Positions 1 through 64,000 of a DNA stretch of 64,000 nucleotides are shown here, piece by piece; position 1 is the stretch's first letter, and each line of letters begins with the position of its first letter. This DNA comes from Pseudomonadota bacterium (GTDB taxonomy: Bacteria > Pseudomonadota > Alphaproteobacteria > Caulobacterales > Parvularculaceae). The stretch is from positions 72,659 through 136,658 of the forward strand of contig JBCCOS010000003.1 in the NCBI GenBank assembly GCA_039025235.1. Reading direction: 5' to 3'. Made by a program: the position numbers and the translations under genes. The notes under the pieces are model-generated. The model was not told where the DNA came from. It did no database searches and saw only the letters and a list, made by a program, of their open reading frames with translations.

Positions 1-547
1 TGATGACGATGACTTGAGTTCGCTCCGTAATCGCAGCTTCCAACCGTTGACGATCAATGCGCCAATCGGGCGCTTCCAAGGCAACAGGAACAAACCTGGC
101 GCCAGCAGCTTCGATTTGAGGGGCGTAGCACTCATAAAACGGAGAGAACGCAATGGCCTCGTCACCCGGGTTTAAAAGACCAAGAAAGATGGATGCTAAC
201 CCTTCAGTGGCCCCCGCGACGATAAGTGTTTCGCGCATGGGATCGATATCAAGACCGTAGAACCGTTTGTTATCTGCAGCGACGGCCCGGCGGATCTCGG
301 GCGTTCCTTCAACCGGGGCGTACTGGTTCGGTCCCGCTAAAATGCCTTCTGCCGCATATTGACGAATTTCAAGCGGTCCATCTTCGTCGGGAAACCCTTG
401 ACCGAGGTTGATAGCATTATGCTCTCTGGCCAGTGCCGACATTGTCGGAAAAATTGATTGCGCCCGGGCGGAATAAACTGGATTGAAACGTCGGGTGCTT
501 TCGGTCTTCGAATGGTCAATCCCTTCCTGGGGCTGGTTTGTATTCAT
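1..547 (-). CDS. PLP-dependent aminotransferase, class I/II (YbdL / kynurenine-aminotransferase-like); 3' part lies outside the window
   Basis: Own translation of the minus strand from ATG (545-547): MNTNQPQEGIDHSKTESTRRFNPVYSARAQSIFPTMSALAREHNAINLGQGFPDEDGPLEIRQYAAEGILAGPNQYAPVEGTPEIRRAVAADNKRFYGLDIDPMRETLIVAGATEGLASIFLGLLNPGDEAIAFSPFYECYAPQIEAAGARFVPV... The frame stays open to the window edge, so it is absent from the ORF track. NLGQGFPD and QYxPxxG motifs are typical of fold-type-I aminotransferases. Confidence 0.8.
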   Translation of the reverse strand, partial: MNTNQPQEGIDHSKTESTRRFNPVYSARAQSIFPTMSALAREHNAINLGQGFPDEDGPLEIRQYAAEGILAGPNQYAPVEGTPEIRRAVAADNKRFYGLDIDPMRETLIVAGATEGLASIFLGLLNPGDEAIAFSPFYECYAPQIEAAGARFVPVALEAPDWRIDRQRLEAAITERTQVIVI

Positions 548-892
548 GGTATCGGAGCTGTTGGGGTGCTGCATGGCGTTCAAATTCCAAAAAAGACAAC
601 AATAGCAATATCGTTCACGGGCGCGTCGTGCAACGAAAAGGCGTGGATCCGTGTTGATACGCCATTTTAACATTTCAAAAAGAAATATTCATACTTCCTT
701 ATCGCTGGCATGCGTTGGCGACTAATCGATTGGTTTAGAAAAAAGTAATTGGATTGCTGAATAACGGAGATGTGTGAGTACTGCAATTTTACAATGCGCA
801 GGGATGACGTCCGGGTTTTAGCCATTGGCCTTGTATATCAGGCTTGTTGGGCGCCGGACCGTATGGGCGCGCAAAAAGAGGGCTTCGGTCAT

Positions 893-1606
893 ATGGTTCG
901 GTCATGGTTACAAAGCGGTCGGTCGTTTGTTGTTGTGTGTGTCATCACATGTTTTGGAACACTCGTCGCGGCTAGCACTCCCGCAAAAGCAGAGGATAGC
1001 TTCCAGCTTTGGTCTGCCCTTTTTGTCAATGGGCCTGTTAAGGACGACAGCAATCTCCTTCTTTGGTTCGACGGTCATGCCCGTTCCATGGACGGTGTCG
1101 ATGGGCTTGGCGTTTCAATCTTGCGGCCTGGTGTCGGATATCGGCTGTCCGATAATCTTTCGGGGTGGGTAGGCTACGCACGCGTCGAGGCAAGACAAGA
1201 CGGCGCACCTGATGTTATCGAAGATAGGATCTGGCAGCAGGCAACTTATAATTTCGGGACAGTACTAGGCGGCCGTCTGTCTGGGCGCTCCCGGCTTGAG
1301 CAGCGTTTCTTCAACACTGGGTCAGATACCGCTTGGCGGTGGCGTCAGTTCTTCCGCTATGATCGCCCGTTTGTTGATACGCCGTTCCGTTTTGTTCTAT
1401 GGAACGAGACTTTCATCGATCTGAACGATACAGATTTCGGGATCGAAAGCGGTTTTGGCCAAAACCGGACATTCATTGGTGCGGGTTGGCAATTCTCTAA
1501 ACCGGTCCGTGTTGAGGCTGGTTATCTCTTCAACCCGATCAGTGTTCCAAATGCGGCAGATCTTGATGTGAATATTTTCTCGATCAATTTGTTCGTCCCG
1601 CTTTAA
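893..1606 (+). CDS. DUF2490-like secreted / outer-membrane protein
   Basis: ORF 770..1606. The internal ATG at 893 gives a signal-peptide-like N-terminus (MVRSWLQSGRSFVVVCVITCFGTLVAASTPAKA). The body (FQLWSALFVNG...WFDGHAR...GYARVE...RIWQQATY...RLEQRF) matches my recollection of DUF2490 and alternates like a beta-barrel. Confidence 0.65.
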   Translation: MVRSWLQSGRSFVVVCVITCFGTLVAASTPAKAEDSFQLWSALFVNGPVKDDSNLLLWFDGHARSMDGVDGLGVSILRPGVGYRLSDNLSGWVGYARVEARQDGAPDVIEDRIWQQATYNFGTVLGGRLSGRSRLEQRFFNTGSDTAWRWRQFFRYDRPFVDTPFRFVLWNETFIDLNDTDFGIESGFGQNRTFIGAGWQFSKPVRVEAGYLFNPISVPNAADLDVNIFSINLFVPL

Positions 1607-1630
1607 AGAAGCGATCAGTCGGAGAGTTTG

Positions 1631-1757
1631 TTGCGATCCTTCGCGACGCGTTCTTAGGAACGCTCCTCAGGATGAGGGCAGGGATTGATCAGAGAGGAAC
1701 TTCTCTTCATCCTAAGGAGCGAACCCTTAGGTTCGCGTCGCAAAGGATCGCGACAAA
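1631..1757. repeat. Family A nested palindromic repeat, copy A1
   Basis: Outer inverted repeat GATCCTTCGCGACGCG / CGCGTCGCAAAGGATC and inner inverted repeat CGCTCCTCAGGATGAGGG / CTTCATCCTAAGGAGCG. Lies between the convergent 3' ends of the DUF2490 gene and rbfA. Confidence 0.85.
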
Positions 1758-1792
1758 GCAAAACCTTCCGAAACCATTGGATTAAAGAGTAT

Positions 1793-2203
1793 TCAAAGAT
1801 CTCGCTTCACATCTGGGTGGGCCAGCAATTCATCAATTCGCCGGGCCTCTGCGAAGCTCTCATCTGATTTGAAAATCAGTTCAGGGGTGAACTTAAGGTC
1901 AATTTTCGTGCCCAAATGGTGGCGCAGCTTTGGTGCTACCCGGTTTAACGCCTCAATGACACTGTCGCTCGCGCCGTTGTTTCCCGTATCGCCAAGGCTT
2001 TGCCCCAGGGCTGCGCAATAAACGGTTGCGCGGCGCAGGTCAGGGCTCGGCCGGACCTCGCTCACCGTGATTGATACACCAGACAGCGCAGGATCGCGCA
2101 GGTCCTCACGCTGAAGGATCTCAACGAGTGCATGGCGTAGCAATTCTCCGGCACGTAATTGCCGTTGGCTTGGGCCTTTATCTGATCGGAAACGTTTCGA
2201 CAT
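1793..2203 (-). CDS. rbfA: ribosome-binding factor A
   Basis: SQRQLRAGELLRHALVEILQREDLRDPALSGVSITVSEVRPSPDLRRATVY...LKFTPELIFKSDESF is a typical RbfA sequence. The ATG at 2201-2203 (MSKRF...) is preferred over the track start at 2242. Confidence 0.9.
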   Translation of the reverse strand: MSKRFRSDKGPSQRQLRAGELLRHALVEILQREDLRDPALSGVSITVSEVRPSPDLRRATVYCAALGQSLGDTGNNGASDSVIEALNRVAPKLRHHLGTKIDLKFTPELIFKSDESFAEARRIDELLAHPDVKRDL

Positions 2204-2277
2204 GGTCTTTATTGGGTTGCTTGCCTTAAGTGTAGCCTGCAAACCGGCTTTCTCAAATACGGTCGTGCTAGAGCCTT

Positions 2278-2393
2278 TTGCAATCCTTCGCGACGCGCCT
2301 TGATGGCGCTCCTCAGGATGAGGGCCATAGGCTTATCGATTGATCGTAACCTTCATCCTGAGGAGCGTTCTTCAGAACGCGTCGCGAAGGATC
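2278..2393. repeat. Family A nested palindromic repeat, copy A2
   Basis: ATCCTTCGCGACGCG...GCGCTCCTCAGGATGAGGG...CCTTCATCCTGAGGAGCG...CGCGTCGCGAAGGAT. Lies between the rbfA start and the photolyase-family gene stop. Confidence 0.9.
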
Positions 2394-2431
2394 AACCGGG
2401 GTCTTGGATCGAGCAATACGCTCCAGCCCCT

Positions 2432-4033
2432 TCACAAATCAAGCATCAACTGTTCTTTCACCTTACTCGTTGCTTTGCGATTTTTTGTTGTCCGCCTTCG
2501 CTGACCAGTATTGGGCATACCGCTTTTGCGACTTCCGTGTTTATTCTGAATGGCATCAGCGGCGCGGGCAAAGCCAGCCCCTTTGCGGGCGGCAAAGATT
2601 TTCTCTTTTGCCTCCCGAGCAGCCACGACCGGATCGACAATGGGTTCCGGGTACGTCCGACCCAAGACACTTGAGGCTTCCGGCCATTTCCACGGCTCTT
2701 GCAAAAATGCGTCGGGAACGCCATCGAGCTCTGGCACCCACTCCCGCGTGAAGGCTCCTGTTGGGTCCTGGTCTTTGCCCTGTTTAATGGGGTTATAAAT
2801 GCGAATGGTGTTGATGCCCGTTGTGCCCGATTGCATTTGTACCTGGGACCAGTGGATGCCCGGCTCATAATCCGTAAACCGACGGGCGAGAATTTCTCCC
2901 GAGGCCCGCCATGGCAGCCAGAGATGATAGCTGGCGACGGCGGTCAACATCGCCCGCATACGGAAGTTCAGCCATCCAGTGGCTTGAAGGGATCGAAGGC
3001 AGGCATCGACAAAGGGCAGGCCCGTTTCGCCAGCGGCATAGGCCTGCAGGCGGACGGCATCGGGTTCCGTTGGGCGTAATCCGTCGAATCCCCGATGGAG
3101 GTTCTCAAACTCCAGCCGTGGTTCATCTTCAAGCTTTTGCATGAAATGGTGGCGCCAGTGGAGGCGGCCGGTGAAGCTCCTCATCGCCTCGCGCCACTTT
3201 TTATTAGCGTTATCGCCGGGGGTTGCCGCTGCTTTTAAGGCGGCTTGGCGCGCCCATGTCGCTTGCGCGGTCTCGCGCATGGAGAGGGTGCCAAAGGCAA
3301 GGTGCGGTGAAACCCGCGAGCAATGGCGTGCGCCCGCTGCAGGCGCTGACATCGCCTTGCGATAGGGTTCGCCGCGGACGGTCAAAAAACTATTGAGAGC
3401 GTCGAGGCCGTTTGTGCGCCCACCTGGCTGTCGTTCCGGACACGGATCAGGGGGGAGCCCCAAGTCCTTTGCTGATGGAAGCCCCTGGGGGAGCCCCTGA
3501 GGAAGCCCCTGGGGGAGCCCTTGCGACGTGATATTTTTGACGGGTCTTAGGGCGGGTGATGGGAGGATCGGTTGCGCCATGTGGGCATCCCACTGCGCGG
3601 CCCAGCCATTGCGTGTCTTTAAACGCCGCACGACACCGCCTTGCGGTATTTCATTAAACGTAATGCCCGCTGCCCGTGACCAGGCCGCGACACGCTTGTC
3701 CCGCGCGAAGGTCCAGGCGTTACCAGTTTCTTCATGGGCCCAAATGGCAGCGATGTTGTGTTGGCGATGAAGCGCCTCAATGACCGCGACCGCATCGCCA
3801 ACATGCACCTCCAAAGGGGCACCGAGTTTCGTGAGCTCGGCGTTGAGCTCTTCGAGGCTCTCCGCAATGAATGCCCACTGCCGCCCCGACGCATCGGACT
3901 GTTGCCAAAGCTCAGGCTCCGCAATGTAAAGCGGTAGCACAGGCCCCGCCGCCGCAGCCCGCAAAAGCGGCGCATGGTCAAAGGCGCGTAAGTCGCGCTT
4001 GAACCAGATGAGTTGTGCTGAAGGCTCTGCCAT
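2432..4033 (-). CDS. cryptochrome / DNA photolyase family flavoprotein
   Basis: N-terminal photolyase alpha/beta domain (LIWFKRDLRAFDHAPL). FAD-binding-domain motifs SRVSPHLAFGTLSMRE, FTGRLHWRHHFMQKLEDEP and YEPGIHWSQVQMQSGTTG. Only three Cys residues, so probably not an FeS-BCP type enzyme. Confidence 0.85.
   Translation of the reverse strand: MAEPSAQLIWFKRDLRAFDHAPLLRAAAAGPVLPLYIAEPELWQQSDASGRQWAFIAESLEELNAELTKLGAPLEVHVGDAVAVIEALHRQHNIAAIWAHEETGNAWTFARDKRVAAWSRAAGITFNEIPQGGVVRRLKTRNGWAAQWDAHMAQPILPSPALRPVKNITSQGLPQGLPQGLPQGLPSAKDLGLPPDPCPERQPGGRTNGLDALNSFLTVRGEPYRKAMSAPAAGARHCSRVSPHLAFGTLSMRETAQATWARQAALKAAATPGDNANKKWREAMRSFTGRLHWRHHFMQKLEDEPRLEFENLHRGFDGLRPTEPDAVRLQAYAAGETGLPFVDACLRSLQATGWLNFRMRAMLTAVASYHLWLPWRASGEILARRFTDYEPGIHWSQVQMQSGTTGINTIRIYNPIKQGKDQDPTGAFTREWVPELDGVPDAFLQEPWKWPEASSVLGRTYPEPIVDPVVAAREAKEKIFAARKGAGFARAADAIQNKHGSRKSGMPNTGQRRRTTKNRKATSKVKEQLMLDL
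3477..3524. repeat. 12-bp x4 in-frame tandem repeat inside the photolyase-family gene
   Basis: ggaagcccctgg / gggagcccctga / ggaagcccctgg / gggagcccttgc. Encodes (GLPQ)4 in the inter-domain linker. Confidence 0.9.
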
Positions 4034-4069
4034 GATGAAATGCTAATTGAAATTTGGAAGAATGCCAAA

Positions 4070-4279
4070 ATGACAGATCGTCCGCTTAAGCATTTTACGT
4101 TTCGGGAGCTGTTATCTCAGCGTTCCATCGCTGAGCGCGCGGTTCGGCGTAACCGCAATGTAGAAGCGTCAATGGCATTAATCGAGGCGATTAATACCGA
4201 ATTGGAACTGCGGCGTGAGCGGATTTTTGAGAAGCGGTCGAGGGGAGTGGATACTGACATGACTTTCCCATCGCTTTGA
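4070..4279 (+). CDS. hypothetical small protein (69 aa)
   Basis: ORF 4040..4279, with the ATG at 4070 giving MTDRPLKHFTFRELLSQRS... Divergent from the photolyase-family gene. I recognise no family, so support is length and position only. Confidence 0.3.
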   Translation: MTDRPLKHFTFRELLSQRSIAERAVRRNRNVEASMALIEAINTELELRRERIFEKRSRGVDTDMTFPSL

Positions 4280-4378
4280 CAATGGTTGCACAAGCACAAC
4301 TGAGAGGTGGGATGTGGTCAAATTGAGGCAGGCTTATGCTCAGCGCGCTTTTTAAAGAGTCGCTTGAGAGCATCGTCC

Positions 4379-4504
4379 TTTGCGATCCTTCGAGACGCGC
4401 CCTGAAGGGGGCGCTCCTGAGGATGAGGGCCACAGCTTCGCATCCCTTTATCAACCCTCATCCTGAGGAGCGTTCTTCAGAACGCGTCTCGAAGGATGGC
4501 AAAA
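4379..4504. repeat. Family A nested palindromic repeat, copy A3
   Basis: GATCCTTCGAGACGCG...GCGCTCCTGAGGATGAGGG...CCCTCATCCTGAGGAGCG...CGCGTCTCGAAGGAT. Lies downstream of the infB 3' end. Confidence 0.9.
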
Positions 4505-4625
4505 GGCGCATCGTTATTTGTGGATCGAGTCACCTTCAACGAGCGTGCCAAAAAAGGTTAGCGCGCTGAAATAGTCAGCACACATCAAAATTGCGAGATC
4601 CAAACGCACGAACGCAATCATACTC

Positions 4626-7310
4626 TTAGAGCGCGCGGGTCACTTTCTCCACAGCGAAGCATTCGATCACGTCACCGACTTTTAGGTCGTCGTAATTGGC
4701 GAAGCTCATGCCACATTCTTGGCCGTTGGGAACTTCTTGCACATCGTCTTTGAAGCGCTTGAGCTGTGATAGTTCGCCTTCGTGGATGACCGTGTTGTCG
4801 CGAATAAGGCGAACTTTCGCGCCGCGTCGGACTTGGCCTTCGGTGACGCGGCAACCGGCAACTTTGCCAAACTTCGAAATGTTGAACACTTCGAGAATTT
4901 CCGCATTGCCGAGGAATGTCTCGCGCAGTTCCGGATCGAGCATGCCGGAAAGAGCGCCTTTGACGTCATCGATGAGGTCGTAAATTACTGAGTAATAACG
5001 AATTTCAACACCATCGTCTTCGGCCTGGTCCCGCGCTTGTTTGTTCGCACGCACGTTAAATCCGATAACCGGTGCTTTCGATGCACCAGCGAGAATAACA
5101 TCGCTCTCGGAAATACCGCCAACGCCCGTATGAAGAACACGTACACGTACTTCTTCCGTACCAAGCTTTTCTAGCGATGTGGCAATCGCTTCAACCGAGC
5201 CTTGCACATCGCCTTTAATAACGAGCGGCAACTCTTTGATTTCTGCGTCCTGTAATTGCGCCATCATCTGTTCAAGCGATGTGCCAGACGACTTCGCGTT
5301 TGCCTGTTCACGGCGTTTGCGTGAACGGAAATCAGAAACCTCGCGCGCGCGTGCTTCATTCTCCACGACAACGAACTTCTCGCCCGGATCGGGCACGCCA
5401 TTAAGGCCAAGAATCTCAACAGGAAAGGCAGGTCCCGCCCCTTTGACTTGCGCACCGGTGTCATCGGCGAGGGCACGAACCTTGCCCCATTCAGAACCGG
5501 CAACGAGAACATCGCCACGTTGTAAATTACCGCGTTCCACAAGGAGCGTCGCAACGGGGCCACGCCCTTTATCAAGGCGGGCTTCAACAACAGCGCCTTC
5601 CGCAGCGCGGTCGGGGTTTGCCTTCAGTTCTAGAAGCTCAGCCTGCAGTGTAATCGCCTCCAGGAGACTGTCGAGATTCTTCCCGGTGAGGGCGGAGACT
5701 TCAACGTCTTGAATCTCGCCGCCCATGCTTTCGACCTGCATTTCATGTTGCAAGAGGTCGGTACGAACTTTGTTGGGATCGGCATCTGGTTTGTCGATTT
5801 TGTTAATCGCAACAATGATCGGAACGCCTGCGGCTTTGGCGTGGCTGATCGCCTCTTCCGTTTGCGGCATAATTGAATCGTCTGCAGCAACAACGAGAAT
5901 GACGATATCGGTAACATTGGCTCCGCGCGCACGCATTTGCGTGAAGGCTGCGTGGCCTGGTGTATCGAGGAAGGTGATTTTTTTATCGCCCTCAACGGTT
6001 ACCTGATAGGCGCCAATATGCTGGGTGATCCCGCCAGCTTCGCCCTTCACAACGTCGGTTTTACGAAGCGCGTCAAGTAGCGATGTTTTACCATGGTCGA
6101 CGTGACCCATGATCGTAACAACAGGGGGACGATCGAAGAGATTGGCATCATCATTTTCTTCAGCGCCAAATAGACCTTCCTCAACATCAGCTTCGGCAAC
6201 GCGTTTGACCTGGTGACCAAGGTCGGTTGCAATAAGCTCGGCCGTATCCGCATCGAGCGTCGCGTTCGCGGTGACCATTTGCCCTTGTTTCATCAGCTCA
6301 CGAACAAGTTCGACGGCACGCATTGCCATGCGTTGCGCGAGCTCTTGCACTGTAATTGTTTCGGGGATCGTCACTTCGCGCACGACCGGCGCGTTTGTCA
6401 CGCCACGCTGACGGCGGGCTTGTTTCTCTCGTTCACGTGCACGGCGTACCGATGCCAAAGATCGCTGACGGTCTTCATCCTCTTCCAAAGCCGACGCAAT
6501 GGTGAGTTTCCCGCTTCTGCGCTTCGGTTGGTTTTTAGCATCGCGGTCACTTGAGCGATCGATTGTTTCTTTGCGCTTGGTTTTGAGGCGTCCCCCCAAT
6601 TGCGCAAGAGGGTTATCTCCGTCCGCCGCTTTTGGTTCGTCGCTCTGCTCGGTCGCTGGCGTTTGTCGTTTGCCTTTCGCGTCCGCCTTCGCAGCCTGGC
6701 GACGTTTTCTCTCTTGTTCCTCTGCTTCAAGAGCAGCTCTAGCCTCGTCTTCTTTAAGCCGACGCTCGTCGGCTTCTTTCTGACGTTTTGCCTCTTCTTT
6801 CGCGAGCCTGGCCCGCTCTGCTTCAAGTCGTGCTTTTTCTTCCGCTTCGCGCGCTTCGCGTTCTAGGCGTTGGGCTGCTTCCGCTTTTTTGCGGGCGTCT
6901 TCATCCTGACGTGCTTTGGCAAGGGCGGCGGCCCGTGCTTGTTTTTCATCATCGGAAAGAGTGCGTAGGACGGCTGGTTTTTTCTTTACTTCGCTAACAG
7001 AGGCAGCCTTCGCAGCAGCTTTCCTCGCGGTTGGGTTTGCCGCCTCTTTCGGCGCAGGCTTTGCTGCCACTGGCTTGACCGTCGGCTTGGCGCCTGTCTT
7101 CGTCGCTGCGGTGGGCTTTGCTTTTTTCGCGTCGCCCTCTGACTTGTTCACCGATAGGACACGCCGCCGCTTGGTTTCAACGACCACGGTCTTAGAGCGC
7201 CCATGGGAAAAGCTTTGCTTAACCGCGCCTGTTTCTGTCCGACGAACAGAAAGGGGCCGACGGCCTGACTTTCCGCTGTTTTCAGATTTCGTCTCGACGT
7301 CGTCGCTCAT
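4626..7310 (-). CDS. infB: translation initiation factor IF-2
   Basis: GTPase motifs [20 protein letters not shown] and NKID, with a K/E/A-rich N-terminal region. GGAG lies 6 nt upstream of the ATG. Sits in the nusA-ylxR-infB context. Confidence 0.97.
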
Positions 7311-7828
7311 TCAAACTCCGTTGCAATTGGCCCGTCAAAGGCTTTTGCATCATATCGCATCTAGCGCGGCTCTCACCGCTTTAAAATACCTTATCAAACC
7401 AAACGTTGGCAAAACGCCTGCTTTTTGGCTTTGGGCTACCGCTTGTTACTGAGTAACGTGCGAAGTAAAATCAACTCACCGTCAACCAACCAAAATGGCC
7501 GAAGACATCAAATCCGGCATTTGACCGGCATTTAAGATGTAAGCTTCGAAAAAGACGGGCCGCAGTAAAAAGATAACTGCGATCACCGTCATCTGCCCGT
7601 TCAGAAGTTCACATCCTGCACAACACGCTATGTTTTGTGCTGACCTAAGACATTGGCCCATTCATAGGATGACCCATTGCTTATCTTGCCCTAGATCGTC
7701 ACGACATACCCCCCAAACAACCCGCGGTCCAGACGTGTTATGCGCTTTTGCGAAGAATATCCGTGCCAAAGTCTCATGTATTTGTTCCGCATTTTATTCT
7801 CACCGCTAATCCTTGTGGCCGAACCGCA

Positions 7829-8443
7829 CTAAAGGCCGCGGCAGGCGGTTAGTCGCTTGACATCCGTCAGAAGGCCGATCGCCGATGGTAATAACGCGAT
7901 GACTTGCACGCCGTTCAAGCCGATAGCCCCGGAAATTTCTGATGTTTCGAGAAGCGAGGACACATTTATCTCTGCTGCGCTTGCGGCCCTGATGAGTTCG
8001 CGGGTTGTTCTTTCACTCGTGTCAGGGCTGAAGAATATCAGGTCATGAGACTTACTTTTTGTATCGGTCCTCGTCCCGTGTTTCGCAAGCAGCTTCAACG
8101 TTGCCTCGCTACCAATTGTCATTCGACCGCTGCGCCTGGCGAGCCCAAGCGCTGCAAGAACACGCTGGCGTAGGGCTTTTTCTATGCCATCGGCAAAGGC
8201 TTGCGGTGTTTGACCTGGTTTGTGCAAGACGTCCGACTTGAGGCTGCGGGCAAAAAGTCCCTTCGTTACGGCCTTGATCAGTGCATCTCGTTTAGGATCG
8301 CACCATACGCCGCGGCCTGGAAGCTTTCCGGCAAGGTCAGGGATTAAATTGCCATCCGGTCCTATCACGAAGCGGATCAGCGTCGCGCCGGGTGATTGTT
8401 GTCCGGACGCGATGCATGTGCGAAGGCGGTCATGGTCTTTCAA
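7829..8443 (-). CDS. YlxR/DUF448 RNA-binding protein with L7Ae-like C-terminal part
   Basis: RTCIASGQQ...LIRFV...GKLPGRGVWC is the YlxR signature. It occupies the conserved position between nusA and infB. Confidence 0.8.
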   Translation of the reverse strand: MKDHDRLRTCIASGQQSPGATLIRFVIGPDGNLIPDLAGKLPGRGVWCDPKRDALIKAVTKGLFARSLKSDVLHKPGQTPQAFADGIEKALRQRVLAALGLARRSGRMTIGSEATLKLLAKHGTRTDTKSKSHDLIFFSPDTSERTTRELIRAASAAEINVSSLLETSEISGAIGLNGVQVIALLPSAIGLLTDVKRLTACRGL

Positions 8444-8471
8444 GAATAAACCTCGACAAAGCGGCCGACGG

Positions 8472-10157
8472 TTACGCCGTCGGCATCTGCGTTGTTGCGG
8501 CTAAGATTTCACCAGTCGGTTCGTTAGCCTCTGCGTCATCCTCACTGTTTTCGTCGCTGTCGTCCTCAAGTTCAGCAGCGGCATCAGCTCGCATCTGATC
8601 AAGGTCTTCCTGGCTAATCCAACCGGCGGCGACGCGCGCGCGCATAATCATATCCTCTGCGTCATCAGCGCTGATCCCAAAGCTTTCAAGAATACCGTCA
8701 TAATGCTTTTTCTCGCCATCGACTCGTTCGGTCCAGCCGGTCAGGTCATCAGTGGCACATCCAGCAAGGTCTTCAATCGTTTTGACATCGTTTTCGCCAA
8801 GCGTAACAAGCATTTTAAGATCAAGGCCGTCATGCGCACTAAGCGCTTCGTCGACGCCAAGATCACGGCGTTTTTGATCGAGAATTTTTGCTTGTTCTTC
8901 GAGCCATTCATTGGCTCTCGCCTGCAGTTCTGCCGCTGTCTCTTCGTCCAGACCTTCAATTTCTGTAATCTCATCAACGTCCACATAGGCAATTTCTTCA
9001 ATCTTTGCGAAACCTTCTGAGACCAGAAGCCCAGCCATGATGTCGTCAACATCGAGCGCTTCCATAAAGAGCTCAGAGCGCAGACGGAATTCTTCCTGGC
9101 GCTTTTTGCTCTCTTCTTCTTCCGTCATGATATCGATTTCGAACCCTGACAATTGCGAGGCAAGGCGTACGTTCTGACCGCGCCGTCCAATGGCGAGAGA
9201 GAGCTGCTCGTCTGGGACGACGACCTCAATGCGCTCTAAATCTTCATCCAGCACAACCTTTGCCACTTCTGCCGGCGCGAGCGCGTTAACAACGAATGTT
9301 GCCTGATCTTCTGACCACGGCACGATATCAATTTTTTCTCCGCCTAATTCATTGACAACCGCTTGGACGCGGCTGCCACGCATGCCAACACAAGCACCGA
9401 CGGGATCGATTGCATTATCGTTGGAATGAACCCCAATTTTTGCGCGGCTACCGGGGTCGCGCGCCACAGCTTTAATGTCGATGACGCCGTCGTATACTTC
9501 TGGCACTTCTTGCTCGAATAGCTTTGCCATGAATTGTGGGTGCGAGCGGGATAGAAAAATCTGCGGACCCCGAGCCTCCCGGCGAACATCCATAATATAG
9601 GCGCGAACGCGGTCGCCATTGCGATAGTTCTCGCGTGGCAATTGTTGGTCACGACGAACAACCGCTTCGGCACGACCGAGGTCAACAATCACATGGCCGT
9701 ACTCAACGCGCTTAATGATGCCATTGGCGATTTCGCCAATGCGGTCTTTATAATCCTCATATTGGCGATCACGTTCCGCATCACGTACTTTTTGGGTAAT
9801 CACTTGTTTTGCGGCCATTGCTGCCATCCGGCCAAACTCAATGGGCGGCAGCGGCTCAGAGAGAAAGTCACCGACACTCGCTTCAGGGTTTTTGGCCCGC
9901 GCATGGTCGAGATGAATTTCCACCGCGTCATTTTCAATTTCGTCGACCACTTCAAGGAGCCGCCATAGGCGCTGTTCACCCGTTGTTGGATTAATTTCGG
10001 CTTTGATCAGCGTTTCATGGCCATAGCGTGATCGCGCGGCTCGGGCGAGTGCGTCTTCTAACGCTTCAATGACCAAGGACTTATCAATGGATTTTTCGCG
10101 GGCAACCGCTTCGGCAATTTGGATGAGTTCGCGTTTATTGGCACTAACGGCATTCAT
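8472..10157 (-). CDS. nusA: transcription termination/antitermination factor NusA
   Basis: S1 and KH domains (GDRVRAYIMDVRRE, GACVGMRGSRVQAV, AIGRRGQNVRLASQL). Acidic C-terminal tail. Immediately follows rimP. Confidence 0.97.
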   Translation of the reverse strand: MNAVSANKRELIQIAEAVAREKSIDKSLVIEALEDALARAARSRYGHETLIKAEINPTTGEQRLWRLLEVVDEIENDAVEIHLDHARAKNPEASVGDFLSEPLPPIEFGRMAAMAAKQVITQKVRDAERDRQYEDYKDRIGEIANGIIKRVEYGHVIVDLGRAEAVVRRDQQLPRENYRNGDRVRAYIMDVRREARGPQIFLSRSHPQFMAKLFEQEVPEVYDGVIDIKAVARDPGSRAKIGVHSNDNAIDPVGACVGMRGSRVQAVVNELGGEKIDIVPWSEDQATFVVNALAPAEVAKVVLDEDLERIEVVVPDEQLSLAIGRRGQNVRLASQLSGFEIDIMTEEEESKKRQEEFRLRSELFMEALDVDDIMAGLLVSEGFAKIEEIAYVDVDEITEIEGLDEETAAELQARANEWLEEQAKILDQKRRDLGVDEALSAHDGLDLKMLVTLGENDVKTIEDLAGCATDDLTGWTERVDGEKKHYDGILESFGISADDAEDMIMRARVAAGWISQEDLDQMRADAAAELEDDSDENSEDDAEANEPTGEILAATTQMPTA

Positions 10158-10172
10158 GATCAGTCCTTCGCG

Positions 10173-10727
10173 TTATGAATCAATTTCTTCGGTATTTAAG
10201 TCGGTCTGCTGTTGTTGCGCTTTCGCAGCCTTGAGACTGTCGCGAATAAGCGCATCCGCCAGGGTCAGTTTTGCATCGGCCACCCACGCATAGGGGATCA
10301 GCGCTGTGTCGTCTTCGCCTTCAATATCAAGGCGAATATTATCGTCTTCAACACCGGCAAGAACGCCTTGAAACCTTTTTCTGCCTTCAACCAGACGATC
10401 GAGTTCAAGCTTTGCGGCATAGCCTTGCCAATCATGGAAGTCTTTAAATCGCGTCAGTGGACGATCGATCCCAGGTGACGAGACCTCCAGGTCGTACGCA
10501 CCCTCAATCGGGTCGTTCTGTTCAAGTAAGGCAGAGAGTGCGCGGGAAAGCGACGCACAGTCCTCTGCGGTCATTGTTTTATCGGGACGTTCTGCCATCA
10601 CTTGAAGTGTTTTCTTTTTCGCCCCCGTTATTCGTACACGCACAAGTTCAAACCCTTCGGCGTCAACCGTAGGATTGATGAGATCGACAAGGCGACTATT
10701 CATTATTGTGCCGTTTTTTTGTGACAC
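10173..10727 (-). CDS. rimP: ribosome maturation factor RimP
   Basis: GFELVRVRITG...LEVSSPGIDRPLTR motif. Directly upstream of nusA. The start is GTG at 10727; an ATG 8 codons downstream is an alternative. Confidence 0.9.
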   Translation of the reverse strand: MSQKNGTIMNSRLVDLINPTVDAEGFELVRVRITGAKKKTLQVMAERPDKTMTAEDCASLSRALSALLEQNDPIEGAYDLEVSSPGIDRPLTRFKDFHDWQGYAAKLELDRLVEGRKRFQGVLAGVEDDNIRLDIEGEDDTALIPYAWVADAKLTLADALIRDSLKAAKAQQQQTDLNTEEIDS

Positions 10728-10800
10728 TCAAAACTTTCTGCCGTTTTTTGGGACGGACTTTTCAAACGTGTCGCTTTTTTAATTACCCAAAATTTGAGAA

Positions 10801-10828
10801 TAAAAAAACGGGCCCTTGCGAGGCCCGT
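10801..10828 (-). terminator. intrinsic terminator downstream of the GT2 operon
   Basis: Minus strand reads ACGGGCC-TCGCAAG-GGCCCGT followed by TTTTTTTA. Separates the GT2 operon from the rimP promoter region. Confidence 0.7.
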
Positions 10829-11021
10829 CGCCATTCGACAACGATTTTCTTTGTAAATAGGGCTTCAAATTAGATTTGTCACTAGTAAATTGCTCAAAAA
10901 TCGCTTGAGCACCTCGCTTCTTTTTGAGTTTTGCCAATTTGACGTCGAAATGCTTGGAGAATGACAAAGCGGCGTGCCTATTGCTTTTTTCTCTATTGGG
11001 TGAGTGCGGTGCGTCAGTTTT

Positions 11022-12206
11022 CTAGCTGAGACTTTTGGAAATTCCTTTACGCATTTCTTGGCGTTCAACCGACAGACCCTTGAGCTGGAAGTGCTTTAGC
11101 AATTCGCAGATGTGAAAAATGCCGCGGCCAAGCTGCCATCCGATATTTGCAAAAAGCGGCCCGAACGGCCCCAGCCTTTTTCGGAAGTATCGTTCTCTTG
11201 ATGCTTGAAAATGCTCGGCTGGGCTTTTTTCTGCTCGTGCCGCTGCACCGTGCAATGGAGCCAAATCCTTGTTGTCTGGAGAACAGACTTGTTTGGTTTT
11301 ATTGGTTGTTTTCTCAAAAGCCGTTGGTTTTTTCATTAGGAACGGGGATTTGTTCCTTAAGGAAAGAGCAGCAACGCTGACGGTTGCTGAAGGATCGCAA
11401 AGAACAGTGAACCCTTTTTTGCGCACCGTGCGGCAATAGTCAGCGTCTTCGAAATACATATAATATTGTTCATCCAAAGGCCCGGCTGCTGTGATGGCTT
11501 TTCGGCGAATAAGAGCACAAGCGAACCGAACCCAATTGGCCCGTGTGGCGCGTTTTCCGATTGCCTTGGCGGCTGATAGGGCTGGAATTTGTGCCGCTTC
11601 AGCAAACTCACTCATCGGCGACAGTCCATGGAAGGCAAAAGCGTTCGATGCGTCACTCTTTTGGTTCTGCTGTCTCGTGCCTTGGTCGGATGGTCTTTCT
11701 GAATTGCGGGCTGCGATGCGCGCGCCAATGACACCGGCTTTGGGATTTGCTTTGGCCGTGCGTAGCAATTGGTTGAGGGTACCGGGGTGGACCTCGGCGC
11801 CAGTTGCCACAATCATGTTGAATGGCGCATCGAAAAAAGAGAGACCATAGTTAATGCCGCCCGCAAAACCTCTGTTTGTAGCTGATCGGATCAAACTCAC
11901 CCGCAATTTCCAGCTAGCGCCCTCGCCATAGGCGTCACTCAGATATCGTGCGATTTCTTCCGCCGATCCATCGTTTGAGTGATTATCGACGATAACGATG
12001 CGGGCGTTGGCGCGTTCGAGTTGTGGACCGAGCGATTCAAGGCTTCGTTTTAAATGTGCCGGCGCTCGATGATGAACAAGCACGACACCGACGAACGCTT
12101 TGACCATTGGCCCAAGAGAGAGGCCCTCATGTTCAATGCTCTGTCCCAGTTGGGCACGGTTTTGCCGTGCCGCTTCAATGAGGGGTGTTAATTTCATTGA
12201 CTTCAT
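11022..12206 (-). CDS. family 2 glycosyltransferase
   Basis: VGVVLVHHRAP...IVIVDNHSNDGS...NRGFAGGINYG...ALIRRKAI...DEQYYMYFEDADYC are GT-A/GT2 hallmarks. The C-terminal ~26 codons run through a repeat fragment. Confidence 0.8.
   Translation of the reverse strand: MKSMKLTPLIEAARQNRAQLGQSIEHEGLSLGPMVKAFVGVVLVHHRAPAHLKRSLESLGPQLERANARIVIVDNHSNDGSAEEIARYLSDAYGEGASWKLRVSLIRSATNRGFAGGINYGLSFFDAPFNMIVATGAEVHPGTLNQLLRTAKANPKAGVIGARIAARNSERPSDQGTRQQNQKSDASNAFAFHGLSPMSEFAEAAQIPALSAAKAIGKRATRANWVRFACALIRRKAITAAGPLDEQYYMYFEDADYCRTVRKKGFTVLCDPSATVSVAALSLRNKSPFLMKKPTAFEKTTNKTKQVCSPDNKDLAPLHGAAARAEKSPAEHFQASRERYFRKRLGPFGPLFANIGWQLGRGIFHICELLKHFQLKGLSVERQEMRKGISKSLS
11047..11099 (+). repeat. diverged fragment of the Family B tail module, inside the 3' end of the GT2 ORF
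   Basis: ctttacgcatttcttggcgttcaaccgacagacccttgagctggaagtgcttt compared with the family tail TTTTACGCATTTCCTTAACGCCAACCGCACACGCTTGGCCTGGAAATGCTTT. Confidence 0.4.
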
Positions 12207-12401
12207 CTACTCATATGATGACGACGTTGATTGTCCTTTTACACTGGCTTTCGCGCTTTTTTCTTCAGCAACCGCCGTCCTTTTTTCGCGGGGCCTCGGT
12301 TTGACCAAACTGACAACCATTCGGACAATTTGGACCTTAGATTTCAACCAGCGATTTTTGTGACCCAAGTCCCATCTACGAAATAGCGCACTGCCAGTCA
12401 T
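12207..12401 (-). CDS. hypothetical 64-aa basic protein
   Basis: Its ATG overlaps the stop of the upstream hydrolase (ATGA). Its TAG abuts the ATG of the GT2 gene (TAGATG). No recognisable family. Confidence 0.35.
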   Translation of the reverse strand: MTGSALFRRWDLGHKNRWLKSKVQIVRMVVSLVKPRPREKRTAVAEEKSAKASVKGQSTSSSYE

Positions 12402-13915
12402 CGTCGATGCAAGTTCAAGGCCTCTTGTCCGAAGGAAGAATCGGGTGGCCGTTCCGATGACCTGCTGTCCGATGAGTGGAGGCTTTCGCTTGCTGGGTTC
12501 GAGGGCAGCAATGGATGGCTTGCCTGGATCCCTTCTGGCTGGTGAGGCAGGGCAAAATGCGCATCAAGAAAAGAGAGAAAAGCAGGCCAATCCTCTTCGG
12601 TGACGCCATGGGTGCCAGGGCGTATCCAAAACGCAATGTCATCGTTCGGTCTAAAATCGTTGAGCCTCTTGCTCGTCAATCCAGCCATACCGTGAATTTC
12701 AAAGGCAGGATTAGCGCCACGCGCCGCCCGAAAGGCGCCATTGGGGTCTGACCAGACGTCACGCCTAGCATTACCGAGGAAAACCGGGCGCGGCGCCACC
12801 AAGGCCAAAAGGATGTGTTGATCGACAGAAAGGTCCTCTTCGCGGCCGGCAAACGCTGCATAAGCTGGCGCAAACCAGTGTGGGTAGTTCTTGGTAATCG
12901 ATTTGATGCTCTCGCCTTTTTTACGTCGATTGAGCGATGCACCGCCGGTGCCGGATTGGTGCGCAATAACGCCGCGAATGCGATCATCACGCACGGCGGC
13001 CAAGAGGGCTGCCTTGCCGTACCGCGAATGACCCCAGGCGATGAAACCGTTTTGATCCAATGACGCCTCGGCTTCCAGAGCATCAATGGCCATCGAATAA
13101 ACCAATGCCCAAGCGGCAATGGCGCCCCACCGTGTGCGCGGATTATCATGGCCCAAGGCTAGGCGTTTTAGTTCTGCAAGACCGGCGCCATCATTATCGG
13201 GAACGACATCGAGCCCCTGAAACGTAGCGATGGCGTAGCCTGCATCAAGAATCATTTCGATGGGCGGCGTACAGATATAGCGCCCAAAGAAATACGTCGC
13301 GACTTTGGAAAACGGCCCGTTAAAGTCCTCTGCACCGTCGGGCCTTGCAACATCTGGGTGGGGCAGCGCTGCCCAGCGGGGACAAAAAGTCTCCATGAGG
13401 ATAACGGGTGCTGGGGTTTTTCTTTGCTTTGGCGTGACGAGCGTCATGTGAAAGCCGCCTTCGTCTGATGCATCGCGCAGAGGAATAGTCTTGTCGCCGA
13501 AACGCACAGACCCCTTAAGCCGAAACTGGACGACGAGGCCTTTATCGTTGAATGCCGCTTCATCGAGCAGCTGGCGTTCTTCGACAGCTGTCGTGTGTTC
13601 AACCGGCGCAACACCATAAACCTGTTCGGCGAAGGCCGTGCGATAGGCTGGGGCCATGTCCGTTCGCCAGTCGTCTAAGGTGGGCCGACCGTCCAAAAAG
13701 AGGGCTGGTGTGGCCACGGGGCCTTTTCCGTCAAGATCGGCCCATGCGATCGTGAGTTCGGTGCAGCCAAGCAAACCAACGCTGGCAAGCATGCTACTGG
13801 CGGCGATCATCCACAAACGGGCCACCCTAGTGACAGTGTTCGCTCTATCAAACGAGCTTTCGTTATTCAGAGTAATCTCCGGCGTTTCGTGACTGGGTTT
13901 CGCCTTAAATTCCAA
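12398..13915 (-). CDS. alpha/beta hydrolase, glucuronoyl-esterase (CE15)-like; possible lipoprotein
   Basis: WGHSRYGKAALLAA...HQSGTGGASL...DQHILLALVAPRP resembles, from memory, the CE15 pattern GCSRxGKGAL...ESGxGG...DHHxLAALIAPR. An internal start at 13810 gives MIAASSMLASVGLLGC, which is lipobox-like. Confidence 0.55.
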   Translation of the reverse strand: MEFKAKPSHETPEITLNNESSFDRANTVTRVARLWMIAASSMLASVGLLGCTELTIAWADLDGKGPVATPALFLDGRPTLDDWRTDMAPAYRTAFAEQVYGVAPVEHTTAVEERQLLDEAAFNDKGLVVQFRLKGSVRFGDKTIPLRDASDEGGFHMTLVTPKQRKTPAPVILMETFCPRWAALPHPDVARPDGAEDFNGPFSKVATYFFGRYICTPPIEMILDAGYAIATFQGLDVVPDNDGAGLAELKRLALGHDNPRTRWGAIAAWALVYSMAIDALEAEASLDQNGFIAWGHSRYGKAALLAAVRDDRIRGVIAHQSGTGGASLNRRKKGESIKSITKNYPHWFAPAYAAFAGREEDLSVDQHILLALVAPRPVFLGNARRDVWSDPNGAFRAARGANPAFEIHGMAGLTSKRLNDFRPNDDIAFWIRPGTHGVTEEDWPAFLSFLDAHFALPHQPEGIQASHPLLPSNPASESLHSSDSRSSERPPDSSFGQEALNLHRR

Positions 13916-14321
13916 AACCTATTCCCGTTTCTATGGTTTGCCGCCCGTCGCTTGTCATATGTTCTTCTGTCCTCGGGTTGTCGATTTTCGGTTAAGGAAC
14001 AGAGGTTCCTTTTGCTGAGCACGGGCGCGGTGAAGCGATTGTTGATCCTTGCTGATTGAGTTTAGCCCGAAGAATTAGCGTTCGAAATACGCTCCACCAT
14101 TGATACGTCTCGTCTCGTCGTGTCGGTTTTGATGTCTTCACGCCCTCCTTCCCTTCCTTGGCAATCCTTTGAGGCGTATGATCCAATATTGACTCTGATC
14201 AATTGTTACCCTTGATCGTCTGTTCAGCGTGTTAGCCAAAACCCGCGGTGTGTGGTTTGTTCCGCCAGATCTATTATCCAACCCTATCAATCCGAAACAT
14301 GACACAACGGAGACCTCTTCC

Positions 14322-14531
14322 ATGGCAAACGTCTATTCCATTTCCAAAATTGTCGGCACATCCACCAAGTCGATCGAAGACGCGATTGATAATGCGGTGA
14401 CAACCGCCTCACAGTCGATCAAGAATCTTGATTGGTTCGAAGTCGTCGAAACACGCGGCTATATCGACAATAACAAAGTCGCCTATTATCAAGTTTCATT
14501 AGAATTGGGCTTTCGCTATCAAAAAGATTAG
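14322..14531 (+). CDS. dodecin family flavin-binding protein
   Basis: MANVYSISKIVGTSTKSIEDAIDNAVTTASQSIKNLDWFEVVETRGYIDNNKVAYYQVSLELGF. Size and sequence are typical of dodecin. ATG at 14322. Confidence 0.85.
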   Translation: MANVYSISKIVGTSTKSIEDAIDNAVTTASQSIKNLDWFEVVETRGYIDNNKVAYYQVSLELGFRYQKD

Positions 14532-14699
14532 GTCGTACGAAAAAAACTTGGCCATGACGGGGTTCCACTTTTCTGGTCTTTCCCCGCTTTCGTTCGTCCC
14601 GTCCCGATGCCGCTGTTTTCCAGCCCGATCGATTTTAAGCCCAATAGGCTCAGAGTAAGAATTCGACAATGCCATCATCTTTAAGTTTGTAGGATCAAA

Positions 14700-15293
14700 A
14701 TGACTGACAAAATCATCAATGACGAAGCGCTTGATATTATCTTTCGTGAAGCTCGTACGCGTAATGGTTGGGAAGACCGGCCCGTGTCCCAGGCGCTGAT
14801 CGAAGCCGTTTATGAGTTGATGAAATGGGGGCCAACCTCTGCAAATTGTTCCCCTGCGAGAATGGTTTTTGTCACCTCTGAAGAAGGGAAGGAGAAGTTG
14901 AAACCGTGCCTTCTTGAAGGGAATGTTGAGAAAACGATGTCCGCGCCCGCTTGCGTCATTATTGGCCATGATATGGCATTTTATGAACGCCTCCCGGCAC
15001 TTTTTCCGCACACAGATGCAAAGAGCTGGTTTGTGGGCAATGATGCGCTTATCGAGGAAACAGCCTTTCGCAATGGGACCTTGCAAGGGGCTTATTTGAT
15101 GGTCGCCGCCCGGGCTTTGGGGCTTGATTGTGGGCCGATGTCGGGCTTCGACAAAGAAGGCGTGGACAAAGCGTTCTTTGCCGGGACGCAAGTGAAAAGT
15201 AATTTCCTTTGCAATATTGGATATGGTACGGATAAGGATCTTTTTCCGCGTAGCCCACGACTCGACTTCAAAGATGCTTGCCAGATTGTGTGA
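14700..15293 (+). CDS. nitroreductase-fold protein, RutE (malonic semialdehyde reductase) family
   Basis: ARTRNGW...[17 protein letters not shown]...[16 protein letters not shown]...NFLCNIGYG...FPRSPRL is near full-length RutE-like. Confidence 0.85.
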
Positions 15294-15328
15294 CGTTTCC
15301 GGACTTGTTGCGCACCTTGTTTTTTGCA

Positions 15329-16252
15329 TCATCGCTCGCTCTTGGGGGAGCCCTCAAGGACGAGCGATTGAAAACGCTCCCATGGGAAGTGTTCGCCGGG
15401 GTCCGTCCGTCGCTTGGGATCAAGGCGGGCATGGCTCACCACATGCTTTAGGTTAGGGTATTTTGCCCAGGCATAACGCACGATGGCCGCTGTTGCTTCG
15501 ATTTGCCAATCAGAAAAATGATCGGGCCCAGCCTTTAGAACATTTTGGGCGTTTACAATTTCAATGCCAAGCGAGCGTCCATTCAGCCGTTTCGCGCCGT
15601 TACAGACGGCGGGGTGTGAACAATTGTTACGCACATGCCATGCGGCGCGACGCTCCGGCGCCGTGGCCCAAACATGGTTTTCATGCGCTGCTTCATTCTC
15701 GTCGGGCACAAGCCAATGATAGCTCGCCCGGCCCTCTTGCATGACTGAAAATGCCCCAAGGGTTGAGGACCCCGCTGTAGCGTGAACGACAATAACGTCG
15801 ACCGCGCTGAGAGTAGGGGGAGTGGCATCGCTATTTTGGTGCGTTTTGAGCAAATGCGAGACGGTTTTTCCGGTATGACCCGTATAACTTGAACCATGGT
15901 AGGGGCTTGGTCGATCTGATGTGCAGTGGACCCAAGGGGGCTTACCATTGGCCGTGCGCGCGATTGCCTGAGGCAACCATTTTTCATTTAAAGACTGTTC
16001 CAATGGGCGTTGTTCTGGGGGCAAATCGAACTGAAAATCCCGGGGGTCCCGTATCAGAGCCGGTCGCATTCCAACAGCATCGGAACGCGGCTCTAAGTCT
16101 TCGTTTTGTGGCGCCGGTGCTGCATTGGGCTTATCTTTACCCAATGGGCCTCTACTCGATGGGCCCCTACCCGATGGGCCCCGCCACCAAGCGCCAGGTC
16201 TTACGATAAAGTTTGTAACGTCGGTAAAAATCGAGGGTTTCTTGATAGCCAT
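15329..16252 (-). CDS. N-acetylmuramoyl-L-alanine amidase (Amidase_2 / AmpD-like domain)
   Basis: C-terminal VIVVHATAGSS...HWLV...AWHV...SLGIEIVN...VSHARLDP..RTDPGEHFPW. The ATG at 16252 is preferred. The track start (TTG 16453) would read through a 14-bp-period repeat. Confidence 0.75.
   Translation of the reverse strand: MAIKKPSIFTDVTNFIVRPGAWWRGPSGRGPSSRGPLGKDKPNAAPAPQNEDLEPRSDAVGMRPALIRDPRDFQFDLPPEQRPLEQSLNEKWLPQAIARTANGKPPWVHCTSDRPSPYHGSSYTGHTGKTVSHLLKTHQNSDATPPTLSAVDVIVVHATAGSSTLGAFSVMQEGRASYHWLVPDENEAAHENHVWATAPERRAAWHVRNNCSHPAVCNGAKRLNGRSLGIEIVNAQNVLKAGPDHFSDWQIEATAAIVRYAWAKYPNLKHVVSHARLDPKRRTDPGEHFPWERFQSLVLEGSPKSER
16141..16185. repeat. 15-bp x3 in-frame tandem repeat in the amidase N-terminal region
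   Basis: ccaatgggcctctac / tcgatgggcccctac / ccgatgggccccgcc. Encodes GPSGRGPSSRGPLG. Confidence 0.85.
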
Positions 16253-16313
16253 AGGAGCGCTGATCCATTCTCCCCCACCTGTTTTAAATATCCGCTCTTT
16301 GAGTGCCCTCCCG

Positions 16314-16369
16314 CCCAGTAAATGCCTCCCAGTAAATGCCTCCCAGTAAATGCCCGCCCCATAAATGTT
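16314..16369. repeat. 14-bp tandem repeat (3 good units plus 1 degenerate) between the amidase and tsaB genes
   Basis: cccagtaaatgcct x2, then cccagtaaatgccc, then gccccataaatgtt. Confidence 0.9.
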
Positions 16370-16482
16370 CGCTCTATGAGGACCCGTCTCCTTAGAAATT
16401 GACCTTTTAATGATCGCCGGTGGCTCTTGTGCCTTCAGTTTGTTTCTTGCCAACTGGCTTACAGCGGTTCACATCTTGCACC

Positions 16483-17271
16483 ATGATCGTGCTTGCTATC
16501 GATACGGCCCTAAAGGCTTGTTCCGTCGCCATCTTAAGGGATGGCGAGGGGGTGTTCGATAAATTCGACTTATTGGAAAAAGGTCACGCGGAAATTCTCC
16601 CCTTGATGGTGGCGCGTGGTTTGGACGCTGCGGCCGTTAGGCCAGACCAAATCGATCGGATTGCGGTGACGATCGGTCCGGGTGGATTTACCGGCGTGCG
16701 GGTGGGCCTCGCGTTTGCGCGCGGCTTTGCTGTGGGTCGAGGACCAACTGCTACCCCCAGCCCGCTTTCGGATAAAGGGAGCACTGGAGATCGTCGGCAA
16801 CCGCAGACACCAATCATCGGCATTGATACCCTAACAGGGCTTTTCCATAGCTTTTCAAACCGCGAAAATGATTTGCCAACGGCCGTTATTGCCGATGCGC
16901 GGCGTGGCGAAGTGTTCGGCGCATTATTTGATGAACGCGGGGAGACCTTGTTGAAGCCTTTTGCTGCACCGCCAGAGACGGTGAGCGCTCAGCTGGTGCA
17001 CTCACTGAATGGCCGCCGGGCAAATCTCATCGATCCCGATGGGTTTTTCTCAGATCGATTTTCCCCTGATGATTCTTACAAAGAAACGTCATCAGTGAAT
17101 GACAACTGGCAACGCCTCCCGAGCAAGCCGGGCGTTATGCCCTTAATCCTGGCGGCGCTTGGGGCGGACAAAAATCCAGCCGATTATCCGCCAACGCCGC
17201 TCTATTTGCGCTCACCCGACGCAAAGCCTGCCAAAGCGACCGCCCTTGATCTATTCTCTGGTTTAACCTGA
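16483..17271 (+). CDS. tsaB: tRNA t6A biosynthesis protein TsaB
   Basis: MIVLAIDTALKACSVAI...GHAEILPLMV...IAVTIGPGGFTGVRVGLAFARGFA. Followed by rimI as in most bacteria. Confidence 0.9.
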   Translation: MIVLAIDTALKACSVAILRDGEGVFDKFDLLEKGHAEILPLMVARGLDAAAVRPDQIDRIAVTIGPGGFTGVRVGLAFARGFAVGRGPTATPSPLSDKGSTGDRRQPQTPIIGIDTLTGLFHSFSNRENDLPTAVIADARRGEVFGALFDERGETLLKPFAAPPETVSAQLVHSLNGRRANLIDPDGFFSDRFSPDDSYKETSSVNDNWQRLPSKPGVMPLILAALGADKNPADYPPTPLYLRSPDAKPAKATALDLFSGLT

Positions 17272-17288
17272 TCCTTAGGGGAGCCAAT

Positions 17289-17891
17289 ATGAGTTCTATG
17301 CTGATCGTTTTGCCTTTAACGATCGACGATGCGCCTGAACTAGAGGCGCTGGAGGCGAGCGTGTTCGGTGATGGAAGTTGGGGGCATGGCGGGGTTTCCG
17401 GGTCGCTAATTATGCCGGGTGTGAGGGGGTGTAAGGCTGGTTTCGTCGATCGGCCCATTCACGAAACGACGGACCCTATCCAACAAAAAGCGGCGATGGA
17501 GAGATATTTGGGTAGAAACGATGTGACCGACAGGCGAATGGCGATTCTCGGTTTTGGTCTTTATCGCTTTGTCACCGGTGTCGGTGGTGACAAGTGCACT
17601 TCAAATCTTGGCGCGAATGAAAATTGGGGGGAAGGCGAAATTTTGACAATCGCCGTTTCCAATAATCACAGACGACAAGGGATTGGACGAGCGATATTAG
17701 AATTCCTTTTAGACGACGCTTTAGCGGAGAAAATCGGTGTTATGCACCTTGAAGTCGCTGAACATAACCGTGCGGCGCGCGCCCTTTATTCAAAGGCTGG
17801 TTTTTCAAGGGTCGGTGAACGTAAGAAATATTATCGAGATGGATCAGATGCCATTGCTATGAGTTGCGTTTCGCTCGCAAAAAAAGAGTGA
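17289..17891 (+). CDS. rimI: ribosomal-protein-alanine N-acetyltransferase RimI (GNAT) with a large internal insert
   Basis: C-terminal GNAT core ILTIAVSNNHRRQGIGRAILEFLL...LEVAEHNRAARALYSKAGFSRVGERKKYY. Position after tsaB. Confidence 0.8.
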   Translation: MSSMLIVLPLTIDDAPELEALEASVFGDGSWGHGGVSGSLIMPGVRGCKAGFVDRPIHETTDPIQQKAAMERYLGRNDVTDRRMAILGFGLYRFVTGVGGDKCTSNLGANENWGEGEILTIAVSNNHRRQGIGRAILEFLLDDALAEKIGVMHLEVAEHNRAARALYSKAGFSRVGERKKYYRDGSDAIAMSCVSLAKKE

Positions 17892-17895
17892 GCCC

Positions 17896-18006
17896 TTAAA
17901 AGCGCCTTCGTTTCAATGAGAATCGGCACGTCGCTTTGAGTTTTTGTTTTACGCAATTCCTAACGTCCAACCGCACAGACTTTTCCTGGAAATGCTTGTA
18001 AAGCGC
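17896..18006 (+). repeat. Family B modular repeat, copy B1 (diverged)
   Basis: TTAAAAGCGCC-ttcgtttcaatgagaatcggcac-GTCGCTTTGAG hairpin module followed by the tail TTTTACGCAATTCCTAACGTCCAACCGCACAGAC...GGAAATGCTTGTAAAGCG. Confidence 0.8.
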
Positions 18007-18183
18007 GTTAGCGTTTGTTTCAAAACGGGTTATGGTGCAACGTCAAATTCGATAACGTTATAATAAGTCGATAATTCGGGTTGCGAGCACGGTAGCGGTT
18101 GTGATTAAAGACCACTTTGAGGTGCGTCTTAGGATGCGCCTTCGCCAATATTATTATTTAGTGCCGCTATTTAGTCGCTATGA

Positions 18184-18690
18184 ATGAGGTCATTAATGGA
18201 TCGATTGGAGAAGATCTGCGTTTCTAAAGGTATGCGAATGACGGAGCAACGGCGTGTGATCGCGCGCGTGTTATCCATTGCAGAAGATCATCCAGACGTA
18301 GAGGAGATCCATCGACGTGCAAATGAGATTGATTCTCGGATCTCAATCGCAACAGTATACAGAACAATGCGTCTCTTCGAAGAGGCCGGTGTTGTTGAGC
18401 GACATGACTTCAATGATGGACGGGCGCGCTATGAAGAAGCCACTGAGGTTCATCACGATCATCTCATTGATTTGCGCTCCGGTCAGGTGATTGAGTTCGT
18501 AAACGAAGAGATCGAACGCCTTCAGGAACGGATTGCCCGTGATCTAGGGTATAAACTTATGGAGCATCGGCTTGAGCTTTACGGTGTCCCGCTCAATGAC
18601 GAAGAGAAGAAGAACGTCGAAGTTTCAGGGACGACAATCAGAGCGGATTCAAGTGGGAGTTCTTCTGGCAAAAGTTCTTCTGGCGAATAA
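18184..18690 (+). CDS. fur: Fur family transcriptional regulator
   Basis: RMTEQRRVIARVL...ISIATVYRTMRLFEEAGVV...HHDHLIDLRSGQVIEF. Conserved tsaB-rimI-fur neighbourhood of alphaproteobacteria. Ser/Gly-rich C-terminal tail. Confidence 0.85.
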   Translation: MRSLMDRLEKICVSKGMRMTEQRRVIARVLSIAEDHPDVEEIHRRANEIDSRISIATVYRTMRLFEEAGVVERHDFNDGRARYEEATEVHHDHLIDLRSGQVIEFVNEEIERLQERIARDLGYKLMEHRLELYGVPLNDEEKKNVEVSGTTIRADSSGSSSGKSSSGE

Positions 18691-18712
18691 AAGGTCGTCT
18701 GGCGAATAAATG
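18658..18712. repeat. imperfect short duplications spanning the fur 3' end and stop codon
   Basis: agttcttctggc occurs twice, then tctggcgaataaa occurs twice. The TAA stop is duplicated 19 bp downstream. Confidence 0.7.
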
Positions 18713-18780
18713 TCTTTTCGACGACGTCGGCCTTTTTCATGTTTCGGTTCAAACAACGGAAAAAGCCGTTAAGCGTCAGC

Positions 18781-19608
18781 CTATCGATCATTGCAGTAAC
18801 GCGCGGCCATGATCCGTCCATGTCCGGGCTGTTGCATCAAAATTGCGCATGCATTGCCTTGCGGGATGTCGATCGTAAAGGTGCCGGCTTTCATCTGGTC
18901 TTGGGCAATGATCGACATATCTCGAACAATATTGATTTCATCATAGATACGACCGGAATTTGCACCCGATGTAATGGGCGTCACCGCGGCTGGCATCAAG
19001 TTGAGAAGCACTAAATCGTAAGGGGAGGACACGGACGTTGTTTTGGCGATGATGCGCCCATTGTCTCGTGTGAGTGACAGGGGCACATATTTCTTTGCAG
19101 GTCCTCTTTTATCCTCACGCACACGGATAATTCGTTTGTTAATCCTTGCTTCTTGCGTGCCGCGCACGCTGTAAGCGCCGTCGATAACGAATTGTGGCGT
19201 GAAAACTGTCTTTCGCTTCATGAAGCGCTTATTGTACGCGCGTTGCCGGGTATCGGAGAGATCATGGGCGAAAGGGTCTTCCCAAACGCCATGTTGGGGC
19301 GAGGGCATTCTATTCCAGTATTTGACGTGCCAGTTAAGCGCGACAATGTCTTTGTGGGCGTCGAGGACCTTTAAAAGTTGAGCAGCCGGCGGACAAGCAG
19401 GGCACGCTTGGGACGCAAAAATCTCGACTGCTATAGGGGTTGCCCCTTCCGGCGCAGGAGGGAGGGGGGCGATCGCCGCGGTACTTGTGGCTGATTTTTC
19501 TCTCGTGTCAGCCTGAGCTGGTAACGTGCCGATCCCGAAGAGCAACACGGCGGCTGTCAATCCGCAGCGCATCGCTAAGAAAATTCTTCTCACGTTAGAC
19601 ACAATCAA
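18781..19608 (-). CDS. DUF1223 (thioredoxin-like) secreted protein
   Basis: Signal peptide, then EIFASQACPACPPAAQLL...ALNWHVKYWN...RQRAY...TPQFVIDG...ILMQQPGHGRIMAA, matching my recollection of DUF1223. Confidence 0.75.
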   Translation of the reverse strand: MIVSNVRRIFLAMRCGLTAAVLLFGIGTLPAQADTREKSATSTAAIAPLPPAPEGATPIAVEIFASQACPACPPAAQLLKVLDAHKDIVALNWHVKYWNRMPSPQHGVWEDPFAHDLSDTRQRAYNKRFMKRKTVFTPQFVIDGAYSVRGTQEARINKRIIRVREDKRGPAKKYVPLSLTRDNGRIIAKTTSVSSPYDLVLLNLMPAAVTPITSGANSGRIYDEINIVRDMSIIAQDQMKAGTFTIDIPQGNACAILMQQPGHGRIMAARYCNDR

Positions 19609-20028
19609 CGTCCTTAGATCCGAAATCTTACTGGTTCATACGATGGACCTCAAAAAGAGCCCAATTCAAAATTGGTTGGCCTTGCCGCGTTTTTTGCAGC
19701 GGTTTACTGGAATGATTCAGCACTCCATCACGCCAAGTAAGACGATATCCACAACATGGCGATCGCATACAACTCATTTTACCTCACAAAATTGCGAGTC
19801 GTGCGGTAACCTAAAACATTTCCCGTCGGCGCGGGCGCGGTTCGATCACAGAAATATTGCAAAAACAAAGAGCTCAACCCCGTTTTCTATATTAGATTAG
19901 CCATCTTGTTTCGCTTGCTTGATCTTGACCCGCGGGCGATAAAGGCGATGGATAAGCAAAAGAAATAAGGCTGTGATTGCGGCCATGGGTGGCGAGCGAG
20001 CGTTGGTCGCTGTCAACCATTGGTATTT

Positions 20029-20100
20029 TGGCCCTGTTGGTTAGTCTGGTCCCGTTGTTGGTCTGCTGGCCCCTTTATTCTGGCCCCGTTGTTAGTCTGG
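20029..20100. repeat. ~17-18-bp x4 imperfect tandem repeat immediately upstream of miaB
   Basis: tggccctgttggttagtc / tggtcccgttgttggtc / tgctggcccctttattc / tggccccgttgttagtc. Confidence 0.8.
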
Positions 20101-20107
20101 AAAGAGC

Positions 20108-21682
20108 ATGGAACTAATTAGAGACAGAACCAGGCGCAACAAAACCGAAAGTGACGTGGTGGATCGGGGGCCTCAAGGACAAAGTGTTCCGAGCTCGGCA
20201 AGGGTTACAGGCAACGCGGGTGTCGCTGCTGGCAATTCAACTTCGGATGGAAGTTTGGCTAAGTCGGTCTATATCAAAACTTATGGCTGTCAGATGAATG
20301 TTTATGACAGTGAACGCATGGCCGATCTTTTGGCTCCGCTGGGCTATGGCAAGGTGGACAAAGCTGATGGGGCTGATCTTGTCATTCTGAATACCTGTCA
20401 TATTCGTGAAAAGGCCGCTGAAAAAGTTTATTCTGAGCTTGGTCGTTTGCGACGCTTGAAGGAAGGGCGGAAAAAAGAAGGCAAGGAATTGACCGTCGCC
20501 GTTGCCGGCTGCGTTGCCCAGGCCGAAGGCGCAGAAATGCGCGAGCGTGCGCCGGTTGTGGATATGGTCTTCGGGCCTCAGGCCTATCATCGTTTGCCTG
20601 AAATTCTTGCCAAAACGGTGCGGGCGCGTGGTGATATTCTTCAAACGGACTTTGCTGTCGAGGAAAAGTTCGATGTCTTGGCTGATCGTCGGCGTGTTGA
20701 TGGTCCAACGGCGTTTCTGACGGTGCAGGAAGGGTGCGATAAGTTCTGCACATTCTGCGTTGTCCCCTATACGCGGGGGGCGGAGGTTTCGCGATCGGCT
20801 GATGCGATTACGGCGGAAGCACGCGCGCTCGTGCGTGCAGGCGTAAGGGAAATCACACTTCTTGGCCAAAACGTTAATGGCTGGCGGGCATCACCACCCC
20901 CAGGAGAAGTGGTGCAAGAAGGCGAACCCAACAATCGAGCCAACAAAAACACATCTGCCAACAATGTCAGTGATAAGCAATCATGTGATAGTCACACATG
21001 GGGACTTGGCGCGATGTGTCGACACCTCGCCAAAATTGATGGTCTTGAGCGGATTAGGTTCACGACATCTCATCCGCGCGACATGGACGAGGAATTAATT
21101 GCGGCGCTGTGCGAAGAGCCAAAGCTGATGCCTTATCTGCATCTACCGGTGCAATCGGGTTCAGATAAAATTCTCAAAGCGATGAATCGTGGGCACACGG
21201 CTGACCATTATAAGGCTTTGATGGCGCGCATCCGAAACGCACGGCCTGATATAGCCCTCTCTGGTGATTTCATTGTCGGGTTTCCTGGCGAGACGGATGC
21301 TGATTTTGAAGAAACGATGCAGCTTGTGCGCGACGTTGAATACGCATCGGCCTTTTCGTTTAAGTATTCGCGTCGTCCGGGAACGCCCGCTGCAGCGATG
21401 CGTATGCAGGTGCCTGAGCGCGATAAAGACACCCGCCTTGCGGCACTTCAGGCGCTGTTAGAGGAACAAAAAAATGCCTTTAACGCTGCCCAAATTGGCA
21501 AAACGCTTACCGTTCTTTTTGAACGGGAGGGGCGAAACCCCGGTCAGATCATTGGTCGATCGCCGTATTTGCAAAGTGTTCATATCAATGGCCCACTCTC
21601 GTTGATTGGATCTATCGCGTCCGTTAGAATTGAGGGGCAAACGCCCAATGCTCTTTCCGGCGTATTGGTCGATAACGCATAA
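20108..21682 (+). CDS. miaB: tRNA-2-methylthio-N6-dimethylallyladenosine synthase MiaB
   Basis: [16 protein letters not shown], radical-SAM motif [17 protein letters not shown], and a TRAM domain at the C-terminus. Has an N-terminal extension and an internal insert. Confidence 0.95.
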
Positions 21683-21698
21683 AGGAACCACCTTAAGC

Positions 21699-22709
21699 TT
21701 GAGCAAAGAAAGTCTTGTCCGCGATCGCTTCAGTGCCACCGGCGACAGCGTTGAACGTATTTCGTTCGACGACAATGCGTATGTTCAAGCGCTCGCTGGA
21801 GAGCATGATAGCCATCTCGCTTTACTTGAGGATATCCTTTCCGTTCGTATCGACCCGCGGGGCAATGAATTTTCTGTGATTGGTGATGGTGTTGCCCGGG
21901 CCAAAACGATTAGTGCCTTAACCACGCTCTACGATAAAGTTTCATCTGGCCTCACGATTGACGTGAATGATGTAAGGGCGGCAGCAAAAATGGCGTCCGC
22001 CATAAAAAACAAGGGCCCTTCGCCAGCCGGGTCAATCAAAACGCCAAAACGTGTTGTGACGGCGCGCACCAAAGCGCAAACACATTATCTTGCCGCCCTG
22101 CGACAGCATGAGCTCGTCTTTGGGGTGGGCCCTGCAGGCACGGGGAAGACATATCTTGCCGTTGCCCATGCGGTTAGTCTGCTGCTCAACGGAACCGTAG
22201 AAAAGCTTATTCTTTCGCGCCCTGCGATTGAAGCGGGCGAACGGATTGGTTTTTTGCCAGGTGATATGAAGGATAAAGTCGACCCCTATTTACGGCCGCT
22301 TTATGACGCGCTGAATGATATGTTAAGCCCGGAATATCTGGAGCGGCGGCTATCCAATGGTGATATTGAAATCGCGCCGCTCGCGTTCATGCGTGGACGG
22401 ACATTAGCGCGCTCTGCCGTCATACTGGATGAAGCGCAAAATGCGACCGTTGGCCAGACAAAGATGTTCTTAACCCGATTGGGCGAGGGGGCGCACATGG
22501 TATTGACGGGCGATCCGTCGCAAACCGATTTGCCCCCGAGCGAAACCTCCGGACTAGAGGATGCTTTGCGTTTGCTTGGCGATGTGGAGGGGATTGGCGT
22601 TGCGCGGTTTTCTAGCGAAGACGTTGTTCGTCATCCCCTCGTAGGGCGCATTCTTGATCGCTATGATGCGCGCGACAAAGATAAGCGTGAGGCGCTGAAA
22701 AAATCATGA
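21699..22709 (+). CDS. phoH: PhoH-like ATPase (YbeZ)
   Basis: GPAGTGKTYLAVAHAV Walker A, ILDEAQN, and GDPSQTDLP. An in-frame TTG at 21699 avoids overlapping miaB; the track start at 21606 overlaps miaB by 77 bp. Confidence 0.9.
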   Translation: MSKESLVRDRFSATGDSVERISFDDNAYVQALAGEHDSHLALLEDILSVRIDPRGNEFSVIGDGVARAKTISALTTLYDKVSSGLTIDVNDVRAAAKMASAIKNKGPSPAGSIKTPKRVVTARTKAQTHYLAALRQHELVFGVGPAGTGKTYLAVAHAVSLLLNGTVEKLILSRPAIEAGERIGFLPGDMKDKVDPYLRPLYDALNDMLSPEYLERRLSNGDIEIAPLAFMRGRTLARSAVILDEAQNATVGQTKMFLTRLGEGAHMVLTGDPSQTDLPPSETSGLEDALRLLGDVEGIGVARFSSEDVVRHPLVGRILDRYDARDKDKREALKKS

Positions 22710-23329
22710 TGGGCACAACCATCACCCCCCATTCTAATGACCCTGTCGACCGTGAAGGGGAGGCCGTTGATCATCAACAGAATGGCATCGACGTCATGAT
22801 CGACGATCCTTTGTGGGCGGACATAATCGATGACCCACAGGCGCTCGTGCACATGTGTCATGCAGAGGCTGTGCGTAAGGTGCCGGCGCTTTGCGGGTCG
22901 GCAGCCATTTTGTTTGCAAATGACTCCACCTTACAACGATTGAATGCGACCTTTCGCGGGAAAGACAAGCCAACCAATGTTCTTTCGTTTCCCTCTGGTC
23001 TCTTTTCTGGTCCCTCTTCTGGTTCGTCTTTTCCGTCTGGCCCATTTGGAGAACCGATTGCGAATTTTCTTGGCGATATTGCAATCGCGCGCGAGACCTG
23101 TGTCCGTGAAGCGGCCGAGCTTAACAAACCGGTGCGTGATCATACGGCCCATCTCATTGTCCATGGCCTTCTGCACCTAATCGGCTTAGATCATCAGGCC
23201 GATGCAGAGGCTAAAGAAATGGAGACCATGGAAGCGATCATTCTGAAGCACCTAGGATTTGCTGCGCCGTATGATGACAATCCGGATATGGGCGATTCCT
23301 CTAAATTTGGTGGGGCAGACCAGACATGA
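22706..23329 (+). CDS. ybeY: rRNA maturation endoribonuclease YbeY
   Basis: HLIVHGLLHLIGLDHQ zinc-binding motif. Start overlaps the phoH stop (ATGA). Contains an S/G/P/F-rich insert. Confidence 0.9.
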   Translation: MMGTTITPHSNDPVDREGEAVDHQQNGIDVMIDDPLWADIIDDPQALVHMCHAEAVRKVPALCGSAAILFANDSTLQRLNATFRGKDKPTNVLSFPSGLFSGPSSGSSFPSGPFGEPIANFLGDIAIARETCVREAAELNKPVRDHTAHLIVHGLLHLIGLDHQADAEAKEMETMEAIILKHLGFAAPYDDNPDMGDSSKFGGADQT

Positions 23330-24294
23330 CCCGTGTGCCGTCAAATCCATTAGACGGTTCTGAAGCCGAAACCAAGCTATCGGACGATGCAGGCGATAAC
23401 GCAGCAAAGCCGCCTGGCCTATTTTCTTGGTTCAAGAAATTGATTGGCCGTGCGCCAGCATCGCCCCATGCGGTGATCACCGAAGCGTTAAGCAATGGGG
23501 GTCTTGACGAAGACAGCCGCGAGATGCTGGCCCGGCTTCCATTGGCGCGTCGCGAAATGATCGAGCGGGTGATCGCGTTTGACCAAAAGCGGGTTGATGA
23601 CGTGATGGCGCCGCGCGCTGATGTCATTGCTGTGGATATTGATACGCCCCTCGACGCCCTGGTGCGTATTTTTGCTGATGCCGGTCACTCGCGCTTGCCG
23701 ATTTACCGCGGCGATCTCGATGATCCGGTTGGAATGGTGCATATCAAGGATGTGGTCGAACTCATTTCCACACCGGAACGGCGCGCTGCGGTTACAGAGC
23801 CTGTGCTAAAGGCTGTGCGACGTGACCTGTTATATGCACCGCCATCAATGCGGATTACGGATCTTCTCCTGCGCATGCAGGCATCGCGCATCCATATGGC
23901 TTTGGTCGTCGATGAATATGGTGGGACCGACGGGCTCTTAACAATTGAGGATCTTGTTGAAGAAATTGTTGGTGAGATCAATGATGAACATGATGAGGAC
24001 GATGCCCCGACGATTACCGCTCGGACAACCGGCGGCTGGGAGGCCGATGCCCGGGTTGAGTTAGAAGAATTCGCCGAGATTGCCGGCGTTGATCTCGCTT
24101 TGGACGAAGAGGATATCGATACCCTTGGCGGCGTTGTGTTTTCTCTTGCAGGTCGTGTCCCGCAACGGGGCGAAATTCTTATCCATCCGAAGGGGTATGA
24201 ATTCGAAGTCGTAGGGGCCGACCCGCGCAAAATCAGAAAACTCTTTATTCAGAAGAAAACACAGGACACAACCCCTGCTGAGGCCGCTGAGTAG
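23326..24294 (+). CDS. CBS-pair / CorC_HlyC domain protein (CorC/TlyC family)
   Basis: MAPRADVIAV...GHSRLPIY...HMALVVDEYGGTDGLLTIEDLVEEIVGEI. Conserved position after ybeY. Confidence 0.9.
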   Translation: MTRVPSNPLDGSEAETKLSDDAGDNAAKPPGLFSWFKKLIGRAPASPHAVITEALSNGGLDEDSREMLARLPLARREMIERVIAFDQKRVDDVMAPRADVIAVDIDTPLDALVRIFADAGHSRLPIYRGDLDDPVGMVHIKDVVELISTPERRAAVTEPVLKAVRRDLLYAPPSMRITDLLLRMQASRIHMALVVDEYGGTDGLLTIEDLVEEIVGEINDEHDEDDAPTITARTTGGWEADARVELEEFAEIAGVDLALDEEDIDTLGGVVFSLAGRVPQRGEILIHPKGYEFEVVGADPRKIRKLFIQKKTQDTTPAEAAE

Positions 24295-24330
24295 CTCCTC
24301 CATTTTGGTATTTTAGAACTTCATGCAGAA

Positions 24331-24741
24331 TTATTGAAAAGGGCATTCGTCGAAAACAACGCTTACTAATAAAGAAAGCAACTCGGAAAGGTAGGCGCCC
24401 GCAACCGTCGATCCGAAGACCAGTAACAGATATAGCGGAAAAATCAGCGGTGCAAATACTATACGTGTTAGAAAATGGTCTAATCCCAATCGCCAAAACC
24501 CAAATTTTGCTAACAGGGCTAACGATAGGGCAATGAATGGTATCCATGGAGTGCCGTAAAAGCTGCTGTCTTCCATAAATAAGCGGCAAACATACTCTGA
24601 GACAGCGCTTTGGTCATTATCGGGGATTTGGGCCCCTCCATAGAACAGGATATCTATGGCATTCATTGAAAGAATAATTGTGAACCCGATTATTAATCCC
24701 CGACAGAAATCCTCCCACAAATCGCCTGTAAACCAAATCAT
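24331..24741 (-). CDS. hypothetical integral membrane protein (orphan)
   Basis: 136-aa ORF with 3-4 hydrophobic segments. Visibly AT-richer than its flanks. No family recognised. Confidence 0.45.
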   Translation of the reverse strand: MIWFTGDLWEDFCRGLIIGFTIILSMNAIDILFYGGAQIPDNDQSAVSEYVCRLFMEDSSFYGTPWIPFIALSLALLAKFGFWRLGLDHFLTRIVFAPLIFPLYLLLVFGSTVAGAYLSELLSLLVSVVFDECPFQ

Positions 24742-24768
24742 AGACCAATTCCCCCAAAATTATAGTAG

Positions 24769-26550
24769 TTAGTGTACACCCTCTTTTGGGGCGGCTTCTT
24801 TGGCCGACGTGTCCATTGGCGTATCCGTTGACGGCGGTGTCCCTAGCTCTGTTTCTGATTTGTCACCCGATGCCGATTTAGTCGTATCTTCAGACGACGC
24901 TGTCACGCCATTCGCCTCGGTATCTTCAGTATCCGATTGCTCATTTGCACCACTCGTGTCTGATTGCGTCGCCGTTTCGCTATTCTCTGATGGTTCAGCC
25001 TCGGGCGCTTCTTTGGCGTCGGCTATGTTTTCATTTTCATCTTTTGTTGCGTCGTCAATATCATCTGGGGAATTTGCTGTTGCTGTATTTGCCTCGCTAT
25101 CGGACGGGGCTTGAATGCTTGCACTGGCTATATCATCTGTGTGCGTGTCGTCACGTTTCGGCTGTTCGTCGTCCGGGTCGGCTGTGTCGCCAGGAGGCGT
25201 GGTCAGTGCGGCAACCGGCGGCGCGAGGCGTTTCAAATCATCTTGGGATAGGCCCTGGGGCTCAACGTCGATAGGGGCTGGGCTAAGGCGTCCGTCGTTG
25301 CGATAATCGCGGACGAGCTGGGCCCAGCCGGTGCGGGAGTAAGAGAACACGCCATCAACGCCTGGCGTTGGATCACGCTCGGCGGACGCCGCACGGGCAA
25401 GCCATGGCCGGGCTGCGGTATCGCCATGGGCTTTTGCCACAACGTCTGCCATCAGCGTGCAATTTTGTGCGGTTGCCTTGTCCGTTAGAATTTTTTCAAG
25501 GGCTGGAATAGCTTGTTCATAGTCAGCTTCCAGAATAAAGGCGCGCGCGAGCGCCAAGGCACTTTCAGGGGCCTCCGTATGGCGGTTTGCAAGCTTGCGT
25601 AGTAGCGCCGTTGCTTTTTTGCTTTCGCTTGGTCCGTAAAGATTCACCAGTACACTGATGATAGATGTATGGGGCTTTGCAGCAAAAGCATTCTCCAGGG
25701 CCTTTTCAGCCCGGCCACTGCGGCCGCCGTCATGGTGAAGACGGGCAACGAGAACCGCCGCTGGTGAAAACCCTGGTGCGACCTTCAGCGCTTTTTCTGC
25801 ATCGGCGAGCGCTCCCGCTTTGTCATCACTGTCGAATGAGGCATAGGCTTCTGCCGTCAACAAAGCCGCCTCGGCGCGCTTTGCCTGATCGGGGGCGATG
25901 GTTTTGTTTTTTGTCGCCGGTTTCAAATAACTGCGTGCCTCCCCCCAAGCGCCGCGATCCAGTGCAAGGTCGAAGACGCTTTCAAAGGCCCAACTGGCAT
26001 TGGGTCGAAGCGAGAACGCGCGTTCTGCATAACCTCTTGCGGTCTCAGCATCTTCCTCGCGTAAGGCTTTTGCGTAGAGGCCCCGTAAGCCAAGAAACTC
26101 CGTCTCCGGTGCTTCTAGCATGGCAGAGAAGCTCTTACCTGCTGTTTCGTCGTCGCCAGAGAGTTGTGCGGCCTGTGCCGTTAAAAGCCGTGTCATGGCC
26201 CCTTCGCCAAGATTACGACGGGCGATGCGGGCATGGTGCATTGCCCCTGATCCATCGCCGGCGGCAACGGATTCCAGCCCACGGGTCAGGGCGGCCATGC
26301 CCCGCTCACGCCGATTGCGCGCGCGTTCGGCTCGGATCTTGCCGGGCATTGCCATAACGTCTTTAATAACGGCTGTTGCGGCAACGGTAATGAGAAAGCA
26401 CACTAAGACCGACCCGAGGGCAAGGCCCGCTGTCGAACTGATTTTCTGTCCAAAAATTATGGTTTCAAAACGACCATTCAAGGTCGCCAGCCAGGTGAAA
26501 ATGCCAGCGATAAAGATACCCCACAAGATGAAAATCAAAATACGGAGCAT
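24769..26550 (-). CDS. hemY: HemY-like TPR membrane protein with long acidic C-terminal tail
   Basis: N-terminal two-TM HemY_N-like region (MLRILIFILWGIFIAGIF...), then TPR-like repeats. Last gene of the hemD-mic60-hemY cluster. Confidence 0.85.
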   Translation of the reverse strand: MLRILIFILWGIFIAGIFTWLATLNGRFETIIFGQKISSTAGLALGSVLVCFLITVAATAVIKDVMAMPGKIRAERARNRRERGMAALTRGLESVAAGDGSGAMHHARIARRNLGEGAMTRLLTAQAAQLSGDDETAGKSFSAMLEAPETEFLGLRGLYAKALREEDAETARGYAERAFSLRPNASWAFESVFDLALDRGAWGEARSYLKPATKNKTIAPDQAKRAEAALLTAEAYASFDSDDKAGALADAEKALKVAPGFSPAAVLVARLHHDGGRSGRAEKALENAFAAKPHTSIISVLVNLYGPSESKKATALLRKLANRHTEAPESALALARAFILEADYEQAIPALEKILTDKATAQNCTLMADVVAKAHGDTAARPWLARAASAERDPTPGVDGVFSYSRTGWAQLVRDYRNDGRLSPAPIDVEPQGLSQDDLKRLAPPVAALTTPPGDTADPDDEQPKRDDTHTDDIASASIQAPSDSEANTATANSPDDIDDATKDENENIADAKEAPEAEPSENSETATQSDTSGANEQSDTEDTEANGVTASSEDTTKSASGDKSETELGTPPSTDTPMDTSAKEAAPKEGVH

Positions 26551-26731
26551 GGCGTCACGTCCCTAATCTGTGTCCATGGATTGGATGAGGAGATCGTATC
26601 GCCGCCGATACATCTCCGATCGGTTATTTTAACCGTAATTTCATATCGGCGCCACCCGCAGAGGGTTGTCCGTGATTTGCTCCACTGTGTGGGCCAAATC
26701 CACTTAAGTCGTTACTTGAGCTAGAAATGCT

Positions 26732-28684
26732 TTAGTCCCCAAGGGCGGTAAGGAATGTTGCGTTCAGTTCATTAAGCGCTTCATTGGCACCGAGGTTGGC
26801 ATTGGCTTTTGCAACCCATGGTTCGAAAACCGCTGCGGCGGAGCCTTTCAGGTCGCCAAGATATTCCAACGCTTTGCTAAGATTATCTTTACGCAAACTG
26901 TCCTCAGCGCGTGACAGGATCGCTGGGGTATTATCGCCTTCCGTAAAGTTCGCGGGTCGGACTGTGACGATGCCTGATAGGTTCGCAAACATTGACGACA
27001 GCGCGTCCGTCGCGCCTGCACTCTTCTCAGCTGCGATAGCGGCATCGGCAACCGGGTCAAAGTCTGATTTCAACTCGCCAAGGGTTGGAACACCGGTTTC
27101 AGCGTATTGCGTGAGCGCCGCGACCCCATCAACATCGGGGGCTAACCGTGATAGGACAGAGAGTTCGTTGACATAGGGCTCCCCGGTTTCAACCGTACGG
27201 GCAAGGGCTGTTAAGGCGAGCGCTGCGGCGGCTTGTCCGCCGTTTGAACTTGGCCCGTCAGCGTTTGCCCCGGTGAGGCGTTCTTCTAAGGCAGCAATTT
27301 GTGCCGCGGTTTGTTCAAGTTTGACCGCGAGCTCTTGTTGAAAACTCGCCTGTAACTCAGCAATGGTCGCGGCTTGTTGGGCTGATGTCTCCCGCTCCTC
27401 TGCAAGGGCCGCAGCGAATTCACTGGCTTGTGCTTCAAACGCATTGCGCAGGGCCTGGATCTCTGCTTTTAGCGCGTCTGCATTCTCGCCTGTTGTGCCA
27501 GATTTTTGTGTACCCGTTTCTTGTGTGCTTTCGGACGCGACAGTATCGGCGGAATCATCCGCATTCTGCGCGTCTATTGTTTCATCGGTTTGGGTCAGAG
27601 CACTCTCTTCATCAATTGACGTGTCCGCATTATCGGTAGCGGTTGTTTCTGCTTTTTCTGGGTCTGGCTTTTCTGTACCTGGCTTTTCCGTATCTGGCTC
27701 GTCTGAACCTTCCTCGTTCTCAGCGCCTTCCGCTGCCGTACCGATTGCGTTGACGCCGTCTGTTGCCTCCGAGGTCATGGCCTCTGGTGTCGCCTCTTGT
27801 GTCGCTTCCTCTTTGTCTGCTGTCTCTGAATCAGGCGTCTCGGCTGCCGTTTCGGTGTCGGTTTTTTCCGTATCATCCGAGGCGGTATCATTCTGCTCTT
27901 CAATGGTGTCCAGAACGGCCTTTGCTGCGGACTTAAAACCAGCATTTGCGTCACCCGTTTCAGGTGCCGGTGGTAATTCGGTGATGGTCCCTTCAGCTTG
28001 GTCCGTGTCAGGCAAGGCGGCGGCTGCAACCTTCGTTTGGTCACTAACGTCGTTCAGTATTTTCTCAACTGGACTTTCACCTGTGTCCCTATCGCCGCCT
28101 GCGGTCGTCTCTAGTTCGATGGGGGCATCGGTTGGTGCCGTACTATCGTCGCTTAGTGCTTGCGAGCCTTCAACGGTCGTCTGTTCTTCAATAACTTGTT
28201 TTGCGGTTTCCCCGCTGCTTGTTGGTGTTGTGCCATCGCGATCCAAAAGGGCAGCGCCAATGATAACAATACCGGCAATCGCTGTTGCCCCAATGATAAT
28301 TAAACCGGGAGAGATGCCTTTCGACTTTTCAACAGTATTATCCGTAGAATGATCATCATCGTCAGTTTTGGTATCTTCGGCGTCATCAGGTGTTGTCTCA
28401 TCATCACGAGCGGCTTCTGTTGCGCCGTCGCTGACGAGTTCAGCCTCGACCTCTTCGACATTTTTGGTGTCGTCTTTTGTTTCGCTATCGGCATCCGTGC
28501 CAGATTCTTTCCCAGATTTCGTGCCAGAATCCATGCCAGAATCCGTGCCGTTATCCTTATCCGCAGATGTTGCCTCGGTGTCACCTGCCTGAGACTCAGT
28601 TGTGTTTTCTGAATTCTCGGATGTCACTTTTGTGTCATTCGATTGATCTTCTTTTTTGTTTTCATTTTCATCGGAGTGAGGCAT
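26732..28684 (-). CDS. mitofilin (Mic60)-domain membrane protein, alphaproteobacterial Mic60 homologue
   Basis: Architecture is one TM (GLIIIGATAIAGIVIIGAALL), a coiled coil (ALKAEIQALRNAFEAQASEF...AALEERL), then a C-terminal mitofilin-like domain (PYVNELSVLSRLAP...LSRAEDSLRKDNLSKALEYLGDLKG...WVAKANA). Lies between hemD and hemY. The ATG at 28684 has a GGGAGAA ribosome-binding site. Confidence 0.8.
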   Translation of the reverse strand: MPHSDENENKKEDQSNDTKVTSENSENTTESQAGDTEATSADKDNGTDSGMDSGTKSGKESGTDADSETKDDTKNVEEVEAELVSDGATEAARDDETTPDDAEDTKTDDDDHSTDNTVEKSKGISPGLIIIGATAIAGIVIIGAALLDRDGTTPTSSGETAKQVIEEQTTVEGSQALSDDSTAPTDAPIELETTAGGDRDTGESPVEKILNDVSDQTKVAAAALPDTDQAEGTITELPPAPETGDANAGFKSAAKAVLDTIEEQNDTASDDTEKTDTETAAETPDSETADKEEATQEATPEAMTSEATDGVNAIGTAAEGAENEEGSDEPDTEKPGTEKPDPEKAETTATDNADTSIDEESALTQTDETIDAQNADDSADTVASESTQETGTQKSGTTGENADALKAEIQALRNAFEAQASEFAAALAEERETSAQQAATIAELQASFQQELAVKLEQTAAQIAALEERLTGANADGPSSNGGQAAAALALTALARTVETGEPYVNELSVLSRLAPDVDGVAALTQYAETGVPTLGELKSDFDPVADAAIAAEKSAGATDALSSMFANLSGIVTVRPANFTEGDNTPAILSRAEDSLRKDNLSKALEYLGDLKGSAAAVFEPWVAKANANLGANEALNELNATFLTALGD

Positions 28685-28789
28685 CGGGTTCTCCCTGGAC
28701 GTGGCAAGCATCAAACAACAATATGGTTTGACGAGAATTAAGTAGACTATTCTTGTCTTGTCGTAACTAACTCTTTGCGCATTTTATGT

Positions 28790-29572
28790 TCAAGGCGCAG
28801 CTGCATGAATTCCGCGTGTTATGAGTTTTATAAATGGGTCTTCGGCGTCATTGATTTCATCGGCGATTACGATGCGCGACCAATCCGCAATGGATGCTGC
28901 TTCACCTATGGGAGCTTTTAAACAAACCGCGGCTATTTTTTTGAAACGATCCGACGCGCCAGCCGCTTGTGTCTGGGCAATGAACAGTTGGGCAGAACGC
29001 GCAGAATAAAAAAGGGCGAGAACCTCGCGCTGTTCCGACAGCGCATTATCAATGGCGCTCAAGGTCTGTGGCGATATGCGCTCACGCGCTGTCGCCTCAT
29101 AAATAACCTCACGGCGAGAAGAGATGCCGTGTTCTTGCAACAACGCGCAAAGGTCGCCAGCGCGGTGGACGCCCGCCACATGTAACACGGTGCCCGTTGT
29201 TTGGGGCTGGAAAATAGGGGCGCTTGAAATGAGCCGTGCAAGCGCCCTTACATCGCCATCGGCCGCGTTGACGTTGGTGAACCCAGCGGTCGCCGCCGCC
29301 TTTGCCGTCGCCGGACCTACGGCAAACACCGGCAATTCACGTCGGTCCGACTTTTCCGCAAAAGCTCTGACGCCATTGGCTGAGGTGAAAGCAAGGCTTG
29401 TGACGTTCGTCATATCAACCGCAACATCATTCGGCGCGATGTCCATAACGGGGGCAAAATGCGCGTCCTCGCCAATTTCCGCCAGTGACTGTATGAGAGA
29501 TGGGCCGTCCGGCGCGGGCCGGGTCACGATGATGAGCCGTTTTGCGGTATGATCGGGGCGGCTATCCTGCAT
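28790..29572 (-). CDS. hemD: uroporphyrinogen-III synthase
   Basis: RLIIVTRPAPDG...TSANGVRAF...AVGPATA. HemD-like length and position upstream of mic60-hemY. Confidence 0.8.
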   Translation of the reverse strand: MQDSRPDHTAKRLIIVTRPAPDGPSLIQSLAEIGEDAHFAPVMDIAPNDVAVDMTNVTSLAFTSANGVRAFAEKSDRRELPVFAVGPATAKAAATAGFTNVNAADGDVRALARLISSAPIFQPQTTGTVLHVAGVHRAGDLCALLQEHGISSRREVIYEATARERISPQTLSAIDNALSEQREVLALFYSARSAQLFIAQTQAAGASDRFKKIAAVCLKAPIGEAASIADWSRIVIADEINDAEDPFIKLITRGIHAAAP

Positions 29573-29691
29573 ATGTTTTTCTTAACGGTAGGGGCTTTGG
29601 TTGCCCTCAGAGAGGAGAACGACGTCAATCGTTTCTGGCGACAGCCAGCGTCTTATTTTTGTCTATTCATCGTTTTGGAATATAAGCGCGC

Positions 29692-30813
29692 ATGACGAGC
29701 ATAACCATACTTGGAATTGAAAGTAGTTGCGATGAAACGGCGGTGGCCGTGGTTCGGCGCAATCCCGATGGACAATATCGTGTGTTGTCTAACGAGGTTT
29801 GGTCCCAGACGGAGGCCCATGCGCCCTATGGTGGCGTCGTCCCTGAAATCGCCGCACGCAGCCATGTTGAGCGGATCGACGGTTTGATGGTGGCCGCTCT
29901 GGAAAACGCATCAACCGAACCGGGGGAGATTGATGCAGTCGCAGCCACGGCGGGCCCGGGGCTTGTTGGGGGCGTGATGGTGGGCCTAACCGCGGCAAAG
30001 GGTTTTGCGTTAGCCCACGACCTTCCCCTCTTACCCGTCAATCATCTGGAAGGGCACGCTCTATCGGTCCATCTTACTCAGCAAACAAACTATCCTTATC
30101 TTTTGCTTCTTGTTTCCGGCGGGCATACGCAGCTTATCGCGGTTGAGGGGCTCGGACAGTATCATCGAATGGGCACAACGATTGATGATGCTGCTGGAGA
30201 GGCTTTTGACAAAACCGCAAAACTGCTGGGACTGGGACAACCCGGCGGCCCTATGATTGAACGCGCGGCAACGGGTGGTCGGGCCGATCGTTTTGCGTTA
30301 CCGAAACCACTCGCGAAACGTGATGGCGCGGACTTTTCTTTCTCCGGATTGAAAACGGCGGTGCGGCTAGCGGTCGAGGGATTATCGTCGCCCACAGGAC
30401 AAGACGTCGCCGACATTGCCGCGTCGTTTCAAGCAGCAGCGGCGCGCCATCTCGCTGATCGGACGGCCCGCGCCATGGAACTGTTTGATCAGAAATATAG
30501 AAAGTCCACTCAATTAGGGCACGACAGAGACTGGCCGCTTGTCGTTGCTGGAGGGGTTGCAGCCAATTGTACAATCAAAGCGGCGCTGTCAGATATTTGT
30601 TCCGTAAGGGGCTGGGTCTTATCTGCGCCGCCGGTGAAATTCTGTACCGACAATGGTGCGATGATCGGTGTTGCCGGTGCGGAACGCTTTGCCGCTGGTC
30701 TTATTCCTGAGCGCGATGAAGCGCTTGCATTTGCTCCCCGCGCGCGCTGGCCTTTAGCGCCGCCGCCTATGGGCGCAGAACATGGTGGTGGCAAAAAAGG
30801 CCCAAAAGCCTGA
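29692..30813 (+). CDS. tsaD: tRNA N6-adenosine threonylcarbamoyltransferase TsaD
   Basis: ILGIESSCDETAVAV, HLEGHAL, LLVSGGHTQL and GGVAAN motifs. Confidence 0.97.
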   Translation: MTSITILGIESSCDETAVAVVRRNPDGQYRVLSNEVWSQTEAHAPYGGVVPEIAARSHVERIDGLMVAALENASTEPGEIDAVAATAGPGLVGGVMVGLTAAKGFALAHDLPLLPVNHLEGHALSVHLTQQTNYPYLLLLVSGGHTQLIAVEGLGQYHRMGTTIDDAAGEAFDKTAKLLGLGQPGGPMIERAATGGRADRFALPKPLAKRDGADFSFSGLKTAVRLAVEGLSSPTGQDVADIAASFQAAAARHLADRTARAMELFDQKYRKSTQLGHDRDWPLVVAGGVAANCTIKAALSDICSVRGWVLSAPPVKFCTDNGAMIGVAGAERFAAGLIPERDEALAFAPRARWPLAPPPMGAEHGGGKKGPKA

Positions 30814-30876
30814 AGATTGGCTATTCAAAGACCTTACATGCTTGACGCACCCTTTCAGTCTCCGGCATGGGAGAGT

Positions 30877-31908
30877 ATGTCCGACACAGCTCATTTTGAA
30901 CGCGTTATTGTTTACGGGGGTGGCGCCTGGGGGACGGCCCTTGCTCAATTGATGGCCCCAAAAGGTGTATCCGTATCGATATTAATGCGCAATGCTAAAG
31001 CCGCCTTAGGCATTAATACCGATCGAGAGAACCGACTTTATTTGCCAGGCATTGCACTGCATGAAAATATCGTTGCCGTAACAGATGCGGATGCCGTTAT
31101 CGGAGCCGCAGACGCTCTGGTATATGCAGGGCCCGCGCAAGCGGCGCGTGATATCTTGCAGACCCTCTTTGATGCCTATCGCGTAACGCGATCCAGTACC
31201 GGTGAACAATTCCCGGTCTTGCTTTGTTCAAAAGGATTAGAGCGTTCATCAGGCTTACCCCTGTCGACTGTTTTGTCCGAGGCCTTTCCGAAAGCAGCAA
31301 AGGCGGTTTTATCAGGCCCAAGTTTTGCCCACGATGTTGCGTCTGGTTTGCCGACAGCAGTGACGCTAGCCGCCAGCGATCCTGGTGTTGGCGCGCGCTG
31401 GTCAAGAACGCTGTCAGGTCCCAGTTTTAGACTTTATTCGACAACGGATATTTTGGGCGTTGAGCTTGGCGGCGCGATGAAGAATGTATTGGCCATTGCG
31501 GCGGGCGCGGCGCAAGGCGCAGGCCTCGGCGAAAGTGCCCGCGCGGCAGTTATTGCCCGCGGTTTTTCAGAGTTTCAAAAATTAGGGGCAACCCTCGGTG
31601 CACGAACTGAAACAATGGCCGGTTTGTCAGGTCTTGGTGATCTTATCCTGACAGCGACCTCTAAAGCATCGCGCAATATGTCCCTCGGGTTTGAATTGGG
31701 CCAGGGACGTTCTTTTGCCGATATTCAAGGGGATCGTTCGACGGTGAGTGAGGGCGCGGCGACGGCAGCTGCTATTGTCGAGCTTGGTCGCGCAAACAAT
31801 ATCGATGCGCCACTTGCAAAGGCTGTTGCAGACCTCATCGATGGCGTTCGCGATATCAATCAGATTAAGGATGATTTATTGGCTCGACCCGCAAAAAGCG
31901 AAGCATAA
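30877..31908 (+). CDS. gpsA: NAD(P)H-dependent glycerol-3-phosphate dehydrogenase
   Basis: VIVYGGGAWGTALA Rossmann motif, GPSFA, KNVLAIAAG and GLGDLILT. ATG at 30877 preceded by GGGAGAG. Confidence 0.95.
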   Translation: MSDTAHFERVIVYGGGAWGTALAQLMAPKGVSVSILMRNAKAALGINTDRENRLYLPGIALHENIVAVTDADAVIGAADALVYAGPAQAARDILQTLFDAYRVTRSSTGEQFPVLLCSKGLERSSGLPLSTVLSEAFPKAAKAVLSGPSFAHDVASGLPTAVTLAASDPGVGARWSRTLSGPSFRLYSTTDILGVELGGAMKNVLAIAAGAAQGAGLGESARAAVIARGFSEFQKLGATLGARTETMAGLSGLGDLILTATSKASRNMSLGFELGQGRSFADIQGDRSTVSEGAATAAAIVELGRANNIDAPLAKAVADLIDGVRDINQIKDDLLARPAKSEA

Positions 31909-31975
31909 ACAGGGCTTCGACCTAATAGTAAGGTTAGCCTTAACGAAAAGTAGACCTCGACCGCAAGCAGCGTTT

Positions 31976-32119
31976 TTTAAAGCGTCGACACTTCAATTGG
32001 AATCGGGACGACGTTTAAAGCGCTTCTGTTTCAATTGGAATCAGAACGGCGCTTTAAGTTTTTGATTTTACGCATTTTCTTAACGCCAACCGCACACACT
32101 TGGCTTGTAAATGCTTTAG
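31976..32119 (+). repeat. Family B modular repeat, copy B2 (two hairpin modules plus tail)
   Basis: TTTAAAGCGTCGACACTTCAATTGGAATCGGGACGACGTTTAAAGCGCTTCTGTTTCAATTGGAATCAGAACGGCGCTTTAAG followed by TTTTTGATTTTACGCATTTTCTTAACGCCAACCGCACACACTTGGCTTGTAAATGCTTTAGG. Confidence 0.9.
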
Positions 32120-32508
32120 GTAAGGTCTTTTTTGCGGAGATAAGATGCGCAGCTCGCCTCATAAGGACGAGCGGATAATTTTGCGTTCCAGCCAGCAGTC
32201 CACGCTTCAGCCGCATCCGCATTTTCCGCGCGGCACATTTCGTAACCGGTTCGGTATTGTGATGATAAGACGTTCACGTCACTACCGGCCATATTGAAGC
32301 CACGGTCGAAGCACCCACAAAGCAGTTTGCGTTTTGTCTTATCCATACCCGGGATACCAGCAAGCGTATCTAACCCATCATTATTTGCTTTAGCTTGTTT
32401 CGGAGCGCCGCCGATTCCACCGGACAACGTCGTCAGTGCTACGATCGCAGCCACGACGATGAACAGCGCTAGGATGCCGCCGAAAATTGCCTCAATTTTA
32501 CTGCCCAT
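32116..32508 (-). CDS. hypothetical membrane-anchored Cys-containing protein
   Basis: ATG at 32508 preceded by GAGGGG. One N-terminal TM (IFGGILALFIVVAAIVAL). No family recognised. Its stop codon lies in the last bases of repeat B2. Confidence 0.5.
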   Translation of the reverse strand: MGSKIEAIFGGILALFIVVAAIVALTTLSGGIGGAPKQAKANNDGLDTLAGIPGMDKTKRKLLCGCFDRGFNMAGSDVNVLSSQYRTGYEMCRAENADAAEAWTAGWNAKLSARPYEASCASYLRKKDLT

Positions 32509-32675
32509 AACGATACCCCTCAACGGACGTCTGCTGTGCCAGCAGGATGCTTCTTTGGGTTAACTATACAGCGAGGTTGGCCTGTCGGAAAGGTGTCTTG
32601 GCGTTTTCCATCACAATCTCCCTGAAAAACCAAAAAGCTTAGTTTTTTCATGACCTTACCAAGGCATTGCCACGA

Positions 32676-33896
32676 CTAAGTCTTGTGTCGCGCGAGAAGT
32701 TTGAGCCGCAGTGCGTTCAGTTTGATGAAGCCTTCGGCGTCTTTTTGGTCATAAACGGCATCTTCTTCGAATGTGACATGGGCCGCTGAGTATAGTGATT
32801 TCGGAGAGGATCGACCGATCACTGTGGCTGCGCCTTTGTACAGCTTGATTTTGACACTGCCGGAAACATTTTCCTGGCTTTTATCGATGAGCGCCTGCAG
32901 CATCTCACGCTCAGGCGAAAACCAGAAGCCATTGTAAATGAGTTCCGCATAGCGTGGACCTAATTCATCCTTCAGATGACCAGCGCCGCGATCAAGGGTG
33001 ATTTGTTCAATTCCTCTGTGTGCAGCCAATAGGATAGCACCCCCTGGCGTTTCATAGATACCCCTGGACTTCATGCCGACAAATCGATTTTCAACAAAAT
33101 CAAGGCGACCGATTCCGTGCGTGCCACCATATGTATTGAGGCTTGTAAGTAACGCTGCCGGCGATAGTTCTTTGCCATTGATGGCAACAGCATCTCCGTG
33201 CTCAAATGCGATTTCAATAATCTCGGGATCATCTGGCGCATCTTCTGGAGCGGTGGTTCGTTGGTACACATAATCCGGTGCGGGTTCGGCCGGATCTTCA
33301 AGGACTTTCCCCTCAGAAGATGTATGTAAAAGATTGGCGTCCACGGAAAATGGTGCTTCACCGCGTTTGTCTTTGGCAATTTCAATTTGATGGGATTCTG
33401 CAAAAGCGATCAGTTTATTACGGCTATTAAGGTCCCATTCACGCCATGGGGCGATAACTTTGATTGATGGATTTAGGGCGTATGCCGATAATTCAAACCG
33501 GACCTGGTCATTGCCTTTGCCTGTCGCGCCATGGGATATGGCGTCGGCGCTGGTTTTTTCGGCGATCTCGACAAGGCGTTTGGAAATAAGGGGTCGGGCG
33601 ATTGCCGTGCCCAATTGGTATTCCCCTTCATAAAGGGCATTCGCGCGCATCATCGGGAAGACAAAGTCGCGAACGAATTCCTCGCGTAAATCTTCGATAA
33701 AGATATGCTCTGGCTTTACGCCGGCGCGTTCGGCCTTGATACGAGCCGGTTCCAATTCTTCCCCCTGACCAAGGTCAGCAGTAAACGTTACGACTTCGCA
33801 GTCATAAGCCGTCTGCAGCCATTTCAGGATGACCGATGTGTCGAGCCCGCCGGAATAGGCGAGGACGACGCGCTTTATTTCGTCGTGATTTGTCAT
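32676..33896 (-). CDS. argG: argininosuccinate synthase
   Basis: [29 protein letters not shown] and other full-length ArgG motifs. Confidence 0.97.
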
Positions 33897-34078
33897 GGCG
33901 CGCTTCTTTAGCGCAAAGCGGTGTCGTTGGCGACCCGGTGTGCGCTATAAAGCTGTTGGCAAGCTGCGCCGAAAAAGTCACATCCCGTAGAACTCCATAA
34001 AAATCGCGCGCTCTGCCGTCGGAATCCCTTGACGTTGTCACCGTCGGATTAAACGCTACAAAAAATAAAAACGAAGAG

Positions 34079-36157
34079 GTGAGGTGGCCCATGGTGAATG
34101 ACAATCCAAAAATGAGGCTTTTCCTTGGATCCCCAGTTTTCCTAGGATCCCCAGTTTGGCAACGTGGTTGGCGTGGTGCTTGTTGGCGTTTCGGGTTTTT
34201 GCCAATTGGGTTTTTTCGATATGAACAAGCGTCCAACGGATCTTTGTTGCCAAAAAAATCGCCAGAAGAACGGCCAGAAGAACTGTCAGAAGATTTGTGC
34301 AGTGCGGCGACAGCGCTCGCGCTTATACTGATGTCGTTATTTGTTGCGCCAGCGGTGGCACAGGAATTCGACCGTCAGGTCGTTTTTGGCGACAGCCTTT
34401 CCGATCCGGGCAATATTTTTCCGGATCTTCGTTTTACCAACGGACCGCTTTACGCAGAGATTTTGCAACAAAATTTCCGTATCGATGATGCGGATGTATT
34501 CAACTCCGCGGTCGGTGGTGCAAAAACCAGTCAATCGCCAAACCCCAGCGGCTTCGTGACCGGTAACATATCGGATGTGGTATTGGTCGCTGATACCGAT
34601 CTGACCAACCAATCCGACAATTTTCTTGATCGTCAGGGCGGCGCGCATAGTTCGACAAGCTTGTTTATCGTCAATGGTGGGGGCAATAACGGCTTCGTCA
34701 CCAATCAGATTTCGTTTTTGCCGAGCACCACTGATCCTATTGGGCTATTGCAGTCGGCAGCGCTGCAGGCTTCGAGTGATCTTGTATCGATTTCGTCCAG
34801 TCTGATTTCGGCGGGCGCACAAACAATTGTCGTTCCAAATTCTGCGGATTTGGGGGCTGTTGCTGAACCTTTTGGGTTCGGCACAAGTATTGAAACCGAA
34901 AGCCGTTCGCGTTCAACGATCTTTACGAATGAATTCAACGCAGCGCTGGTATCGGACCTGGGAGCGCTAGCCGCAACAACGGATACTGACATTATCCTTG
35001 TTGATGTAAACACGCTCTTTGCTGATGCACAGGCAAATCCAGAGAAATATGGTATCAGCAATGTAACAGATGCTTGCAGCAGCACGCCATCCTGTGTGAC
35101 GGCGAGCTTTGACGATCAAAATCAGTTCCTCTTTTTTGATGGTGTGCACCCGACGGCGGCGGGTCATACCATCAAAGGGCAATTTTACACCGATACGATC
35201 CTTGCTCCATTTGTTCTAGGCGGTGTTGCAGAAACGTTGCGGGATAGCGCCGAAGCGCGGCGCCAGCGGTTTGCCCAAGGGTTTGTGACGACGCGGCTTG
35301 CTGATCGGGCAGGCGAAGACGGAATTATCGTTTTCGTCGACAGTGGGTATCTCGATCTCGAGCGCAATGCAGCGTCCGGCATTCTTGGGTATGAGGCGGA
35401 TGGTTTTGATACTGGCGGCGGTATCGGCAAGGTGTTTGATGCGAACTGGGCGGCCGCTATTTATGGTGGTATCTCGCGCTTTGATGGCTTGTTTGAGACG
35501 CGTGCTGCTGGGTTCGATATTGATGCGTATTACTTTGGGGGTCTCGCCCAAGGCAATTTGCCCTATAATATTCTGTTCACGGCCGATGTGGGGATACAAT
35601 TCTCCGACATCGTTACTGACCGTGATACGGGGGTTGCGAACCAATCTGCCATCGGGGAGCAGGAAACCACATCATTCTCGGTATCTGGTCGTGTCTCAAA
35701 AGACCATTATTTCGGCAATTTTGTTTTCACACCAGAGGTCGCACTGGGGTATTTTCGGGCTGACCTTGATGCCTACCAGCAATCAGGTGCGACCGGGCTT
35801 GATCTTGCCGTTCGTGGAACGGATGTTGATGCTGCCTATGCTGAAATCGGTGGGCGCTTAGCGCGACCGTTCAGTTTGGGTAGGGATACGTCCATCATCC
35901 CAAGCGCAAGGGTCCTTTATCGCACGGACTTCAATGAATTTGATCAAACAATCGTCACTGACCTTGTAAGTGCGCCCGGTGTGCCACGGACAACCTTTAT
36001 TAACGGCTATGCCGACAACTCTTTGCGTCTTGAAGGCGGCGTTGTGGTAGAGGCTGTTGATGGCTTTATGATCGACCTAAACGGGGGTGGTCTCCTTGCG
36101 CGCAATGGAGAAAGCTCTGGCTATTTCATTTCAGCGCGTGTTTCGGTTGGCTTCTAA
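34079..36157 (+). CDS. autotransporter with SGNH/GDSL esterase-lipase passenger domain (EstA-like)
   Basis: GDSL block VVFGDSLSDPGN, block V FFDGVHPTAAGH, and a C-terminal beta-barrel ending ...YFISARVSVGF. The start is uncertain. The signal peptide ...ALALILMSLFVAPAVAQE suggests initiation near 34295-34331. Confidence 0.85.
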   Translation: MRWPMVNDNPKMRLFLGSPVFLGSPVWQRGWRGACWRFGFLPIGFFRYEQASNGSLLPKKSPEERPEELSEDLCSAATALALILMSLFVAPAVAQEFDRQVVFGDSLSDPGNIFPDLRFTNGPLYAEILQQNFRIDDADVFNSAVGGAKTSQSPNPSGFVTGNISDVVLVADTDLTNQSDNFLDRQGGAHSSTSLFIVNGGGNNGFVTNQISFLPSTTDPIGLLQSAALQASSDLVSISSSLISAGAQTIVVPNSADLGAVAEPFGFGTSIETESRSRSTIFTNEFNAALVSDLGALAATTDTDIILVDVNTLFADAQANPEKYGISNVTDACSSTPSCVTASFDDQNQFLFFDGVHPTAAGHTIKGQFYTDTILAPFVLGGVAETLRDSAEARRQRFAQGFVTTRLADRAGEDGIIVFVDSGYLDLERNAASGILGYEADGFDTGGGIGKVFDANWAAAIYGGISRFDGLFETRAAGFDIDAYYFGGLAQGNLPYNILFTADVGIQFSDIVTDRDTGVANQSAIGEQETTSFSVSGRVSKDHYFGNFVFTPEVALGYFRADLDAYQQSGATGLDLAVRGTDVDAAYAEIGGRLARPFSLGRDTSIIPSARVLYRTDFNEFDQTIVTDLVSAPGVPRTTFINGYADNSLRLEGGVVVEAVDGFMIDLNGGGLLARNGESSGYFISARVSVGF
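34121..34156. repeat. 18-bp x2 tandem repeat in the argG/autotransporter leader region
   Basis: ttccttggatccccagtt / ttcctaggatccccagtt. Confidence 0.9.
34261..34296. repeat. 12-bp x3 tandem repeat in the argG/autotransporter leader region
   Basis: gccagaagaacg / gccagaagaact / gtcagaagattt. Confidence 0.85.
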
Positions 36158-36204
36158 TCAAGCTTTGTGCCTCTTGAGGAAAAAGTCATATCGTTTAATG
36201 GTGC

Positions 36205-38064
36205 ATGGCAATCAAATTCGGAAGAGTTTTGCGAGGACGAGGGGCTGCGTTTCCCCATGTCCCCAGCACAGTCCTATCTACTGAAAGACACTCTCTAGTG
36301 GCATCATTTGACCGTCGCCAGTTGGTCTTGGCAGCCAGTCCCTTGAACCTCATTTTACTCGCAGTATTTTTCACCGGCTGTGCGTTCATCTTGTCGACGC
36401 CTCCATTTGAGGGCTTCGACGAGACGGCCCATTATTCGTCGGTGCAATTGATCGCTGATGAAGGGCGCATACCGGTATATGGAAAAGATCTCATAGCGCG
36501 CGATGTCAACGAGTATTTGACCGTTGGACCGGATCGCTATTCTTCGGTTCCCCCTTTTGATGAAAGTCCTAATAAGTCGTATAAAGATGTGTTTATGGAC
36601 GAAGGAGGGGTTGATGCAATGCGATCATTTATCAATCAACCACCTAAAACACCGCGCAAGTTTGAGCAAGGACGGTCAATAAACTGGCAGGCACAGCATC
36701 CACCCCTCAGCTACATTGCGCTTGCGCCCGTCTATAGTCTTACAAAGACGTTGGATTGGAAGGCGCATTTGTTTTGGCTACGGTTGGCCTGTTGGGTCGT
36801 CGCATTCGCTGGCCTTTGGATTGGTGTTGAGGCGACCGCCTCTTTTTTTAAGCTGGATCAAGCAACGCTGGGGCCGTCGAGCACGTTCAGTGACTTTGAT
36901 CAAACGGAAAACCAATTAGCTGTGCCCTTTATGATGGCATGTTGGCCATTTTTAGCGCCGATGTTCTTTGTGGAGATGGCCAGGCTCGGTAATGATAGCT
37001 TTTGTCTTCTTTTTGCAGGCATCAGCTGGGCAGCGCTTTTGAATTATTTGAAGCATCGCAGCACGCAAAGCGGTGTTTCAAGGGCAAGCTTTTTGTTAGC
37101 GAGCGCCATCGGTTTTGGCGCGTTGACGAAAGCATTCTTTCTACCGGTTGCTGTGGGTATTGGATTATTGCTCTCGTGGCATGCCATCTCGGACTTGCTT
37201 CGAGATATCAGGGGAACGTCGCATCAATCCTTCTTGCAACAGCTTGCCAGAGTACTTGCCCCTGTCGCGGTATTCGGCGTGACATTTCTTATCATCGCTG
37301 GTGGTTGGTATGCGCAGAAATATTTTTCAACGGGAACCATTACAGGGTCCCATGACATGGCATCGCTTAAGGCAAGCGGTGGGATGAGCGCTGCGGACTC
37401 TGGGTTTTCCATTTTCATTTTTTTAAACCGACTTGCATCATTGTATATGAGCTTTGTCTGGGCCGGAACCTGGTCTTTTGTATCGATGCCGAGGGTTCTT
37501 GAAGCAATATTGTCTGTATTATTCGCTATACCACTTGTTTATTACCTTCAACGTGTGGTGAGGGAACGTCCGGATAAAGAAATTTTTACACCAGGTTTGC
37601 TAGATGCACCAATCTTTATGGTGGCACCTGTCGTTGTGGGGCTCGGCTACCACGCTGCCGTTCAAGTCATGTTGGGCCCAAAGGGCATCGTGACACCCGG
37701 ATATTATTTACATATTTTTGCAACGCCCATCGGATTTGCTTTTGCGTTGGGCGCTATACGGCTGATGGAGCTGCGAACCGGTATTTTTGCCGTTGGCCGT
37801 TTGTTAATCGTGATATTTGTATTGTATGCGGCGCTGTTTATCGTGCTCGCTCAATTCCATCAAATGACCCTGTTTTCGGGGTGTTCCATTAAAGATCCTA
37901 TTACCCGTACCTATCGGGCCCTCGAATGCTTTGGTCATGCGCCCTTGATGATGGAGAGACTCGAAATCCTAATCTTTCCAAAGCTCGCTTTGACGTTCTA
38001 CGCCTTAGGCGGCGGTCTGTTTATACTAGCCGCGTGGCGCGCCATTAAAAAATCGGTAGAATGA
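36205..38064 (+). CDS. polytopic membrane protein, GT-C-like glycosyltransferase candidate (PMT_2 / DUF2142-like)
   Basis: More than 10 hydrophobic segments. The first periplasmic loop motif PPFEGFDETAHY resembles the DE-containing loop of ArnT/PMT-type enzymes. The assignment is tentative. Confidence 0.45.
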   Translation: MAIKFGRVLRGRGAAFPHVPSTVLSTERHSLVASFDRRQLVLAASPLNLILLAVFFTGCAFILSTPPFEGFDETAHYSSVQLIADEGRIPVYGKDLIARDVNEYLTVGPDRYSSVPPFDESPNKSYKDVFMDEGGVDAMRSFINQPPKTPRKFEQGRSINWQAQHPPLSYIALAPVYSLTKTLDWKAHLFWLRLACWVVAFAGLWIGVEATASFFKLDQATLGPSSTFSDFDQTENQLAVPFMMACWPFLAPMFFVEMARLGNDSFCLLFAGISWAALLNYLKHRSTQSGVSRASFLLASAIGFGALTKAFFLPVAVGIGLLLSWHAISDLLRDIRGTSHQSFLQQLARVLAPVAVFGVTFLIIAGGWYAQKYFSTGTITGSHDMASLKASGGMSAADSGFSIFIFLNRLASLYMSFVWAGTWSFVSMPRVLEAILSVLFAIPLVYYLQRVVRERPDKEIFTPGLLDAPIFMVAPVVVGLGYHAAVQVMLGPKGIVTPGYYLHIFATPIGFAFALGAIRLMELRTGIFAVGRLLIVIFVLYAALFIVLAQFHQMTLFSGCSIKDPITRTYRALECFGHAPLMMERLEILIFPKLALTFYALGGGLFILAAWRAIKKSVE

Positions 38065-39289
38065 TAAAGGCGGTTGTGGCTACCGCATAGAGTGCTGCAA
38101 GTAAGCCCATGCGCATTGTCGATTTTTTGCGAAAAAATATTGCTACCGGGATAAGCAAGCCATTGGCGATGATTAAAAACCAGGCGGTGTTTGGGCTTGG
38201 CGCCAATTCAGCAAGGGGCGGGGGTTGAAAGCCTCCTGACGATAGCCCCTTGGCAAGCCAAGGAAGCCCTCTTGCCATGTCAATGGAAATGACAAGACCG
38301 ATATAGGCTTTCGAAATATCCGTGAGGGCAATCTCCGTTGTGCGCAGAAAGCTCACGGCTTTCGTGGTCAGAGAGAACGCGTACTCCCGTCCAGCAATGA
38401 GGCCGAGGAAGACCCATGTTGTGGACATCGGGACATTGTTCACTTCTTTGAAATAGAACAGCAGCGAGGCATAGATAAAATCGATAATGGTGGCTGATCG
38501 GATGTCTGTAACAGCGGTTTTTGACTGCAAAATACGTTGCACCGGCCCCCCACTATTCCAGAACGTATAACCGAGCAGCAATATTGTAACGATAACGGCT
38601 GCAATCGCTTCGGCGGGATTAAGGCCAGAGCCGATGGTCACACCGTCATCGCGGGGTAGAAAGACAAAGATATTGGCAAAATCCTGCATCAACCAGACGG
38701 CCCATAAATAGCTCGTGGTGATCCATTGCAAAGCAACCCAGCCCGGATGGTGCTGTTGGTGTTCGGTTCGGCGGAAAAAATTTTCAACCGTGCGTGACAG
38801 GATAAGATAAACGCCACCACCAACGGAAAAGGCGAGGCCATAACCAATAAGAGATTTTTGTAACATGGACGATAGCCCGCTCATGGTGACAAATATCGTC
38901 AGGACCATGAATGTCGTCGAAACAGGCACACCAAACCGTGTTAAGAATAAAAGCATCAGTGGCGGCAACGCGTGGTACCACTGCGGATCAAAAATTGGAT
39001 ATTTTTCCGTGTTCTCGAGGCGTCCGTAGGATGGGTCGCAACCCACTGCGAAATTACATAACTCTTTAAACGTTCCGTCAGGGTTTCTAAGTTCGCCGCC
39101 GTCGGTGACATACCCGAAGGCAAAGACCAACACGAGGACAGTGGCGGCGAAAATAAATAGGACCCACCAGGGCAAACGCCGATTGGAGTTTATGAAAGTC
39201 CCAAGCGTTTGCAGTGCATCGTTTCCGACAACCGCATAGGCTGCAAAGAAAAATCCAAGCGCAGCCCAAAAACTGATATCAAACGCCAT
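38045..39289 (-). CDS. polytopic membrane protein of unknown function (weak PiT/PHO4-like motif)
   Basis: 414 aa, about 10-12 TM segments. The N-terminal VGNDALQTLGTF distantly resembles the GANDVANxxGT signature of PiT transporters. Its 3' end overlaps the convergent gene by 20 bp. Confidence 0.5.
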   Translation of the reverse strand: MAFDISFWAALGFFFAAYAVVGNDALQTLGTFINSNRRLPWWVLFIFAATVLVLVFAFGYVTDGGELRNPDGTFKELCNFAVGCDPSYGRLENTEKYPIFDPQWYHALPPLMLLFLTRFGVPVSTTFMVLTIFVTMSGLSSMLQKSLIGYGLAFSVGGGVYLILSRTVENFFRRTEHQQHHPGWVALQWITTSYLWAVWLMQDFANIFVFLPRDDGVTIGSGLNPAEAIAAVIVTILLLGYTFWNSGGPVQRILQSKTAVTDIRSATIIDFIYASLLFYFKEVNNVPMSTTWVFLGLIAGREYAFSLTTKAVSFLRTTEIALTDISKAYIGLVISIDMARGLPWLAKGLSSGGFQPPPLAELAPSPNTAWFLIIANGLLIPVAIFFRKKSTMRMGLLAALYAVATTAFIILPIF

Positions 39290-39297
39290 CCATTTCC

Positions 39298-39325
39298 CCG
39301 TTAATCATTTCCGGTTAATCATTTC
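39298..39325. repeat. 14-bp x2 tandem repeat
   Basis: ccgttaatcatttc / cggttaatcatttc, immediately upstream of the 39289 start codon. Confidence 0.85.
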
Positions 39326-39752
39326 GAAGTATTTGCCTGTCGCTTGCTCTCTTAAGCCTCTGTTTTTCAGACGAAAAGCCGATATTTGACAACGCGGTAA
39401 ACGTCATCCATCGCAAAGAAGAGTGAGGTGGGACGCTACGTCCCCTTAACGCAGCGCTGAAGTTATTTAAACTCTTACCTGCGTGGCACCGAATTATGTC
39501 ACTTTGATAACGATATTATTTTGCGAAACAAAAACCGGAACCAAGATTGATATCGTAGTAAGAAAAACTGGCATTGGGGATCCATCGGCTTTGCCATTTC
39601 ACGGGCAAAAAAATGAGGCGGTCGATGGCTTCTTCACTTGGTAAAGCCTCAAAACCACAGGTTTCAAGAGGCGTGTGGGAATAGGGCACCAAACCGGGCG
39701 CTGAGATGCTGTTTTAGAGAATAAATTAAATTGACTTGTAGGACTGTATGAC

Positions 39753-40931
39753 TTGCAAGCGAGTAAGATCGGGACGACGAGCGCTTTGGATCAACAAACT
39801 TCAAAAGTAATTGCCTTTCCGTCGTCAGATGGGGCGCCGGCAATAAAGCATTCGGAGAATACGCCTCAGCTGCAAAAGTCAGAGGAGTCACCGTCACAAG
39901 TCGTTTTGCCCGATGCACCAAGTGACCATCCAGCCGTCTTGCGCCCTAAAACCGGTGTTTTGCTGGTGAACCTCGGAACGCCAGACGCGCCGACAGGTAA
40001 AGCCGTTAAACGCTATCTTGCAGAGTTTTTGAGCGACAAAAGAATTGTTGATTATCCACGTATATTATGGACGCCACTCCTTTACGGGGTAATTTTAAAC
40101 GTTCGACCGTCGAAAACAGCAAAGGCGTATGCCTCGATTTGGCGTAAAGAAAGTGATGAGTCGCCCTTGCGGTTCCACACGCGAACGCTTGCTGCCGATA
40201 TTGAAAATCGTTTTGACGGCGGGGTTCGGGTCGATTGGGCAATGCGCTACGGCTCTCCATCGGTCGCCGATCGGCTGGCCGCTTTAAAAGCGCAAGGGTG
40301 TGATCGCATTCTCGTGGCGCCGCTTTACCCGCAATACTCGGTGACGACGACTGCGAGTGTTCATGACGCCGTCTTCGATGCGATTAAGAGCCATTGGTGG
40401 CAGCCCGCTTTGCGGACGGTTCCGGCGTTCCATGATCACCCTTCTTATATTGACGCGTTAGCCGCTGGCGCGCGCGCGCATTTGGAATCGCTAAAGTGGG
40501 CGCCTGAACGGGTCATTCTATCTTTTCACGGATTACCAGAGCGATATCTGCAGTCCGGTGACCCGTACCATTGCCATTGTGCGAAGACAGCGCGGCTCTT
40601 GCGCGAAAAGATGGGTTGGTCAAAAGAGTTCGCGCCCCTTTCGTTCCAATCGAAGTTCGGTCCGGAGAAATGGCTCACGCCAGCAACCGACGATATGATT
40701 ACGGCGTCCGCCGAAGAAGGCCTGCGCAATCTTGCGGTGATGACACCAGGCTTCGTTGCAGACTGCCTTGAGACGTTGGAGGAAATTGCCATTGAGGGGC
40801 GGGAGACCTTTATTGAAAATGGCGGTCAAGAATTTACCGCTGTTCCTTGTCTCAACGCGTCTGAGGGAATGACCGATTTAATGGAGACCCTCATCAAAAC
40901 GGAAACGGCTGGCTGGTTGGCAGCGACATAG
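39753..40931 (+). CDS. hemH: ferrochelatase with N-terminal extension
   Basis: GVLLVNLGTPDAPT..AVKRYLAEFLSDKRIVD, PLYPQYSVTT and SFHGLPERY motifs. About 60 extra low-complexity N-terminal residues, so the true start may be internal. Confidence 0.93.
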   Translation: MQASKIGTTSALDQQTSKVIAFPSSDGAPAIKHSENTPQLQKSEESPSQVVLPDAPSDHPAVLRPKTGVLLVNLGTPDAPTGKAVKRYLAEFLSDKRIVDYPRILWTPLLYGVILNVRPSKTAKAYASIWRKESDESPLRFHTRTLAADIENRFDGGVRVDWAMRYGSPSVADRLAALKAQGCDRILVAPLYPQYSVTTTASVHDAVFDAIKSHWWQPALRTVPAFHDHPSYIDALAAGARAHLESLKWAPERVILSFHGLPERYLQSGDPYHCHCAKTARLLREKMGWSKEFAPLSFQSKFGPEKWLTPATDDMITASAEEGLRNLAVMTPGFVADCLETLEEIAIEGRETFIENGGQEFTAVPCLNASEGMTDLMETLIKTETAGWLAAT

Positions 40932-41024
40932 TTCCTCCCCCGGGGTGCGTTGGCATGATGCCGCTAACAAAATAAAACGCTTAAACCGCTGATTTTAATT
41001 ACTTAATGCCCTTCAACATTCCCT

Positions 41025-41927
41025 ATGCGGTGCTTTTTCTCTGATACATTCGATCTCAACCTGCCGGAGGGACATCGCTTTCCTGGCCGTAAATACGGCA
41101 TGTTGCGTCGATTGCTCATTGAGGAGGCGATCCTCAGACCGTCCGAGCTCATACAATCACCGCCCATAGACGACGCTGATCTTTTGCGTGCTCACGACCC
41201 GGCTTATGTCCGTGCGATTGAAACAGGTGAGATTGATCCATCCGCCATGCGGCGCATTGGCTTTCCCTGGTCGCCGCATATCCACAAACGTGCCCGTGCG
41301 ACGATGGGAGGTGCTCTTGCCGCCGCGCGGTCGGCCCTCAACGACGGGATCTCAGGACAACTCGCCGGTGGCACGCATCATGCCCATTATGATTTCGGAT
41401 CGGGGTATTGCGTTTTTAATGACTTCGCTTGCGTTGCCCTTGCGCTTCTGCACGAAGGCGCTGTCCGACGCATTGCGATCATTGACCTTGATGTGCACCA
41501 GGGCGATGGCAATGCGGCAATCCTCACTGCGAATCCAAGTGTTTTCGTATTTTCAGTGCACGGTGCGAAAAACTTTCCATTCAGAAAAGTCGCCTCCGAC
41601 CTTGATGTCGCCTTGCCTGACGAAACGGGCGATATGGAATACCTAGAAGCCCTTGAGACACATCTGCCGCGCGTATTCGCGTTTGAGCCTGATCTTGTCC
41701 TCTACCAAGCAGGCGTCGACCCTTTGCGCGAAGATAGACTCGGCCGCATGACCCTCACCTTTGATGGTCTTATGGCCCGCGACCGCATGGTGCTTGGGGC
41801 CTGCCGCGAACGCGGAATCCCCGTCTCAATGGCTATTGGCGGCGGCTATGCCGACCCGATAGAGGCCAGCGTCAAAGCCTATGCCAACACCTATAAAGTG
41901 GCGAAAGAGATTTATACGGATGTATAG
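41025..41927 (+). CDS. histone deacetylase-family (arginase-fold) deacetylase
   Basis: GGTHHAHYDFGSGYCVFND and DLDVHQGDGN catalytic motifs. Confidence 0.88.
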   Translation: MRCFFSDTFDLNLPEGHRFPGRKYGMLRRLLIEEAILRPSELIQSPPIDDADLLRAHDPAYVRAIETGEIDPSAMRRIGFPWSPHIHKRARATMGGALAAARSALNDGISGQLAGGTHHAHYDFGSGYCVFNDFACVALALLHEGAVRRIAIIDLDVHQGDGNAAILTANPSVFVFSVHGAKNFPFRKVASDLDVALPDETGDMEYLEALETHLPRVFAFEPDLVLYQAGVDPLREDRLGRMTLTFDGLMARDRMVLGACRERGIPVSMAIGGGYADPIEASVKAYANTYKVAKEIYTDV

Positions 41928-41950
41928 CGATGCGAGCCCGCTCTTTCTTG

Positions 41951-42056
41951 CTAAAGCAATTCCAAGCCAAGTGTGTGCGGTTGGCGCTAAGGAAATGCGT
42001 AAAATCAAAAACTTAAAGCGCCCTTCTGACTCCAATTCAAACGGAGGCGCTTTAAG
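41951..42056 (-). repeat. Family B modular repeat, copy B3 (inverted orientation)
   Basis: Reverse complement reads GCTTAAAGCGCCTCCGTTTGAATTGGAGTCAGAAGGGCGCTTTAAG followed by TTTTTGATTTTACGCATTTCCTTAGCGCCAACCGCACACACTTGGCTTGGAATTGCTTTAG. Confidence 0.9.
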
Positions 42057-43854
42057 CCTCAAAGCTTTCTGCATCCGGTTGGCTTTCGATGAAACGATTG
42101 TGTACGGATGTATAGGTTGAGCGGTAGAGTGCGTCTAGGTCTTTGGCGGAGAGGAATTGCTCTGAAAAGCCCGGATGCACGGGGTCAATGGTTGACTTGG
42201 CCGCCTCTTTCATGTGGGCAAGGAGACGACGAGGGTCTTCTAATCCCACTGACAGGCGGATGGTTGTGGGGGCAATGCCTGCTTCTTTTTGGGCCTCAGC
42301 AGATAATTCCGAGTGGCTGGTAAGGCCGGGGCAAAGGGCGAGGGAGTTGGTTTGCCCGAGGCTCACTTGCAGGCCTAACGCCGGTTCAAGGCTATCGAAG
42401 AACCGTTTGAAGGCGTCTTTGTCCACCTCTTCCATGTCAATCGTAAAGAGCCCTGCGGGCATGGCATTTTTCATGGTGCTGCGGAAGGTCTGGTGGTTTG
42501 GGTGCGTTTCGATTGCCGGGCAATTGACGTTGATTTTCGGGTGTGCATTAAGGGCGTTCGCTAAGGTCAGTGTATTGACGGCTTTATGAACCACCCGCAA
42601 TTCATAGGTTTTGAGGCCATTCAATACTTCATAGGCTTTATCGGAATCGAGAAACGCGCCTTTCACATAGTAGACGTTCCAGAACATGGTCTCGTCCCAG
42701 TTAATTGTCTCTTCGCTGCCGTCGTATTTCGTCACGGACAGGCTATCCCCTTTTGGCATAAACATCCGCTCGGCCTTGCCGATGACAACGCCAGCGGTTG
42801 TTGCCCCGCCGCCGGTCATTTCTTTGGTATAGGAATGGATGACATAGTCGGGCCGGGCGATCTCGTCTTTGTGTTTTAGGACAGGATACAAGAACGGCGT
42901 TCCAACGGTGGTGTCGCAGGCGACGGTCCAGCCGTGTTCATGCGCGATCCGTGAAATGGCTGCGACGTCCAGCACATTTCCATGGGGATTGCACGGGCTT
43001 TCCACATAAACATAAATCCGACGGCCTTTCGCTATTCTGTCGGCGTATTTTTGCTCTGCTGCTTTGAGCGCCGCATCAAACGCTACACCGTCAAAGCCAT
43101 CGAACCATTCTATGGCGACATTTAAATTCCCTGGTTTGCCATACCAGTCATGGAGCAATTGATAAGTCCCGCCATAGACATTGCGGGATGAGAGAATGAT
43201 GTCTTCATAGCCAACTAGGTGTGAAAGCAGGCCATCAATAGCGGCCATGCCAGAGTTATAATTCCAGGCAAGGTATCGGTTCGCCTCATGGCCGCATTCC
43301 AGATCAACGATGTGGTTGGCGAGGCTAATTGATGTGGGGTTCAAAAGCCGCGAGTAAATTTCGTGTAATGGCTCGCGACCCGTAAACGCGTCTTCCACCC
43401 ATTCGGTGCAGGCGAAGAGATAGGTTGCCGTCCGTGTAATGACGGGAGTTGCTGAGAAAAGCGCTGTCACATTATCGAACAGCGGATAGGGGCCTTTGAC
43501 AGCAAAACCTGGATGTCCGGTCACCAGTGATTGGTAACTCGCGCGCATCGGATTTTGCAGCGTATCCAGAACTTTAGCGAGTTGGAAGCATATGAACCGT
43601 TTTGCGTTGAACCAGGCAATACGGTCCGACCGGTCCAATGTGCCAAGGTGCTCTGCTGTCGTTTTGCAAATCGCGTCAGCATCGCCGTTCAGCGCATAAA
43701 GCCGTGTTGCAAAATCCAGAAGAGCCGCTCCATAGGCGCTGTCTGGATTTACGCCAAAATGCGCAAGCTGTTCGCTGGCGAGCTTCTCCGGATCGGATGC
43801 GTTTGTGGTGTTCCGTAGGGGACTTAATTGGCGTAGCGCTTTAACATCCGACAT
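42052..43854 (-). CDS. Cys/Met-metabolism PLP-dependent enzyme family protein, atypically long (600 aa)
   Basis: YSRLLNPTSISLANHIVDLECG, YVESPCNPHG, HSYTKEMTGGG (PLP-lysine region) and IRLSVGLEDP match the trans-sulfuration/gamma-lyase family. It also has a ~170-aa N-terminal extension and internal inserts. Confidence 0.75.
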   Translation of the reverse strand: MSDVKALRQLSPLRNTTNASDPEKLASEQLAHFGVNPDSAYGAALLDFATRLYALNGDADAICKTTAEHLGTLDRSDRIAWFNAKRFICFQLAKVLDTLQNPMRASYQSLVTGHPGFAVKGPYPLFDNVTALFSATPVITRTATYLFACTEWVEDAFTGREPLHEIYSRLLNPTSISLANHIVDLECGHEANRYLAWNYNSGMAAIDGLLSHLVGYEDIILSSRNVYGGTYQLLHDWYGKPGNLNVAIEWFDGFDGVAFDAALKAAEQKYADRIAKGRRIYVYVESPCNPHGNVLDVAAISRIAHEHGWTVACDTTVGTPFLYPVLKHKDEIARPDYVIHSYTKEMTGGGATTAGVVIGKAERMFMPKGDSLSVTKYDGSEETINWDETMFWNVYYVKGAFLDSDKAYEVLNGLKTYELRVVHKAVNTLTLANALNAHPKINVNCPAIETHPNHQTFRSTMKNAMPAGLFTIDMEEVDKDAFKRFFDSLEPALGLQVSLGQTNSLALCPGLTSHSELSAEAQKEAGIAPTTIRLSVGLEDPRRLLAHMKEAAKSTIDPVHPGFSEQFLSAKDLDALYRSTYTSVHNRFIESQPDAESFEA

Positions 43855-44021
43855 CTCAGACCTCTTTTCGAATAAATGGTGCGAAGTTCTGCCTAAAATA
43901 TGGGAAAAAAAGCGTAGAGTGATCGAAAAATACGATAAATTATTGCTTTATACTCAGAAATTCGCCAAATTTGAGGCAGAATCTATCAAAATTGGGGGTT
44001 AACGGCGATAGGATAGTCACT

Positions 44022-44480
44022 ATGGATTCAAAAGATCGAGAAATCATCCGCGAGTTGCAATTGAACGGGCGTCTTACCAACCAAGAATTATCTGACCGCG
44101 TGAATCTCTCTCCATCTCCCTGTCTTCGACGACTTCGCGCCCTGGAGGCTGAGGGAGTGATTACCGGATATACGGCCCTGGTGGATCAGGAATTATTTGG
44201 ATTGCCCCTCACGGTTTTTATTCAAGTTTCTCTCGATAAACACGATGAGAAAACCGTCGGGCGGTTCGAGGATTATATTCGGAAAATTGATGAAATTCTG
44301 GAGTGCTGGATGACAACGGGCGACGCTGACTATCTATTACGTGTGGTCGCGTCGAGTATTGACGATTATGAAAAATTTATCCGTACACGATTACATCGTA
44401 TTCCAGGGGTAGGATCAATTGATACAAGCTTTGCCTATGGACGGATCAAACGGTCTTTCGTTTATCCAAATAAAGAGTAG
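44022..44480 (+). CDS. Lrp/AsnC family transcriptional regulator
   Basis: MDSKDREIIRELQLNGRLTNQELSDRVNLSPSPCLRRLRALEAEGVITGY plus a RAM/ligand domain. ATG at 44022. Confidence 0.92.
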   Translation: MDSKDREIIRELQLNGRLTNQELSDRVNLSPSPCLRRLRALEAEGVITGYTALVDQELFGLPLTVFIQVSLDKHDEKTVGRFEDYIRKIDEILECWMTTGDADYLLRVVASSIDDYEKFIRTRLHRIPGVGSIDTSFAYGRIKRSFVYPNKE

Positions 44481-44485
44481 TTTGA

Positions 44486-44589
44486 TTAAAGCGTCGACAC
44501 TTCAATTGGAATCGGGACGACGCTTTAAGTCTTTGATTTTACGCATTTCCTTAACGCCAACCGCACACGCTTGGCCTGGAAATGCTTTT
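44486..44589 (+). repeat. Family B modular repeat, copy B4
   Basis: TTAAAGCGTCGACACTTCAATTGGAATCGGGACGACGCTTTAAG followed by TCTTTGATTTTACGCATTTCCTTAACGCCAACCGCACACGCTTGGCCTGGAAATGCTTTTAA. TTAA at both ends. Confidence 0.92.
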
Positions 44590-45205
44590 AAATAAAGGGG
44601 ATCAGAGGGATCCCTCGGTTGAACCGTTTTTCGCAACGTGAGAGTTGTGCTTGGTAATTACGCGCTGTACTGTCCACTATTCTTGCCGCGCGCTTGAGTG
44701 TGCTTTTACGGCGATAGGTCCCCCGCGCATACCCGGCCCAACCTTCATGATAGGCGAGGTATTGCCTGTAGCCATCGCTTAAGGAAATACCATTGCGTCG
44801 TCGCGATTCGGCCCCGTACCAGGCGACGAAATCGGCAGCATCGCGAAAGTTCTTCCGGCTTGCCCCGCGGTTGCCGGCTGATTTCTTATATTGATCCCAG
44901 GTTCCATCAAGGGCTTGAGGGTAACCGCGTGCGGATGATTTTCGCTTGCCCGGAAAGACAAATAGAAATTTACCCCGCTTTGGCTTGGCGCTGGCATCAA
45001 AGCCGGATTCCTGCCGGATAATGGCCAGCTGCAATGATTTGGGCATGCCCCACCGTTTCTGTGCTTTTTTCGTCGCTCTGTACCAGCTGCGTTTCTCTTC
45101 GAAAATATCACATGCATTACTGACATTTTGCGGCGGCGTTTTTGCGCACGCTGCTAGGGAACACAACGTAACAATGATCAGTGGCAAACGGCTTAGCATC
45201 GGCAT
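44588..45205 (-). CDS. transglycosylase SLT-domain lipoprotein
   Basis: Lipobox LCSLAAC, then LQLAIIRQESGFDASAKP (catalytic Glu context) and YLAYHEGWAGY. Its stop codon lies in the terminal TTAA of repeat B4. Confidence 0.75.
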   Translation of the reverse strand: MPMLSRLPLIIVTLCSLAACAKTPPQNVSNACDIFEEKRSWYRATKKAQKRWGMPKSLQLAIIRQESGFDASAKPKRGKFLFVFPGKRKSSARGYPQALDGTWDQYKKSAGNRGASRKNFRDAADFVAWYGAESRRRNGISLSDGYRQYLAYHEGWAGYARGTYRRKSTLKRAARIVDSTARNYQAQLSRCEKRFNRGIPLIPFI

Positions 45206-45221
45206 AAAAGTCTCCCCGGCA

Positions 45222-45265
45222 TTTAGAGCTTTTTGCGTTCCGATGGAATCGGAACGCTGCTCTAA
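45222..45265. repeat. isolated Family B hairpin module (diverged)
   Basis: TTAGAGCtttttgcgTTCCGATGGAATCggaacgctGCTCTAAG. Confidence 0.6.
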
Positions 45266-45365
45266 GTCCTTGTTTGGTCGCGCTTCTTTTGCCGAGTTGA
45301 TGGACGGGAACCATCAACCGATCACACGTATCGGCGAAGCGCTCTATAGTATCGCACAAAAAGTG

Positions 45366-45410
45366 TTTAAAGCCGTACCGTTTCAAATGGAATCGCTGAA
45401 CGGCTTTAGG
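45366..45410. repeat. isolated Family B hairpin module (diverged)
   Basis: TTTAAAGCcgtaccgTTTCAAATGGAATCgctgaacgGCTTTAGG. Abuts the stop of the threonine aldolase gene. Confidence 0.65.
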
Positions 45411-46497
45411 ACTTTTCGTTTATAAATCTATTTGCTTTGCTTAGGAATGCATCAATCTCCGCTTTGCTGGTTTGAAATGATGTGACCAATCGGTGCATTC
45501 GTTTGCATGATGGGGCCCCTGGTGTGTGCCAGGGAAAGAATATGAATTCACTCTCCAAAAGTGCTTCGGCAACGCCGTCTGGAAAAGAAACGAAGACTTC
45601 GTTTGCTTGTGTTGGTGAGCAGATTTTGCAGCCGCCTATCCCAGCAAGCCCCTCGGAGATCTGACGAGCGGCCGCATTCGCCTGGGTTGCCAGTTTCAAC
45701 CACAAGCCATCCGCGAGGTAGGTGTCGAACTGGGCTGAGATCAAGGCGGACTTTGAAAGTAAGTGTCCCGCGCGTTTTTGATAGAACGGAAATTCTTCTG
45801 CCTGCGCTTTATTAAAAAATACGACTGCTTCCGCGAGGGGGCATCCGTTTTTGGTGGCGCCGAATGATAGGGCGTCCACCCCGGCGCGCCAGGTGAGGTC
45901 TGCAGGAGAGACCCCAAGGCTTGCAACGGCATTCGCAAACCGTGCGCCGTCCATGTGTACGTTCATTCCCCGGTTTTTGGCGAACGTGCATAACGCCGTT
46001 AGTTCCTCTGGTGCGTAAACCGTCCCCAATTCCGTGGCTTGAGTCAGACAAAGCGTCGTCACCGGTTGGCTATGGGGGGGATGATTGGGCAACTGATCAA
46101 TGCGTGTGGCAATGGCTTTTGGTGTGAGTTTTCCATCGGCTCCGGGTATCGTGATGAGCTTTGCACCGCCAGTGAAAAACTCAGGCCCGCCGCCTTCGTC
46201 GAGAACAATATGTGCGGCCTCATGACAGACAATGGCACCATAGGGCGGCGTTAGAACGGATAGCGCCAACCCGTTTGCCGCGCCGCCTGTCGCAACAAAA
46301 AAGACGGTGACGTCGCGCTCAAAAATTTCGCAAAACCGGGCGCGGGCGCGTGCCGATAGAGGGTCGTCTCCATAGGCAGGAAAGTGTGCAGGCGCAGGAA
46401 AGTGTGCAGGTGCGCCAGTCTCAGATTGAAACGCGCGGACGAGGGCATCTGCGATTTCAGGCGCACAAAGGGACCAATTATCGGAAGCGAATGTCAT
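45406..46497 (-). CDS. ltaE: low-specificity L-threonine aldolase family protein
   Basis: FASDNWS..., HMDGARFANA and FGATKNG (PLP-Lys) are beta-eliminating lyase/threonine aldolase motifs. Confidence 0.85.
   Translation of the reverse strand: MTFASDNWSLCAPEIADALVRAFQSETGAPAHFPAPAHFPAYGDDPLSARARARFCEIFERDVTVFFVATGGAANGLALSVLTPPYGAIVCHEAAHIVLDEGGGPEFFTGGAKLITIPGADGKLTPKAIATRIDQLPNHPPHSQPVTTLCLTQATELGTVYAPEELTALCTFAKNRGMNVHMDGARFANAVASLGVSPADLTWRAGVDALSFGATKNGCPLAEAVVFFNKAQAEEFPFYQKRAGHLLSKSALISAQFDTYLADGLWLKLATQANAAARQISEGLAGIGGCKICSPTQANEVFVSFPDGVAEALLESEFIFFPWHTPGAPSCKRMHRLVTSFQTSKAEIDAFLSKANRFINEKS
46376..46411. repeat. 18-bp x2 in-frame tandem duplication in the threonine aldolase gene
   Basis: gcaggaaagtgtgcaggc / gcaggaaagtgtgcaggt. 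Encodes APAHFPAPAHFPA. Confidence 0.9.
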
Positions 46498-47183
46498 GAT
46501 AGGTCTTTTAACATGAATTTAAAGGCGTTGAAATCGGCCGCGATCGCCGATGCTCCGGCCGCGATAAGACACGCCCCGTGGTCAGGGGGGCAGTGTCCGC
46601 CACCGGTAAAGCCCCATACGGTCATGCCCGCGGCGCATGCCGCGCGAACCCCATTTTCACTATCTTCAAGCGCGAGGCAGTGTGTGGGGTTTTGCGCGAT
46701 CTGTTCGGCCGCATAGAGAAAGATATCCGGCGCAGGTTTGCCTGTGGCGACCCGATCCGCGGAGTAGATATGAGGGGCCGCGTAATCATAAAGGTCTGTG
46801 CGCTTCAGTTTTTTGATGAGAAACTCCGTACGCGATGAAGATGCGATGGCACATTGGCCGAAGCGTTGGCGCACGGTTTCAAGGGCTAACTGTGCTCCGG
46901 GCACGGCCTCCATCAGGTGCGAAAATCGTCGGCGTCCTTCAAGGATGTGGGTTTCGAAGTCTTCCGGTGCCGCTGCGCCATGTTTCGCTTCGAAGTCGGC
47001 GCGTAGGGCGTTAAAGAATGTTTGATCATGCATGCCAACGAAGCGCCGTACGAAAACCTCGTTTTCATAGTCGAGCCCAAAATTTCGGAGAGCCTCTAAC
47101 TCCCCGCGCATGCCAACGACTTCAGAGTCCACAAGGACACCATCACAATCGAAAATGACAGCGTTGATTGAAGCGTGCGCCAT
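46494..47183 (-). CDS. HAD-superfamily hydrolase (beta-phosphoglucomutase-like subfamily IA)
   Basis: AVIFDCDGVLVDSE motif I, a SSS/T motif II region, and EDSENGVRAACAAGM motif IV. Its stop overlaps the ltaE start. Confidence 0.85.
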   Translation of the reverse strand: MAHASINAVIFDCDGVLVDSEVVGMRGELEALRNFGLDYENEVFVRRFVGMHDQTFFNALRADFEAKHGAAAPEDFETHILEGRRRFSHLMEAVPGAQLALETVRQRFGQCAIASSSRTEFLIKKLKRTDLYDYAAPHIYSADRVATGKPAPDIFLYAAEQIAQNPTHCLALEDSENGVRAACAAGMTVWGFTGGGHCPPDHGACLIAAGASAIAADFNAFKFMLKDLS

Positions 47184-47229
47184 GGGTCATATCTTCGTCT
47201 AATGCGTGGTGACAGACAAGCGGCTAAGT

Positions 47230-48171
47230 TCATTTGTTGACCGGTGGCGCCTTCGCCTCCAAACGCGGTGGATGGACGAGTGTCACTAGGACCCAGGAAA
47301 TGATCATCAGCAGATACCATGATCCCATTTTTGAAAAGGACACCGGTCGCCATCCCGTTAGCTGATCGGGATATAACCAACTCCCGCTGAGTGTGCCGAC
47401 ATTTTCGGCGATCCAAATAAAGAGTGAAACCAAAAAGAATCCGAGCAAGAGCGGCATACGATGGCGCCATCGCCAGACACTGAATGACACCCAGGTGCGC
47501 CAGTAAAGTACACCCGCAAAGGCAAACAGTCCGAGACGAATGTCAGGACCGAAATGGTGCGTGAAAAAATTCATATAGATAAGGACAGCCAGCATCAGCG
47601 TCCAATGGCGGCGGGGATAGCGATTAAAAGAAAATTCGTGGGTCCTGGCGACGCGGGCGAGATAAGAGCCAACACTTGCATACATGAAACCGGAAAAAAG
47701 CGGTACGCCGCCCAACCGAAAGATATTCGCTTCAGGATAAGTCCATGACCCCATATGGGTTTTGAAGATCTCCATGAAGAGACCAACAGAATGGAAAATT
47801 AGAATAACCAGCGCTTCTTTGGGACGTTCAAGCTTGGTCATGATAAAGACAATTTGCAGCCCAATCGCATAAATGAGGAGGGCGTCGTATCGTGCGATGC
47901 TTGCGTGCTCTGGCCAAAATAATCCCGTAAAAATTAATGCAGCAAGGATAAGCCCGCCTAGAAGACAAGCCCATGCTTGTTTAATCCCGAATACCAGGAA
48001 TTCGACAGCAGCGTGAACAATAGGCGTTGGGATGAATTGGATGAGTTGCTGTTCCAACGGGGGCAAAAGGCGCGCAAGCGCTTCATTAACGCGGCTTTCC
48101 TGTTGTGTGGGGGATGCTTCGTCAACGTCGAGCTGCCGACTTCCATAGGGTGATAGTACCGGGTTAGGCAT
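47230..48171 (-). CDS. DUF817 family integral membrane protein
   Basis: VEFLVFGIKQAWACLLGGLIL... and a multi-TM body match my recollection of DUF817. Confidence 0.6.
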   Translation of the reverse strand: MPNPVLSPYGSRQLDVDEASPTQQESRVNEALARLLPPLEQQLIQFIPTPIVHAAVEFLVFGIKQAWACLLGGLILAALIFTGLFWPEHASIARYDALLIYAIGLQIVFIMTKLERPKEALVILIFHSVGLFMEIFKTHMGSWTYPEANIFRLGGVPLFSGFMYASVGSYLARVARTHEFSFNRYPRRHWTLMLAVLIYMNFFTHHFGPDIRLGLFAFAGVLYWRTWVSFSVWRWRHRMPLLLGFFLVSLFIWIAENVGTLSGSWLYPDQLTGWRPVSFSKMGSWYLLMIISWVLVTLVHPPRLEAKAPPVNK

Positions 48172-48218
48172 CGATGTTGAGGCTTTCTATTTCTTTGATC
48201 TTTCCCATACCGTCAATC

Positions 48219-48252
48219 AAAAAAGCCGGCGCCAAAATTTTGGCACCGGCTT
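48219..48252 (-). terminator. intrinsic terminator downstream of hppA
   Basis: Minus strand reads AAGCCGGTGCC-AAAATTTT-GGCGCCGGCTT followed by TTTT. An 11-bp stem with one G-U pair. Confidence 0.75.
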
Positions 48253-48280
48253 GTTCTTTCTAAGGCAAGGGACGGGTGCG

Positions 48281-50407
48281 CTATGCGCCGCCGCCTCCGG
48301 CCAGCGTTGCGAGCAGGAGCAGCGCAACGATATTGGTTATTTTAATCATCGGGTTAACCGCAGGGCCAGCCGTATCTTTATACGGATCACCCACCGTATC
48401 GCCGGTCACGGCTGCTTTATGGGCTTCTGAACCCTTGCCGCCATGGTTGCCGTCTTCAATATATTTCTTGGCGTTATCCCAAGCGCCGCCGCCGGCGGTC
48501 ATGGAAAGCGCCAAAAATAGACCGGTGACAATCACACCCATGAGCATTGCACCAACGGATGAGAGGGCAGCCGACTTTCCCGCCACAGCCAATACACCAA
48601 AGTAAAGTGCAATGGGCGAGAGGATTGGCAGAAGTGAAGGCACCATCATCTCTTTGATGGCCGCACGGGTCAGCATGTCAACGGCACGCCCATAGTCTGG
48701 CTTTTCCGTTCCTTGCATAATGCCAGGTTTTTCACGGAACTGCTTGCGAACTTCTTCCACGACGGCTCCAGCCGCGCGTCCAACCGACTGCATCGCCATC
48801 GACCCGAATAAATAGGGAAGGAGACCACCAAAGAAGAGACCAACCACGACGTATGGGTTCGACAACGAGAAGTCGATCACCACATCGGCGAAGAAAGGAA
48901 ACTCCTCCGGATGCGTTACAAAGTGATTGATGTCTTCGGTATAGGCCGCAAACAAGACAAGTGCGCCGAGACCTGCGGAGCCAATCGCATAACCCTTGGT
49001 CACCGCTTTGGTCGTGTTCCCAACAGCATCAAGCGCATCGGTCGTTTCGCGGACTGAGCCTTCAAGACCTGACATCTCCGCAATACCGCCAGCGTTGTCC
49101 GTAACAGGTCCAAAGGCATCAAGGGCAACAATCATACCCGCTAAGGCGAGCATGGTCGTGACCGCCGTTGCAATGCCATAAAGGCCGGCAAGGTTGTAAG
49201 CGGCAATAATGCCAATCACGATGACGAGCGCAGGCGCCGCTGTTGCTTCCATTGAAACGGCAAGCCCCTGAATCACATTCGTCCCATGTCCGGTTTCTGA
49301 AGCCGCTGCGACGGACTTAACCGGGCGAAATTCCGTGCTCGTATAAAACTCCGTGATCCATACGATAAGGCCGGTTACGACGAGACCTAAGACACCGCAC
49401 AAGAACAGGCTCATGCCCGTAAAGTTGGCCGACGCTATTGGCTCAGAAAAGCCAAAGATGCTCGCTGTCACCGCGGCAAGGGCTGCGAGGGACAGAACAC
49501 CTGTTGCGATCAGTCCCTTGTAGAGCGCGCCCATGATATTCGTGGAGCCTGAGCTTAAGCGAACAAAAAATGTCCCGGCCACTGATGTGATGATACAGGC
49601 CCCGCCAATAGCGAGAGGGTACAGCATCACCTGCGTTGCATTTGCCGTGTACAGAATGGAACCCAAAACCATGGTTGCCGCAACGGTCACCACATAGGTC
49701 TCGAACAGGTCGGCCGCCATGCCAGCGCAGTCGCCCACATTGTCGCCCACATTGTCCGCAATCGTCGCCGCGTTCCGAGGATCATCCTCAGGAATGCCCG
49801 CTTCAACCTTGCCGACCATATCGCCGCCAACGTCAGCGCCTTTGGTAAAGATACCACCGCCGAGGCGGGCAAACACCGAAATCAGAGACGCCCCAAGCGA
49901 GAGTGAAACGAGGCCGTTAACAACAGACCGGCTTTCCGGCGCTTTTCCGAGTAATCCGGTGAGGATACCATAATACCCAGCAAGACCAATCAGGGCGAGA
50001 CCAGCAACGAGCATGCCGGTTACAGCGCCAGCCCGAAATGCCACCGACAAACCTTTATCAAGGCTTTCGCTTGCCGCTTGCGTGGTGCGCACATTAGCCC
50101 GTACTGATACCAGCATGCCGATAAACCCAGCAAGGCCCGAAAGAACGGCGCCGATGGCAAATCCCATCGCAGGGATCGGATCAAAACTGAATGCAACCAT
50201 CAGTATCGCGAACACGATGGCGCCAGCGATGGCGATTGTTGTGTATTGGCGGTTGAGATAGGCTTGAGCGCCTTCTTGAATTGCACTGGCGATTTCTTTC
50301 ATCCGTTCATTACCCGCGGGCATCGCCATAACGGATTGAATGGTTAAAACGCCATAAGCGATCGCAAGCACCCCGGCGCCTAAGATCAGCCACAGACTAA
50401 GTGTCAT
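48281..50407 (-). CDS. hppA: membrane-bound proton-translocating pyrophosphatase
   Basis: 708 aa, about 16 TM segments. Motifs [39 protein letters not shown] and [13 protein letters not shown]. Confidence 0.97.
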
Positions 50408-51066
50408 TTTTTATTCCTTCCCTGTTCGGACGGTTTTGCCTTTTACAAACATGCATTTCGAGAGCTGATCGATGAACCGGTGCAGTACTGGTTGCCGTCG
50501 CGCTCAAATTAATAGTCTGTGAAAGTGTGCAGACGCACGCCGAACGTTCGCTTTCGTTTCGTTAAAGGTTCAAATGAGAGTTTGCGCGTTTAGGCGGAAA
50601 AACTTCTGCTTTTGCTATTCGGCAAAAACCGCAAGATTGAAATCAATCCACTCTCGCCGAATGATCCATGCCGGCCAAAACCAGATTTGGTGAGACCGGG
50701 TTGGATCGGGTTTGGGCGAAAGCGATATCATCGCGTTCTTGAAGTTTTCGTGCCGAAAGAGGTTTCTCGGTTCCGAAGCCAGACATGGCCGCCACATGCA
50801 AACGCGCAAAAGAGCAAGTGACGCTTCAATCAAGCCCCCTTATTTTCGTTTTTGGTGATCGCAAAGCTGCGCTATAAAATCAACACCTTATATGGATCTT
50901 TCTTGAGGTCCGTGAAAGCGGATCACAATAATGGCGCTGTTATTGTCTGCACTATATAAAAGCAAGCGTGCAGAAATAAGCCCGATCACGCGTTTTTATG
51001 GACCGGTTATCGGATTCGAAATCAATATAATGACCGGATTTTTGAGGTACGGTCCTTTAGGAACAC

Positions 51067-51858
51067 TCACGCAGCGGTCGTGGTCACCGGATCTGGCCGT
51101 GACGGCTTATTGGCGCGCTGCACGGCTGCTTCGGCGTCCGTGAGTTCTTTCACCCAGGGATAACGTTTTGCCATTTCGGCATCATACCCAAGGTTCCGAG
51201 CTGTTTTTGTGCGCGGCGCATCCTGTGTCGTCCTGTAAAAGGTGCCAAAGATACGATCCCAATAGAATTCGGTTATGCCGTAGTTCCCGTGTTCATTGTG
51301 AAAATGATGAGCGAGGTGGCGTTCTTTCATAACGAGCCAAAATTTCGATTTCGGTTCGAAAGCGAGATGCTGGCCGCTATGCAAAAACTCAGTAATACAG
51401 GTCATGATGAGCGTCCCGGCGACTGCTGCTAGCGCTGTGGACGGGCCCGCAATCAACCAACCGGCAGGACCTGCAGCGATCAGGATTGTCGGCAAGGTTG
51501 TATGGAGCCCACCAAATAATACCGAAAGATCATTGGGATAAAGGTGATGATCATAATGGACCCGTTTCCAAAGCCGGGCAAAATAGGGAATCTTATACAT
51601 CCAGGAGCCGTGCAGTACGAACCGATGCAGCAGATACCAGGCGATTGGGAAAAGAAATGCGCCGAGCGCCATCGCTGCGATAAAAAGCACGGCTGATGTT
51701 GATAAATATGCCCCAATAGCGAGCGATAGCACAATAAGAACCGCATAAACCTGGATTGCCGGATAGGTCACATAAGCCCTGACCAAATCCTCAAAGGTCA
51801 TCCGATTCAGCAGATAGTTTTGCTCTTTCCAAGCACGGTATCCGATAAACAACTTCAT
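51067..51858 (-). CDS. fatty acid hydroxylase / sterol desaturase superfamily membrane enzyme
   Basis: Three histidine boxes: HRFVLHG, HYDHH and HLAHHFH. Hydrophobic N-terminal half. Confidence 0.8.
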   Translation of the reverse strand: MKLFIGYRAWKEQNYLLNRMTFEDLVRAYVTYPAIQVYAVLIVLSLAIGAYLSTSAVLFIAAMALGAFLFPIAWYLLHRFVLHGSWMYKIPYFARLWKRVHYDHHLYPNDLSVLFGGLHTTLPTILIAAGPAGWLIAGPSTALAAVAGTLIMTCITEFLHSGQHLAFEPKSKFWLVMKERHLAHHFHNEHGNYGITEFYWDRIFGTFYRTTQDAPRTKTARNLGYDAEMAKRYPWVKELTDAEAAVQRANKPSRPDPVTTTAA

Positions 51859-53223
51859 AAATTACCTCGGTGCGCCACCACGCAATGGCCCGATCTGTCT
51901 AAAGACGCATTGCTGCGATAGCAATCAAGACCGTTTCTAGCTTTGAGCGCTAGTAGATCCGCCAACGCGTTTCTTAAATAGTCAATTACACTCGGTGTTG
52001 TAACACCGTAAACCCTCTGCAGGGGGCCAAATCGTCTCGCTCGATGCGCATAACCATAAAACGCTGTCCGCTGGCATTTGATCGCTAGCCAATCATTCCC
52101 TCAGGGGAGCTTATTCCAAAACGGTGATTAACCAATAGATTATGCCAAAAAATGTCCATTTGCGTGGGGGCTGACTAGAAACTTGACCCACTTTAAAGTC
52201 GCAATATTGCGGCGAATTGCCTTGTATACGTTCATGCGCTAAAGGGCACGGCCATCGACTAGTTGGGGTCGAACCTACTGCTAAACGATTGTTTCGTTTA
52301 GGGAATGGTTCCTGATTATTCTTTTGCGTCCTTACGGTTTCGAAATAACCTCTTTCAAATAAGACGTTTGAGCCTGTGAAGGCGTTTTCCGCTGTGTTGA
52401 TCGAAATTACGCTCAACCCGATCGAGAATATTGTCGGGTCGTGAATTTATCAAATCGCTTAACATAATGGAATTTCGGCGCTAATACTGCGCGGTCAACA
52501 TATCAATTATGCGACTGAAAAGGTGGGGCAATCATTATTCGTCTCAATTTTTGAGGGAGTTTTCTGTTTTTGTCTCGGACTGTGTTCGGAAGACTTGGCC
52601 ACAACTTTCGTGTGAGCCCGACTAACGCTAAACTGAATCTATTATTCCGACCGTGTTATCAGGAAAGGATCAATTTAAGGAAACTAGACTGATCGATTGG
52701 CGGGGATAGAGATAGATCAATACTCGGCTTTTGGTCGGTTTCCCACTTATCCAGAATTGTGCCGCTCAAAAAAACTGGTCACTCTTTGAAAATCGCCCAA
52801 TCTTATTGGGACGAATGAGTACTTTGGCCAAGATTGTGCGTATTGGGTCGTGAATTGCAATAAAAAGGCAAATTACTTTTAAAGCGGGACTTTTAAAACG
52901 AGACTATTAAACAGGCCGGGGCAGCACGTTCGATGATGCGATGAAAGATTTTTGATGGAGTCAAAACTCTTGCGGGTCGTTTGCTAAACCAGCTCCAAGG
53001 CGGCAGTCGTCGAAGTTGTTAGTATTAAAGGGCTGGTATTTAGGTCACGCGGAAACTGAAATCTTCCGCGGTTTAGGGAAAGACCCGCCGGAGCGACTAG
53101 AACAAGTTGAGAGGTTAGCTATATGCTCAACGAAAAACATAAGTGGCGTATAATCAAAGAGCATTTAGCTTGCTGCTATTTCTTGTGCAGCTGTAGTGCG
53201 TCGGCGACCAGCGGGGGCTTTTA

Positions 53224-55032
53224 ATGTCCATTGAGATGACAGCCGGGATGATGGCTGCTGATACCTTGGTGCGTTCGGACAAAAACGCCCTTCAGCGCAA
53301 GATAGCGATTTCAGGGCTGAATTTTGCCCGCTTGACCGATGCTTTAGAAGCCGGGTCGGTAAAAGGCCGCGGGCTCAGTTTTTATGATGTGCGAGGGGCA
53401 TGTCGCGAGCGTCTGTCCCATAGTGACCTCAAGGTCAGAGCTCAGAGTCTGGCAGCGCGGATCTTGTCACGGTTTGATCGTGGTGATCGTGTTGGGATCG
53501 TTGCTGAGACAAGTCCGGACTTTGTTGTTGCATTTTTCGCGTGCCAATACGCTGGCGTCATCCCTGCACCCTTACCATTACCGGTTAATCTCGGCGGCAA
53601 AGAGGGGTATTTGCAGCAAATCAGGCAAATGTGCCTTAGTGCTGATGCGCGCGGCGTTATTGGTCCGAAAGATCTTGAGAGTTTTCTCGTCGCCGCCATC
53701 GATGGCTTAGCAAATACGCAATTTTTCAGTTTCGATGAACTAAGAGCGTTACCGACGTTTAACGGTGATATAAGGGCCTTCGAAGCGGATGAAATGTGTT
53801 ATATTCAATTTTCATCTGGTTCGACGAGCGCACCGAAGGGGGTCATTGGAACCCAGGCATCCGTCTGTGCTAATCTCTATGGTATTGCAACCTATGGTGT
53901 GCAGGTCACCGATGATGATGCCGTCGTAAGCTGGTTACCGCTCTATCACGACATGGGCCTAATAGGGTGTATGCTGACCCCGATCTTTACGGGTGTTGAT
54001 GGACATTTCTTGGCGACGTCTGATTTTGTCCGTCGTCCGCTTTTATGGCTTCGTCTTTTAACCGAGACGGGTGCAACGATGACATATAGCCCATCTTTTG
54101 GGTATGAATTAGCAGCCAGGCGTGCCGTTCGCGCCGAACCCGGATCGATCGATCTGGCTCGGTTAAGGGTGGCTGGCATTGGGGCAGATATGGTGCGGCC
54201 TGAAGCATTAAACGCCTTTGCTGACGCTTTTTCTGATTCGGGGTTTAAGGCAGGCGCGTTCCTCCCCAGTTACGGTATGGCAGAAGCAACCCTTGCGATT
54301 ACGTTTACTGAGATTGGCGAGGCGGTTAAGCTTGATGACGTTGATGTGCGTTTGCTTAATCGATCGGGAACAGCTCAGCCTGTCAGTGCTATAACACCGC
54401 AAGACAAGCGTCGTTCATTCGTGCGCTGTGGCAGGCCGCTCCCGGGGCATGACCTACAAGTTCGCGATGATGCGGGGGTACCGCTTTCCGATCGCCGCGA
54501 AGGGCGAATATTCATCAAAGGGCCGAGCCTTACGCCTGGTTACTATGGTCAGGTCGATGCGACGCGTGATCTTTACGACGGTGATTGGCTTGATACGGGT
54601 GATATGGGATACATGCTGGATGGCAATATCGTTATTACAGGTCGTGCCAAGGATCTTATTATCATCAATGGGCGGAACATTTGGCCGCAGGATATTGAAT
54701 GGGCTGTCGAGGAAATAGACGGTGTTCGTAAAAACGGTGTCGCAGCGTTTTCGGTTGATGATGGCGCGAGCGAGCGTATCGTTGTCGTTACGGAACGGCG
54801 TGGCGGCATGACGGCCGATGAACTAGCTGAACTTAAGCGGGAAATAGCGAAAATCATTCAAATGACAGCTGGTGCGCCTGCCGAGATTGTGCTGGCGCGA
54901 CCCCATTCCATGGTCCTGACGTCATCGGGAAAATTGTCTCGTTCAAAAGTCAAAGAAAAGTTTTTGAGCGGAGCATTTGAACAAATCGAGAATGCAGAAC
55001 CAGAAAAAGCATTTGCAGAAGCTGGGTCGTAG
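53224..55032 (+). CDS. fatty acyl-AMP ligase / acyl-ACP synthetase-like adenylating enzyme
   Basis: AMP-binding motif YIQFSSGSTSAPKGV, GDMGY and KLSRSKV. About 600 aa, which is FAAL-like. Confidence 0.85.
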   Translation: MSIEMTAGMMAADTLVRSDKNALQRKIAISGLNFARLTDALEAGSVKGRGLSFYDVRGACRERLSHSDLKVRAQSLAARILSRFDRGDRVGIVAETSPDFVVAFFACQYAGVIPAPLPLPVNLGGKEGYLQQIRQMCLSADARGVIGPKDLESFLVAAIDGLANTQFFSFDELRALPTFNGDIRAFEADEMCYIQFSSGSTSAPKGVIGTQASVCANLYGIATYGVQVTDDDAVVSWLPLYHDMGLIGCMLTPIFTGVDGHFLATSDFVRRPLLWLRLLTETGATMTYSPSFGYELAARRAVRAEPGSIDLARLRVAGIGADMVRPEALNAFADAFSDSGFKAGAFLPSYGMAEATLAITFTEIGEAVKLDDVDVRLLNRSGTAQPVSAITPQDKRRSFVRCGRPLPGHDLQVRDDAGVPLSDRREGRIFIKGPSLTPGYYGQVDATRDLYDGDWLDTGDMGYMLDGNIVITGRAKDLIIINGRNIWPQDIEWAVEEIDGVRKNGVAAFSVDDGASERIVVVTERRGGMTADELAELKREIAKIIQMTAGAPAEIVLARPHSMVLTSSGKLSRSKVKEKFLSGAFEQIENAEPEKAFAEAGS

Positions 55033-55119
55033 TTTTTCGTCGTATACCCCCCTAAAAGGCTGCCGCAAAAAATGCGATCGACAAGTTGATAAGATCGATC
55101 AATCACTCAGCGTTGATCT

Positions 55120-56082
55120 ATGAACCGAGACGTTAAGCGTATTGCCATTACTGGCGGAACAGGTTTTGTCGGGAAGCGATTCATTGAGCACGCGCTTTCG
55201 CATAATATAGAGATCTCTGCTTTGGCACGGAAGGCTTCAGCATTTTCTTCGGACGCTGAAGCGCGATCGTCTGGCCAGTTGACGATTGTGCAAGGGGACC
55301 TCGCCGATGGTGATGCGCTGCGGCGTATCGCCAATAGCGCGGATGTTTTCATTCATTGTGCCGGTCTGACGCACGCGCTGCGTGCCGAAGAGATGGAGCG
55401 TGTGAATGTTGACGGTTCGGCTGCCGCGGCGCGCGCGGCCATGGCGGCTGGCGCTTTGTTCCTACAGATTTCGTCAATGGCGGCTCGATGCCCTGAGCTT
55501 TCTACCTATTCGGCGACCAAGAGAGCGGGCGAAGAGGCAAGCCGTAATGAGTGCGCCTCTGATCAGTGGCTTGCGCTGCGCCCACCCGCTATCTTCGGGC
55601 CTGGCGACACCGCAACATTACCATTATTTAAGATGGTCAAGGCAGGTTTTGCCCCAGAGCCGGCGACCCCAACGGTGGCGCGGGCCTCAATTCTCTATGT
55701 GGATGACGTCGTCATGGCGATGCTTTCGGCTGCAAAAACAGCGAAGCCAGGACTTTGCTATGACATCGATGACACATCGTCTGACGGATACAGTTGGCGT
55801 GAGATCGGTGAAACGCTTGGTGAGGCGTTCGGCAAACAGGTGCGATCGTTTCGCACACCTCGTATTGTGATGGAAGCTCAGGCCATTCTTGCTGAGGCTG
55901 CCGGCCGCGTTCGTGGTAAAGCGAGTTTTGTTAACCGCGGCAAAGTGGCTGAGTTTTTTCATCCCGACTGGGTCGCGCGAGACAATCTTTTGAGCGCTCA
56001 TACCGAATGGGCTGCGACAATACCTCTTCGGGATGGGTTTGCAAAAACACTCAGCTGGTATCAAGACCAAGGACTGATATAA
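55120..56082 (+). CDS. NAD-dependent epimerase/dehydratase-family SDR (CerR-like reductase candidate)
   Basis: IAITGGTGFVGKRF Rossmann motif and YSATKRAGE (YxxxK). Position between the adenylating enzyme and the ACP. Confidence 0.8.
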   Translation: MNRDVKRIAITGGTGFVGKRFIEHALSHNIEISALARKASAFSSDAEARSSGQLTIVQGDLADGDALRRIANSADVFIHCAGLTHALRAEEMERVNVDGSAAAARAAMAAGALFLQISSMAARCPELSTYSATKRAGEEASRNECASDQWLALRPPAIFGPGDTATLPLFKMVKAGFAPEPATPTVARASILYVDDVVMAMLSAAKTAKPGLCYDIDDTSSDGYSWREIGETLGEAFGKQVRSFRTPRIVMEAQAILAEAAGRVRGKASFVNRGKVAEFFHPDWVARDNLLSAHTEWAATIPLRDGFAKTLSWYQDQGLI

Positions 56083-56220
56083 TAGACACCAAAATTAGAT
56101 GAAACCTCGGATATTTGGCCTAGACGCTGTATCTGGACGCTGTATTCCGAGTGACAGTGGTTAAACGCGCGAAATCAGCTAACCTATCCGTTAAGCGATA
56201 ACGATACGGCGGGACGAATT

Positions 56221-56508
56221 ATGACGAGCACCAATGATGCACCGGCGACCGGTGTTGAAGAAGATAACGACCTTGTCTTTCGAAAGCTATGTAGTCTTAT
56301 TGATCCGTTAAACACGACTGGCGTTAAGCTGACGCGGGATACGGATCTTGTTGCTGATTTAGAAATCGATAGTGTTTCGATCCTCGATGTGGTGATGGAG
56401 ATCGAAGATACTTATGATATCTCTATTCCAGTGAATACGATTTCAGAGACCAGAAGCATTGGTGAGCTTGTCGATGCAATTCATGCGATAAAGAAAGAAC
56501 AAACCTAA
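56221..56508 (+). CDS. acyl carrier protein
   Basis: LVADLEIDSVSILDVVMEIED contains the DS phosphopantetheine-attachment site. 95 aa. Confidence 0.85.
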   Translation: MTSTNDAPATGVEEDNDLVFRKLCSLIDPLNTTGVKLTRDTDLVADLEIDSVSILDVVMEIEDTYDISIPVNTISETRSIGELVDAIHAIKKEQT

Positions 56509-56592
56509 CGTGACCAACATGCGTTGGCATCAGTAAACCAATATCAGCCAAAGTTGATTAGACGGTCGCGTCAATAATTCGAGAAATAGTTT

Positions 56593-57792
56593 ATGAGCCT
56601 ATTCGAAAAATTCGAGAAAACTGCAACGCTTTACGACGGCTTATCAGCCATCGGGAAAAATCCGTTTACGGTTGTTATGGAAGAAATCCTGGGTCCGACG
56701 CGCGCCAGTATAAAAGGTCGCGAGACCGTTCTTGCGGGCACGCATAACTATATGGGATCCTCGTTCGATGCAGCATCGATTGAAGCTGGTAAGGAAGCGC
56801 TTCAGCAATATGGTACCGGAACAACGGGGTCACGGTTCGCCAATGGGACCTACACGCCGCACCGTGCTTTAGAAGACGATCTCGCGACTTTTCTGGGGCT
56901 TGAGCAGTGTATTGTTTTTTCCACTGGCTATCAGGCAAACTTGGGGGCGATTTCGGCTCTAGCGAAACCTGGTGAGGATGTCATCCTGGTTGATGCCGAT
57001 TGCCACGCATGTATTTATGATGGGTGCCAACTTGCTGGGGCTGAAACAATTCGCTTTCGTCACAATGATCCTGAAAGTCTGGACAAACGCTTAAAACGTC
57101 TGAGCCCTGATGTTAAAGGAAAGCTCGTCTGCATTGAGGGCATGTATTCCATGTATGGCGATATTGCCCCTGTCGATGAATTTGTTGATGTTGCCCACGC
57201 TAACGATGCTTATCTATATGTCGACGAGGCTCATTCATTTGGGATCTATGGTGACAATGGGCGCGGCGTTGCCGAAGCTGATGGCGTCATGGATAAGATT
57301 GATTTTTACTCCGGGACATTTTCAAAAAGCCTTGCTTCTGTCGGTGGATTTGTTGCTTCAAATCATAAAGAACTGGACAATCTCCGGTTTTCTGCGCGGG
57401 CCTATATGTTCACAGCCTCACCGACACCCGCCAATATTGCGACGACCCACGCAGCCTTAAGGCGTTTGGACAATGACCCCAGCGTGCGTGAACAGCTTTG
57501 GGAAAATATAAATCGTCTGCATGCCGCGTTTACGCAGTTAGGCTTGAGAGTGGCAGCAGATCCGGCACCTGTTATTTCTGTTCTTTTTAAGAAGCAGGAG
57601 GACGCATTTGCGGCCTGGAACCTCATTTTAGAACATGGTGTTTATGTCAATATGGCTATCCCACCAGGTACGCCCTCGTCTGACTCATTGCTGAGGCTTG
57701 CTGTCTCTGCTGCGCACACGACTGATGATATTGACAAGATCGTATCTGCATATAGTGCAATGGCGGATGCGATCCCGGCGTCACGCGCGTGA
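56593..57792 (+). CDS. spt: alpha-oxoamine synthase, serine palmitoyltransferase-like
   Basis: GTHNYMG, GTTGSRFANGT, STGYQANLG, DEAHSFG and SGTFSKSLASVGGFVASN. The PLP-Lys context is closest, from memory, to Sphingomonas SPT. Adjacent dedicated ACP. Confidence 0.8.
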   Translation: MSLFEKFEKTATLYDGLSAIGKNPFTVVMEEILGPTRASIKGRETVLAGTHNYMGSSFDAASIEAGKEALQQYGTGTTGSRFANGTYTPHRALEDDLATFLGLEQCIVFSTGYQANLGAISALAKPGEDVILVDADCHACIYDGCQLAGAETIRFRHNDPESLDKRLKRLSPDVKGKLVCIEGMYSMYGDIAPVDEFVDVAHANDAYLYVDEAHSFGIYGDNGRGVAEADGVMDKIDFYSGTFSKSLASVGGFVASNHKELDNLRFSARAYMFTASPTPANIATTHAALRRLDNDPSVREQLWENINRLHAAFTQLGLRVAADPAPVISVLFKKQEDAFAAWNLILEHGVYVNMAIPPGTPSSDSLLRLAVSAAHTTDDIDKIVSAYSAMADAIPASRA

Positions 57793-58265
57793 ATGGAAAA
57801 CCAGGTGGCTGTCATCATCAGTAAGCGCCACGATCGCCGATTCTATTAGAAACTTAGTCGCTTTTTCAGAATTAGTTGATCTAAATACTATCGCGACCGC
57901 TTGATCATTGTCGTCTTACGGTCGCGAGAGCTCTGGTGACATTAAACAGTCACAAGCGCGTTATATTTCATATATATACCTACAAAATAGTGCGATCGCC
58001 TGACCACTGCCTTATTTCGGCGAGATAATTGCTTTGTTATCAAATTCGTTGCCGATCTGACGACATTTTATGTCGTCGTAATTGGTTGGCGTATGGTTAA
58101 ATTGTATACGCCGCTGACCGGCTGTCTTCGTGGTTCGTATGAAGACGTCACTAAGGTGCTATACGAGTTTGGAAATATTAGCCGCTTTTGCTTTGAAAGG
58201 TGGTTATGGGTATTAAGATCTGCGGTGTTATTCCGCGCAATCATTTTCGCTGATAAGGTATAGGT

Positions 58266-58814
58266 ATGAGCCAAAGAGTATGTCGGATAGAGATTTTCGC
58301 CGCTTTGTCGCTCGTCTCTTGCATTGTTGGTGGCGCCGCTTTCGCGCAACCGGACGATAATGGTGCTCCCGGATATTCAGCATTGGATGCGTCTTTACCC
58401 ACTCAGGATGAATCTGCCTTACCACATGTGAGCTGTAGGGGAGGGGATTACGAAATCCAGCTTGAAATAAGGGGTGTGAAAGAAAGCATCGGGTTAATGA
58501 CTGCCGAATTATTCTCCGATAATGAAGAAGGGTTTTTGAATAAGGGCGGCCGCCTCCAGCGCGTGCGTTTTGCTGCTAAAGCCCCAATTACACGGCTGTG
58601 TCTTCAACCACCGTCGTCGGGAAAATACGCCATAGCGGTCTATCATGATGAAAATGCAAATAAGGTCCTTGACCGGCGGACTTTGGGCATACCTTCAGAA
58701 CCGTTTGGAATTTCCAATAACCCGATAATGCGTTTCGCGCCTCCGACTTTGGATGAGGCCGCGTTTAACGTCGGTGCAGACGGCGCGCGCATCACAATAA
58801 AATTACGCAATTAG
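58266..58814 (+). CDS. DUF2141 secreted protein
   Basis: Signal peptide, then GKYAIAVYHDENANKVLDRRTLGIPSEPFGISNNP...APPTLDEAAF, as recalled for DUF2141. Confidence 0.7.
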   Translation: MSQRVCRIEIFAALSLVSCIVGGAAFAQPDDNGAPGYSALDASLPTQDESALPHVSCRGGDYEIQLEIRGVKESIGLMTAELFSDNEEGFLNKGGRLQRVRFAAKAPITRLCLQPPSSGKYAIAVYHDENANKVLDRRTLGIPSEPFGISNNPIMRFAPPTLDEAAFNVGADGARITIKLRN

Positions 58815-58875
58815 CGCCTTGTTTTTGTAATGAAATGGCGTCCTAAGGCTAATCCCTCTCTATCGAAATAACTCA

Positions 58876-58988
58876 GACGCTTTAAAGCATTTCCAAGCCA
58901 AGTGTGTGCGGTTGGCGTTAAGGAAATGCGTAAAAATAGTGACGTAAAGCGTCGTCGCGATTCCAATTGAAGTGTCGACGCTTTAAGT
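58876..58988 (-). repeat. Family B modular repeat, copy B6 (inverted orientation)
   Basis: Reverse complement reads CTTAAAGCGTCGACACTTCAATTGGAATCGCGACGACGCTTTACG...TTTTTACGCATTTCCTTAACGCCAACCGCACACACTTGGCTTGGAAATGCTTTAAAGCGTC. Confidence 0.92.
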
Positions 58989-59169
58989 TGATAACGATCG
59001 CTGGAATCATCAGCATAAGGTGTCAACGACTTTGCTTGAGTTATCCTCATCGTAGCAAAAGATAACTATCGTGCCTTCAAAAAATTTATAGGGCTTGGGG
59101 GCTTGCTTGCCTTACAACGTCTTGTTGTAAGTAAAGAAGCGTTCTCTTTTCAATAACGGACACAACACC

Positions 59170-60429
59170 ATGGTTAATGCCGATACAAGCAGCGTGACAG
59201 AGCAGCCAAAAGAAATGGCTGAAACGCAAGTGCATGACGATACGAAAACACCTAACGTCGAGGCGGCGAGCGCGCACAATGTGTCGGTTCCATCCGAAAT
59301 TTCGATTGAGGCGGTGTCAGGCGCCAAAGGCCGAAAGGCGTTCATCGCTGTTCCAAGCGCTATTTATGCCGATGACCCGAATTATGTTGCACCGCTCGAA
59401 TTTGAGATTGATGCGCGTCTCAATCCTAAGGCCAATCCGACACTGAAAAATGCGCAGCACCAGCTGTGGGTGGCTTACAAAAATGCAAAGCCCGTTGGCC
59501 GTATTTCTGCTCTAATCAATCCAATTCATCTCGATTGGTATAAAGATGATGCAGGGCACTTTGGTTTCATCGAAGGTATTGACGACGAAGCCGTCTTTCG
59601 CGCCCTTCTGACGACCGCAGAGAACTGGATGCGAGAGCGCGGCATGAAGAAAGTCGTGGGTCCATTGAGCTTTTCTGTGAACGAAGAGACCGGATTGCTG
59701 ATTGATGGTTTTGATAAGCCGCCGGTGATTATGATGCCGCATGCGCGCACCTGGTATAAAACCCATATCGAACAGTGCGGTTATGAAAAAGCAATGGACA
59801 CTTATGCGCTATCTTATAAGAACGAGCGCCAGCAAATTCCCGAACGTCGACGCCGTTTTATTGAACGTGCGCTGAACAAACCAAATATAAAATTTCGTCA
59901 GGTCGATTTCTCACGCTTCAAAGAAGACGTTCGCTTGGCGATTGATATTTTCAACGATGCTTGGTCAGAGAATTGGGGCTATATCCCCTTCACCTATGAG
60001 CAGGCCGATCACATGGCGAGCGAATTGCGACCTATCCTCGAAGGCCATAATTTCGTCATTGGGGAACATGACGGTGAGCCCGTCGCCTTTGCTATTGTAT
60101 TGCCAAACATCAATGCAGCAATCAAGGAGTTCAAGGGTAAGCTATTGCCGTTTAATTGGACGAAGCTGCTTTATCGACTAAAAGTCAAAGGAATTGACGA
60201 GGCGCGCATGCCTTTAATGGGCGTGCGGAAGAAATATCAAGGCAAACCCCTTGGGACGGCTTTTGCCTATCAACTAATTCATCTGACCAATGAGAAGAAT
60301 ATTGATCGCGGGTTGAGGTGGACAGAGCTTTCGTGGATTTTGGAGAGCAACGTACCAATGTTGAATATGTTACATGACCTTGGTGGTGAAATTTACAAAA
60401 CCCATCGCGTGTTTGAGAAGTCGCTCTAA
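59170..60429 (+). CDS. large GNAT-fold N-acyltransferase-like protein (about 400-aa family)
   Basis: FIAVPSAIYADDPNYVAPLEFE...VGRISALINP...GHFGFIEGIDDE...GPLSFSVNEETGLLIDGFDKPP. I recall this family as annotated generically as an N-acetyltransferase. Its function is not established. Confidence 0.6.
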   Translation: MVNADTSSVTEQPKEMAETQVHDDTKTPNVEAASAHNVSVPSEISIEAVSGAKGRKAFIAVPSAIYADDPNYVAPLEFEIDARLNPKANPTLKNAQHQLWVAYKNAKPVGRISALINPIHLDWYKDDAGHFGFIEGIDDEAVFRALLTTAENWMRERGMKKVVGPLSFSVNEETGLLIDGFDKPPVIMMPHARTWYKTHIEQCGYEKAMDTYALSYKNERQQIPERRRRFIERALNKPNIKFRQVDFSRFKEDVRLAIDIFNDAWSENWGYIPFTYEQADHMASELRPILEGHNFVIGEHDGEPVAFAIVLPNINAAIKEFKGKLLPFNWTKLLYRLKVKGIDEARMPLMGVRKKYQGKPLGTAFAYQLIHLTNEKNIDRGLRWTELSWILESNVPMLNMLHDLGGEIYKTHRVFEKSL

Positions 60430-60534
60430 ATTTGTAACATAGGAATGGGCATGGAATGGGAATGGGCCCTTTGAGCCCATCAAGGGTTCGTGATCAATGG
60501 ACGTTAACCCCGGTGGCTTATTGAGAGTGCTTTC

Positions 60535-61440
60535 GTGACAAGAAGTATAGCCAAAGTGAAAGAGTTTTTATCGCAAGGTCTTGTGCCTTCTTTCTTTGCT
60601 CCATCCATTTGCGCCCCTGCCTTTTTCACGACGGTTGTTTGGATCAAACTGTCCACTGTTGTCCCGATGGTTTTGTTATTCCTTTCGGCGTTTCTTCCTC
60701 ATGGTGGGGGCGCATATGCCGCTGATGGGCTTGAGCGGTTTGAGGCGCGTGTTGTTAATACGTATCCACATGATCCGGAGGCTTACACCCAAGGCCTCTT
60801 TTTTGGCGACGGCGCTTTAATCGAAACGACGGGCCAGTTTGGTCAATCAAGTTTGCGCCGTGTGGAAATTGAAACGGGTAAAGTTCTAGAAAAGATAAAG
60901 CTCCCCGATCAATTTTTCGGTGAGGGTTCTGTGATGTGGCAAGATCGCATTATCAATCTCACATGGCGGTCGGGTAAAGGTTTTATCTTCTCAAAAGATG
61001 GTTTCAAGAAACTTGGCCAGTTTACCTATGAGGGCGAGGGCTGGGGGCTGACGCACAATGGAACAATGCTCATTATGAGTGATGGTACGCCGCGGCTGCG
61101 GTTCCTTGACCCTGAAACACTCCAAGTAATTCGTACGTTAAATGTAACGTATAGAGATCGGCCTGTCCGGTTTTTAAATGAGTTGGAGTGGATAAAGGGC
61201 CGTCTCTTTGCCAATGTTTATGGCAGAGATTATGTTGTGCGTATTGACCCCGTCAGTGGATTTATTACCGGCGTTATAGACTTTTCGGGTCTCATTCCTG
61301 ATCAGGAAGCGCGCATTGCGAAGGGGGAAGTCTTGAACGGGATTGCCTATGATGCAGGCAATGACCGTTTGTTCGTCACGGGTAAATATTGGCCCAAACT
61401 TTTTGAAGTCGAACTCGTCCCCGTTGGCGGAGGTAACTGA
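60535..61440 (+). CDS. glutaminyl-peptide cyclotransferase (beta-propeller type)
   Basis: YPHDPEAYTQGL...TGQFGQSSLRRVEIETGKV...FGEG...WGLTHNG...SDGT..LRFLDPETL...LNELEWIKGRLFANV...VLNGIAYD. Confidence 0.85.
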   Translation: MTRSIAKVKEFLSQGLVPSFFAPSICAPAFFTTVVWIKLSTVVPMVLLFLSAFLPHGGGAYAADGLERFEARVVNTYPHDPEAYTQGLFFGDGALIETTGQFGQSSLRRVEIETGKVLEKIKLPDQFFGEGSVMWQDRIINLTWRSGKGFIFSKDGFKKLGQFTYEGEGWGLTHNGTMLIMSDGTPRLRFLDPETLQVIRTLNVTYRDRPVRFLNELEWIKGRLFANVYGRDYVVRIDPVSGFITGVIDFSGLIPDQEARIAKGEVLNGIAYDAGNDRLFVTGKYWPKLFEVELVPVGGGN

Positions 61441-61581
61441 AGCGGTTTCGGATCAATTCAGGTTACCCAATTGCTTTACCGGTAAACCTCAGACCCTTGG
61501 CCGGGAAGAGCTTTAAAGTTCGAATAAAGAGGATAAGGAATGGCCGCAATTATGCTTCACTGCGACCATTCGGAGGAGGTA

Positions 61582-61866
61582 TTAGCAGCCAGCGGCAACT
61601 TTTAAGTTGGATGATGGGCGGAAACGCAGTCCCTTGGACGCTTTGATTTTTATTTCCTCGCCTGTGCGGGGGTTACGGCCTTTTCGCGCTGGTCGTTTCG
61701 AAATTGTGAATGTGCCGAGCGTCCCGATCGTGAATTTTCCATCTTTGCGAGAACGCTTTAAGCCGCTTTCAATTTCGCTAAAGACAAGCTCAACAACGCG
61801 TTTCGCTTCTGCGTTTGAAAGATCGCCTGATGCGGCGACGTTCGCGATAAATTCGGATTTGCTCAT
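61582..61866 (-). CDS. HU/IHF family DNA-binding protein
   Basis: MSKSEFIANVA...LSNAEAKRVVELVFSEI...FGTFTISKRPARKGRNPRTGEEIKIKASKGLRFRPS. The ATG at 61866 gives a 94-aa product. Confidence 0.85.
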   Translation of the reverse strand: MSKSEFIANVAASGDLSNAEAKRVVELVFSEIESGLKRSRKDGKFTIGTLGTFTISKRPARKGRNPRTGEEIKIKASKGLRFRPSSNLKVAAGC

Positions 61867-62173
61867 TGTTGGTCTGACCTTTTCTTCTAACTTCAATAAA
61901 TGACCCGATTTCCGGGCAAATGCTGGAAAATAGATTGCACGACCTAATCGACCCTCGTGCTTGAAAGTATCCCGACACCCAAATGATTCGGGATCTATAA
62001 TAAACAAGGGCTGATTTTCTTTGGATTGCAAGAAAAGCCTTGGGTTTTGCGACGATGATGGAAATGCTGAGGCGAGTGGGATTGCGCCGCCATGGCGCCG
62101 GGCGAACTCGCCGGCTCTTTGTAACCAGCGTACATGGTTGGTGAATAAGCGATCTGGAACCGGTTTTATTGAT

Positions 62174-63871
62174 TTATGCTGGGGTGAATACCAGCGTTAC
62201 GGTTAGCCCGTGTGGAGGGATATGCCGCATCCGAGTGGGCGTTGGTGGAACGGTGTTCTCTGGCGTAACAGGAGGGGCTTTAAAAGCGGTTGGTTTCTCT
62301 AAAACTGCAACCGAATTGCCACTGTCATTGTACTGAACCTGTTTGTGCGGCGCATCCCGTTCACCCGGTAGCGCGACGGCGTCCTGACCATTTAAATCAT
62401 CTCTAACCGTCGAACCGGCGGTTATTTTTTCCGAGGACCCCGTTGTGGTGCGATTGCCCTCATACCCTTTATCAATAGTATGGGACAAGATGATTTCGGC
62501 ATTATGCGCGCGTGCAATTGCAGCGACGAGGCTAAGCCCGAGACCGCTGCCATTTGACGTGCGGCTGCGTTCTAGGCGCACAAACCGCTTTAAAACGGCG
62601 CCGCGTTCCTGTTCGGGAATGCCGGGGCCATCATCGGCAATGCTAAACGCCACACGTCCTTTCGGGGCGGGGCCAACCCGAATTGCAATCCTCCGTCCAC
62701 CCTCTGCATATTTCAGCGCATTATCCAACAGATTTGCAAATGCCTGTGCAATCAGCGCGCGTGACCCTTTAATGGCCGGGCACGGACGACAGTCGAGCGT
62801 TAAGTCAAAGCCAGAATCCGCCGCCGCCGGCTCATAAAGTTCCGCCATTTCATCCGCAATCGCCGCAAGGTCCACCGCTTCCATGGCGCCGGCCCCTTCG
62901 CCCGACTCAATTCTGGCGATCGATAAAAGCTCGTTGAACGTCATAATCATCCGTTCAGCGTCTTCCAATGTCGCCCGCAAAATCTCATCTTTTTCGTGTG
63001 CGTTGCGCTTAATCGCATCATGTAGACGGGCACGAATGCGCGTCAGTGGTGAGCGCAAATCGTGAGCGATGTTGTCGGAGACCTCACGCATACCGGACAT
63101 GAGGCGTTCGATTTGATCAAGCATGGCATTGAGGTTCATGGACAAATGATCGAGTTCATCATTTGCCCCTGTCAGTTTGATGCGTTTTGATAAATCGCCG
63201 CCACGGATCGCCTGGGCTGTCCGATTGACGCTGTCGACCCGGCGAAGGAGCGACTGAGAGAAGTAAAAACCTAAAAATAGACCGACGATCACTGTCGCAG
63301 CAGCGATCCACATCAACTGAGTTCGGGTTCGATCGCGCAGGACTTCTTGACTAGAAATGTCGCGCGCGGCGAGAACGAGGAAGGAGGTTTCGGCGTCCTG
63401 GGAGGTTTTAAACCGCCGAATTTTGCCGCGTGCTTTTCGGGTTTCCGGTTTTGACCCTAGTTCTTTGCGATCATCACGTTCGTACGTAAAGTTGAAAAAG
63501 TCTTCTTCTGCATCAACATAATTTTTCGGAAGGGCATTAAGGCTACCGGCAAGTAACGCGCCTGTTGGGGTCCGAACAAGCATGTAGACGCCGTTATCAC
63601 GCCATGCCGCGCGGTCAGCGATTAAGAATCTCAGGCGGCCTGGCCCTTCATTGATAAAGGCTTCTTCCAAAACGGCCATATCGCGGTCGATAATCGAATC
63701 AACCCGTCGATCAAGAACCGGAAAAGTTGAATTGTATAAAAAGACACCAAGGAGGCCAACTGAGATCGTAAAAACCGAAACATAGATGACCGTGAAGCGA
63801 AAAGCGGTTGTTCGCCATAAGCGACCTAATTGGAGTGTTCCTCCGCGAGACTTGAAACGATGTTTTTTCAA
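62174..63871 (-). CDS. two-component sensor histidine kinase (TM-sensor-HAMP-HisKA-HATPase) with ~100-aa C-terminal extension
   Basis: H-box SDNIAHDLRSPLTRI, N-box ANLLDNALKY, and G-boxes DDGPGIP and GSGLGLSLV. TTG start at 63871. Confidence 0.9.
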   Translation of the reverse strand: MKKHRFKSRGGTLQLGRLWRTTAFRFTVIYVSVFTISVGLLGVFLYNSTFPVLDRRVDSIIDRDMAVLEEAFINEGPGRLRFLIADRAAWRDNGVYMLVRTPTGALLAGSLNALPKNYVDAEEDFFNFTYERDDRKELGSKPETRKARGKIRRFKTSQDAETSFLVLAARDISSQEVLRDRTRTQLMWIAAATVIVGLFLGFYFSQSLLRRVDSVNRTAQAIRGGDLSKRIKLTGANDELDHLSMNLNAMLDQIERLMSGMREVSDNIAHDLRSPLTRIRARLHDAIKRNAHEKDEILRATLEDAERMIMTFNELLSIARIESGEGAGAMEAVDLAAIADEMAELYEPAAADSGFDLTLDCRPCPAIKGSRALIAQAFANLLDNALKYAEGGRRIAIRVGPAPKGRVAFSIADDGPGIPEQERGAVLKRFVRLERSRTSNGSGLGLSLVAAIARAHNAEIILSHTIDKGYEGNRTTTGSSEKITAGSTVRDDLNGQDAVALPGERDAPHKQVQYNDSGNSVAVLEKPTAFKAPPVTPENTVPPTPTRMRHIPPHGLTVTLVFTPA

Positions 63872-64000
63872 GTGACGCTTTCTCCTCGCTTTCGGCTTTT
63901 TCGGTTGTTTTGAGGTTTCTGATCTTTTGTTTCCGCCAACGATTGAAATACCGTCGGCAGTAGACCGCCCTGCCGGGCGTTGTGGCTTTCCCCACTTGCG
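63868..64000 (-). CDS. 3' end of an unidentified upstream ORF (5' part outside the window)
   Basis: Minus-strand frame open from the window edge: ...ARQGGLLPTVFQSLAETKDQKPQNNRKSRKRGESVT*. It ends in TGA overlapping the kinase TTG (TTGA). I could not recognise a response-regulator C-terminus. Confidence 0.3.
   Translation of the reverse strand, partial: ASGESHNARQGGLLPTVFQSLAETKDQKPQNNRKSRKRGESVT

Follow-up and report, generated by a model that had tools for sequence, protein, structure and literature searches.

Several families of short repeats in bacterial genomes resemble the element described here. In Brucella, the Bru-RS repeats number up to ~220 members by profile search, and the insertion sequence associated with them targets YTAR (PMC10800456, PMC2266754, PMC2267715). 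For the CIR repeats of Caulobacter, delivery of CcrM methylation sites has been raised as a role, and the layout described for them is that of the repeat analyzed below (PMC2229807). Transcripts of the Correia/NEMIS elements of Neisseria fold and affect adjoining mRNAs (PMC2229807). The means by which the Bru-RS and CIR repeats move was left open in a 2008 review (PMC2229807).

Here we describe Family B, a repeat found in a 64,000-nucleotide stretch (the window) of the genome of a marine alphaproteobacterium (3.9 Mb, 54 contigs). Very probably, Family B is a MITE whose parent was an IS630-family insertion sequence of the ISRm2011-2 type; as an element it is ordinary, but the case is a clean one. 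A profile made from the five full copies in the window gives 454 matches in the host genome, 230 of them full length, which is far above chance expectation. The ~230 full copies stand beside ~220 partial or divergent relatives, and the median identity to the consensus is 93%. The element proper consists of 101 nt plus TA and contains no conserved open reading frame; it is short (<300 bp), non-coding and present in high copy number, as is typical of MITEs. B-like copies also occur in 8 of 61 related genomes, a patchy distribution. The search for further copies proposed in an earlier note on this DNA thus uncovered many more, both genome-wide and in relatives. The density given there, one locus per ~8 kb, agrees with the count of all relatives (one per 8.6 kb) but not with that of full copies, which occur once per 17 kb.

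All five full copies reported in the window were confirmed, in both orientations; the coordinates given here take in the flanking TA on each side. B1 (17897-17999, + strand; 97 bits with nhmmer) is the most diverged of the five, with an additional A behind the left TA, and a right TA mutated to GT. It lies 5 nt past the stop of a GNAT gene and upstream of fur. B2 (32016-32118, + strand; hairpin subtype a) is flanked by gpsA and a 135-aa ORF, which converge on it. The additional hairpin ascribed to this copy is real: a solo module of subtype b (GCGTCGACAC...) lies at 31978-32017 on the + strand with TA at both sides, the right TA being common to it and the full copy that follows. B3 (41952-42054, - strand) is located at the minus-strand gene of a 600-aa PLP enzyme, where TA and the terminal A of the element form the TAA stop codon. 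B4 (44487-44590, + strand; subtype b) sits between convergent Lrp and SLT genes and has one additional T ahead of its right TA, with the SLT stop codon falling within the element end plus TA. B5 (58883-58985, - strand; subtype b) has a DUF2141 gene on one side and a GNAT-like gene on the other. Directly before its left TA, at 58876-58882, is the heptamer GACGCTT, which looks like the remnant of another hairpin arm.

The three fragments previously assigned to Family B fared differently. The segment at 45222-45265 is instead the hairpin of a sister family, D, with a copy at 45223-45346 (+ strand) and ~89 copies in the genome. Family D is laid out like Family B, with a GAATC-containing hairpin between two TA, then a linker, and lastly a tail whose end reads GCTC-TA. 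The segment at 45366-45410 is a hairpin standing alone and represents a third subtype (TA-AAGCCGTACCGTTTCAAATGGAATCGCTGAACGGCTT-TA; 45368-45408, + strand), which also forms the hairpin of the B-like copies of the related genome G009. Only the segment at 11047-11099 (+ strand) belongs to Family B, as a diverged tail (module 2) with no hairpin module; it overlaps the final codons of a minus-strand ORF (11022-12206).

Conservation of Family B is sharp-edged and follows the pattern Y-TA-[AAGCG…101 nt…GCTT]-TA-R. Across 205 copies the limits of conservation are exact to one base, the left Y being C in 105 and T in 92, and the right R being A in 116 and G in 75. The target deduced from these flanks is YTAR in 136 of 148 copies, whereas YTAR makes up only 22% of genomic NTAN sites. 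The proposed 7-bp terminal inverted repeat TTAAAGC is therefore a composite: AAGC is the element end, but TA is duplicated target and the leading T is the variable target base Y. Likewise, insertion at TA was borne out, within YTAR, but specificity for TTAA was not, the TTAA at B4 being one instance of YTAR.

Family B inserts into YTAR and duplicates the TA, since three copies lie inside other repeats whose intact paralogues have a single TA. The copy at C6:229715-229817 splits a 108-nt repeat of another family. In ~35 intact paralogues of this repeat the sequence reads ...GAGACTC-TA-GAGCC..., whereas the filled site reads ...GAGACTC-TA-[B]-TA-GAGCC.... Nested insertions at C6:60100 and C2:22103 likewise show a single TA in the empty and a duplicated TA in the filled state. 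The target-site duplication that was to be looked for is thus evident from comparison with paralogous repeats; orthologous loci in Hellea MAGs were too diverged for an empty-site comparison.

The ends of Family B point to a parent. A related genome, G014, which also has many B-like copies, contains a TA-flanked IS630-family element of 1051 bp with the ends AAGCGTTTCCGCCTCAATAGGAATC and AAGCGTTTCCGTCTCAATTGACTCC. The first of these matches the left end of Family B at 20 of 25 bases, and an equally good match was found for 1 of 321,364 non-repeat, TA-preceded 25-mers of the host genome, which served as the null. The outer AAGC.TTTCC and the CAA.TG are shared by the right end of Family B. The host genome itself contains a complete IS630 element (C4:~119384-120426), consisting of an HTH orfA, an A8 slip site that is conserved in homologues, and a DDE_3 orfB, as well as a truncated second copy at the end of contig C38. 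The end of the complete element, however, agrees with that of Family B at no more than 13 of 25 bases. The insertion sequence that matches best is from another genus, and the actual mobilizer in the host genome may be lost, unassembled or different. The four relatives in which B-like copies are strong (G005, G009, G010 and G014) all have IS630 homologues, compared with only 4 of 32 family genomes without Family B, so that a transposase of this family is available in both the host (C4, C38) and the B-bearing lineage. As IS427-group elements such as IS711 likewise duplicate TA at YTAR (PMC2266754), this target pattern does not by itself point to the IS630 family. We infer that an IS630-type transposase is probably the agent that moves Family B. 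The check for IS630 elements with matching terminal repeats was thus positive, and the copies, the TA duplication and the repeat ends together support the suggestion of a non-autonomous MITE with a TA target, served by an IS630/Tc1-like transposase from outside the window.

Both modules of Family B fold as hairpins, as had been claimed (z = -3.9 to -5.0 against shuffles). The left end would represent the transposase-proximal terminal repeat of the parent insertion sequence (AAGCGnnTCCGnnTCAATnGGAATC), folded back as a 39-nt hairpin. A T-rich linker would join it to the tail hairpin, the outer arm of which (GGAAATGCTT) would be the second terminal repeat. We propose that an IS630-type DDE transposase, acting in trans, excises the element and inserts it at a TA, preferably within YTAR, whereupon the TA is duplicated. 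New copies would favor landing in a TA at the border of an element already present, and such landing, by creating tandem or nested modules that are then mobile as one unit, would explain the modular architecture. Copies would persist where they are harmless, that is, behind genes and often right on the stop codon, where the element end plus TA restores TAA in either orientation. Each copy would bring stable hairpins and one GANTC (CcrM) site to the adjacent transcript and DNA, with any effect of these presumably a by-product. Compensatory changes have occurred in both hairpin stems across genera, with seven pairs altered on both sides, a number equalled by 2 of 500 shuffles, and the tail loop AACCGCACACACTT is kept as far as Sinorhizobium and Ensifer. 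This covariation and loop conservation amounts to more constraint than a pure parasite needs, and we count it against the derivation from IS630.

With regard to placement, the intergenic regions that hold copies (n = 216) are convergent for 104, tandem for 103 and divergent for 9, compared with a background of 486, 1932 and 486, respectively (chi-square p ~1e-35); divergent regions are thus avoided. In 20% of copies the element coincides exactly with a stop codon and its end restores the codon as TAA; 7 copies overlap ORFs of at least 100 aa. The orientation of copies shows no bias relative to GC skew.

This placement bears on whether the copies are mainly functional RNA, intrinsic terminators or mRNA 3'-end stabilizers kept by selection, with mobility only the means of spread. 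At least one gene 3' end adjoins 96% of copies, and either strand of the element yields two stable hairpins, with covarying stems. Downstream of hairpin 1 on the + strand lies UUUAAGUUUUUGAUUUU, a U-rich run that is present on one strand only, and the parent insertion sequence has a hairpin and T-run at the same place. However, copies between tandem genes are co-directional in 41 and anti-directional in 62 cases, leaving the terminator-like strand in the minority, and a simple terminator scan did not flag the hairpins. In pneumococcus, plainly parasitic repeats and insertion sequences are likewise enriched in convergent regions (PMC3049150), and Family B copies are just 93% conserved with no position spared and in 7 cases intrude on ORFs. 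A terminator or RNA-stability role also cannot account for the target duplications or the repeat ends. We therefore regard it as unlikely to be the main explanation, though such a role may be a side effect. Even less probable is that copies are retained for carrying CcrM methylation sites (GANTC), or other protein-binding sites, to intergenic DNA. The consensus does contain one GAATC at nt 21-25, in the center of hairpin 1, the host genome encodes a CcrM-type methylase, and 446 GANTC sites, or 32% of those in intergenic DNA, fall within repeats of at least five copies, at a density of 6.4 per kb compared with 1.67 per kb genome-wide. Nevertheless, the site is kept in only 152 of 205 copies, the neutral-decay expectation at 93% per base, and it is inherited from the repeat of the parent insertion sequence, so that its presence requires no host function.

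Other transposases also have to be weighed against the IS630 type. IS711, which is linked to the Bru-RS repeats of Brucella, duplicates TA at YTAR (PMC2266754), and an abundant, multi-copy IS5-family element (ISx) lies exactly at Family B ends in the host genome and in a close MAG, so that the mover could be an IS427/IS711-like enzyme or ISx itself. We consider an IS5-family mover very improbable: the IS427-type transposase (PF13586) is absent from the host genome, where PF01609 matches only pieces of ISx, and the ends of ISx (CAGGCTGCTGAAA...) are unrelated to those of Family B. The ISx junctions read as a YTAR target for which MITE ends are merely good sites, and the agreement with the IS630 repeat at 20 of 25 bases again argues against this family. 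The two subterminal hairpins, one per end, would suit an element recognized as a single-stranded hairpin, such as a REP/REPIN moved by RAYT or a PATE moved by IS200/IS605 TnpA, yet we give this the least credence. On this view the element, itself ending in TTA, would insert 3' of YTA and its TA duplication would be only apparent; formally, the filled and empty sites do allow an element with a terminal TA that goes in behind a TA. The orientation of Family B is unbiased with respect to GC skew or gene strand, its target is symmetric, with Y to the left and R to the right, and its ends are homologous to IS630 terminal repeats. REP/REPIN mobilization by RAYT was rejected as the Y1 transposase domain (PF01797) has no match in the host genome, whereas control genomes do match. 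A PATE of the IS200/IS605 type was rejected on the absence of GC-skew bias, the symmetric Y...R target, and ends that are inverted repeats.

The GANTC site is found well beyond Family B. At the transposase-proximal end, 28 of 30 elements from many families have GANTC at exactly nt 21-25, with N varying (A, T or G) and G, A, T and C fixed. Most of these elements have a second, inverted GATTC 6-8 nt further along, whereas the distal end is without a site. The arrangement is reminiscent of the Dam sites in IS10 and IS50. We tentatively suggest that the ISRm2011-2-type IS630 clade and all MITE families derived from it (Family B and, by layout, Bru-RS and CIR) could be CcrM-controlled, although we hold this to be somewhat doubtful. 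If true, transposase expression or end-binding would be tied to passage of the replication fork, and MITE bursts would seed, as a side effect, a third of a genome's intergenic CcrM sites.

Among known systems, ISRm2011-2 and ISRm10-1 of Sinorhizobium belong to the same IS630 clade as the transposases found here, with 46-68% identity in orfB, homologues of which were matched only within the Alphaproteobacteria. These elements are ~1045-1070 bp long, target CTAG with TA on both sides and have ends that begin with GAGC; as in Family B, nt 21-25 of their left end are GANTC. They are autonomous and encode a transposase, whereas Family B retains the ends only. The relationship of RUP, the repeat unit of pneumococcus, to IS630-Spn1 is a close parallel. 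RUP is also non-coding, ~107 bp long, present in ~110 copies, inserted at TA and over-represented between convergent genes, and its termini resemble those of a resident IS630-family element that is its proposed source of transposase in trans (PMC2229807, PMC3049150). It differs in its unrelated sequence, in belonging to another host phylum, and in forming one end-to-end stem rather than two linker-joined hairpins. Unlike RUP, Family B is modular, with sister families that have common TA|RAGC ends. The Correia/NEMIS elements, too, are abundant MITEs of ~100-155 bp with a TA duplication (PMC2229807), but they have 24-bp repeats that pair together, no identified parent insertion sequence, and an IHF site in the long form. 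The Family B linker matches the IHF consensus in its majority form only, and the match is not kept in every subtype.

Closer in description are the alphaproteobacterial repeats. Bru-RS1 and Bru-RS2 of Brucella are palindromic and, at 103 and 105-106 bp, of the size of Family B (PMC10800456, PMC2266754, PMC2267715); these papers report for them neither an IS630 parent nor a target duplication, in contrast to Family B. The Rfam family RF02600 (BASRCI27, 'Brucella sRNA CI27') has its parts in the same order as Family B: a TAAAGC end, a tail hairpin, an A-rich linker, and a TAAAGCG...CGCTTTA hairpin. We presume that it was built on a Bru-RS copy; a pattern made from its consensus matched no Brucella record. 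In the host genome the RF02600 model finds 59 Family B copies at E <= 0.01, the best at 47.5 bits and all below the gathering score of 59.8, and a signal below threshold appears in the Caulobacter vibrioides control genome as well. The CcrM-associated intergenic repeats CIR1-4 of Caulobacter and Brucella, likened to Family B by description only, are also intergenic alphaproteobacterial repeats of ~110 bp with TA termini, and consist of two inverted-repeat arms and a linker with GANTC at the loop of one arm (PMC2229807). They differ in reaching up to ~21 copies, and the review lists no terminal repeats and gives their duplication and mobility mechanism as unknown (PMC2229807). Family B has the descriptive features of both groups, with ~103-110 bp, two linked arms, TA termini and an intergenic location (PMC2229807, PMC10800456), as well as a GANTC site in the loop of an arm, which 152 of 205 copies have kept. 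The case of Family B suggests how the similar repeats of Brucella and Caulobacter may move.

Family B is a 101-nt non-coding repeat that runs from AAGCG to GCTT between flanking TA dinucleotides and consists of a hairpin (module 1) followed by a tail hairpin (module 2). All five copies described in the earlier note are present, at 17897-17999 (B1), 32016-32118 (B2), 41952-42054 (B3), 44487-44590 (B4) and 58883-58985 (B5), with 80% mean column identity over ~103 aligned columns, and the hairpin of B2 is indeed duplicated in tandem. They are the longest direct and inverted repeats found in the window. The note had proposed looking for further copies across the genome, and a profile built from the five gives 454 matches in the 3.89-Mb draft (54 contigs, 49% G+C), or one per 9-17 kb: 230 are canonical full-length elements, 88 are diverged full-length elements, many of them a 114-117-nt variant, and the remainder are hairpin-only (46), tail-only (24) or other partial matches (66). 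In a self-comparison of the genome, repeats with at least five copies make up 1.8% of the sequence and Family B is by a wide margin the largest family, accounting for 0.6% of the DNA. The observation itself is thus confirmed, and its interpretation as a MITE is supported by the results below.

Several sister MITE families have TA-RAGC ends in common, together with a tail and a hairpin centred on GAATC, and the motif AAGTG...CGGTT is common to their tails and that of Family B. They include family D (~89 copies genome-wide, one in the window at 45223-45346), family C (~35 copies) and several smaller families; a further sister-family stretch lies at 45368-45408. The 'fragments' near 45.2-45.4 kb that had been taken for pieces of Family B are members of these sister families instead. 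A separate nested-palindrome repeat, Family A (~13 copies in the self-comparison; 1631-1757, 2278-2393 and 4379-4504 in the window), has arms GATCCTTCG...CCTCATCCTGAGGAGCG and does not carry the TA-RAGC ends typical of Family B. Elsewhere in the window, the final ~26 codons (11022-11099) of the minus-strand ORF at 11022-12206 traverse a diverged module-2 copy, so the annotated C-terminus of this ORF may be repeat-derived.

The boundaries of the element are sharp. Across 205 gap-free flanked copies, a single base at either edge takes the information content from zero to almost two bits, giving the pattern Y-T-A-A-A-G-C-G ... G-C-T-T-T-A-R, with C (105 copies) or T (92) at the left Y and A (116) or G (75) at the right R. 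If the edges are taken as a TA duplication, the target is YTAR in 136 of 148 clean cases, a sequence that represents only 22% of genomic NTAN sites. A 4-bp (YTAR) or 3-bp duplication was rejected, because C and T are equally frequent on the left whereas the matching right-hand base is T in 85% of copies.

Filled and empty sites were compared by joining the two flanks of every copy with one TA and searching the product against the genome, which located three copies inside other repeat families. The copy at C6:229715-229817 (contig C6) reads ...CAACGAGACTC-TA-[AAGCG...GCTT]-TA-GAGCCGTG..., whereas ~35 uninterrupted paralogues of its host repeat, 93-99% identical, read ...CAACGAGACTC-TA-GAGCCGTT.... 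The copies at C6:60100 and C2:22103 likewise insert into a 137-nt family, with one TA in the empty form and a TA on each side in the filled form. Duplication of TA upon insertion, on which the MITE interpretation had been staked beforehand, is therefore seen in all three nested insertions. TA alone is doubled, which also contradicts a 4-bp or 3-bp duplication, and the contrast between single and doubled TA sets the length of the element itself at 101 nt. Each of the three insertions targets a TA at the edge of a module belonging to another element, and tandem B copies hold a TA in common; such a preference offers a simple route to modular architecture.

B3 and B4 flank a PLP-enzyme/Lrp gene pair (41952-44590) in inverted orientation with their hairpins facing inward. 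At the density of B-family matches in this genome such an arrangement is not particularly unexpected, and it may reflect either a composite transposon or two separate insertion events. In the Hellea MAGs compared, the PLP and Lrp genes are kept adjacent, their other neighbours differ and Family B is absent for 4 kb around the pair; these loci were rejected as empty sites because they are too diverged.

The earlier note had suggested searching for an IS630-type transposase with matching terminal repeats, and the genome encodes an IS630-type enzyme. A single complete IS630-family element lies on contig C4 (~119384-120426), with TA on both sides, an HTH orfA, eight consecutive A residues and a DDE_3 orfB in a different frame; a second, truncated copy is found at the end of contig C38. 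Homologues of the C4 element have an A7-A8 run at the equivalent position and an identical two-frame layout, so the frame change is probably programmed and not a defect. Elements of this kind, which belong to the clade of Sinorhizobium ISRm2011-2 and ISRm10-1, occur in all four relatives with strong B-like copies (G005, G009, G010 and G014) but in just 4 of the family's other 32 genomes (Fisher p ~0.001, for genomes that are phylogenetically non-independent).

Matching ends are found in the G014 element (1051 bp, TTAG target), which is bounded by TA followed by AAGCGTTTCCGCCTCAATAGGAATC and TA followed by AAGCGTTTCCGTCTCAATTGACTCC. The left end of Family B, TA followed by AAGCGCCTCCGTTTCAATTGGAATC, is identical to the first of these at 20 of 25 bases, a match equalled by one of 321,364 TA-preceded non-repeat 25-mers. 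Read inward, the right end of B is AAGCATTTCCAAGCCAAGTG, with its outer ten bases and CAA.TG in common with the IS end. The resident C4 element matches the B end at only 13 of 25 bases, and the enzyme behind the burst of B copies may therefore be lost or unassembled. Together with the target duplication, the matching IS ends provide sequence-level evidence of how two-hairpin repeats of Alphaproteobacteria could move.

Other mobilizing enzymes fit less well. A TA duplication at YTAR is also produced by IS711 and other IS427-group elements (PMC2266754), but a search of the genome with PF13586 for an IS427-type transposase gave no match, and PF01609 detected only pieces of ISx, our label for an abundant resident IS5-family element. 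A single-strand, hairpin-guided mechanism would call on a Y1 transposase, for which PF01797 likewise had no match in the genome, and the orientation of B is independent of both GC skew and gene strand, which argues against such a mechanism. The IS427 and Y1 routes were accordingly rejected. ISx itself was considered as a mobilizer; it is located precisely at B ends and terminates many contigs. It is ~1335 bp long (132-1466 in L001, a close MAG), has ends CAGGCTGCTGAAA... and encodes a 371-aa transposase with DUF772 and DDE_Tnp_1 domains; it is multi-copy and breaks the assembly, standing at the ends of contigs C9, C41, C23, C19, C20, C32 and C43 and at the 3' end of C3. At least six ISx copies directly abut a Family B end, and in L001 one adjoins a B copy but is missing from the equivalent locus of the genome under study. 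However, its ends are unrelated to those of B, so MITE ends appear to serve ISx as YTAR target sites.

The IS630 ends have a further feature in common. Of 30 IS630-clade elements sampled across many alphaproteobacterial families, 28 carry GANTC at nt 21-25 of their transposase-proximal end, with a variable middle base and usually a second, inverted GATTC 6-8 nt further on, whereas the distal end has no GANTC. Family B has inherited the first GANTC. The genome encodes a CcrM-type methylase, and GANTC is depleted genome-wide (1.67 per kb versus 3.9 expected) but reaches 6.4 per kb within repeats, which carry 32% of intergenic sites. One paper reports over-expression of transposases in a ccrM mutant (PMC4551980), and a limited literature search found no publication connecting GANTC with IS630 ends. 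The fixed GANTC of the IS630 left end is a testable lead toward methylation-gated transposition.

Family B is concentrated behind genes. Taking crude in-house ORF picks as gene calls, 104 of 216 classifiable copies lie in convergent, 103 in tandem and 9 in divergent intergenic regions, against a background of 486, 1932 and 486, respectively (chi-square p ~1e-35). The same bias has been reported in RUP, other pneumococcal repeats and IS elements, where it was interpreted as tolerance of insertion at such positions (PMC3049150). The stop codon of a neighbouring ORF overlaps the first bases of the element in 46 of 228 copies, compared with 10% expected from non-disruptive YTAR sites (p = 8e-6). 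The stop codon at such sites consists of the duplicated TA and the terminal A of the element, as in B3 (42052-42054) and B4 (44588-44590). Both ends read TA followed by A, so an element that enters a TAA or TAG stop codon restores TAA in either orientation and leaves the protein unaltered. A terminator or RNA-stabilizing role could also be considered, as a U-rich run follows hairpin 1 on the plus strand and the parent IS has a hairpin and T-run at the equivalent place; however, between tandem genes the terminator-like strand is the rarer one (41 versus 62), and a simple promoter and terminator scan left B elements unflagged. Such an effect is plausible as a by-product rather than as the reason the copies exist.

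Two hairpins are predicted on each strand of B. Across four genera, seven stem pairs changed on both sides and 95% of cells remain paired, a result equalled by 2 of 500 shuffles. The genome has hairpins of two subtypes (a and b), which read GCGCCTCCG... or GCGTCGACAC... and are joined to the same tail. A candidate IHF site in the linker (AATCAAAAACTTA, minus strand) was dropped as a general feature, as its core is altered in subtype-b copies. At one orthologous locus (C1:298810-299095; 1467-1753 in L001), the flanks are 99% identical and the tails identical, whereas the hairpin is subtype b here and subtype a in L001, with ~10 compensatory differences. This swap suggests that copies exchange modules or undergo gene conversion with one another. 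Module 2 also occurs alone in Rhizobiales, with covarying stems and a near-identical loop (AACCGCACACACTT), for example in Sinorhizobium americanum (L128, ~6200-6300) and, as tandem arrays, in Ensifer sp. BR816 (L131, 940-1110); these copies may be what is already annotated as RIME or Sm repeats. A full-text literature search for the loop sequence returned unrelated primers only. Conservation of the tail as far as Sinorhizobium and Ensifer is difficult for us to account for by transposition alone.

For this genome, the MITE reading explains the commonest repeat, much of the intergenic repetition once the sister families are included, and the modular build of the repeats. At gathering thresholds, an Rfam scan of the window gave no match, but RF02600 ('Brucella sRNA CI27') matches B4 weakly, and its consensus arranges the parts in the order seen in B and shares the TAAAGC ends. 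Against the whole genome this model matches 59 B copies, the best at 47.5 bits, below the 59.8 gathering score; in Caulobacter vibrioides its signal is likewise sub-threshold, and several copies of the family are annotated in Methylorubrum (bioRxiv 10.1101/2022.01.24.477521). A pattern search with the consensus found a MAG of like architecture and no Brucella records. RF02600 thus seems to describe one copy of a dispersed two-hairpin repeat and not a single-copy sRNA gene, a caution that the Rfam 'sRNA' families probably include at least one such repeat. For Bru-RS, a limited literature search found no proposed mechanism of movement. CIR repeats are ~110 bp long, with two arms, a linker, GANTC in one loop and TA at the termini, and their mechanism of mobility was called undetermined in a 2008 review (PMC2229807). 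Family B shares all of these features, a likeness by description, with a sequence match to RF02600 that is sub-threshold. In mechanism, its closest counterpart is RUP with IS630-Spn1 (PMC2229807, PMC3049150), whereas in form the repeats of other Alphaproteobacteria are closest; Family B is a further member of this known type of repeat, and the MITE reading is supported.

Follow-up and report, generated by a model that had tools for sequence, protein, structure and literature searches.

The RUP element of Streptococcus pneumoniae is a bacterial MITE mobilised by IS630/Tc1-mariner elements, as summarised in PMC2229807 (Oggioni & Claverys, 1999, via PMC2229807). In alphaproteobacteria, including Caulobacter and Brucella, CIR elements have been described (Chen & Shapiro, 2003, via PMC2229807), and they are presented there as only partly MITE-like. 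MITEs can also bound larger units, as in the composite transposons known as TIME-COMPs (PMC13367494). Here, we compare these systems with a locus in which the genes for a PLP enzyme and a divergently transcribed Lrp/AsnC-family regulator are enclosed by two inverted copies (B3 and B4) of a repeat, Family B, located by a repeat search within the 64,000-nt stretch of DNA that was analysed as a whole (the window). Comparable Brucella repeats are Bru-RS1 and Bru-RS2, and MITE-flanked integron units exist in Acinetobacter and Enterobacter. The transposon-like look of the locus is most likely a coincidence.

The PLP-Lrp locus and its repeats

The features of the locus are listed below; the coordinates of B3 and B4 include the flanking Y-TA.

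41025-41927, plus strand: Hist_deacetyl-family gene (HDAC), left flank (Pfam Hist_deacetyl, E 4.8e-57)
41951-42056, minus strand: Family B MITE copy B3, main subfamily (92% identity to the family consensus)
42052-43854, minus strand: PLP enzyme, 600 aa, gamma-family, Cys/Met metabolism (PF01053 Cys_Met_Meta_PP, E 2.2e-61, residues 134-551)
43855-44021, unstranded: PLP/lrp divergent promoter and operator region, placed by its location between the two start codons
44022-44480, plus strand: Lrp/AsnC-family regulator, 152 aa (Pfam AsnC_trans_reg, HTH_24, HTH_AsnC-type)
44486-44590, plus strand: Family B MITE copy B4, 44-copy subfamily (97% identity to its own subfamily consensus)
44588-45205, minus strand: SLT_4 lytic-transglycosylase-like lipoprotein gene (SLT), right flank (Pfam SLT_4, E 3e-74)
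45223-45346, unstranded: copy of family X, a MITE-like repeat of ~124 nt with TAGAGC termini (~125 genomic matches along its length)
45367-45410, unstranded: solo hairpin module overlapping the ThrAld stop (~80 genomic matches)
45406-46497, minus strand: threonine-aldolase-like gene (ThrAld; Pfam Beta_elim_lyase)

The PLP enzyme has an N-terminal extension of ~130 aa before its Cys/Met domain, and methionine gamma-lyases are its closest relatives among solved structures (E 1e-39). The regulator matches the NCBIfam Lrp model with an E of 5.7e-36, which is under that model's cut-off. The module probably functions in amino-acid catabolism.

The first-pass annotation described B3 and B4 as inverted ends around the gene pair, with B3 abutting the PLP stop, B4 starting 6 nt after the Lrp stop, and both hairpin modules pointing inward. 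Reading the sequence bears this description out. The arms (41953-42055 and 44486-44588) are 103 nt each and 84% complementary, with 2430 nt between them. The tail end of B3 faces HDAC, 24 nt past the HDAC stop, and its hairpin end overlaps the PLP stop with an offset of 0, such that the TAA at 42052-42054 consists of the flanking TA and the first A of the element. At the other junction, the hairpin end of B4 lies 6 nt after the Lrp TAG (44478-44480), and the tail end of B4 furnishes the SLT stop codon (44588-44590). As judged by reading the edited sequence, in-silico removal of B3 or B4 leaves an intact convergent junction with the stop codons kept; without the MITEs, the inserted DNA brings hardly any additional flank, with 24 nt remaining up to the HDAC stop and 5 nt up to that of SLT.

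The outer flanks read ...CTTTCTTGC followed by TA on the left, and TA followed by AATAAAGG on the right. Direct repeats immediately outside the bracketed unit had been suggested as a signature of its movement, and outside 41951 and 44590 we found none longer than the TA dinucleotide, which is common to every member of the family. Because TA is present at the outer and inner ends of B3 and B4 alike, as it is throughout the family, it cannot separate movement of a composite from independent insertion of each copy.

Every junction from HDAC through ThrAld is occupied by some repeat. Hairpin modules at 45222 and 45366 had been reported as flanking the SLT gene; both in fact lie on the same side of it, between the SLT start and the ThrAld stop, and while the module at 45366 is indeed a solo hairpin, that at 45222 is part of the ~124-nt family X copy.

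Family B in the genome

Family B is a non-coding element of ~105 nt, and this 3.89-Mb genome contains ~226 full-length copies of it and ~130 partial ones; its copies have a median identity of 93% to the consensus. In the fold of the consensus, positions 2-42 and 58-100 each form a hairpin, the pairing of which is retained in 72-98% of copies, and a compensatory C-G to T-A stem change is found in 44 copies, B4 among them. B3 and B4 belong to different subfamilies and are 84% identical, differing at 16% of positions. A GANTC sequence, the CcrM site, occupies consensus positions 24-28, in the terminal loop of one arm, in 167 of the 226 copies, and is conserved no more highly than the adjoining positions. 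There are two N6_N4 methyltransferase genes in the genome. A consensus scan for intrinsic terminators flagged none of the Family B elements, and a terminator role for them is speculation.

More than 200 of the 226 full copies have ends of the form Y-TA-AAGCG...GCTT-TA-R; TA adjoins the left end in ~211-217 copies and the right end in ~203-205, followed outward by Y and R, respectively. This pattern indicates that TA is duplicated at YTAR, as it is by IS630-type elements. IS5/IS427-group elements likewise duplicate TA at YTAR, and an IS5-type fragment is present at a contig end. The invariant flanking TA of Family B is formally inseparable from the sequence of the element itself. An IS630-family (DDE_3) gene, present as a single copy and possibly frame-shifted, lies at C4:119.4-120.4 kb. 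The ends of this IS630-like element are TA-flanked, TA[T/G]AGCGTTTCAT, and share 9-10 of 11 nt with the MITE ends, which is a short match. We infer that an IS630-type transposase mobilises Family B. A family X copy adjoins the IS630-like element on C4.

A first look by genome search gave ~343 candidate copies in the genome studied here (G000), and candidate copies are fewer elsewhere: 89 in G014, 22 in G005, 2-9 in G009, and 0 in most relatives. That the bracketing repeats resemble MITEs had been suggested from the window; the TA/YTAR ends, the 226 full copies and this distribution support their being MITE-like mobile elements that have undergone patchy, lineage-specific amplification.

For genome-wide statistics, genes were taken from a crude longest-ORF caller, such that the counts are approximate: 213 of the 226 full copies lie outside called ORFs, and by class, convergent intergenic regions hold 101, tandem ones 94 and divergent ones 9, with 13 inside ORFs. 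The convergent class makes up only 17% of intergenic regions, yet it holds about half of the full copies. Family B is found in 101 of 509 convergent regions (20%), and 41% of convergent regions contain some repeat shared with at least five other regions; the first-pass annotation had named repeats at most convergent sites, whatever the gene content, as counting against its cassette, and these counts largely bear that out. Orientation is random, with neighbours less than 5 kb apart facing inward in 12 cases, facing outward in 12 and running in the same direction in 29, and the spacing of copies is compatible with random placement.

Bracketed gene pairs are no more frequent than expected by chance. 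Four of the 83 two-gene units with a convergent-divergent-convergent arrangement are bracketed by Family B, with 3.3 expected, and one of them has its hairpins inward, with 0.8 expected. The remaining three enclose cysS/folE, kdsD/kdsA, and an unnamed gene paired with a NarL-type regulator; the first two are housekeeping pairs, and among the single genes bracketed by Family B are secB and the part of metH that binds homocysteine. Chance cannot account for the B3/B4 repeat itself; by contrast, the geometry of the bracket fits chance. Given that a fifth of convergent regions carry Family B in random orientation, the inverted geometry is not evidence of a cassette, and its reading as the mark of a mobilisable unit has no support beyond chance.

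Origin of the bracketed gene pair

The PLP-Lrp pair is an accessory, lineage-specific addition where relatives have HDAC facing ThrAld or SLT. The PLP gene occurs in 3 of the 152 family genomes, but in none of the 30 nearest and none of the 9 from the same genus; the other two family genomes carry it in a different context with no adjacent Lrp gene, and G000 holds a single PLP-Lrp copy. HDAC is beside the ferrochelatase gene (FeCh) in 12 of 13 relatives, and in most relatives its direct convergent neighbour is ThrAld, with a gap of 3-130 nt in G005, G007 and nine metagenome contigs. SLT is a single-copy gene for which 16 of the 30 relatives have a counterpart, 53-70% identical, and it adjoins ThrAld in G009 and G018. 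G014, from another genus, lacks PLP-Lrp and has a related MITE copy, in the opposite orientation, ~28 nt downstream of its HDAC orthologue, which speaks for an independent insertion into the equivalent site.

The description of the pair as a self-contained module is borne out by other taxa: Hellea MAGs, Vibrionaceae, Porticoccaceae and others have the same divergent arrangement of the two genes among different neighbours, and it is kept in 33 of 57 foreign loci. We detected no Family B copy beside PLP-Lrp at the 57 genome loci, in the two other family genomes or on metagenome contigs, and no inverted repeats of note flank the pair in other taxa. The nearest homologues, from the same bacterial family or Hellea MAGs, are 72-74% identical, which is about the divergence of core genes. 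A compositional skew relative to the flanks had been proposed as a check, and the pair proved ordinary in this respect: GC z-scores are 0.8 for the PLP gene and -1.5 for the Lrp gene, codon-use percentiles are 74 and 48, and GC3 of both is inside the normal range of the genome. Look-ups of the exact proteins returned a single run, SRR22824307, in which the contigs end inside B3 and B4, and no exact record of the SLT protein was found. Metagenome contigs yielded no closer strain, the best HDAC match being only 71% identical.

We propose that B3 and B4 are likely to be two independent insertions of an abundant MITE at stop-proximal TA sites of an acquired module. The lineage would have gained the PLP-Lrp module between the convergent genes HDAC and SLT, and insertion of a divergent pair would have created two new convergent junctions, each of which could later have taken its own Family B copy, from different subfamilies. 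We infer this order of events, with cargo first and MITEs second. Family B would insert at the TA of YTAR and duplicate TA, like IS630-type transposases, and an element that starts with A and ends with T would, on entering a TAA or TAG stop codon at its TA, restore TAA on both sides. Such rebuilding of stops would mean that copies are tolerated at the 3' ends of genes and accumulate in convergent regions. The TA-A...T-TA design of the ends would likewise account for their coincidence with stop codons: the adjacent stop is exactly TA plus the first base of the element at 48 of 446 ends (11%), with at most 4 at any other offset. The inverted, hairpins-inward layout would be one of four equally likely orientation outcomes.

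An alternative that we regard as unlikely is a MITE-bounded composite, in which B3, the two genes and B4 moved as a whole; a transposase would have worked in trans on the outer tail ends, and the TA at the SLT stop, in a short HDAC/SLT spacer, would have been the target. Such a move would fit the distribution of the cargo, lacking in 149 of the 152 family genomes and in each of the 9 of the same genus, and the arrangement in relatives, where HDAC is directly convergent with ThrAld or SLT is beside ThrAld. The insert is trimmed to exactly two ORFs plus MITEs, the genome has an IS630-family transposase gene with similar termini (C4:119.4-120.4 kb), and there are MITE-bounded precedents elsewhere, such as TIME-COMPs (PMC13367494). 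The family TA is present at both outer ends, but its presence at all four makes it uninformative. Bracketed units are also not above chance, their orientation is random, and others among them contain essential genes. Moreover, the two arms come from different subfamilies, the composition of the pair is ordinary, and the arrangement is known from a single context, with Family B missing at every other PLP-Lrp locus. We note, against independent insertions, that the ends of the accessory cargo coincide with the MITEs to within 0-6 nt on the inner side, and that a MITE-bounded composite would explain so close a fit more neatly than would an insertion of unspecified kind.

It is very unlikely that nothing was inserted, and that an ancestral pair was lost repeatedly while MITEs settled on old convergent junctions. 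Normal GC, GC3 and codon use, and nearest homologues at about core-gene divergence, would be expected of an old resident; however, the gene is kept by only 3 of 152 genomes, in two of them elsewhere and without an adjacent Lrp gene, and the widespread FeCh-HDAC-ThrAld order, with its gap of 3-130 nt, would require many precise independent deletions. Least probable of all is that resident MITEs between HDAC and SLT provided homology for incoming DNA flanked by the same family, or for a rearrangement that built the junctions: repeats do occupy all the gene junctions from HDAC to ThrAld, and an inversion distinguishes G000 from its closest relative, G009, with breakpoints at HDAC|SLT and C7:56175|56283, the latter holding a family X MITE in G000, but the two breakpoints carry different families and hence no long shared homology, B3 and B4 are mismatched at 16% of positions, one crossover event would be expected to produce direct rather than inverted repeats, and many copies are found only in G000, G014 and G005, making a donor with the same family unlikely.

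The locus is mainly a caution: where a MITE occupies a fifth of convergent regions, a few inverted brackets around gene pairs will arise by chance and are no evidence of a cassette. PLP-Lrp is a portable two-gene module, common to Vibrionaceae, Porticoccaceae and Hellea MAGs and nearly missing from its own family here, and the locus gives a clear-cut example of a module acquired at a conserved junction. Family B may also serve as a model for MITE colonisation of compact genomes. Were the composite true instead, stop-codon-compatible MITEs of a marine alphaproteobacterium would be able to carry chromosomal gene modules, extending MITE-mediated gene capture from resistance plasmids to the chromosomal metabolism of environmental bacteria.

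Comparison with known MITEs and composites

As in TIME-COMPs and MITE-flanked integron units, two copies of one MITE family enclose accessory cargo at this locus. Those units are recognised by their recurrence across contexts with flanking duplications, whereas the PLP-Lrp unit is known from a single context and has only the 2-nt TA. Its arms are from different subfamilies, such bracketing shows no excess over chance, and what the unit carries is a metabolic enzyme and its regulator rather than a resistance gene.

Family B resembles IS630-type MITEs such as RUP in being ~105 nt long, non-coding, mostly intergenic, present in more than 100 copies and bordered by TA at both ends, and over a short stretch its termini (TAAAGCATTTC and TAGAGCGCTTC) resemble those of the resident IS (TA[T/G]AGCGTTTC). 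However, Family B has a very short terminal inverted repeat (TAAAGC/GCTTTA), it consists of two separate hairpins and a linker rather than an end-to-end stem, and its placement is strongly biased to convergent regions, often overlapping stop codons.

In architecture, Family B resembles CIR elements as they are described: it is intergenic, it is close in size to the ~110 nt of a CIR, it has two inverted-repeat arms joined by a linker, and one arm has GANTC in its terminal loop. Rfam contains no family that Family B matches at threshold, but BASRCI27, a Brucella sRNA family, can be aligned to two copies over the full length of the element and with consistent orientation, scoring 19.9 and 25.2 bits, which is far short of the gathering threshold of 59.8. 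What sets Family B apart from CIRs, as described, is its clear TA/YTAR end signature and its lineage-specific bursts.

The bracketed locus and its repeats

Two inverted copies of Family B, a two-hairpin repeat of ~105 nt, enclose a PLP-enzyme gene and a divergent Lrp regulator gene (the PLP-Lrp pair). A repeat search of the window gave arms of 103 nt each (41953-42055 and 44486-44588) that are 84% complementary and 2430 nt apart, and reading the sequence confirmed the junctions described in the first-pass annotation: the hairpin end of copy B3 overlaps the PLP stop codon, and copy B4 starts 6 nt past the Lrp stop, with its tail end overlapping the SLT stop. The two further hairpin modules that the annotation described as flanking SLT are present, but both lie between SLT and ThrAld.

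Features of the locus, and Family B copies, in the window
41025-41927, plus: histone-deacetylase-family gene (HDAC), outside B3
41951-42056, minus: Family B copy B3
42052-43854, minus: Cys/Met-metabolism PLP enzyme, 600 aa (PF01053, E 2e-61)
44022-44480, plus: Lrp/AsnC regulator, divergent from the PLP gene
44486-44590, plus: Family B copy B4
44588-45205, minus: SLT_4 lipoprotein gene (SLT), outside B4
45223-45346: copy of family X, a second MITE-like repeat (TAGAGC termini, ~124 nt, ~125 genomic copies), between SLT and ThrAld
45367-45410: solo hairpin (~42 nt, ~80 genomic copies), overlapping the ThrAld stop
45406-46497, minus: threonine-aldolase-like gene (ThrAld), beyond SLT
17898-18000, 32016-32118 and 58883-58985: other Family B copies

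A TGGAATC loop motif is common to Family B and the hairpins at 45223-45346 and 45367-45410.

The 3.89-Mb assembly contains 226 Family B copies with a length of 95 nt or more, plus ~130 partial ones. Element ends were defined by aligning all full copies with their flanks, which gave sharp conservation borders, Y-TA-AAGCG ... GCTT-TA-R; judged from this alignment, TA on both sides in a YTAR context is the signature left when IS630-type transposition duplicates a TA. A second possible origin of this signature is the IS5/IS427 group of elements. An IS5-type fragment is present at a contig end of the window's own genome. The genome has one IS630-family (DDE_3) gene, outside the window at 119.4-120.4 kb of contig C4, in an element spanning C4:119199-120432. 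Its TA-flanked termini, TA[T/G]AGCGTTTCAT, resemble the Family B and family X ends at 9-10 of 11 positions, and a copy of each family directly adjoins the element. This element is the candidate transposase source. An A-run between the element's two ORFs may be a frameshift site.

The Family B consensus folds into two hairpins and a linker, and a compensatory C-G to T-A change in one stem pair marks a subfamily of 44 copies. B3 is a main-subfamily member (92% to consensus), whereas B4 falls in the 44-copy subfamily (97% to its consensus), which is why they are only 84% identical to each other; this points to separate source copies. Genome searches found ~343 Family B candidates in the window's own genome, 89 in one genome of another genus, 22 and 2-9 in two species of the same genus, and none in most relatives. 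Since copy number is lineage-specific, Family B is a MITE that underwent a burst in this lineage.

The PLP-Lrp module and its junction

The closest solved relatives of the PLP enzyme are methionine gamma-lyases, and a ~130-aa N-terminal extension precedes its Cys_Met_Meta_PP domain. The enzyme occurs very patchily, at 54-73% identity, in Desulfuromonadales, Vibrionaceae, Porticoccaceae and MAGs of Hellea, Flavobacteriaceae and Planctomycetota, and in most cases a divergent Lrp accompanies it. The divergent layout is seen in 33 of 57 loci from Hellea MAGs, Vibrionaceae, Porticoccaceae, Rhodospirillales and others, and none of these loci shares the window's flanking genes. The closest homologues, 72-74% identical, come from the same family or from Hellea MAGs. 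The PLP gene occurs in only three of 152 family genomes; the other two carriers have it in another setting that lacks Family B and in which no Lrp was detected next to it. In these two genomes (G142:C11:331900-333687 and G158:C5:372071-373858) the open frame around the PLP match is 1076 aa, which suggests fusion or read-through with a neighbouring gene. The pair is thus an accessory, self-contained module. In the comparison of composition that the first-pass annotation suggested, GC, GC3 and codon use proved unremarkable for both genes, so the gain is either old or from a compositionally similar donor.

The first-pass annotation asked whether relatives have or lack the pair as a unit. The PLP gene was not found in the 30 nearest genomes, including nine of the same genus; in relatives and metagenome contigs, ferrochelatase (FeCh)-HDAC is followed by convergent ThrAld-HAD, with only 3-130 nt separating HDAC from ThrAld. 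The single-copy gene SLT, found in many relatives, adjoins ThrAld in G009, the closest relative, and in G018, whose gene order here is FeCh-SLT-ThrAld. The most economical history would start from HDAC facing SLT-ThrAld, with PLP-Lrp later entering between HDAC and SLT. That an ancestral pair was lost repeatedly is improbable, and MITE-assisted recombination a little more so.

Excising each MITE in silico gave HDAC-TAG-(22 nt)-CTA-PLP and Lrp-TAG-(5 nt)-TTA-SLT, and excising the whole unit gave HDAC-TAG-(24 nt)-TA-SLT. All stop codons remained intact after each removal; hence, separate insertion and movement as a unit are both mechanically possible. The window's genome and G009 also differ by an inversion, with breakpoints at HDAC/SLT (window 41928-44590) and C7:56175/56283; in the window's genome MITEs lie at both, Family B at the former and family X at C7:56175-56283.

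Independent insertion or a composite

Placement was scored against 3100 ORFs from a crude longest-ORF call (85% coverage). Full Family B copies lie in convergent (101), tandem (94) and divergent (9) intergenic regions, with 13 inside ORFs; as 509 of the 3046 intergenic regions are convergent, one convergent region in five is occupied. The first-pass annotation named repeats at most convergent sites, whatever the gene content, as grounds for refuting the cassette; a repeat common to at least five other intergenic regions occurs in 41% of convergent regions, versus 7% of divergent and 11.5% of tandem ones. At 48 of 446 Family B ends, the PLP and SLT stops among them, the neighbouring gene's stop is made up exactly of the TA beside the element and the element's own first base; no other offset was seen more than four times. 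This pattern arises because the element has A as its first base and T as its last (TA-A...T-TA): when it enters the TA of a TAA or TAG stop, TAA is restored for a gene on either side and either strand. Because YTAR sites are uncommon and a stop codon can itself be a YTAR candidate, special targeting is probably not needed to explain the frequency.

Successive full copies that lie within 5 kb of each other form 12 pairs with hairpins inward, 12 outward and 29 direct, the 1:1:2 ratio of random orientation, and the count of close pairs fits random spacing. Given 83 convergent-divergent-convergent two-gene units and 19.8% occupancy, we expected 3.3 units bracketed on both sides and 0.8 with hairpins inward, and observed four and one, respectively. 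The remaining three consist of cysS/folE, kdsD/kdsA, and a NarL-type regulator paired with an unnamed gene. Copies also bracket single genes, among them secB, mscS, a NUDIX hydrolase gene and the homocysteine-binding part of metH. In G014, from a different genus, a related copy of opposite orientation lies downstream of the HDAC orthologue, at a distance of ~28 nt and with no PLP-Lrp present, indicating that the site was struck independently. The bracket is therefore not special, but an ordinary consequence of a MITE-saturated genome.

We consider it likely that B3 and B4 are independent insertions. Of the mobilisable cassette proposed in the first-pass annotation, the MITEs and the accessory cargo stand, but support for mobilisation does not rise above chance. 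Movement of B3-PLP-Lrp-B4 as one composite is unlikely. In its favour are the trimming of the insert to exactly two ORFs and the existence elsewhere of MITE-bounded composites, TIME-COMPs (PMC13367494). Against it, bracketed units are not in excess, orientation is random, essential genes are likewise bracketed, B3 and B4 derive from different subfamilies, the unit occurs in a single context, and no other PLP-Lrp locus has Family B. All four ends of B3 and B4 carry the TA duplication, which therefore cannot choose between composite and independent origins.

Comparison with known elements

The architecture of Family B fits the description of alphaproteobacterial CIR elements, which are ~110 nt long and have two arms, a linker, and a terminal loop that contains GANTC (PMC2229807). 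In Family B this CcrM-type methylation site is in the hairpin-1 loop of 167 of the 226 copies (consensus 24-28; B4 44509-44513, B3 42027-42031), in keeping with the description of CIR repeats from Caulobacter and Brucella. The Rfam model BASRCI27, a Brucella sRNA, aligned end to end with two Family B copies in consistent orientation but far below threshold, so that CIR membership is a lead. In function, Family B is like IS630-type MITEs such as RUP, with which it shares a TA target, more than 100 intergenic copies and termini that resemble the ends of an IS630-family element resident in the genome (PMC2229807).

Follow-up and report, generated by a model that had tools for sequence, protein, structure and literature searches.

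A predicted dihydroceramide pathway of the Rhodobacteria type and two conserved neighbour genes in an uncultured relative of Parvularculaceae

Bacterial ceramide synthesis is known to need five genes (PMC11324152). The gene order aasR-cerR-acpR-spt has been described in both Nitrosomonas eutropha and E. coli B; AasR acylates AcpR only, and Spt prefers acyl-AcpR (PMC9386255). The order in which N-acylation and reduction of the 3-keto group take place is disputed in the literature. Caulobacter crescentus holds a 17-gene cluster without FA_hydroxylase and DUF2141 genes, both of which are present in the locus described here. Spt-like genes have been found in 1271 of 5069 Black Sea MAGs (PMC11334938), and the statement in the first-pass annotation of this DNA that sphingolipid synthesis is a rarity among bacteria no longer holds (PMC11087976; PMC11334938).

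The window analysed is a 64-kb stretch of DNA in which, judging from sequence, one region very probably encodes a complete dihydroceramide pathway of the Rhodobacteria type, with a hydroxylase and a DUF2141 protein probably included. Its features are as follows:

51067..51858, minus strand: FA_hydroxylase-family membrane di-iron oxygenase, 263 aa (PF04116, Scs7p match, His boxes)
51859..53223, no strand: gene-free divergent region between the FA_hydroxylase gene and aasR, 1365 nt, GC 45%
53224..55032, plus strand: aasR, acyl-ACP synthetase of the fatty acyl-AMP ligase type, 602 aa (NF006624, E. coli homology, PDB, motifs)
55120..56082, plus strand: cerR (epi), extended-SDR ketoreductase, 320 aa (Pfam Epimerase, E. 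coli homology, position)
56221..56508, plus strand: acpR, specialised acyl carrier protein, 95 aa (Pfam PP-binding, E. coli homology)
56593..57792, plus strand: spt, serine palmitoyltransferase, 399 aa (NF047599, SPT structures, tree, E. coli homology)
58266..58814, plus strand: DUF2141 protein with N-terminal signal peptide and C-terminal beta-sandwich, 182 aa (PF09912, AlphaFold)
59170..60429, plus strand: bcerS (cerS/aca), bacterial ceramide synthase, tandem-GNAT N-acyltransferase, 419 aa (YghO homology, Pfam, AlphaFold)
60535..61440, plus strand: glutaminyl-peptide cyclotransferase, downstream neighbour, 301 aa (Pfam Glu_cyclase_2, E 1.5e-90)

Positions 53224-57792 hold four co-directional ORFs on the plus strand, for a fatty acyl-AMP ligase, an extended SDR, an ACP and an alpha-oxoamine synthase, exactly where the first-pass annotation had placed them and separated by 87, 138 and 84 nt. 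Its description of the genes as tightly spaced holds for these four and fails further on, where 473 nt precede the DUF2141 gene and 355 nt the GNAT gene. All the motifs it had quoted are found in the translations: FSSGSTSAPKGV in the ligase, GGTGFVGKRF along with Y130-x3-K134 in the SDR, IDSVS in the ACP and GTFSKSLASVGGFVASN in the oxoamine synthase. These are genuine genes and not chance reading frames, as they match Pfam and NCBIfam profiles with E-values of 1e-9 to 1e-196, correspond to the called proteins MEM6413718-21 of the deposited MAG, and keep their order, at 41-81% protein identity, in dozens of genomes. The central call, that they are the ACP-synthetase, CerR-like reductase, ACP and Spt of the bacterial ceramide pathway, is borne out by profiles, structures, tree and gene order, and proves right but too narrow: a fifth gene, for ceramide synthase, belongs to the cluster.

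The core gene order is that of the characterised aasR-cerR-acpR-spt of E. coli BL21(DE3), whose proteins served as the pairwise reference, the Caulobacter system being compared by description. Against the yghO, aasR, epi, acpR and spt products the five proteins are 32-46% identical over their full length (E 7e-15 to 8e-136), which matches the range among accepted Caulobacter-Sphingomonas orthologs (32-53%). Catalytic residues of the cluster proteins are invariant over 52-87 homologs. AasR scores 653 bits against NCBIfam NF006624, 'fatty acyl-AMP ligase' (cut-off 600), shares 38% identity with the E. coli cluster protein across 554 residues (E 8e-136), and has as its top PDB match 3pbk, the E. 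coli 'Fatty Acyl-Adenylate Ligase' (E 7e-124); across 52 homologs its adenylation motifs SGST198-201, TGD458-460 and K570 do not vary. AcpR matches Pfam PP-binding (E 1.6e-9), reaches the cut-off of none of the NCBIfam models for housekeeping ACPs, and is 32% identical to the E. coli AcpR (E 7e-15), with D50-S51, the phosphopantetheine attachment site, invariant in 64 homologs. Its gene lies directly 5' of spt, as it does in Rhodobacteria (PMC9386255).

CerR belongs to Pfam Epimerase (E 1e-22) and is 34% identical over its full length to its positional counterpart in the E. coli BL21(DE3) cluster (E 9e-49). Residues S118/S119, Y130 and K134 are invariant in 59 homologs, and complex I subunit NDUFA9 is among the PDB matches, a likeness already reported for CerR (PMC11087976). 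The CerR-like reading also agrees with gene context, since cerR is flanked by aasR and acpR, and not by sugar genes, in all 40 evaluable relatives; the same neighbours occur in E. coli BL21(DE3). Caulobacter CerR has been reported as periplasmic, whereas the CerR encoded here lacks an N-terminal signal peptide, its Rossmann motif beginning at residue 12.

The fifth gene product, bCerS, is 42% identical to E. coli BL21(DE3) YghO over 376 residues (E 1e-109), and YghO is listed as the aca ortholog of Caulobacter CC_1154 (PMC9386255). Pfam Acetyltransf_1 is matched at 31.9 bits (cut-off 20.7), and the AlphaFold model (pLDDT 82) has a tandem GNAT fold in which the first ~40 residues are disordered and without conservation. 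In Foldseek the model comes closest to tandem-GNAT amine N-acyltransferases, with 5kf1 first (E 3.8e-15, TMt 0.69) and then 2wpw, 7q3a and MshD. More than 5600 homologs were found, some of which are misnamed 'dATP pyrophosphohydrolase'. As the GNAT is a ceramide synthase homolog, all five known genes are in the cluster, which extends past 57792. The hydroxylase, DUF2141, GNAT and ORF-poor region that had been listed as local departures from Caulobacter are all present; the GNAT, being of the CC_1154/YghO family, is no such departure.

The true unit thus takes in at least 53224-60429, and more probably the whole of 51067-60429. All 40 evaluable Parvularculaceae-type genomes, the cultured Hyphococcus and Amphiplicatus among them, show the order PPase<-hydroxylase / aasR-cerR-acpR-spt-DUF2141-bcerS; counted gene by gene, Spt, AcpR, CerR and DUF2141 are present in each of the 40, AasR in 39 and the hydroxylase in 30. 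The surely unrelated H+-pyrophosphatase gene next to the cluster is equally conserved (38/40 close relatives), so synteny within the family alone proves little. This speaks for a system of only the five known genes, in which the hydroxylase, DUF2141 and glutaminyl cyclase would be bystanders retained through inheritance of the gene order or would serve another lipid, for example a carotenoid; the Caulobacter cluster, without the first two, fits as well. Such a restriction is nonetheless the less likely reading, as no carotenoid genes lie within the 64-kb window and two of the three neighbours accompany sphingolipid genes in other arrangements.

The first of these, the FA_hydroxylase gene, is divergent from aasR, and its product matches PF04116 (E 1e-20), with 11 His in four boxes invariant in 50 homologs. 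The sole significant PDB match is yeast Scs7p, a ceramide fatty-acid 2-hydroxylase (E 4e-8, all His boxes aligned); Scs7 is the only solved structure of the family, and the match does not discriminate substrates. Although the gene is missing from 10 of the 40 close relatives, 12 distant loci from Alphaproteobacteria carry it directly 5' of bcerS and in the same orientation. This different arrangement is seen in Geminicoccaceae, Kiloniellaceae, Oceanibacterium, Pelagibius and Aquibaculum with gaps of -24 to 129 nt, and in Oceanibacterium the hydroxylase gene overlaps the bcerS start by 4 nt. On Roseomonas plasmids it adjoins bcerS within a Caulobacter-like sphingolipid gene set that also contains DUF2141. 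From these adjacencies the enzyme probably decorates ceramide, and it is rather likely to do so as an O2-dependent di-iron enzyme, by hydroxylation or possibly by desaturation; the target could be the N-acyl chain, as for Scs7/FA2H, or the long-chain base. The 51859-53223 spacer presumably carries promoters. No gene is called there in the deposited MAG (the flanking protein accessions are consecutive), no Rfam match was found, nor any resemblance to the equivalent spacers in relatives or to other parts of the window, and promoter-like sites are no commoner than in shuffled sequence.

The DUF2141 protein (PF09912, E 4e-26) is modelled by AlphaFold as all-beta, with pLDDT >90 at residues 60-182; it has no PDB sequence match, and the model finds no Foldseek match in the PDB at E 0.001 or better (TMq <=0.36). 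Its gene sits between spt and bcerS in all 40 evaluable close relatives. In Sphingomonadales DUF2141 also occurs beside the carotenoid gene crtG (PMC5989583), and one distant homolog has no lipid gene context, which would suit a bystander; against this, it lies near sphingolipid genes in five rearranged loci (L074, L076, L081, L086, L088), and near sphingolipid or envelope-lipid genes in rearranged loci that include L093 and L094. That the secreted beta-sandwich is part of the unit and handles the lipid in the periplasm may be put forward tentatively. A bystander role is preferred for the glutaminyl cyclase alone, whose membership of the system is doubtful: its gene follows bcerS in 21/40 close relatives, at times overlapping it, and in 0/13 distant loci, a distribution that inherited synteny fits better than functional linkage.

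The assignment of the synthase to Spt rather than to BioF, Kbl or ALAS is upheld by several comparisons. The protein passes the betaproteobacterial serine palmitoyltransferase model NF047599 (554 bits, cut-off 500), the only Spt model passed, as the alphaproteobacterial NF047603 gives 452 bits (cut-off 670). It falls below the cut-offs for bioF (309 bits against 426), Kbl (289 against 460), ALAS (251 against 339) and CqsA. Sphingomonas SPTs are its best solved-structure matches (E about 1e-114, other classes 1e-60 or worse), and identity is 46% to E. coli BL21(DE3) Spt (E 1e-129), 27.8% to E. coli BioF and 29.8% to Kbl. The phylogenetic check proposed earlier places it within the Spt clade in 100/100 NJ bootstraps, apart from E. 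coli BioF and Kbl. H138, D211, H214, the PLP lysine K245 and R368 do not vary in 65 homologs; in the alignments with the SPTs of S. wittichii and E. coli B, R368 falls on an arginine that both retain, which we take to be the serine-carboxylate-binding arginine of Sphingomonas SPT.

Amino-acid specificity of alpha-oxoamine synthases is not reliably readable from sequence, and the cluster might instead make a cysteate-derived lipid of the capnine/sulfonolipid type or a 1-deoxy or glycine-derived base. This is very improbable. The missed alphaproteobacterial cut-off, the wide natural occurrence of 1-deoxyceramides (PMC11334938) and the presence of the cysteate-C-fatty acyltransferase 28eh among the PDB matches would be in keeping with it, but the score against characterised SPTs is about twice that against the cysteate enzyme (385 vs 195 bits), a curated Spt equivalog model is passed, R368 is invariant, and the partners AcpR, AasR, CerR and bCerS are those of the serine-based pathway. 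A chance grouping of a housekeeping BioF, Kbl or ALAS with a sugar epimerase, to which the generic Pfam families (Aminotran_1_2, Epimerase) and the equally generic annotation of the deposited MAG would lend themselves, can be set aside given the failed rival models, the Spt clade, the 46% identity to E. coli Spt, and SDR neighbours that are not sugar genes.

The five family identities are established by profile scores, E. coli B homology, conserved catalytic residues, gene order and predicted fold; the chemistry of the serine-based pathway is carried over from experimental work on Caulobacter crescentus and E. coli B, in which this type of pathway was defined, and would run as follows. AasR would adenylate a free long-chain fatty acid and load it onto the phosphopantetheine arm of its dedicated carrier AcpR, after which the PLP enzyme Spt would condense L-serine with acyl-AcpR to 3-oxosphinganine and CO2. 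The tandem-GNAT bCerS would N-acylate the amino group, and CerR, the NDUFA9-like extended SDR, would reduce the 3-keto group. Genes for a head group (ceramide kinase, cpg genes, glycosyltransferase partners) and LptF/G-like transport genes are both absent from the 64-kb window, and the prediction accordingly stops short of the final lipid.

A poorly specific literature query found no report of sphingolipids in Parvularculaceae, which is weak evidence, and the published pathway accounts within the literature searched make no mention of FA_hydroxylase and DUF2141 neighbours. The potential for sphingolipids is now known to be widespread in bacteria and the pathway itself has been described; here all five known genes lie side by side in an uncultured Parvularculaceae relative. 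Beside the known pathway stands the pair of conserved neighbour genes, for a putative lipid hydroxylase and a secreted DUF2141 protein.

Within 7.2 kb, the window carries all five of the genes that dihydroceramide formation is known to need, and it is very probable that together they encode the bacterial ceramide pathway. The first-pass annotation had proposed a four-gene ceramide core cluster at 53224-57792; its four co-directional ORFs were recovered at exactly these positions, all on the plus strand, and every motif quoted for them was found in the translations. The fifth gene, bcerS (also called cerS or aca), lies further downstream, and the cluster with its immediate neighbours is laid out as follows.

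Genes of the ceramide cluster and its neighbours in the window
51067-51858, minus strand: FA_hydroxylase family gene, 263 aa
53224-55032, plus strand: aasR, 602 aa, Pfam AMP-binding
55120-56082, plus strand: cerR (epi), 320 aa, Pfam Epimerase/3Beta_HSD
56221-56508, plus strand: acpR, 95 aa, Pfam PP-binding
56593-57792, plus strand: spt, 399 aa, Pfam Aminotran_1_2
58266-58814, plus strand: DUF2141 gene
59170-60429, plus strand: bcerS, 419 aa
60535-61440, plus strand: glutaminyl cyclase (QC) gene

The spacers between the four core ORFs are, in order, 87, 138 and 84 nt, the last being the gap by which acpR directly precedes spt. The four products correspond to GenBank MEM6413718-21, consecutive products on a 308-kb MAG contig, and each is a singleton at 90% identity.

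Spt passes the NCBIfam equivalog model for serine palmitoyltransferase, NF047599, with 554 bits against a cut-off of 500, and stays below the cut-offs of the other oxoamine synthase models (bioF 309/426, Kbl 289/460, ALAS 251/339, CqsA 185/428). The alphaproteobacterial Spt model NF047603 is failed at 452/670 bits; only the betaproteobacterial Spt model is passed. Searched against solved structures, the protein matches Sphingomonas SPTs at about 385 bits (E 1e-114), the Sphingobacterium SPT at 289 bits and the BioF, Kbl and ALAS structures at 158-207 bits. The oxoamine synthase tree that the first-pass annotation had called for was run by neighbour joining, with E. coli BioF and Kbl standing for the other oxoamine synthases; it places the window protein inside the Spt clade with E. 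coli B Spt in 100/100 bootstraps and leaves BioF and Kbl, to which its identity is 27.8% and 29.8%, outside. Across 65 homologs there is no variation at the PLP lysine K245, within GTFSKS, or at H138, D211, H214 and R368, and these residues align with the corresponding residues of Sphingomonas wittichii SPT.

AasR passes the fatty acyl-AMP ligase model NF006624 (653 bits, cut-off 600), and among solved structures it is closest to E. coli FAAL 3pbk (E 7e-124); the Caulobacter enzyme has been shown to acylate AcpR, not CoA or AcpP (PMC9386255). AcpR matches PF00550 (E 1.6e-9), falls under the cut-off of every housekeeping or AcpP-type ACP model in NCBIfam, and carries a D50-S51 attachment site that is invariant among homologs. 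In CerR, the glycine-rich NAD(P) motif GGTGFVG occupies residues 12-18, and S118/S119, Y130 and K134 are invariant among homologs. Its PDB matches include the complex I subunit NDUFA9, a resemblance also reported for Caulobacter CerR (PMC11087976). No signal peptide is found in CerR and the Rossmann motif begins at residue 12, so the sequence lends no support to Sec or Tat export; this does not contradict the experimental localisation of CerR in Caulobacter.

The large GNAT gene at 59170-60429, regarded by the first-pass annotation as a local extra, is instead the pathway gene bcerS. Its product is 42% identical to YghO of E. coli BL21(DE3) over 376 residues (E 1e-109), and YghO is listed as the E. 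coli ortholog of the Caulobacter N-acyltransferase aca, CC_1154 (PMC9386255), which is required for ceramide in Caulobacter (PMC11324152). The protein matches Pfam Acetyltransf_1 with 31.9 bits against a cut-off of 20.7, and its AlphaFold model is a tandem GNAT with a pLDDT of 82 and a disordered stretch over the first 40 residues. As no match exists among PDB sequences, only the fold comparison is informative: the closest solved fold by Foldseek is glucosamine N-acetyltransferase 5kf1 (E 3.8e-15, TMt 0.69), and the other matches are the clavulanate tandem GNAT, MAB_4324 and mycothiol synthase, all of them amine N-acyltransferases. Thousands of homologs exist, yet this ceramide synthase family is covered by no NCBIfam model, and several of its members have been given the names 'dATP pyrophosphohydrolase' or 'hypothetical protein' in databases; surveys of genomes by annotation will therefore miss complete clusters. 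Such names, or a generic GNAT label, are carried by P0015, P0085, P0086 and the product of 9762-10919 in locus L088, for example.

Among known systems, one of the closest counterparts is the sphingolipid island of E. coli B/BL21(DE3), which holds the same five families (yghO, aasR ECD_02851, epi ECD_02852, acpR ECD_02853, spt ECD_02854) in the order yghO on the minus strand, then FAAL, epimerase-family SDR, ACP and spt on the plus strand, so that aasR-epi-acpR-spt runs as in the window. Identity over the full length is 38% for AasR (E 8e-136), 34% for CerR (E 9e-49), 32% for AcpR (E 7e-15) and 46% for Spt (E 1e-129). Accepted orthologs between Caulobacter and Sphingomonas are 32-53% identical (PMC11324152 supplement), and judged by sequence the window proteins fall within that range. 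The AasR, AcpR and Spt of E. coli B have been characterised biochemically alongside the Caulobacter proteins (PMC9386255). At the DNA level, spt had no match in E. coli genomes. The two loci also differ: yghO lies upstream and is divergent in E. coli B, whereas bcerS lies downstream on the same strand in the window; the E. coli B genes overlap or nearly abut, whereas the window spacers span 84-473 nt; lptF/lptG paralogs adjoin spt in E. coli B and are absent from the window; and the island has neither a hydroxylase nor a DUF2141 gene. The E. coli BL21(DE3) lptG and lptF genes (4920-7066 of locus L001, 2994920-2997066 of the genome) lie directly downstream of spt and correspond to LptF2/G2, the candidates for sphingolipid transport in Caulobacter.

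By published descriptions, Caulobacter crescentus encodes the same five functions as the window (CC_1165 aasR, CC_1164 cerR, CC_1163 acpR, CC_1162 spt, CC_1154 cerS), and its ceramide genes were defined genetically inside the 17-gene CC_1152-CC_1168 region (PMC11324152, PMC9386255). The NDUFA9 resemblance of CerR is common to both. In Caulobacter, however, cpg (phosphoglycerate head-group) and LptF2/G2 genes separate cerS from spt, which is not the case in the window; acyl-chain hydroxylation is assigned to the DesA-family CC_0202 encoded elsewhere (PMC11324152), in contrast to the clustered FA_hydroxylase of the window; and no DUF2141 gene is reported for the cluster. Nitrosomonas eutropha C91 shares the four-gene order, judging from consecutive locus tags (PMC9386255). 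As Neut_0458-0461 are given there as aasR, epi, acpR and spt, this order is already published. Its aca gene, Neut_1100, is far from the cluster (PMC9386255), unlike bcerS in the window, which begins 1.4 kb downstream of spt. Full clustering among the seven genomes compared in that study was seen in Caulobacter and E. coli B only (PMC9386255), and the existing literature describes Spt, CerR and bCerS as often clustered. The system and its core gene order are thus already known, and the window adds a lineage, not a mechanism.

Species-representative genomes were scanned with the bCerS alignment, and the best 80 loci, none of them from Caulobacter, were searched by tblastn with nine window proteins. 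Close relatives, defined by a bCerS at least 49% identical, account for 58 loci, 40 of which have enough flanking DNA to evaluate; they are mostly Parvularculaceae (order Parvularculales) and include the cultured Hyphococcus luteus, Hyphococcus sp. DH-69 and Hyphococcus sp. ECK-19, and Amphiplicatus metriothermophilus. Spt, AcpR, CerR and DUF2141 are each present in 40/40 evaluable close loci, AasR in 39/40, the H+-pyrophosphatase (PPase) in 38/40, the FA_hydroxylase in 30/40 and the glutaminyl cyclase in 21/40. The order is invariably PPase and hydroxylase on the minus strand followed by divergent aasR, cerR, acpR, spt, DUF2141 and bcerS, with or without QC; cerR sits between aasR and acpR in 40/40 evaluable relatives, as it does in E. 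coli BL21(DE3). Clusters of Parvularculaceae (Hyphococcus luteus L061, DH-69 L054, Amphiplicatus metriothermophilus L034 and many MAGs) keep the nine-gene arrangement of the window, with identities to it of 64-81% for Spt, 65-81% for AcpR, 55-67% for AasR, 41-57% for CerR and 49-66% for bCerS, and carry generic annotation only. As synteny with the flanking PPase is maintained across the family, recent horizontal acquisition of the cluster is unlikely.

Among more distant Alphaproteobacteria, 13 loci could be evaluated, from groups that include Geminicoccaceae, Kiloniellaceae, Oceanibacterium, Pelagibius, Aquibaculum and Marinimicrococcus. Here spt-acpR-cerR-aasR lies on the opposite strand, 3-8 kb from bcerS, and the hydroxylase immediately precedes bcerS in the same orientation (n=12 when short loci are counted, at distances of -24 to 129 nt). 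The hydroxylase and bcerS of Oceanibacterium hippocampi overlap by 4 nt; two LptF/LptG genes and a DAGK-type kinase come next, making this a Caulobacter-like extended cluster. On the 424-kb plasmid pRo-1 of Roseomonas gilardii (L088, NZ_CP095555.1 325-19086), the hydroxylase precedes a bcerS annotated as dATP pyrophosphohydrolase; the surroundings hold kinase-family, CDP-alcohol transferase, metallophosphoesterase, HIT, LptF/G and nucleotidyltransferase genes, a set that parallels Caulobacter CC_1152-1161, and a DUF2141 gene lies inside the set too. Ten further Roseomonas plasmids (R. mucosa, Roseomonas sp.) carry FA_hydroxylase homologs that are about 46-47% identical. Linkage of the FA_hydroxylase and DUF2141 genes to bcerS/spt thus recurs in three different gene arrangements.

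Linkage of the glutaminyl cyclase is confined to the close family and gone outside it; the protein was set aside as a member of the system on this ground, and is probably a bystander. In four relatives (L029, L047, L052, L059) the tblastn match of QC starts a few bases before the bcerS match ends, and this overlap suggests co-transcription of the two genes.

The hydroxylase matches PF04116 (E 1e-20) and no other Pfam domain, and 11 histidines of its His boxes (H78/83, H101/104/105, H160/164, H181/184/185/187) are invariant across 50 homologs. Its sole significant PDB match is yeast Scs7p (E 4e-8), with residues 114-290 of 4zr1 aligned. Both proteins belong to the FA_hydroxylase fold family, and the alignment takes in all four His boxes of the Scs7p/FA2H ceramide fatty-acid 2-hydroxylase (PDB 4zr0); however, the similarity is low and the window protein does not have the N-terminal cytochrome b5 domain of Scs7p/FA2H, so that its predicted architecture lies outside that of FA2H/Scs7. 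It may nonetheless work like FA2H. Because no family member other than Scs7p has a solved structure, the match does not discriminate between 2-hydroxylation, C4-hydroxylation and desaturation. A ceramide-decorating role is the best reading for the hydroxylase because of its linkage to bcerS in three independent arrangements, and its absence from a quarter of the close relatives fits an optional decoration. Loci that keep the rest of the cluster with no hydroxylase between PPase and aasR are L015-L017, L023, L026, L032, L033, L036, L037 and L050. A literature search found no bacterial FA_hydroxylase or sterol-desaturase gene linked to spt.

The DUF2141 protein reaches 91.5 bits (cut-off 24.4, E 4.3e-26) with PF09912, a family without known function. 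It has a signal peptide followed by a beta-sandwich, modelled by AlphaFold with pLDDT above 90 over residues 60-182. Foldseek against the PDB returned no structural neighbour of the model at E 0.001 or better, the PDB holds no sequence relative, and no functional call was drawn from the fold. A literature search traced DUF2141 to three papers, all on subjects other than sphingolipids; in Sphingomonadales a DUF2141 gene lies beside crtG, annotated as carotenoid 2,2'-beta-hydroxylase (PMC5989583). Of three more distant DUF2141 homologs, two are near an inositol-phosphate synthase/CDP-alcohol transferase/LptF-G cluster and one has no lipid context. The first two are on metagenome contigs (L093, 2128-8585; L094, 2046-8456), where the gene is beside inositol-1-phosphate synthase, nucleotidyltransferase and CDP-alcohol phosphatidyltransferase genes, with a polysaccharide-type flippase, LptF/LptG and an Exo_endo_phos protein as further neighbours; these loci look like an inositol-phospholipid or inositol-phosphoceramide cluster. 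DUF2141 counts here as a lead and no more.

Hydroxylase and aasR are separated by a gene-free spacer (51859-53223) of 1365 nt with a GC content of 45%, much longer than in relatives, where the tblastn matches of the two genes are about 350-1200 nt apart. It contains no Rfam family and no repeats, shows no similarity to the loci of relatives or to any other part of the window, and has promoter-like and terminator-like sites no more often than shuffled sequence. It is treated as an unusually long divergent promoter spacer, there being no evidence for an element. In the DUF2141-bcerS spacer, the Brucella sRNA BASRCI27 was matched at 58876-59052 on the plus strand with 25.9 bits against a gathering threshold of 59.8 (E 0.029), most likely by chance.

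Elsewhere the window is housekeeping in character, as had been noted at first pass: only housekeeping genes and one distant GT2 were found, the former comprising IF-2, NusA, RimP, photolyase, Fur, MiaB-like, PhoH, YbeY, HemY/HemD, TsaD, GpsA, ArgG, ferrochelatase and H+-PPase. Apart from that GT2, at 11022-12206, the rest of the window has no cpg, ceramide kinase, LptF/G or glycosyltransferase partners, and so no head-group or transport genes. Several unrelated features were seen in passing. A Mitofilin/Mic60-like protein of 660 aa (24769-29572, minus strand) is encoded between the HemY-like and HemD genes, in what is presumably an alphaproteobacterial Mic60 neighbourhood. A GDSL lipase fused to an autotransporter beta-domain (34079-36157, plus strand, 692 aa) represents a surface-exposed or secreted lipase/esterase. 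Two long convergent ORFs of 619 and 414 aa (36205-38064, plus strand; 38045-39289, minus strand) have no Pfam match at E 0.01 and sit at a local switch in the sign of the AT skew (+0.126 at 38-40 kb).

The core of the proposed mechanism is carried over from what has been published for Caulobacter and E. coli B (PMC9386255, PMC11324152, PMC11087976). By this analogy, AasR would activate a free fatty acid as an acyl-adenylate and transfer it to holo-AcpR, Spt would condense L-serine with acyl-AcpR to give 3-oxosphinganine, bCerS would add the amide-linked acyl chain, and CerR would reduce the 3-keto group; the order of the last two steps is disputed, with acylation placed before reduction by the Klein group and after it by the Geiger group (PMC9386255, PMC11087976). 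To these steps the present analysis would add hydroxylation of the lipid by the clustered di-iron enzyme. What is new here is the presence, in Parvularculaceae-type Alphaproteobacteria, of five contiguous genes with two conserved, undescribed neighbours. That these neighbours, the hydroxylase and DUF2141, are unrecognised accessory components of the sphingolipid pathway in many Alphaproteobacteria is a tentative proposal, somewhat more apt to prove wrong than right. Under it, ceramide in these lineages may be hydroxylated by the clustered FA_hydroxylase, which would take the place of the non-homologous, DesA-type CC_0202 that Caulobacter uses. The secreted DUF2141 beta-sandwich may handle sphingolipids in the periplasm, for example as a missing partner that lets an NAD(P)H-type CerR act outside the cytoplasm, or as an inter-membrane carrier. 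If this is true, the crtG and DUF2141 pairs of Sphingomonadales might need re-examination as sphingolipid, not carotenoid, genes.

The view taken at first pass that sphingolipid synthesis is rare in bacteria is outdated: the potential is widespread, with Spt-like genes in 1271/5069 Black Sea MAGs from 38 phyla (PMC11334938). A poorly specific literature search found no sphingolipid report for genera of Parvularculaceae. The prediction that follows for this family is that lipids based on ceramide are made by its members (Hyphococcus, Amphiplicatus, Marinicaulis and related MAGs). Parvularculaceae with and without the hydroxylase offer a natural presence/absence comparison for lipidomics, and for heterologous expression the five contiguous genes form a compact cassette. 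Lipid hydroxylation outside Caulobacter and periplasmic action on the lipid have concrete candidates in, respectively, the hydroxylase and DUF2141.
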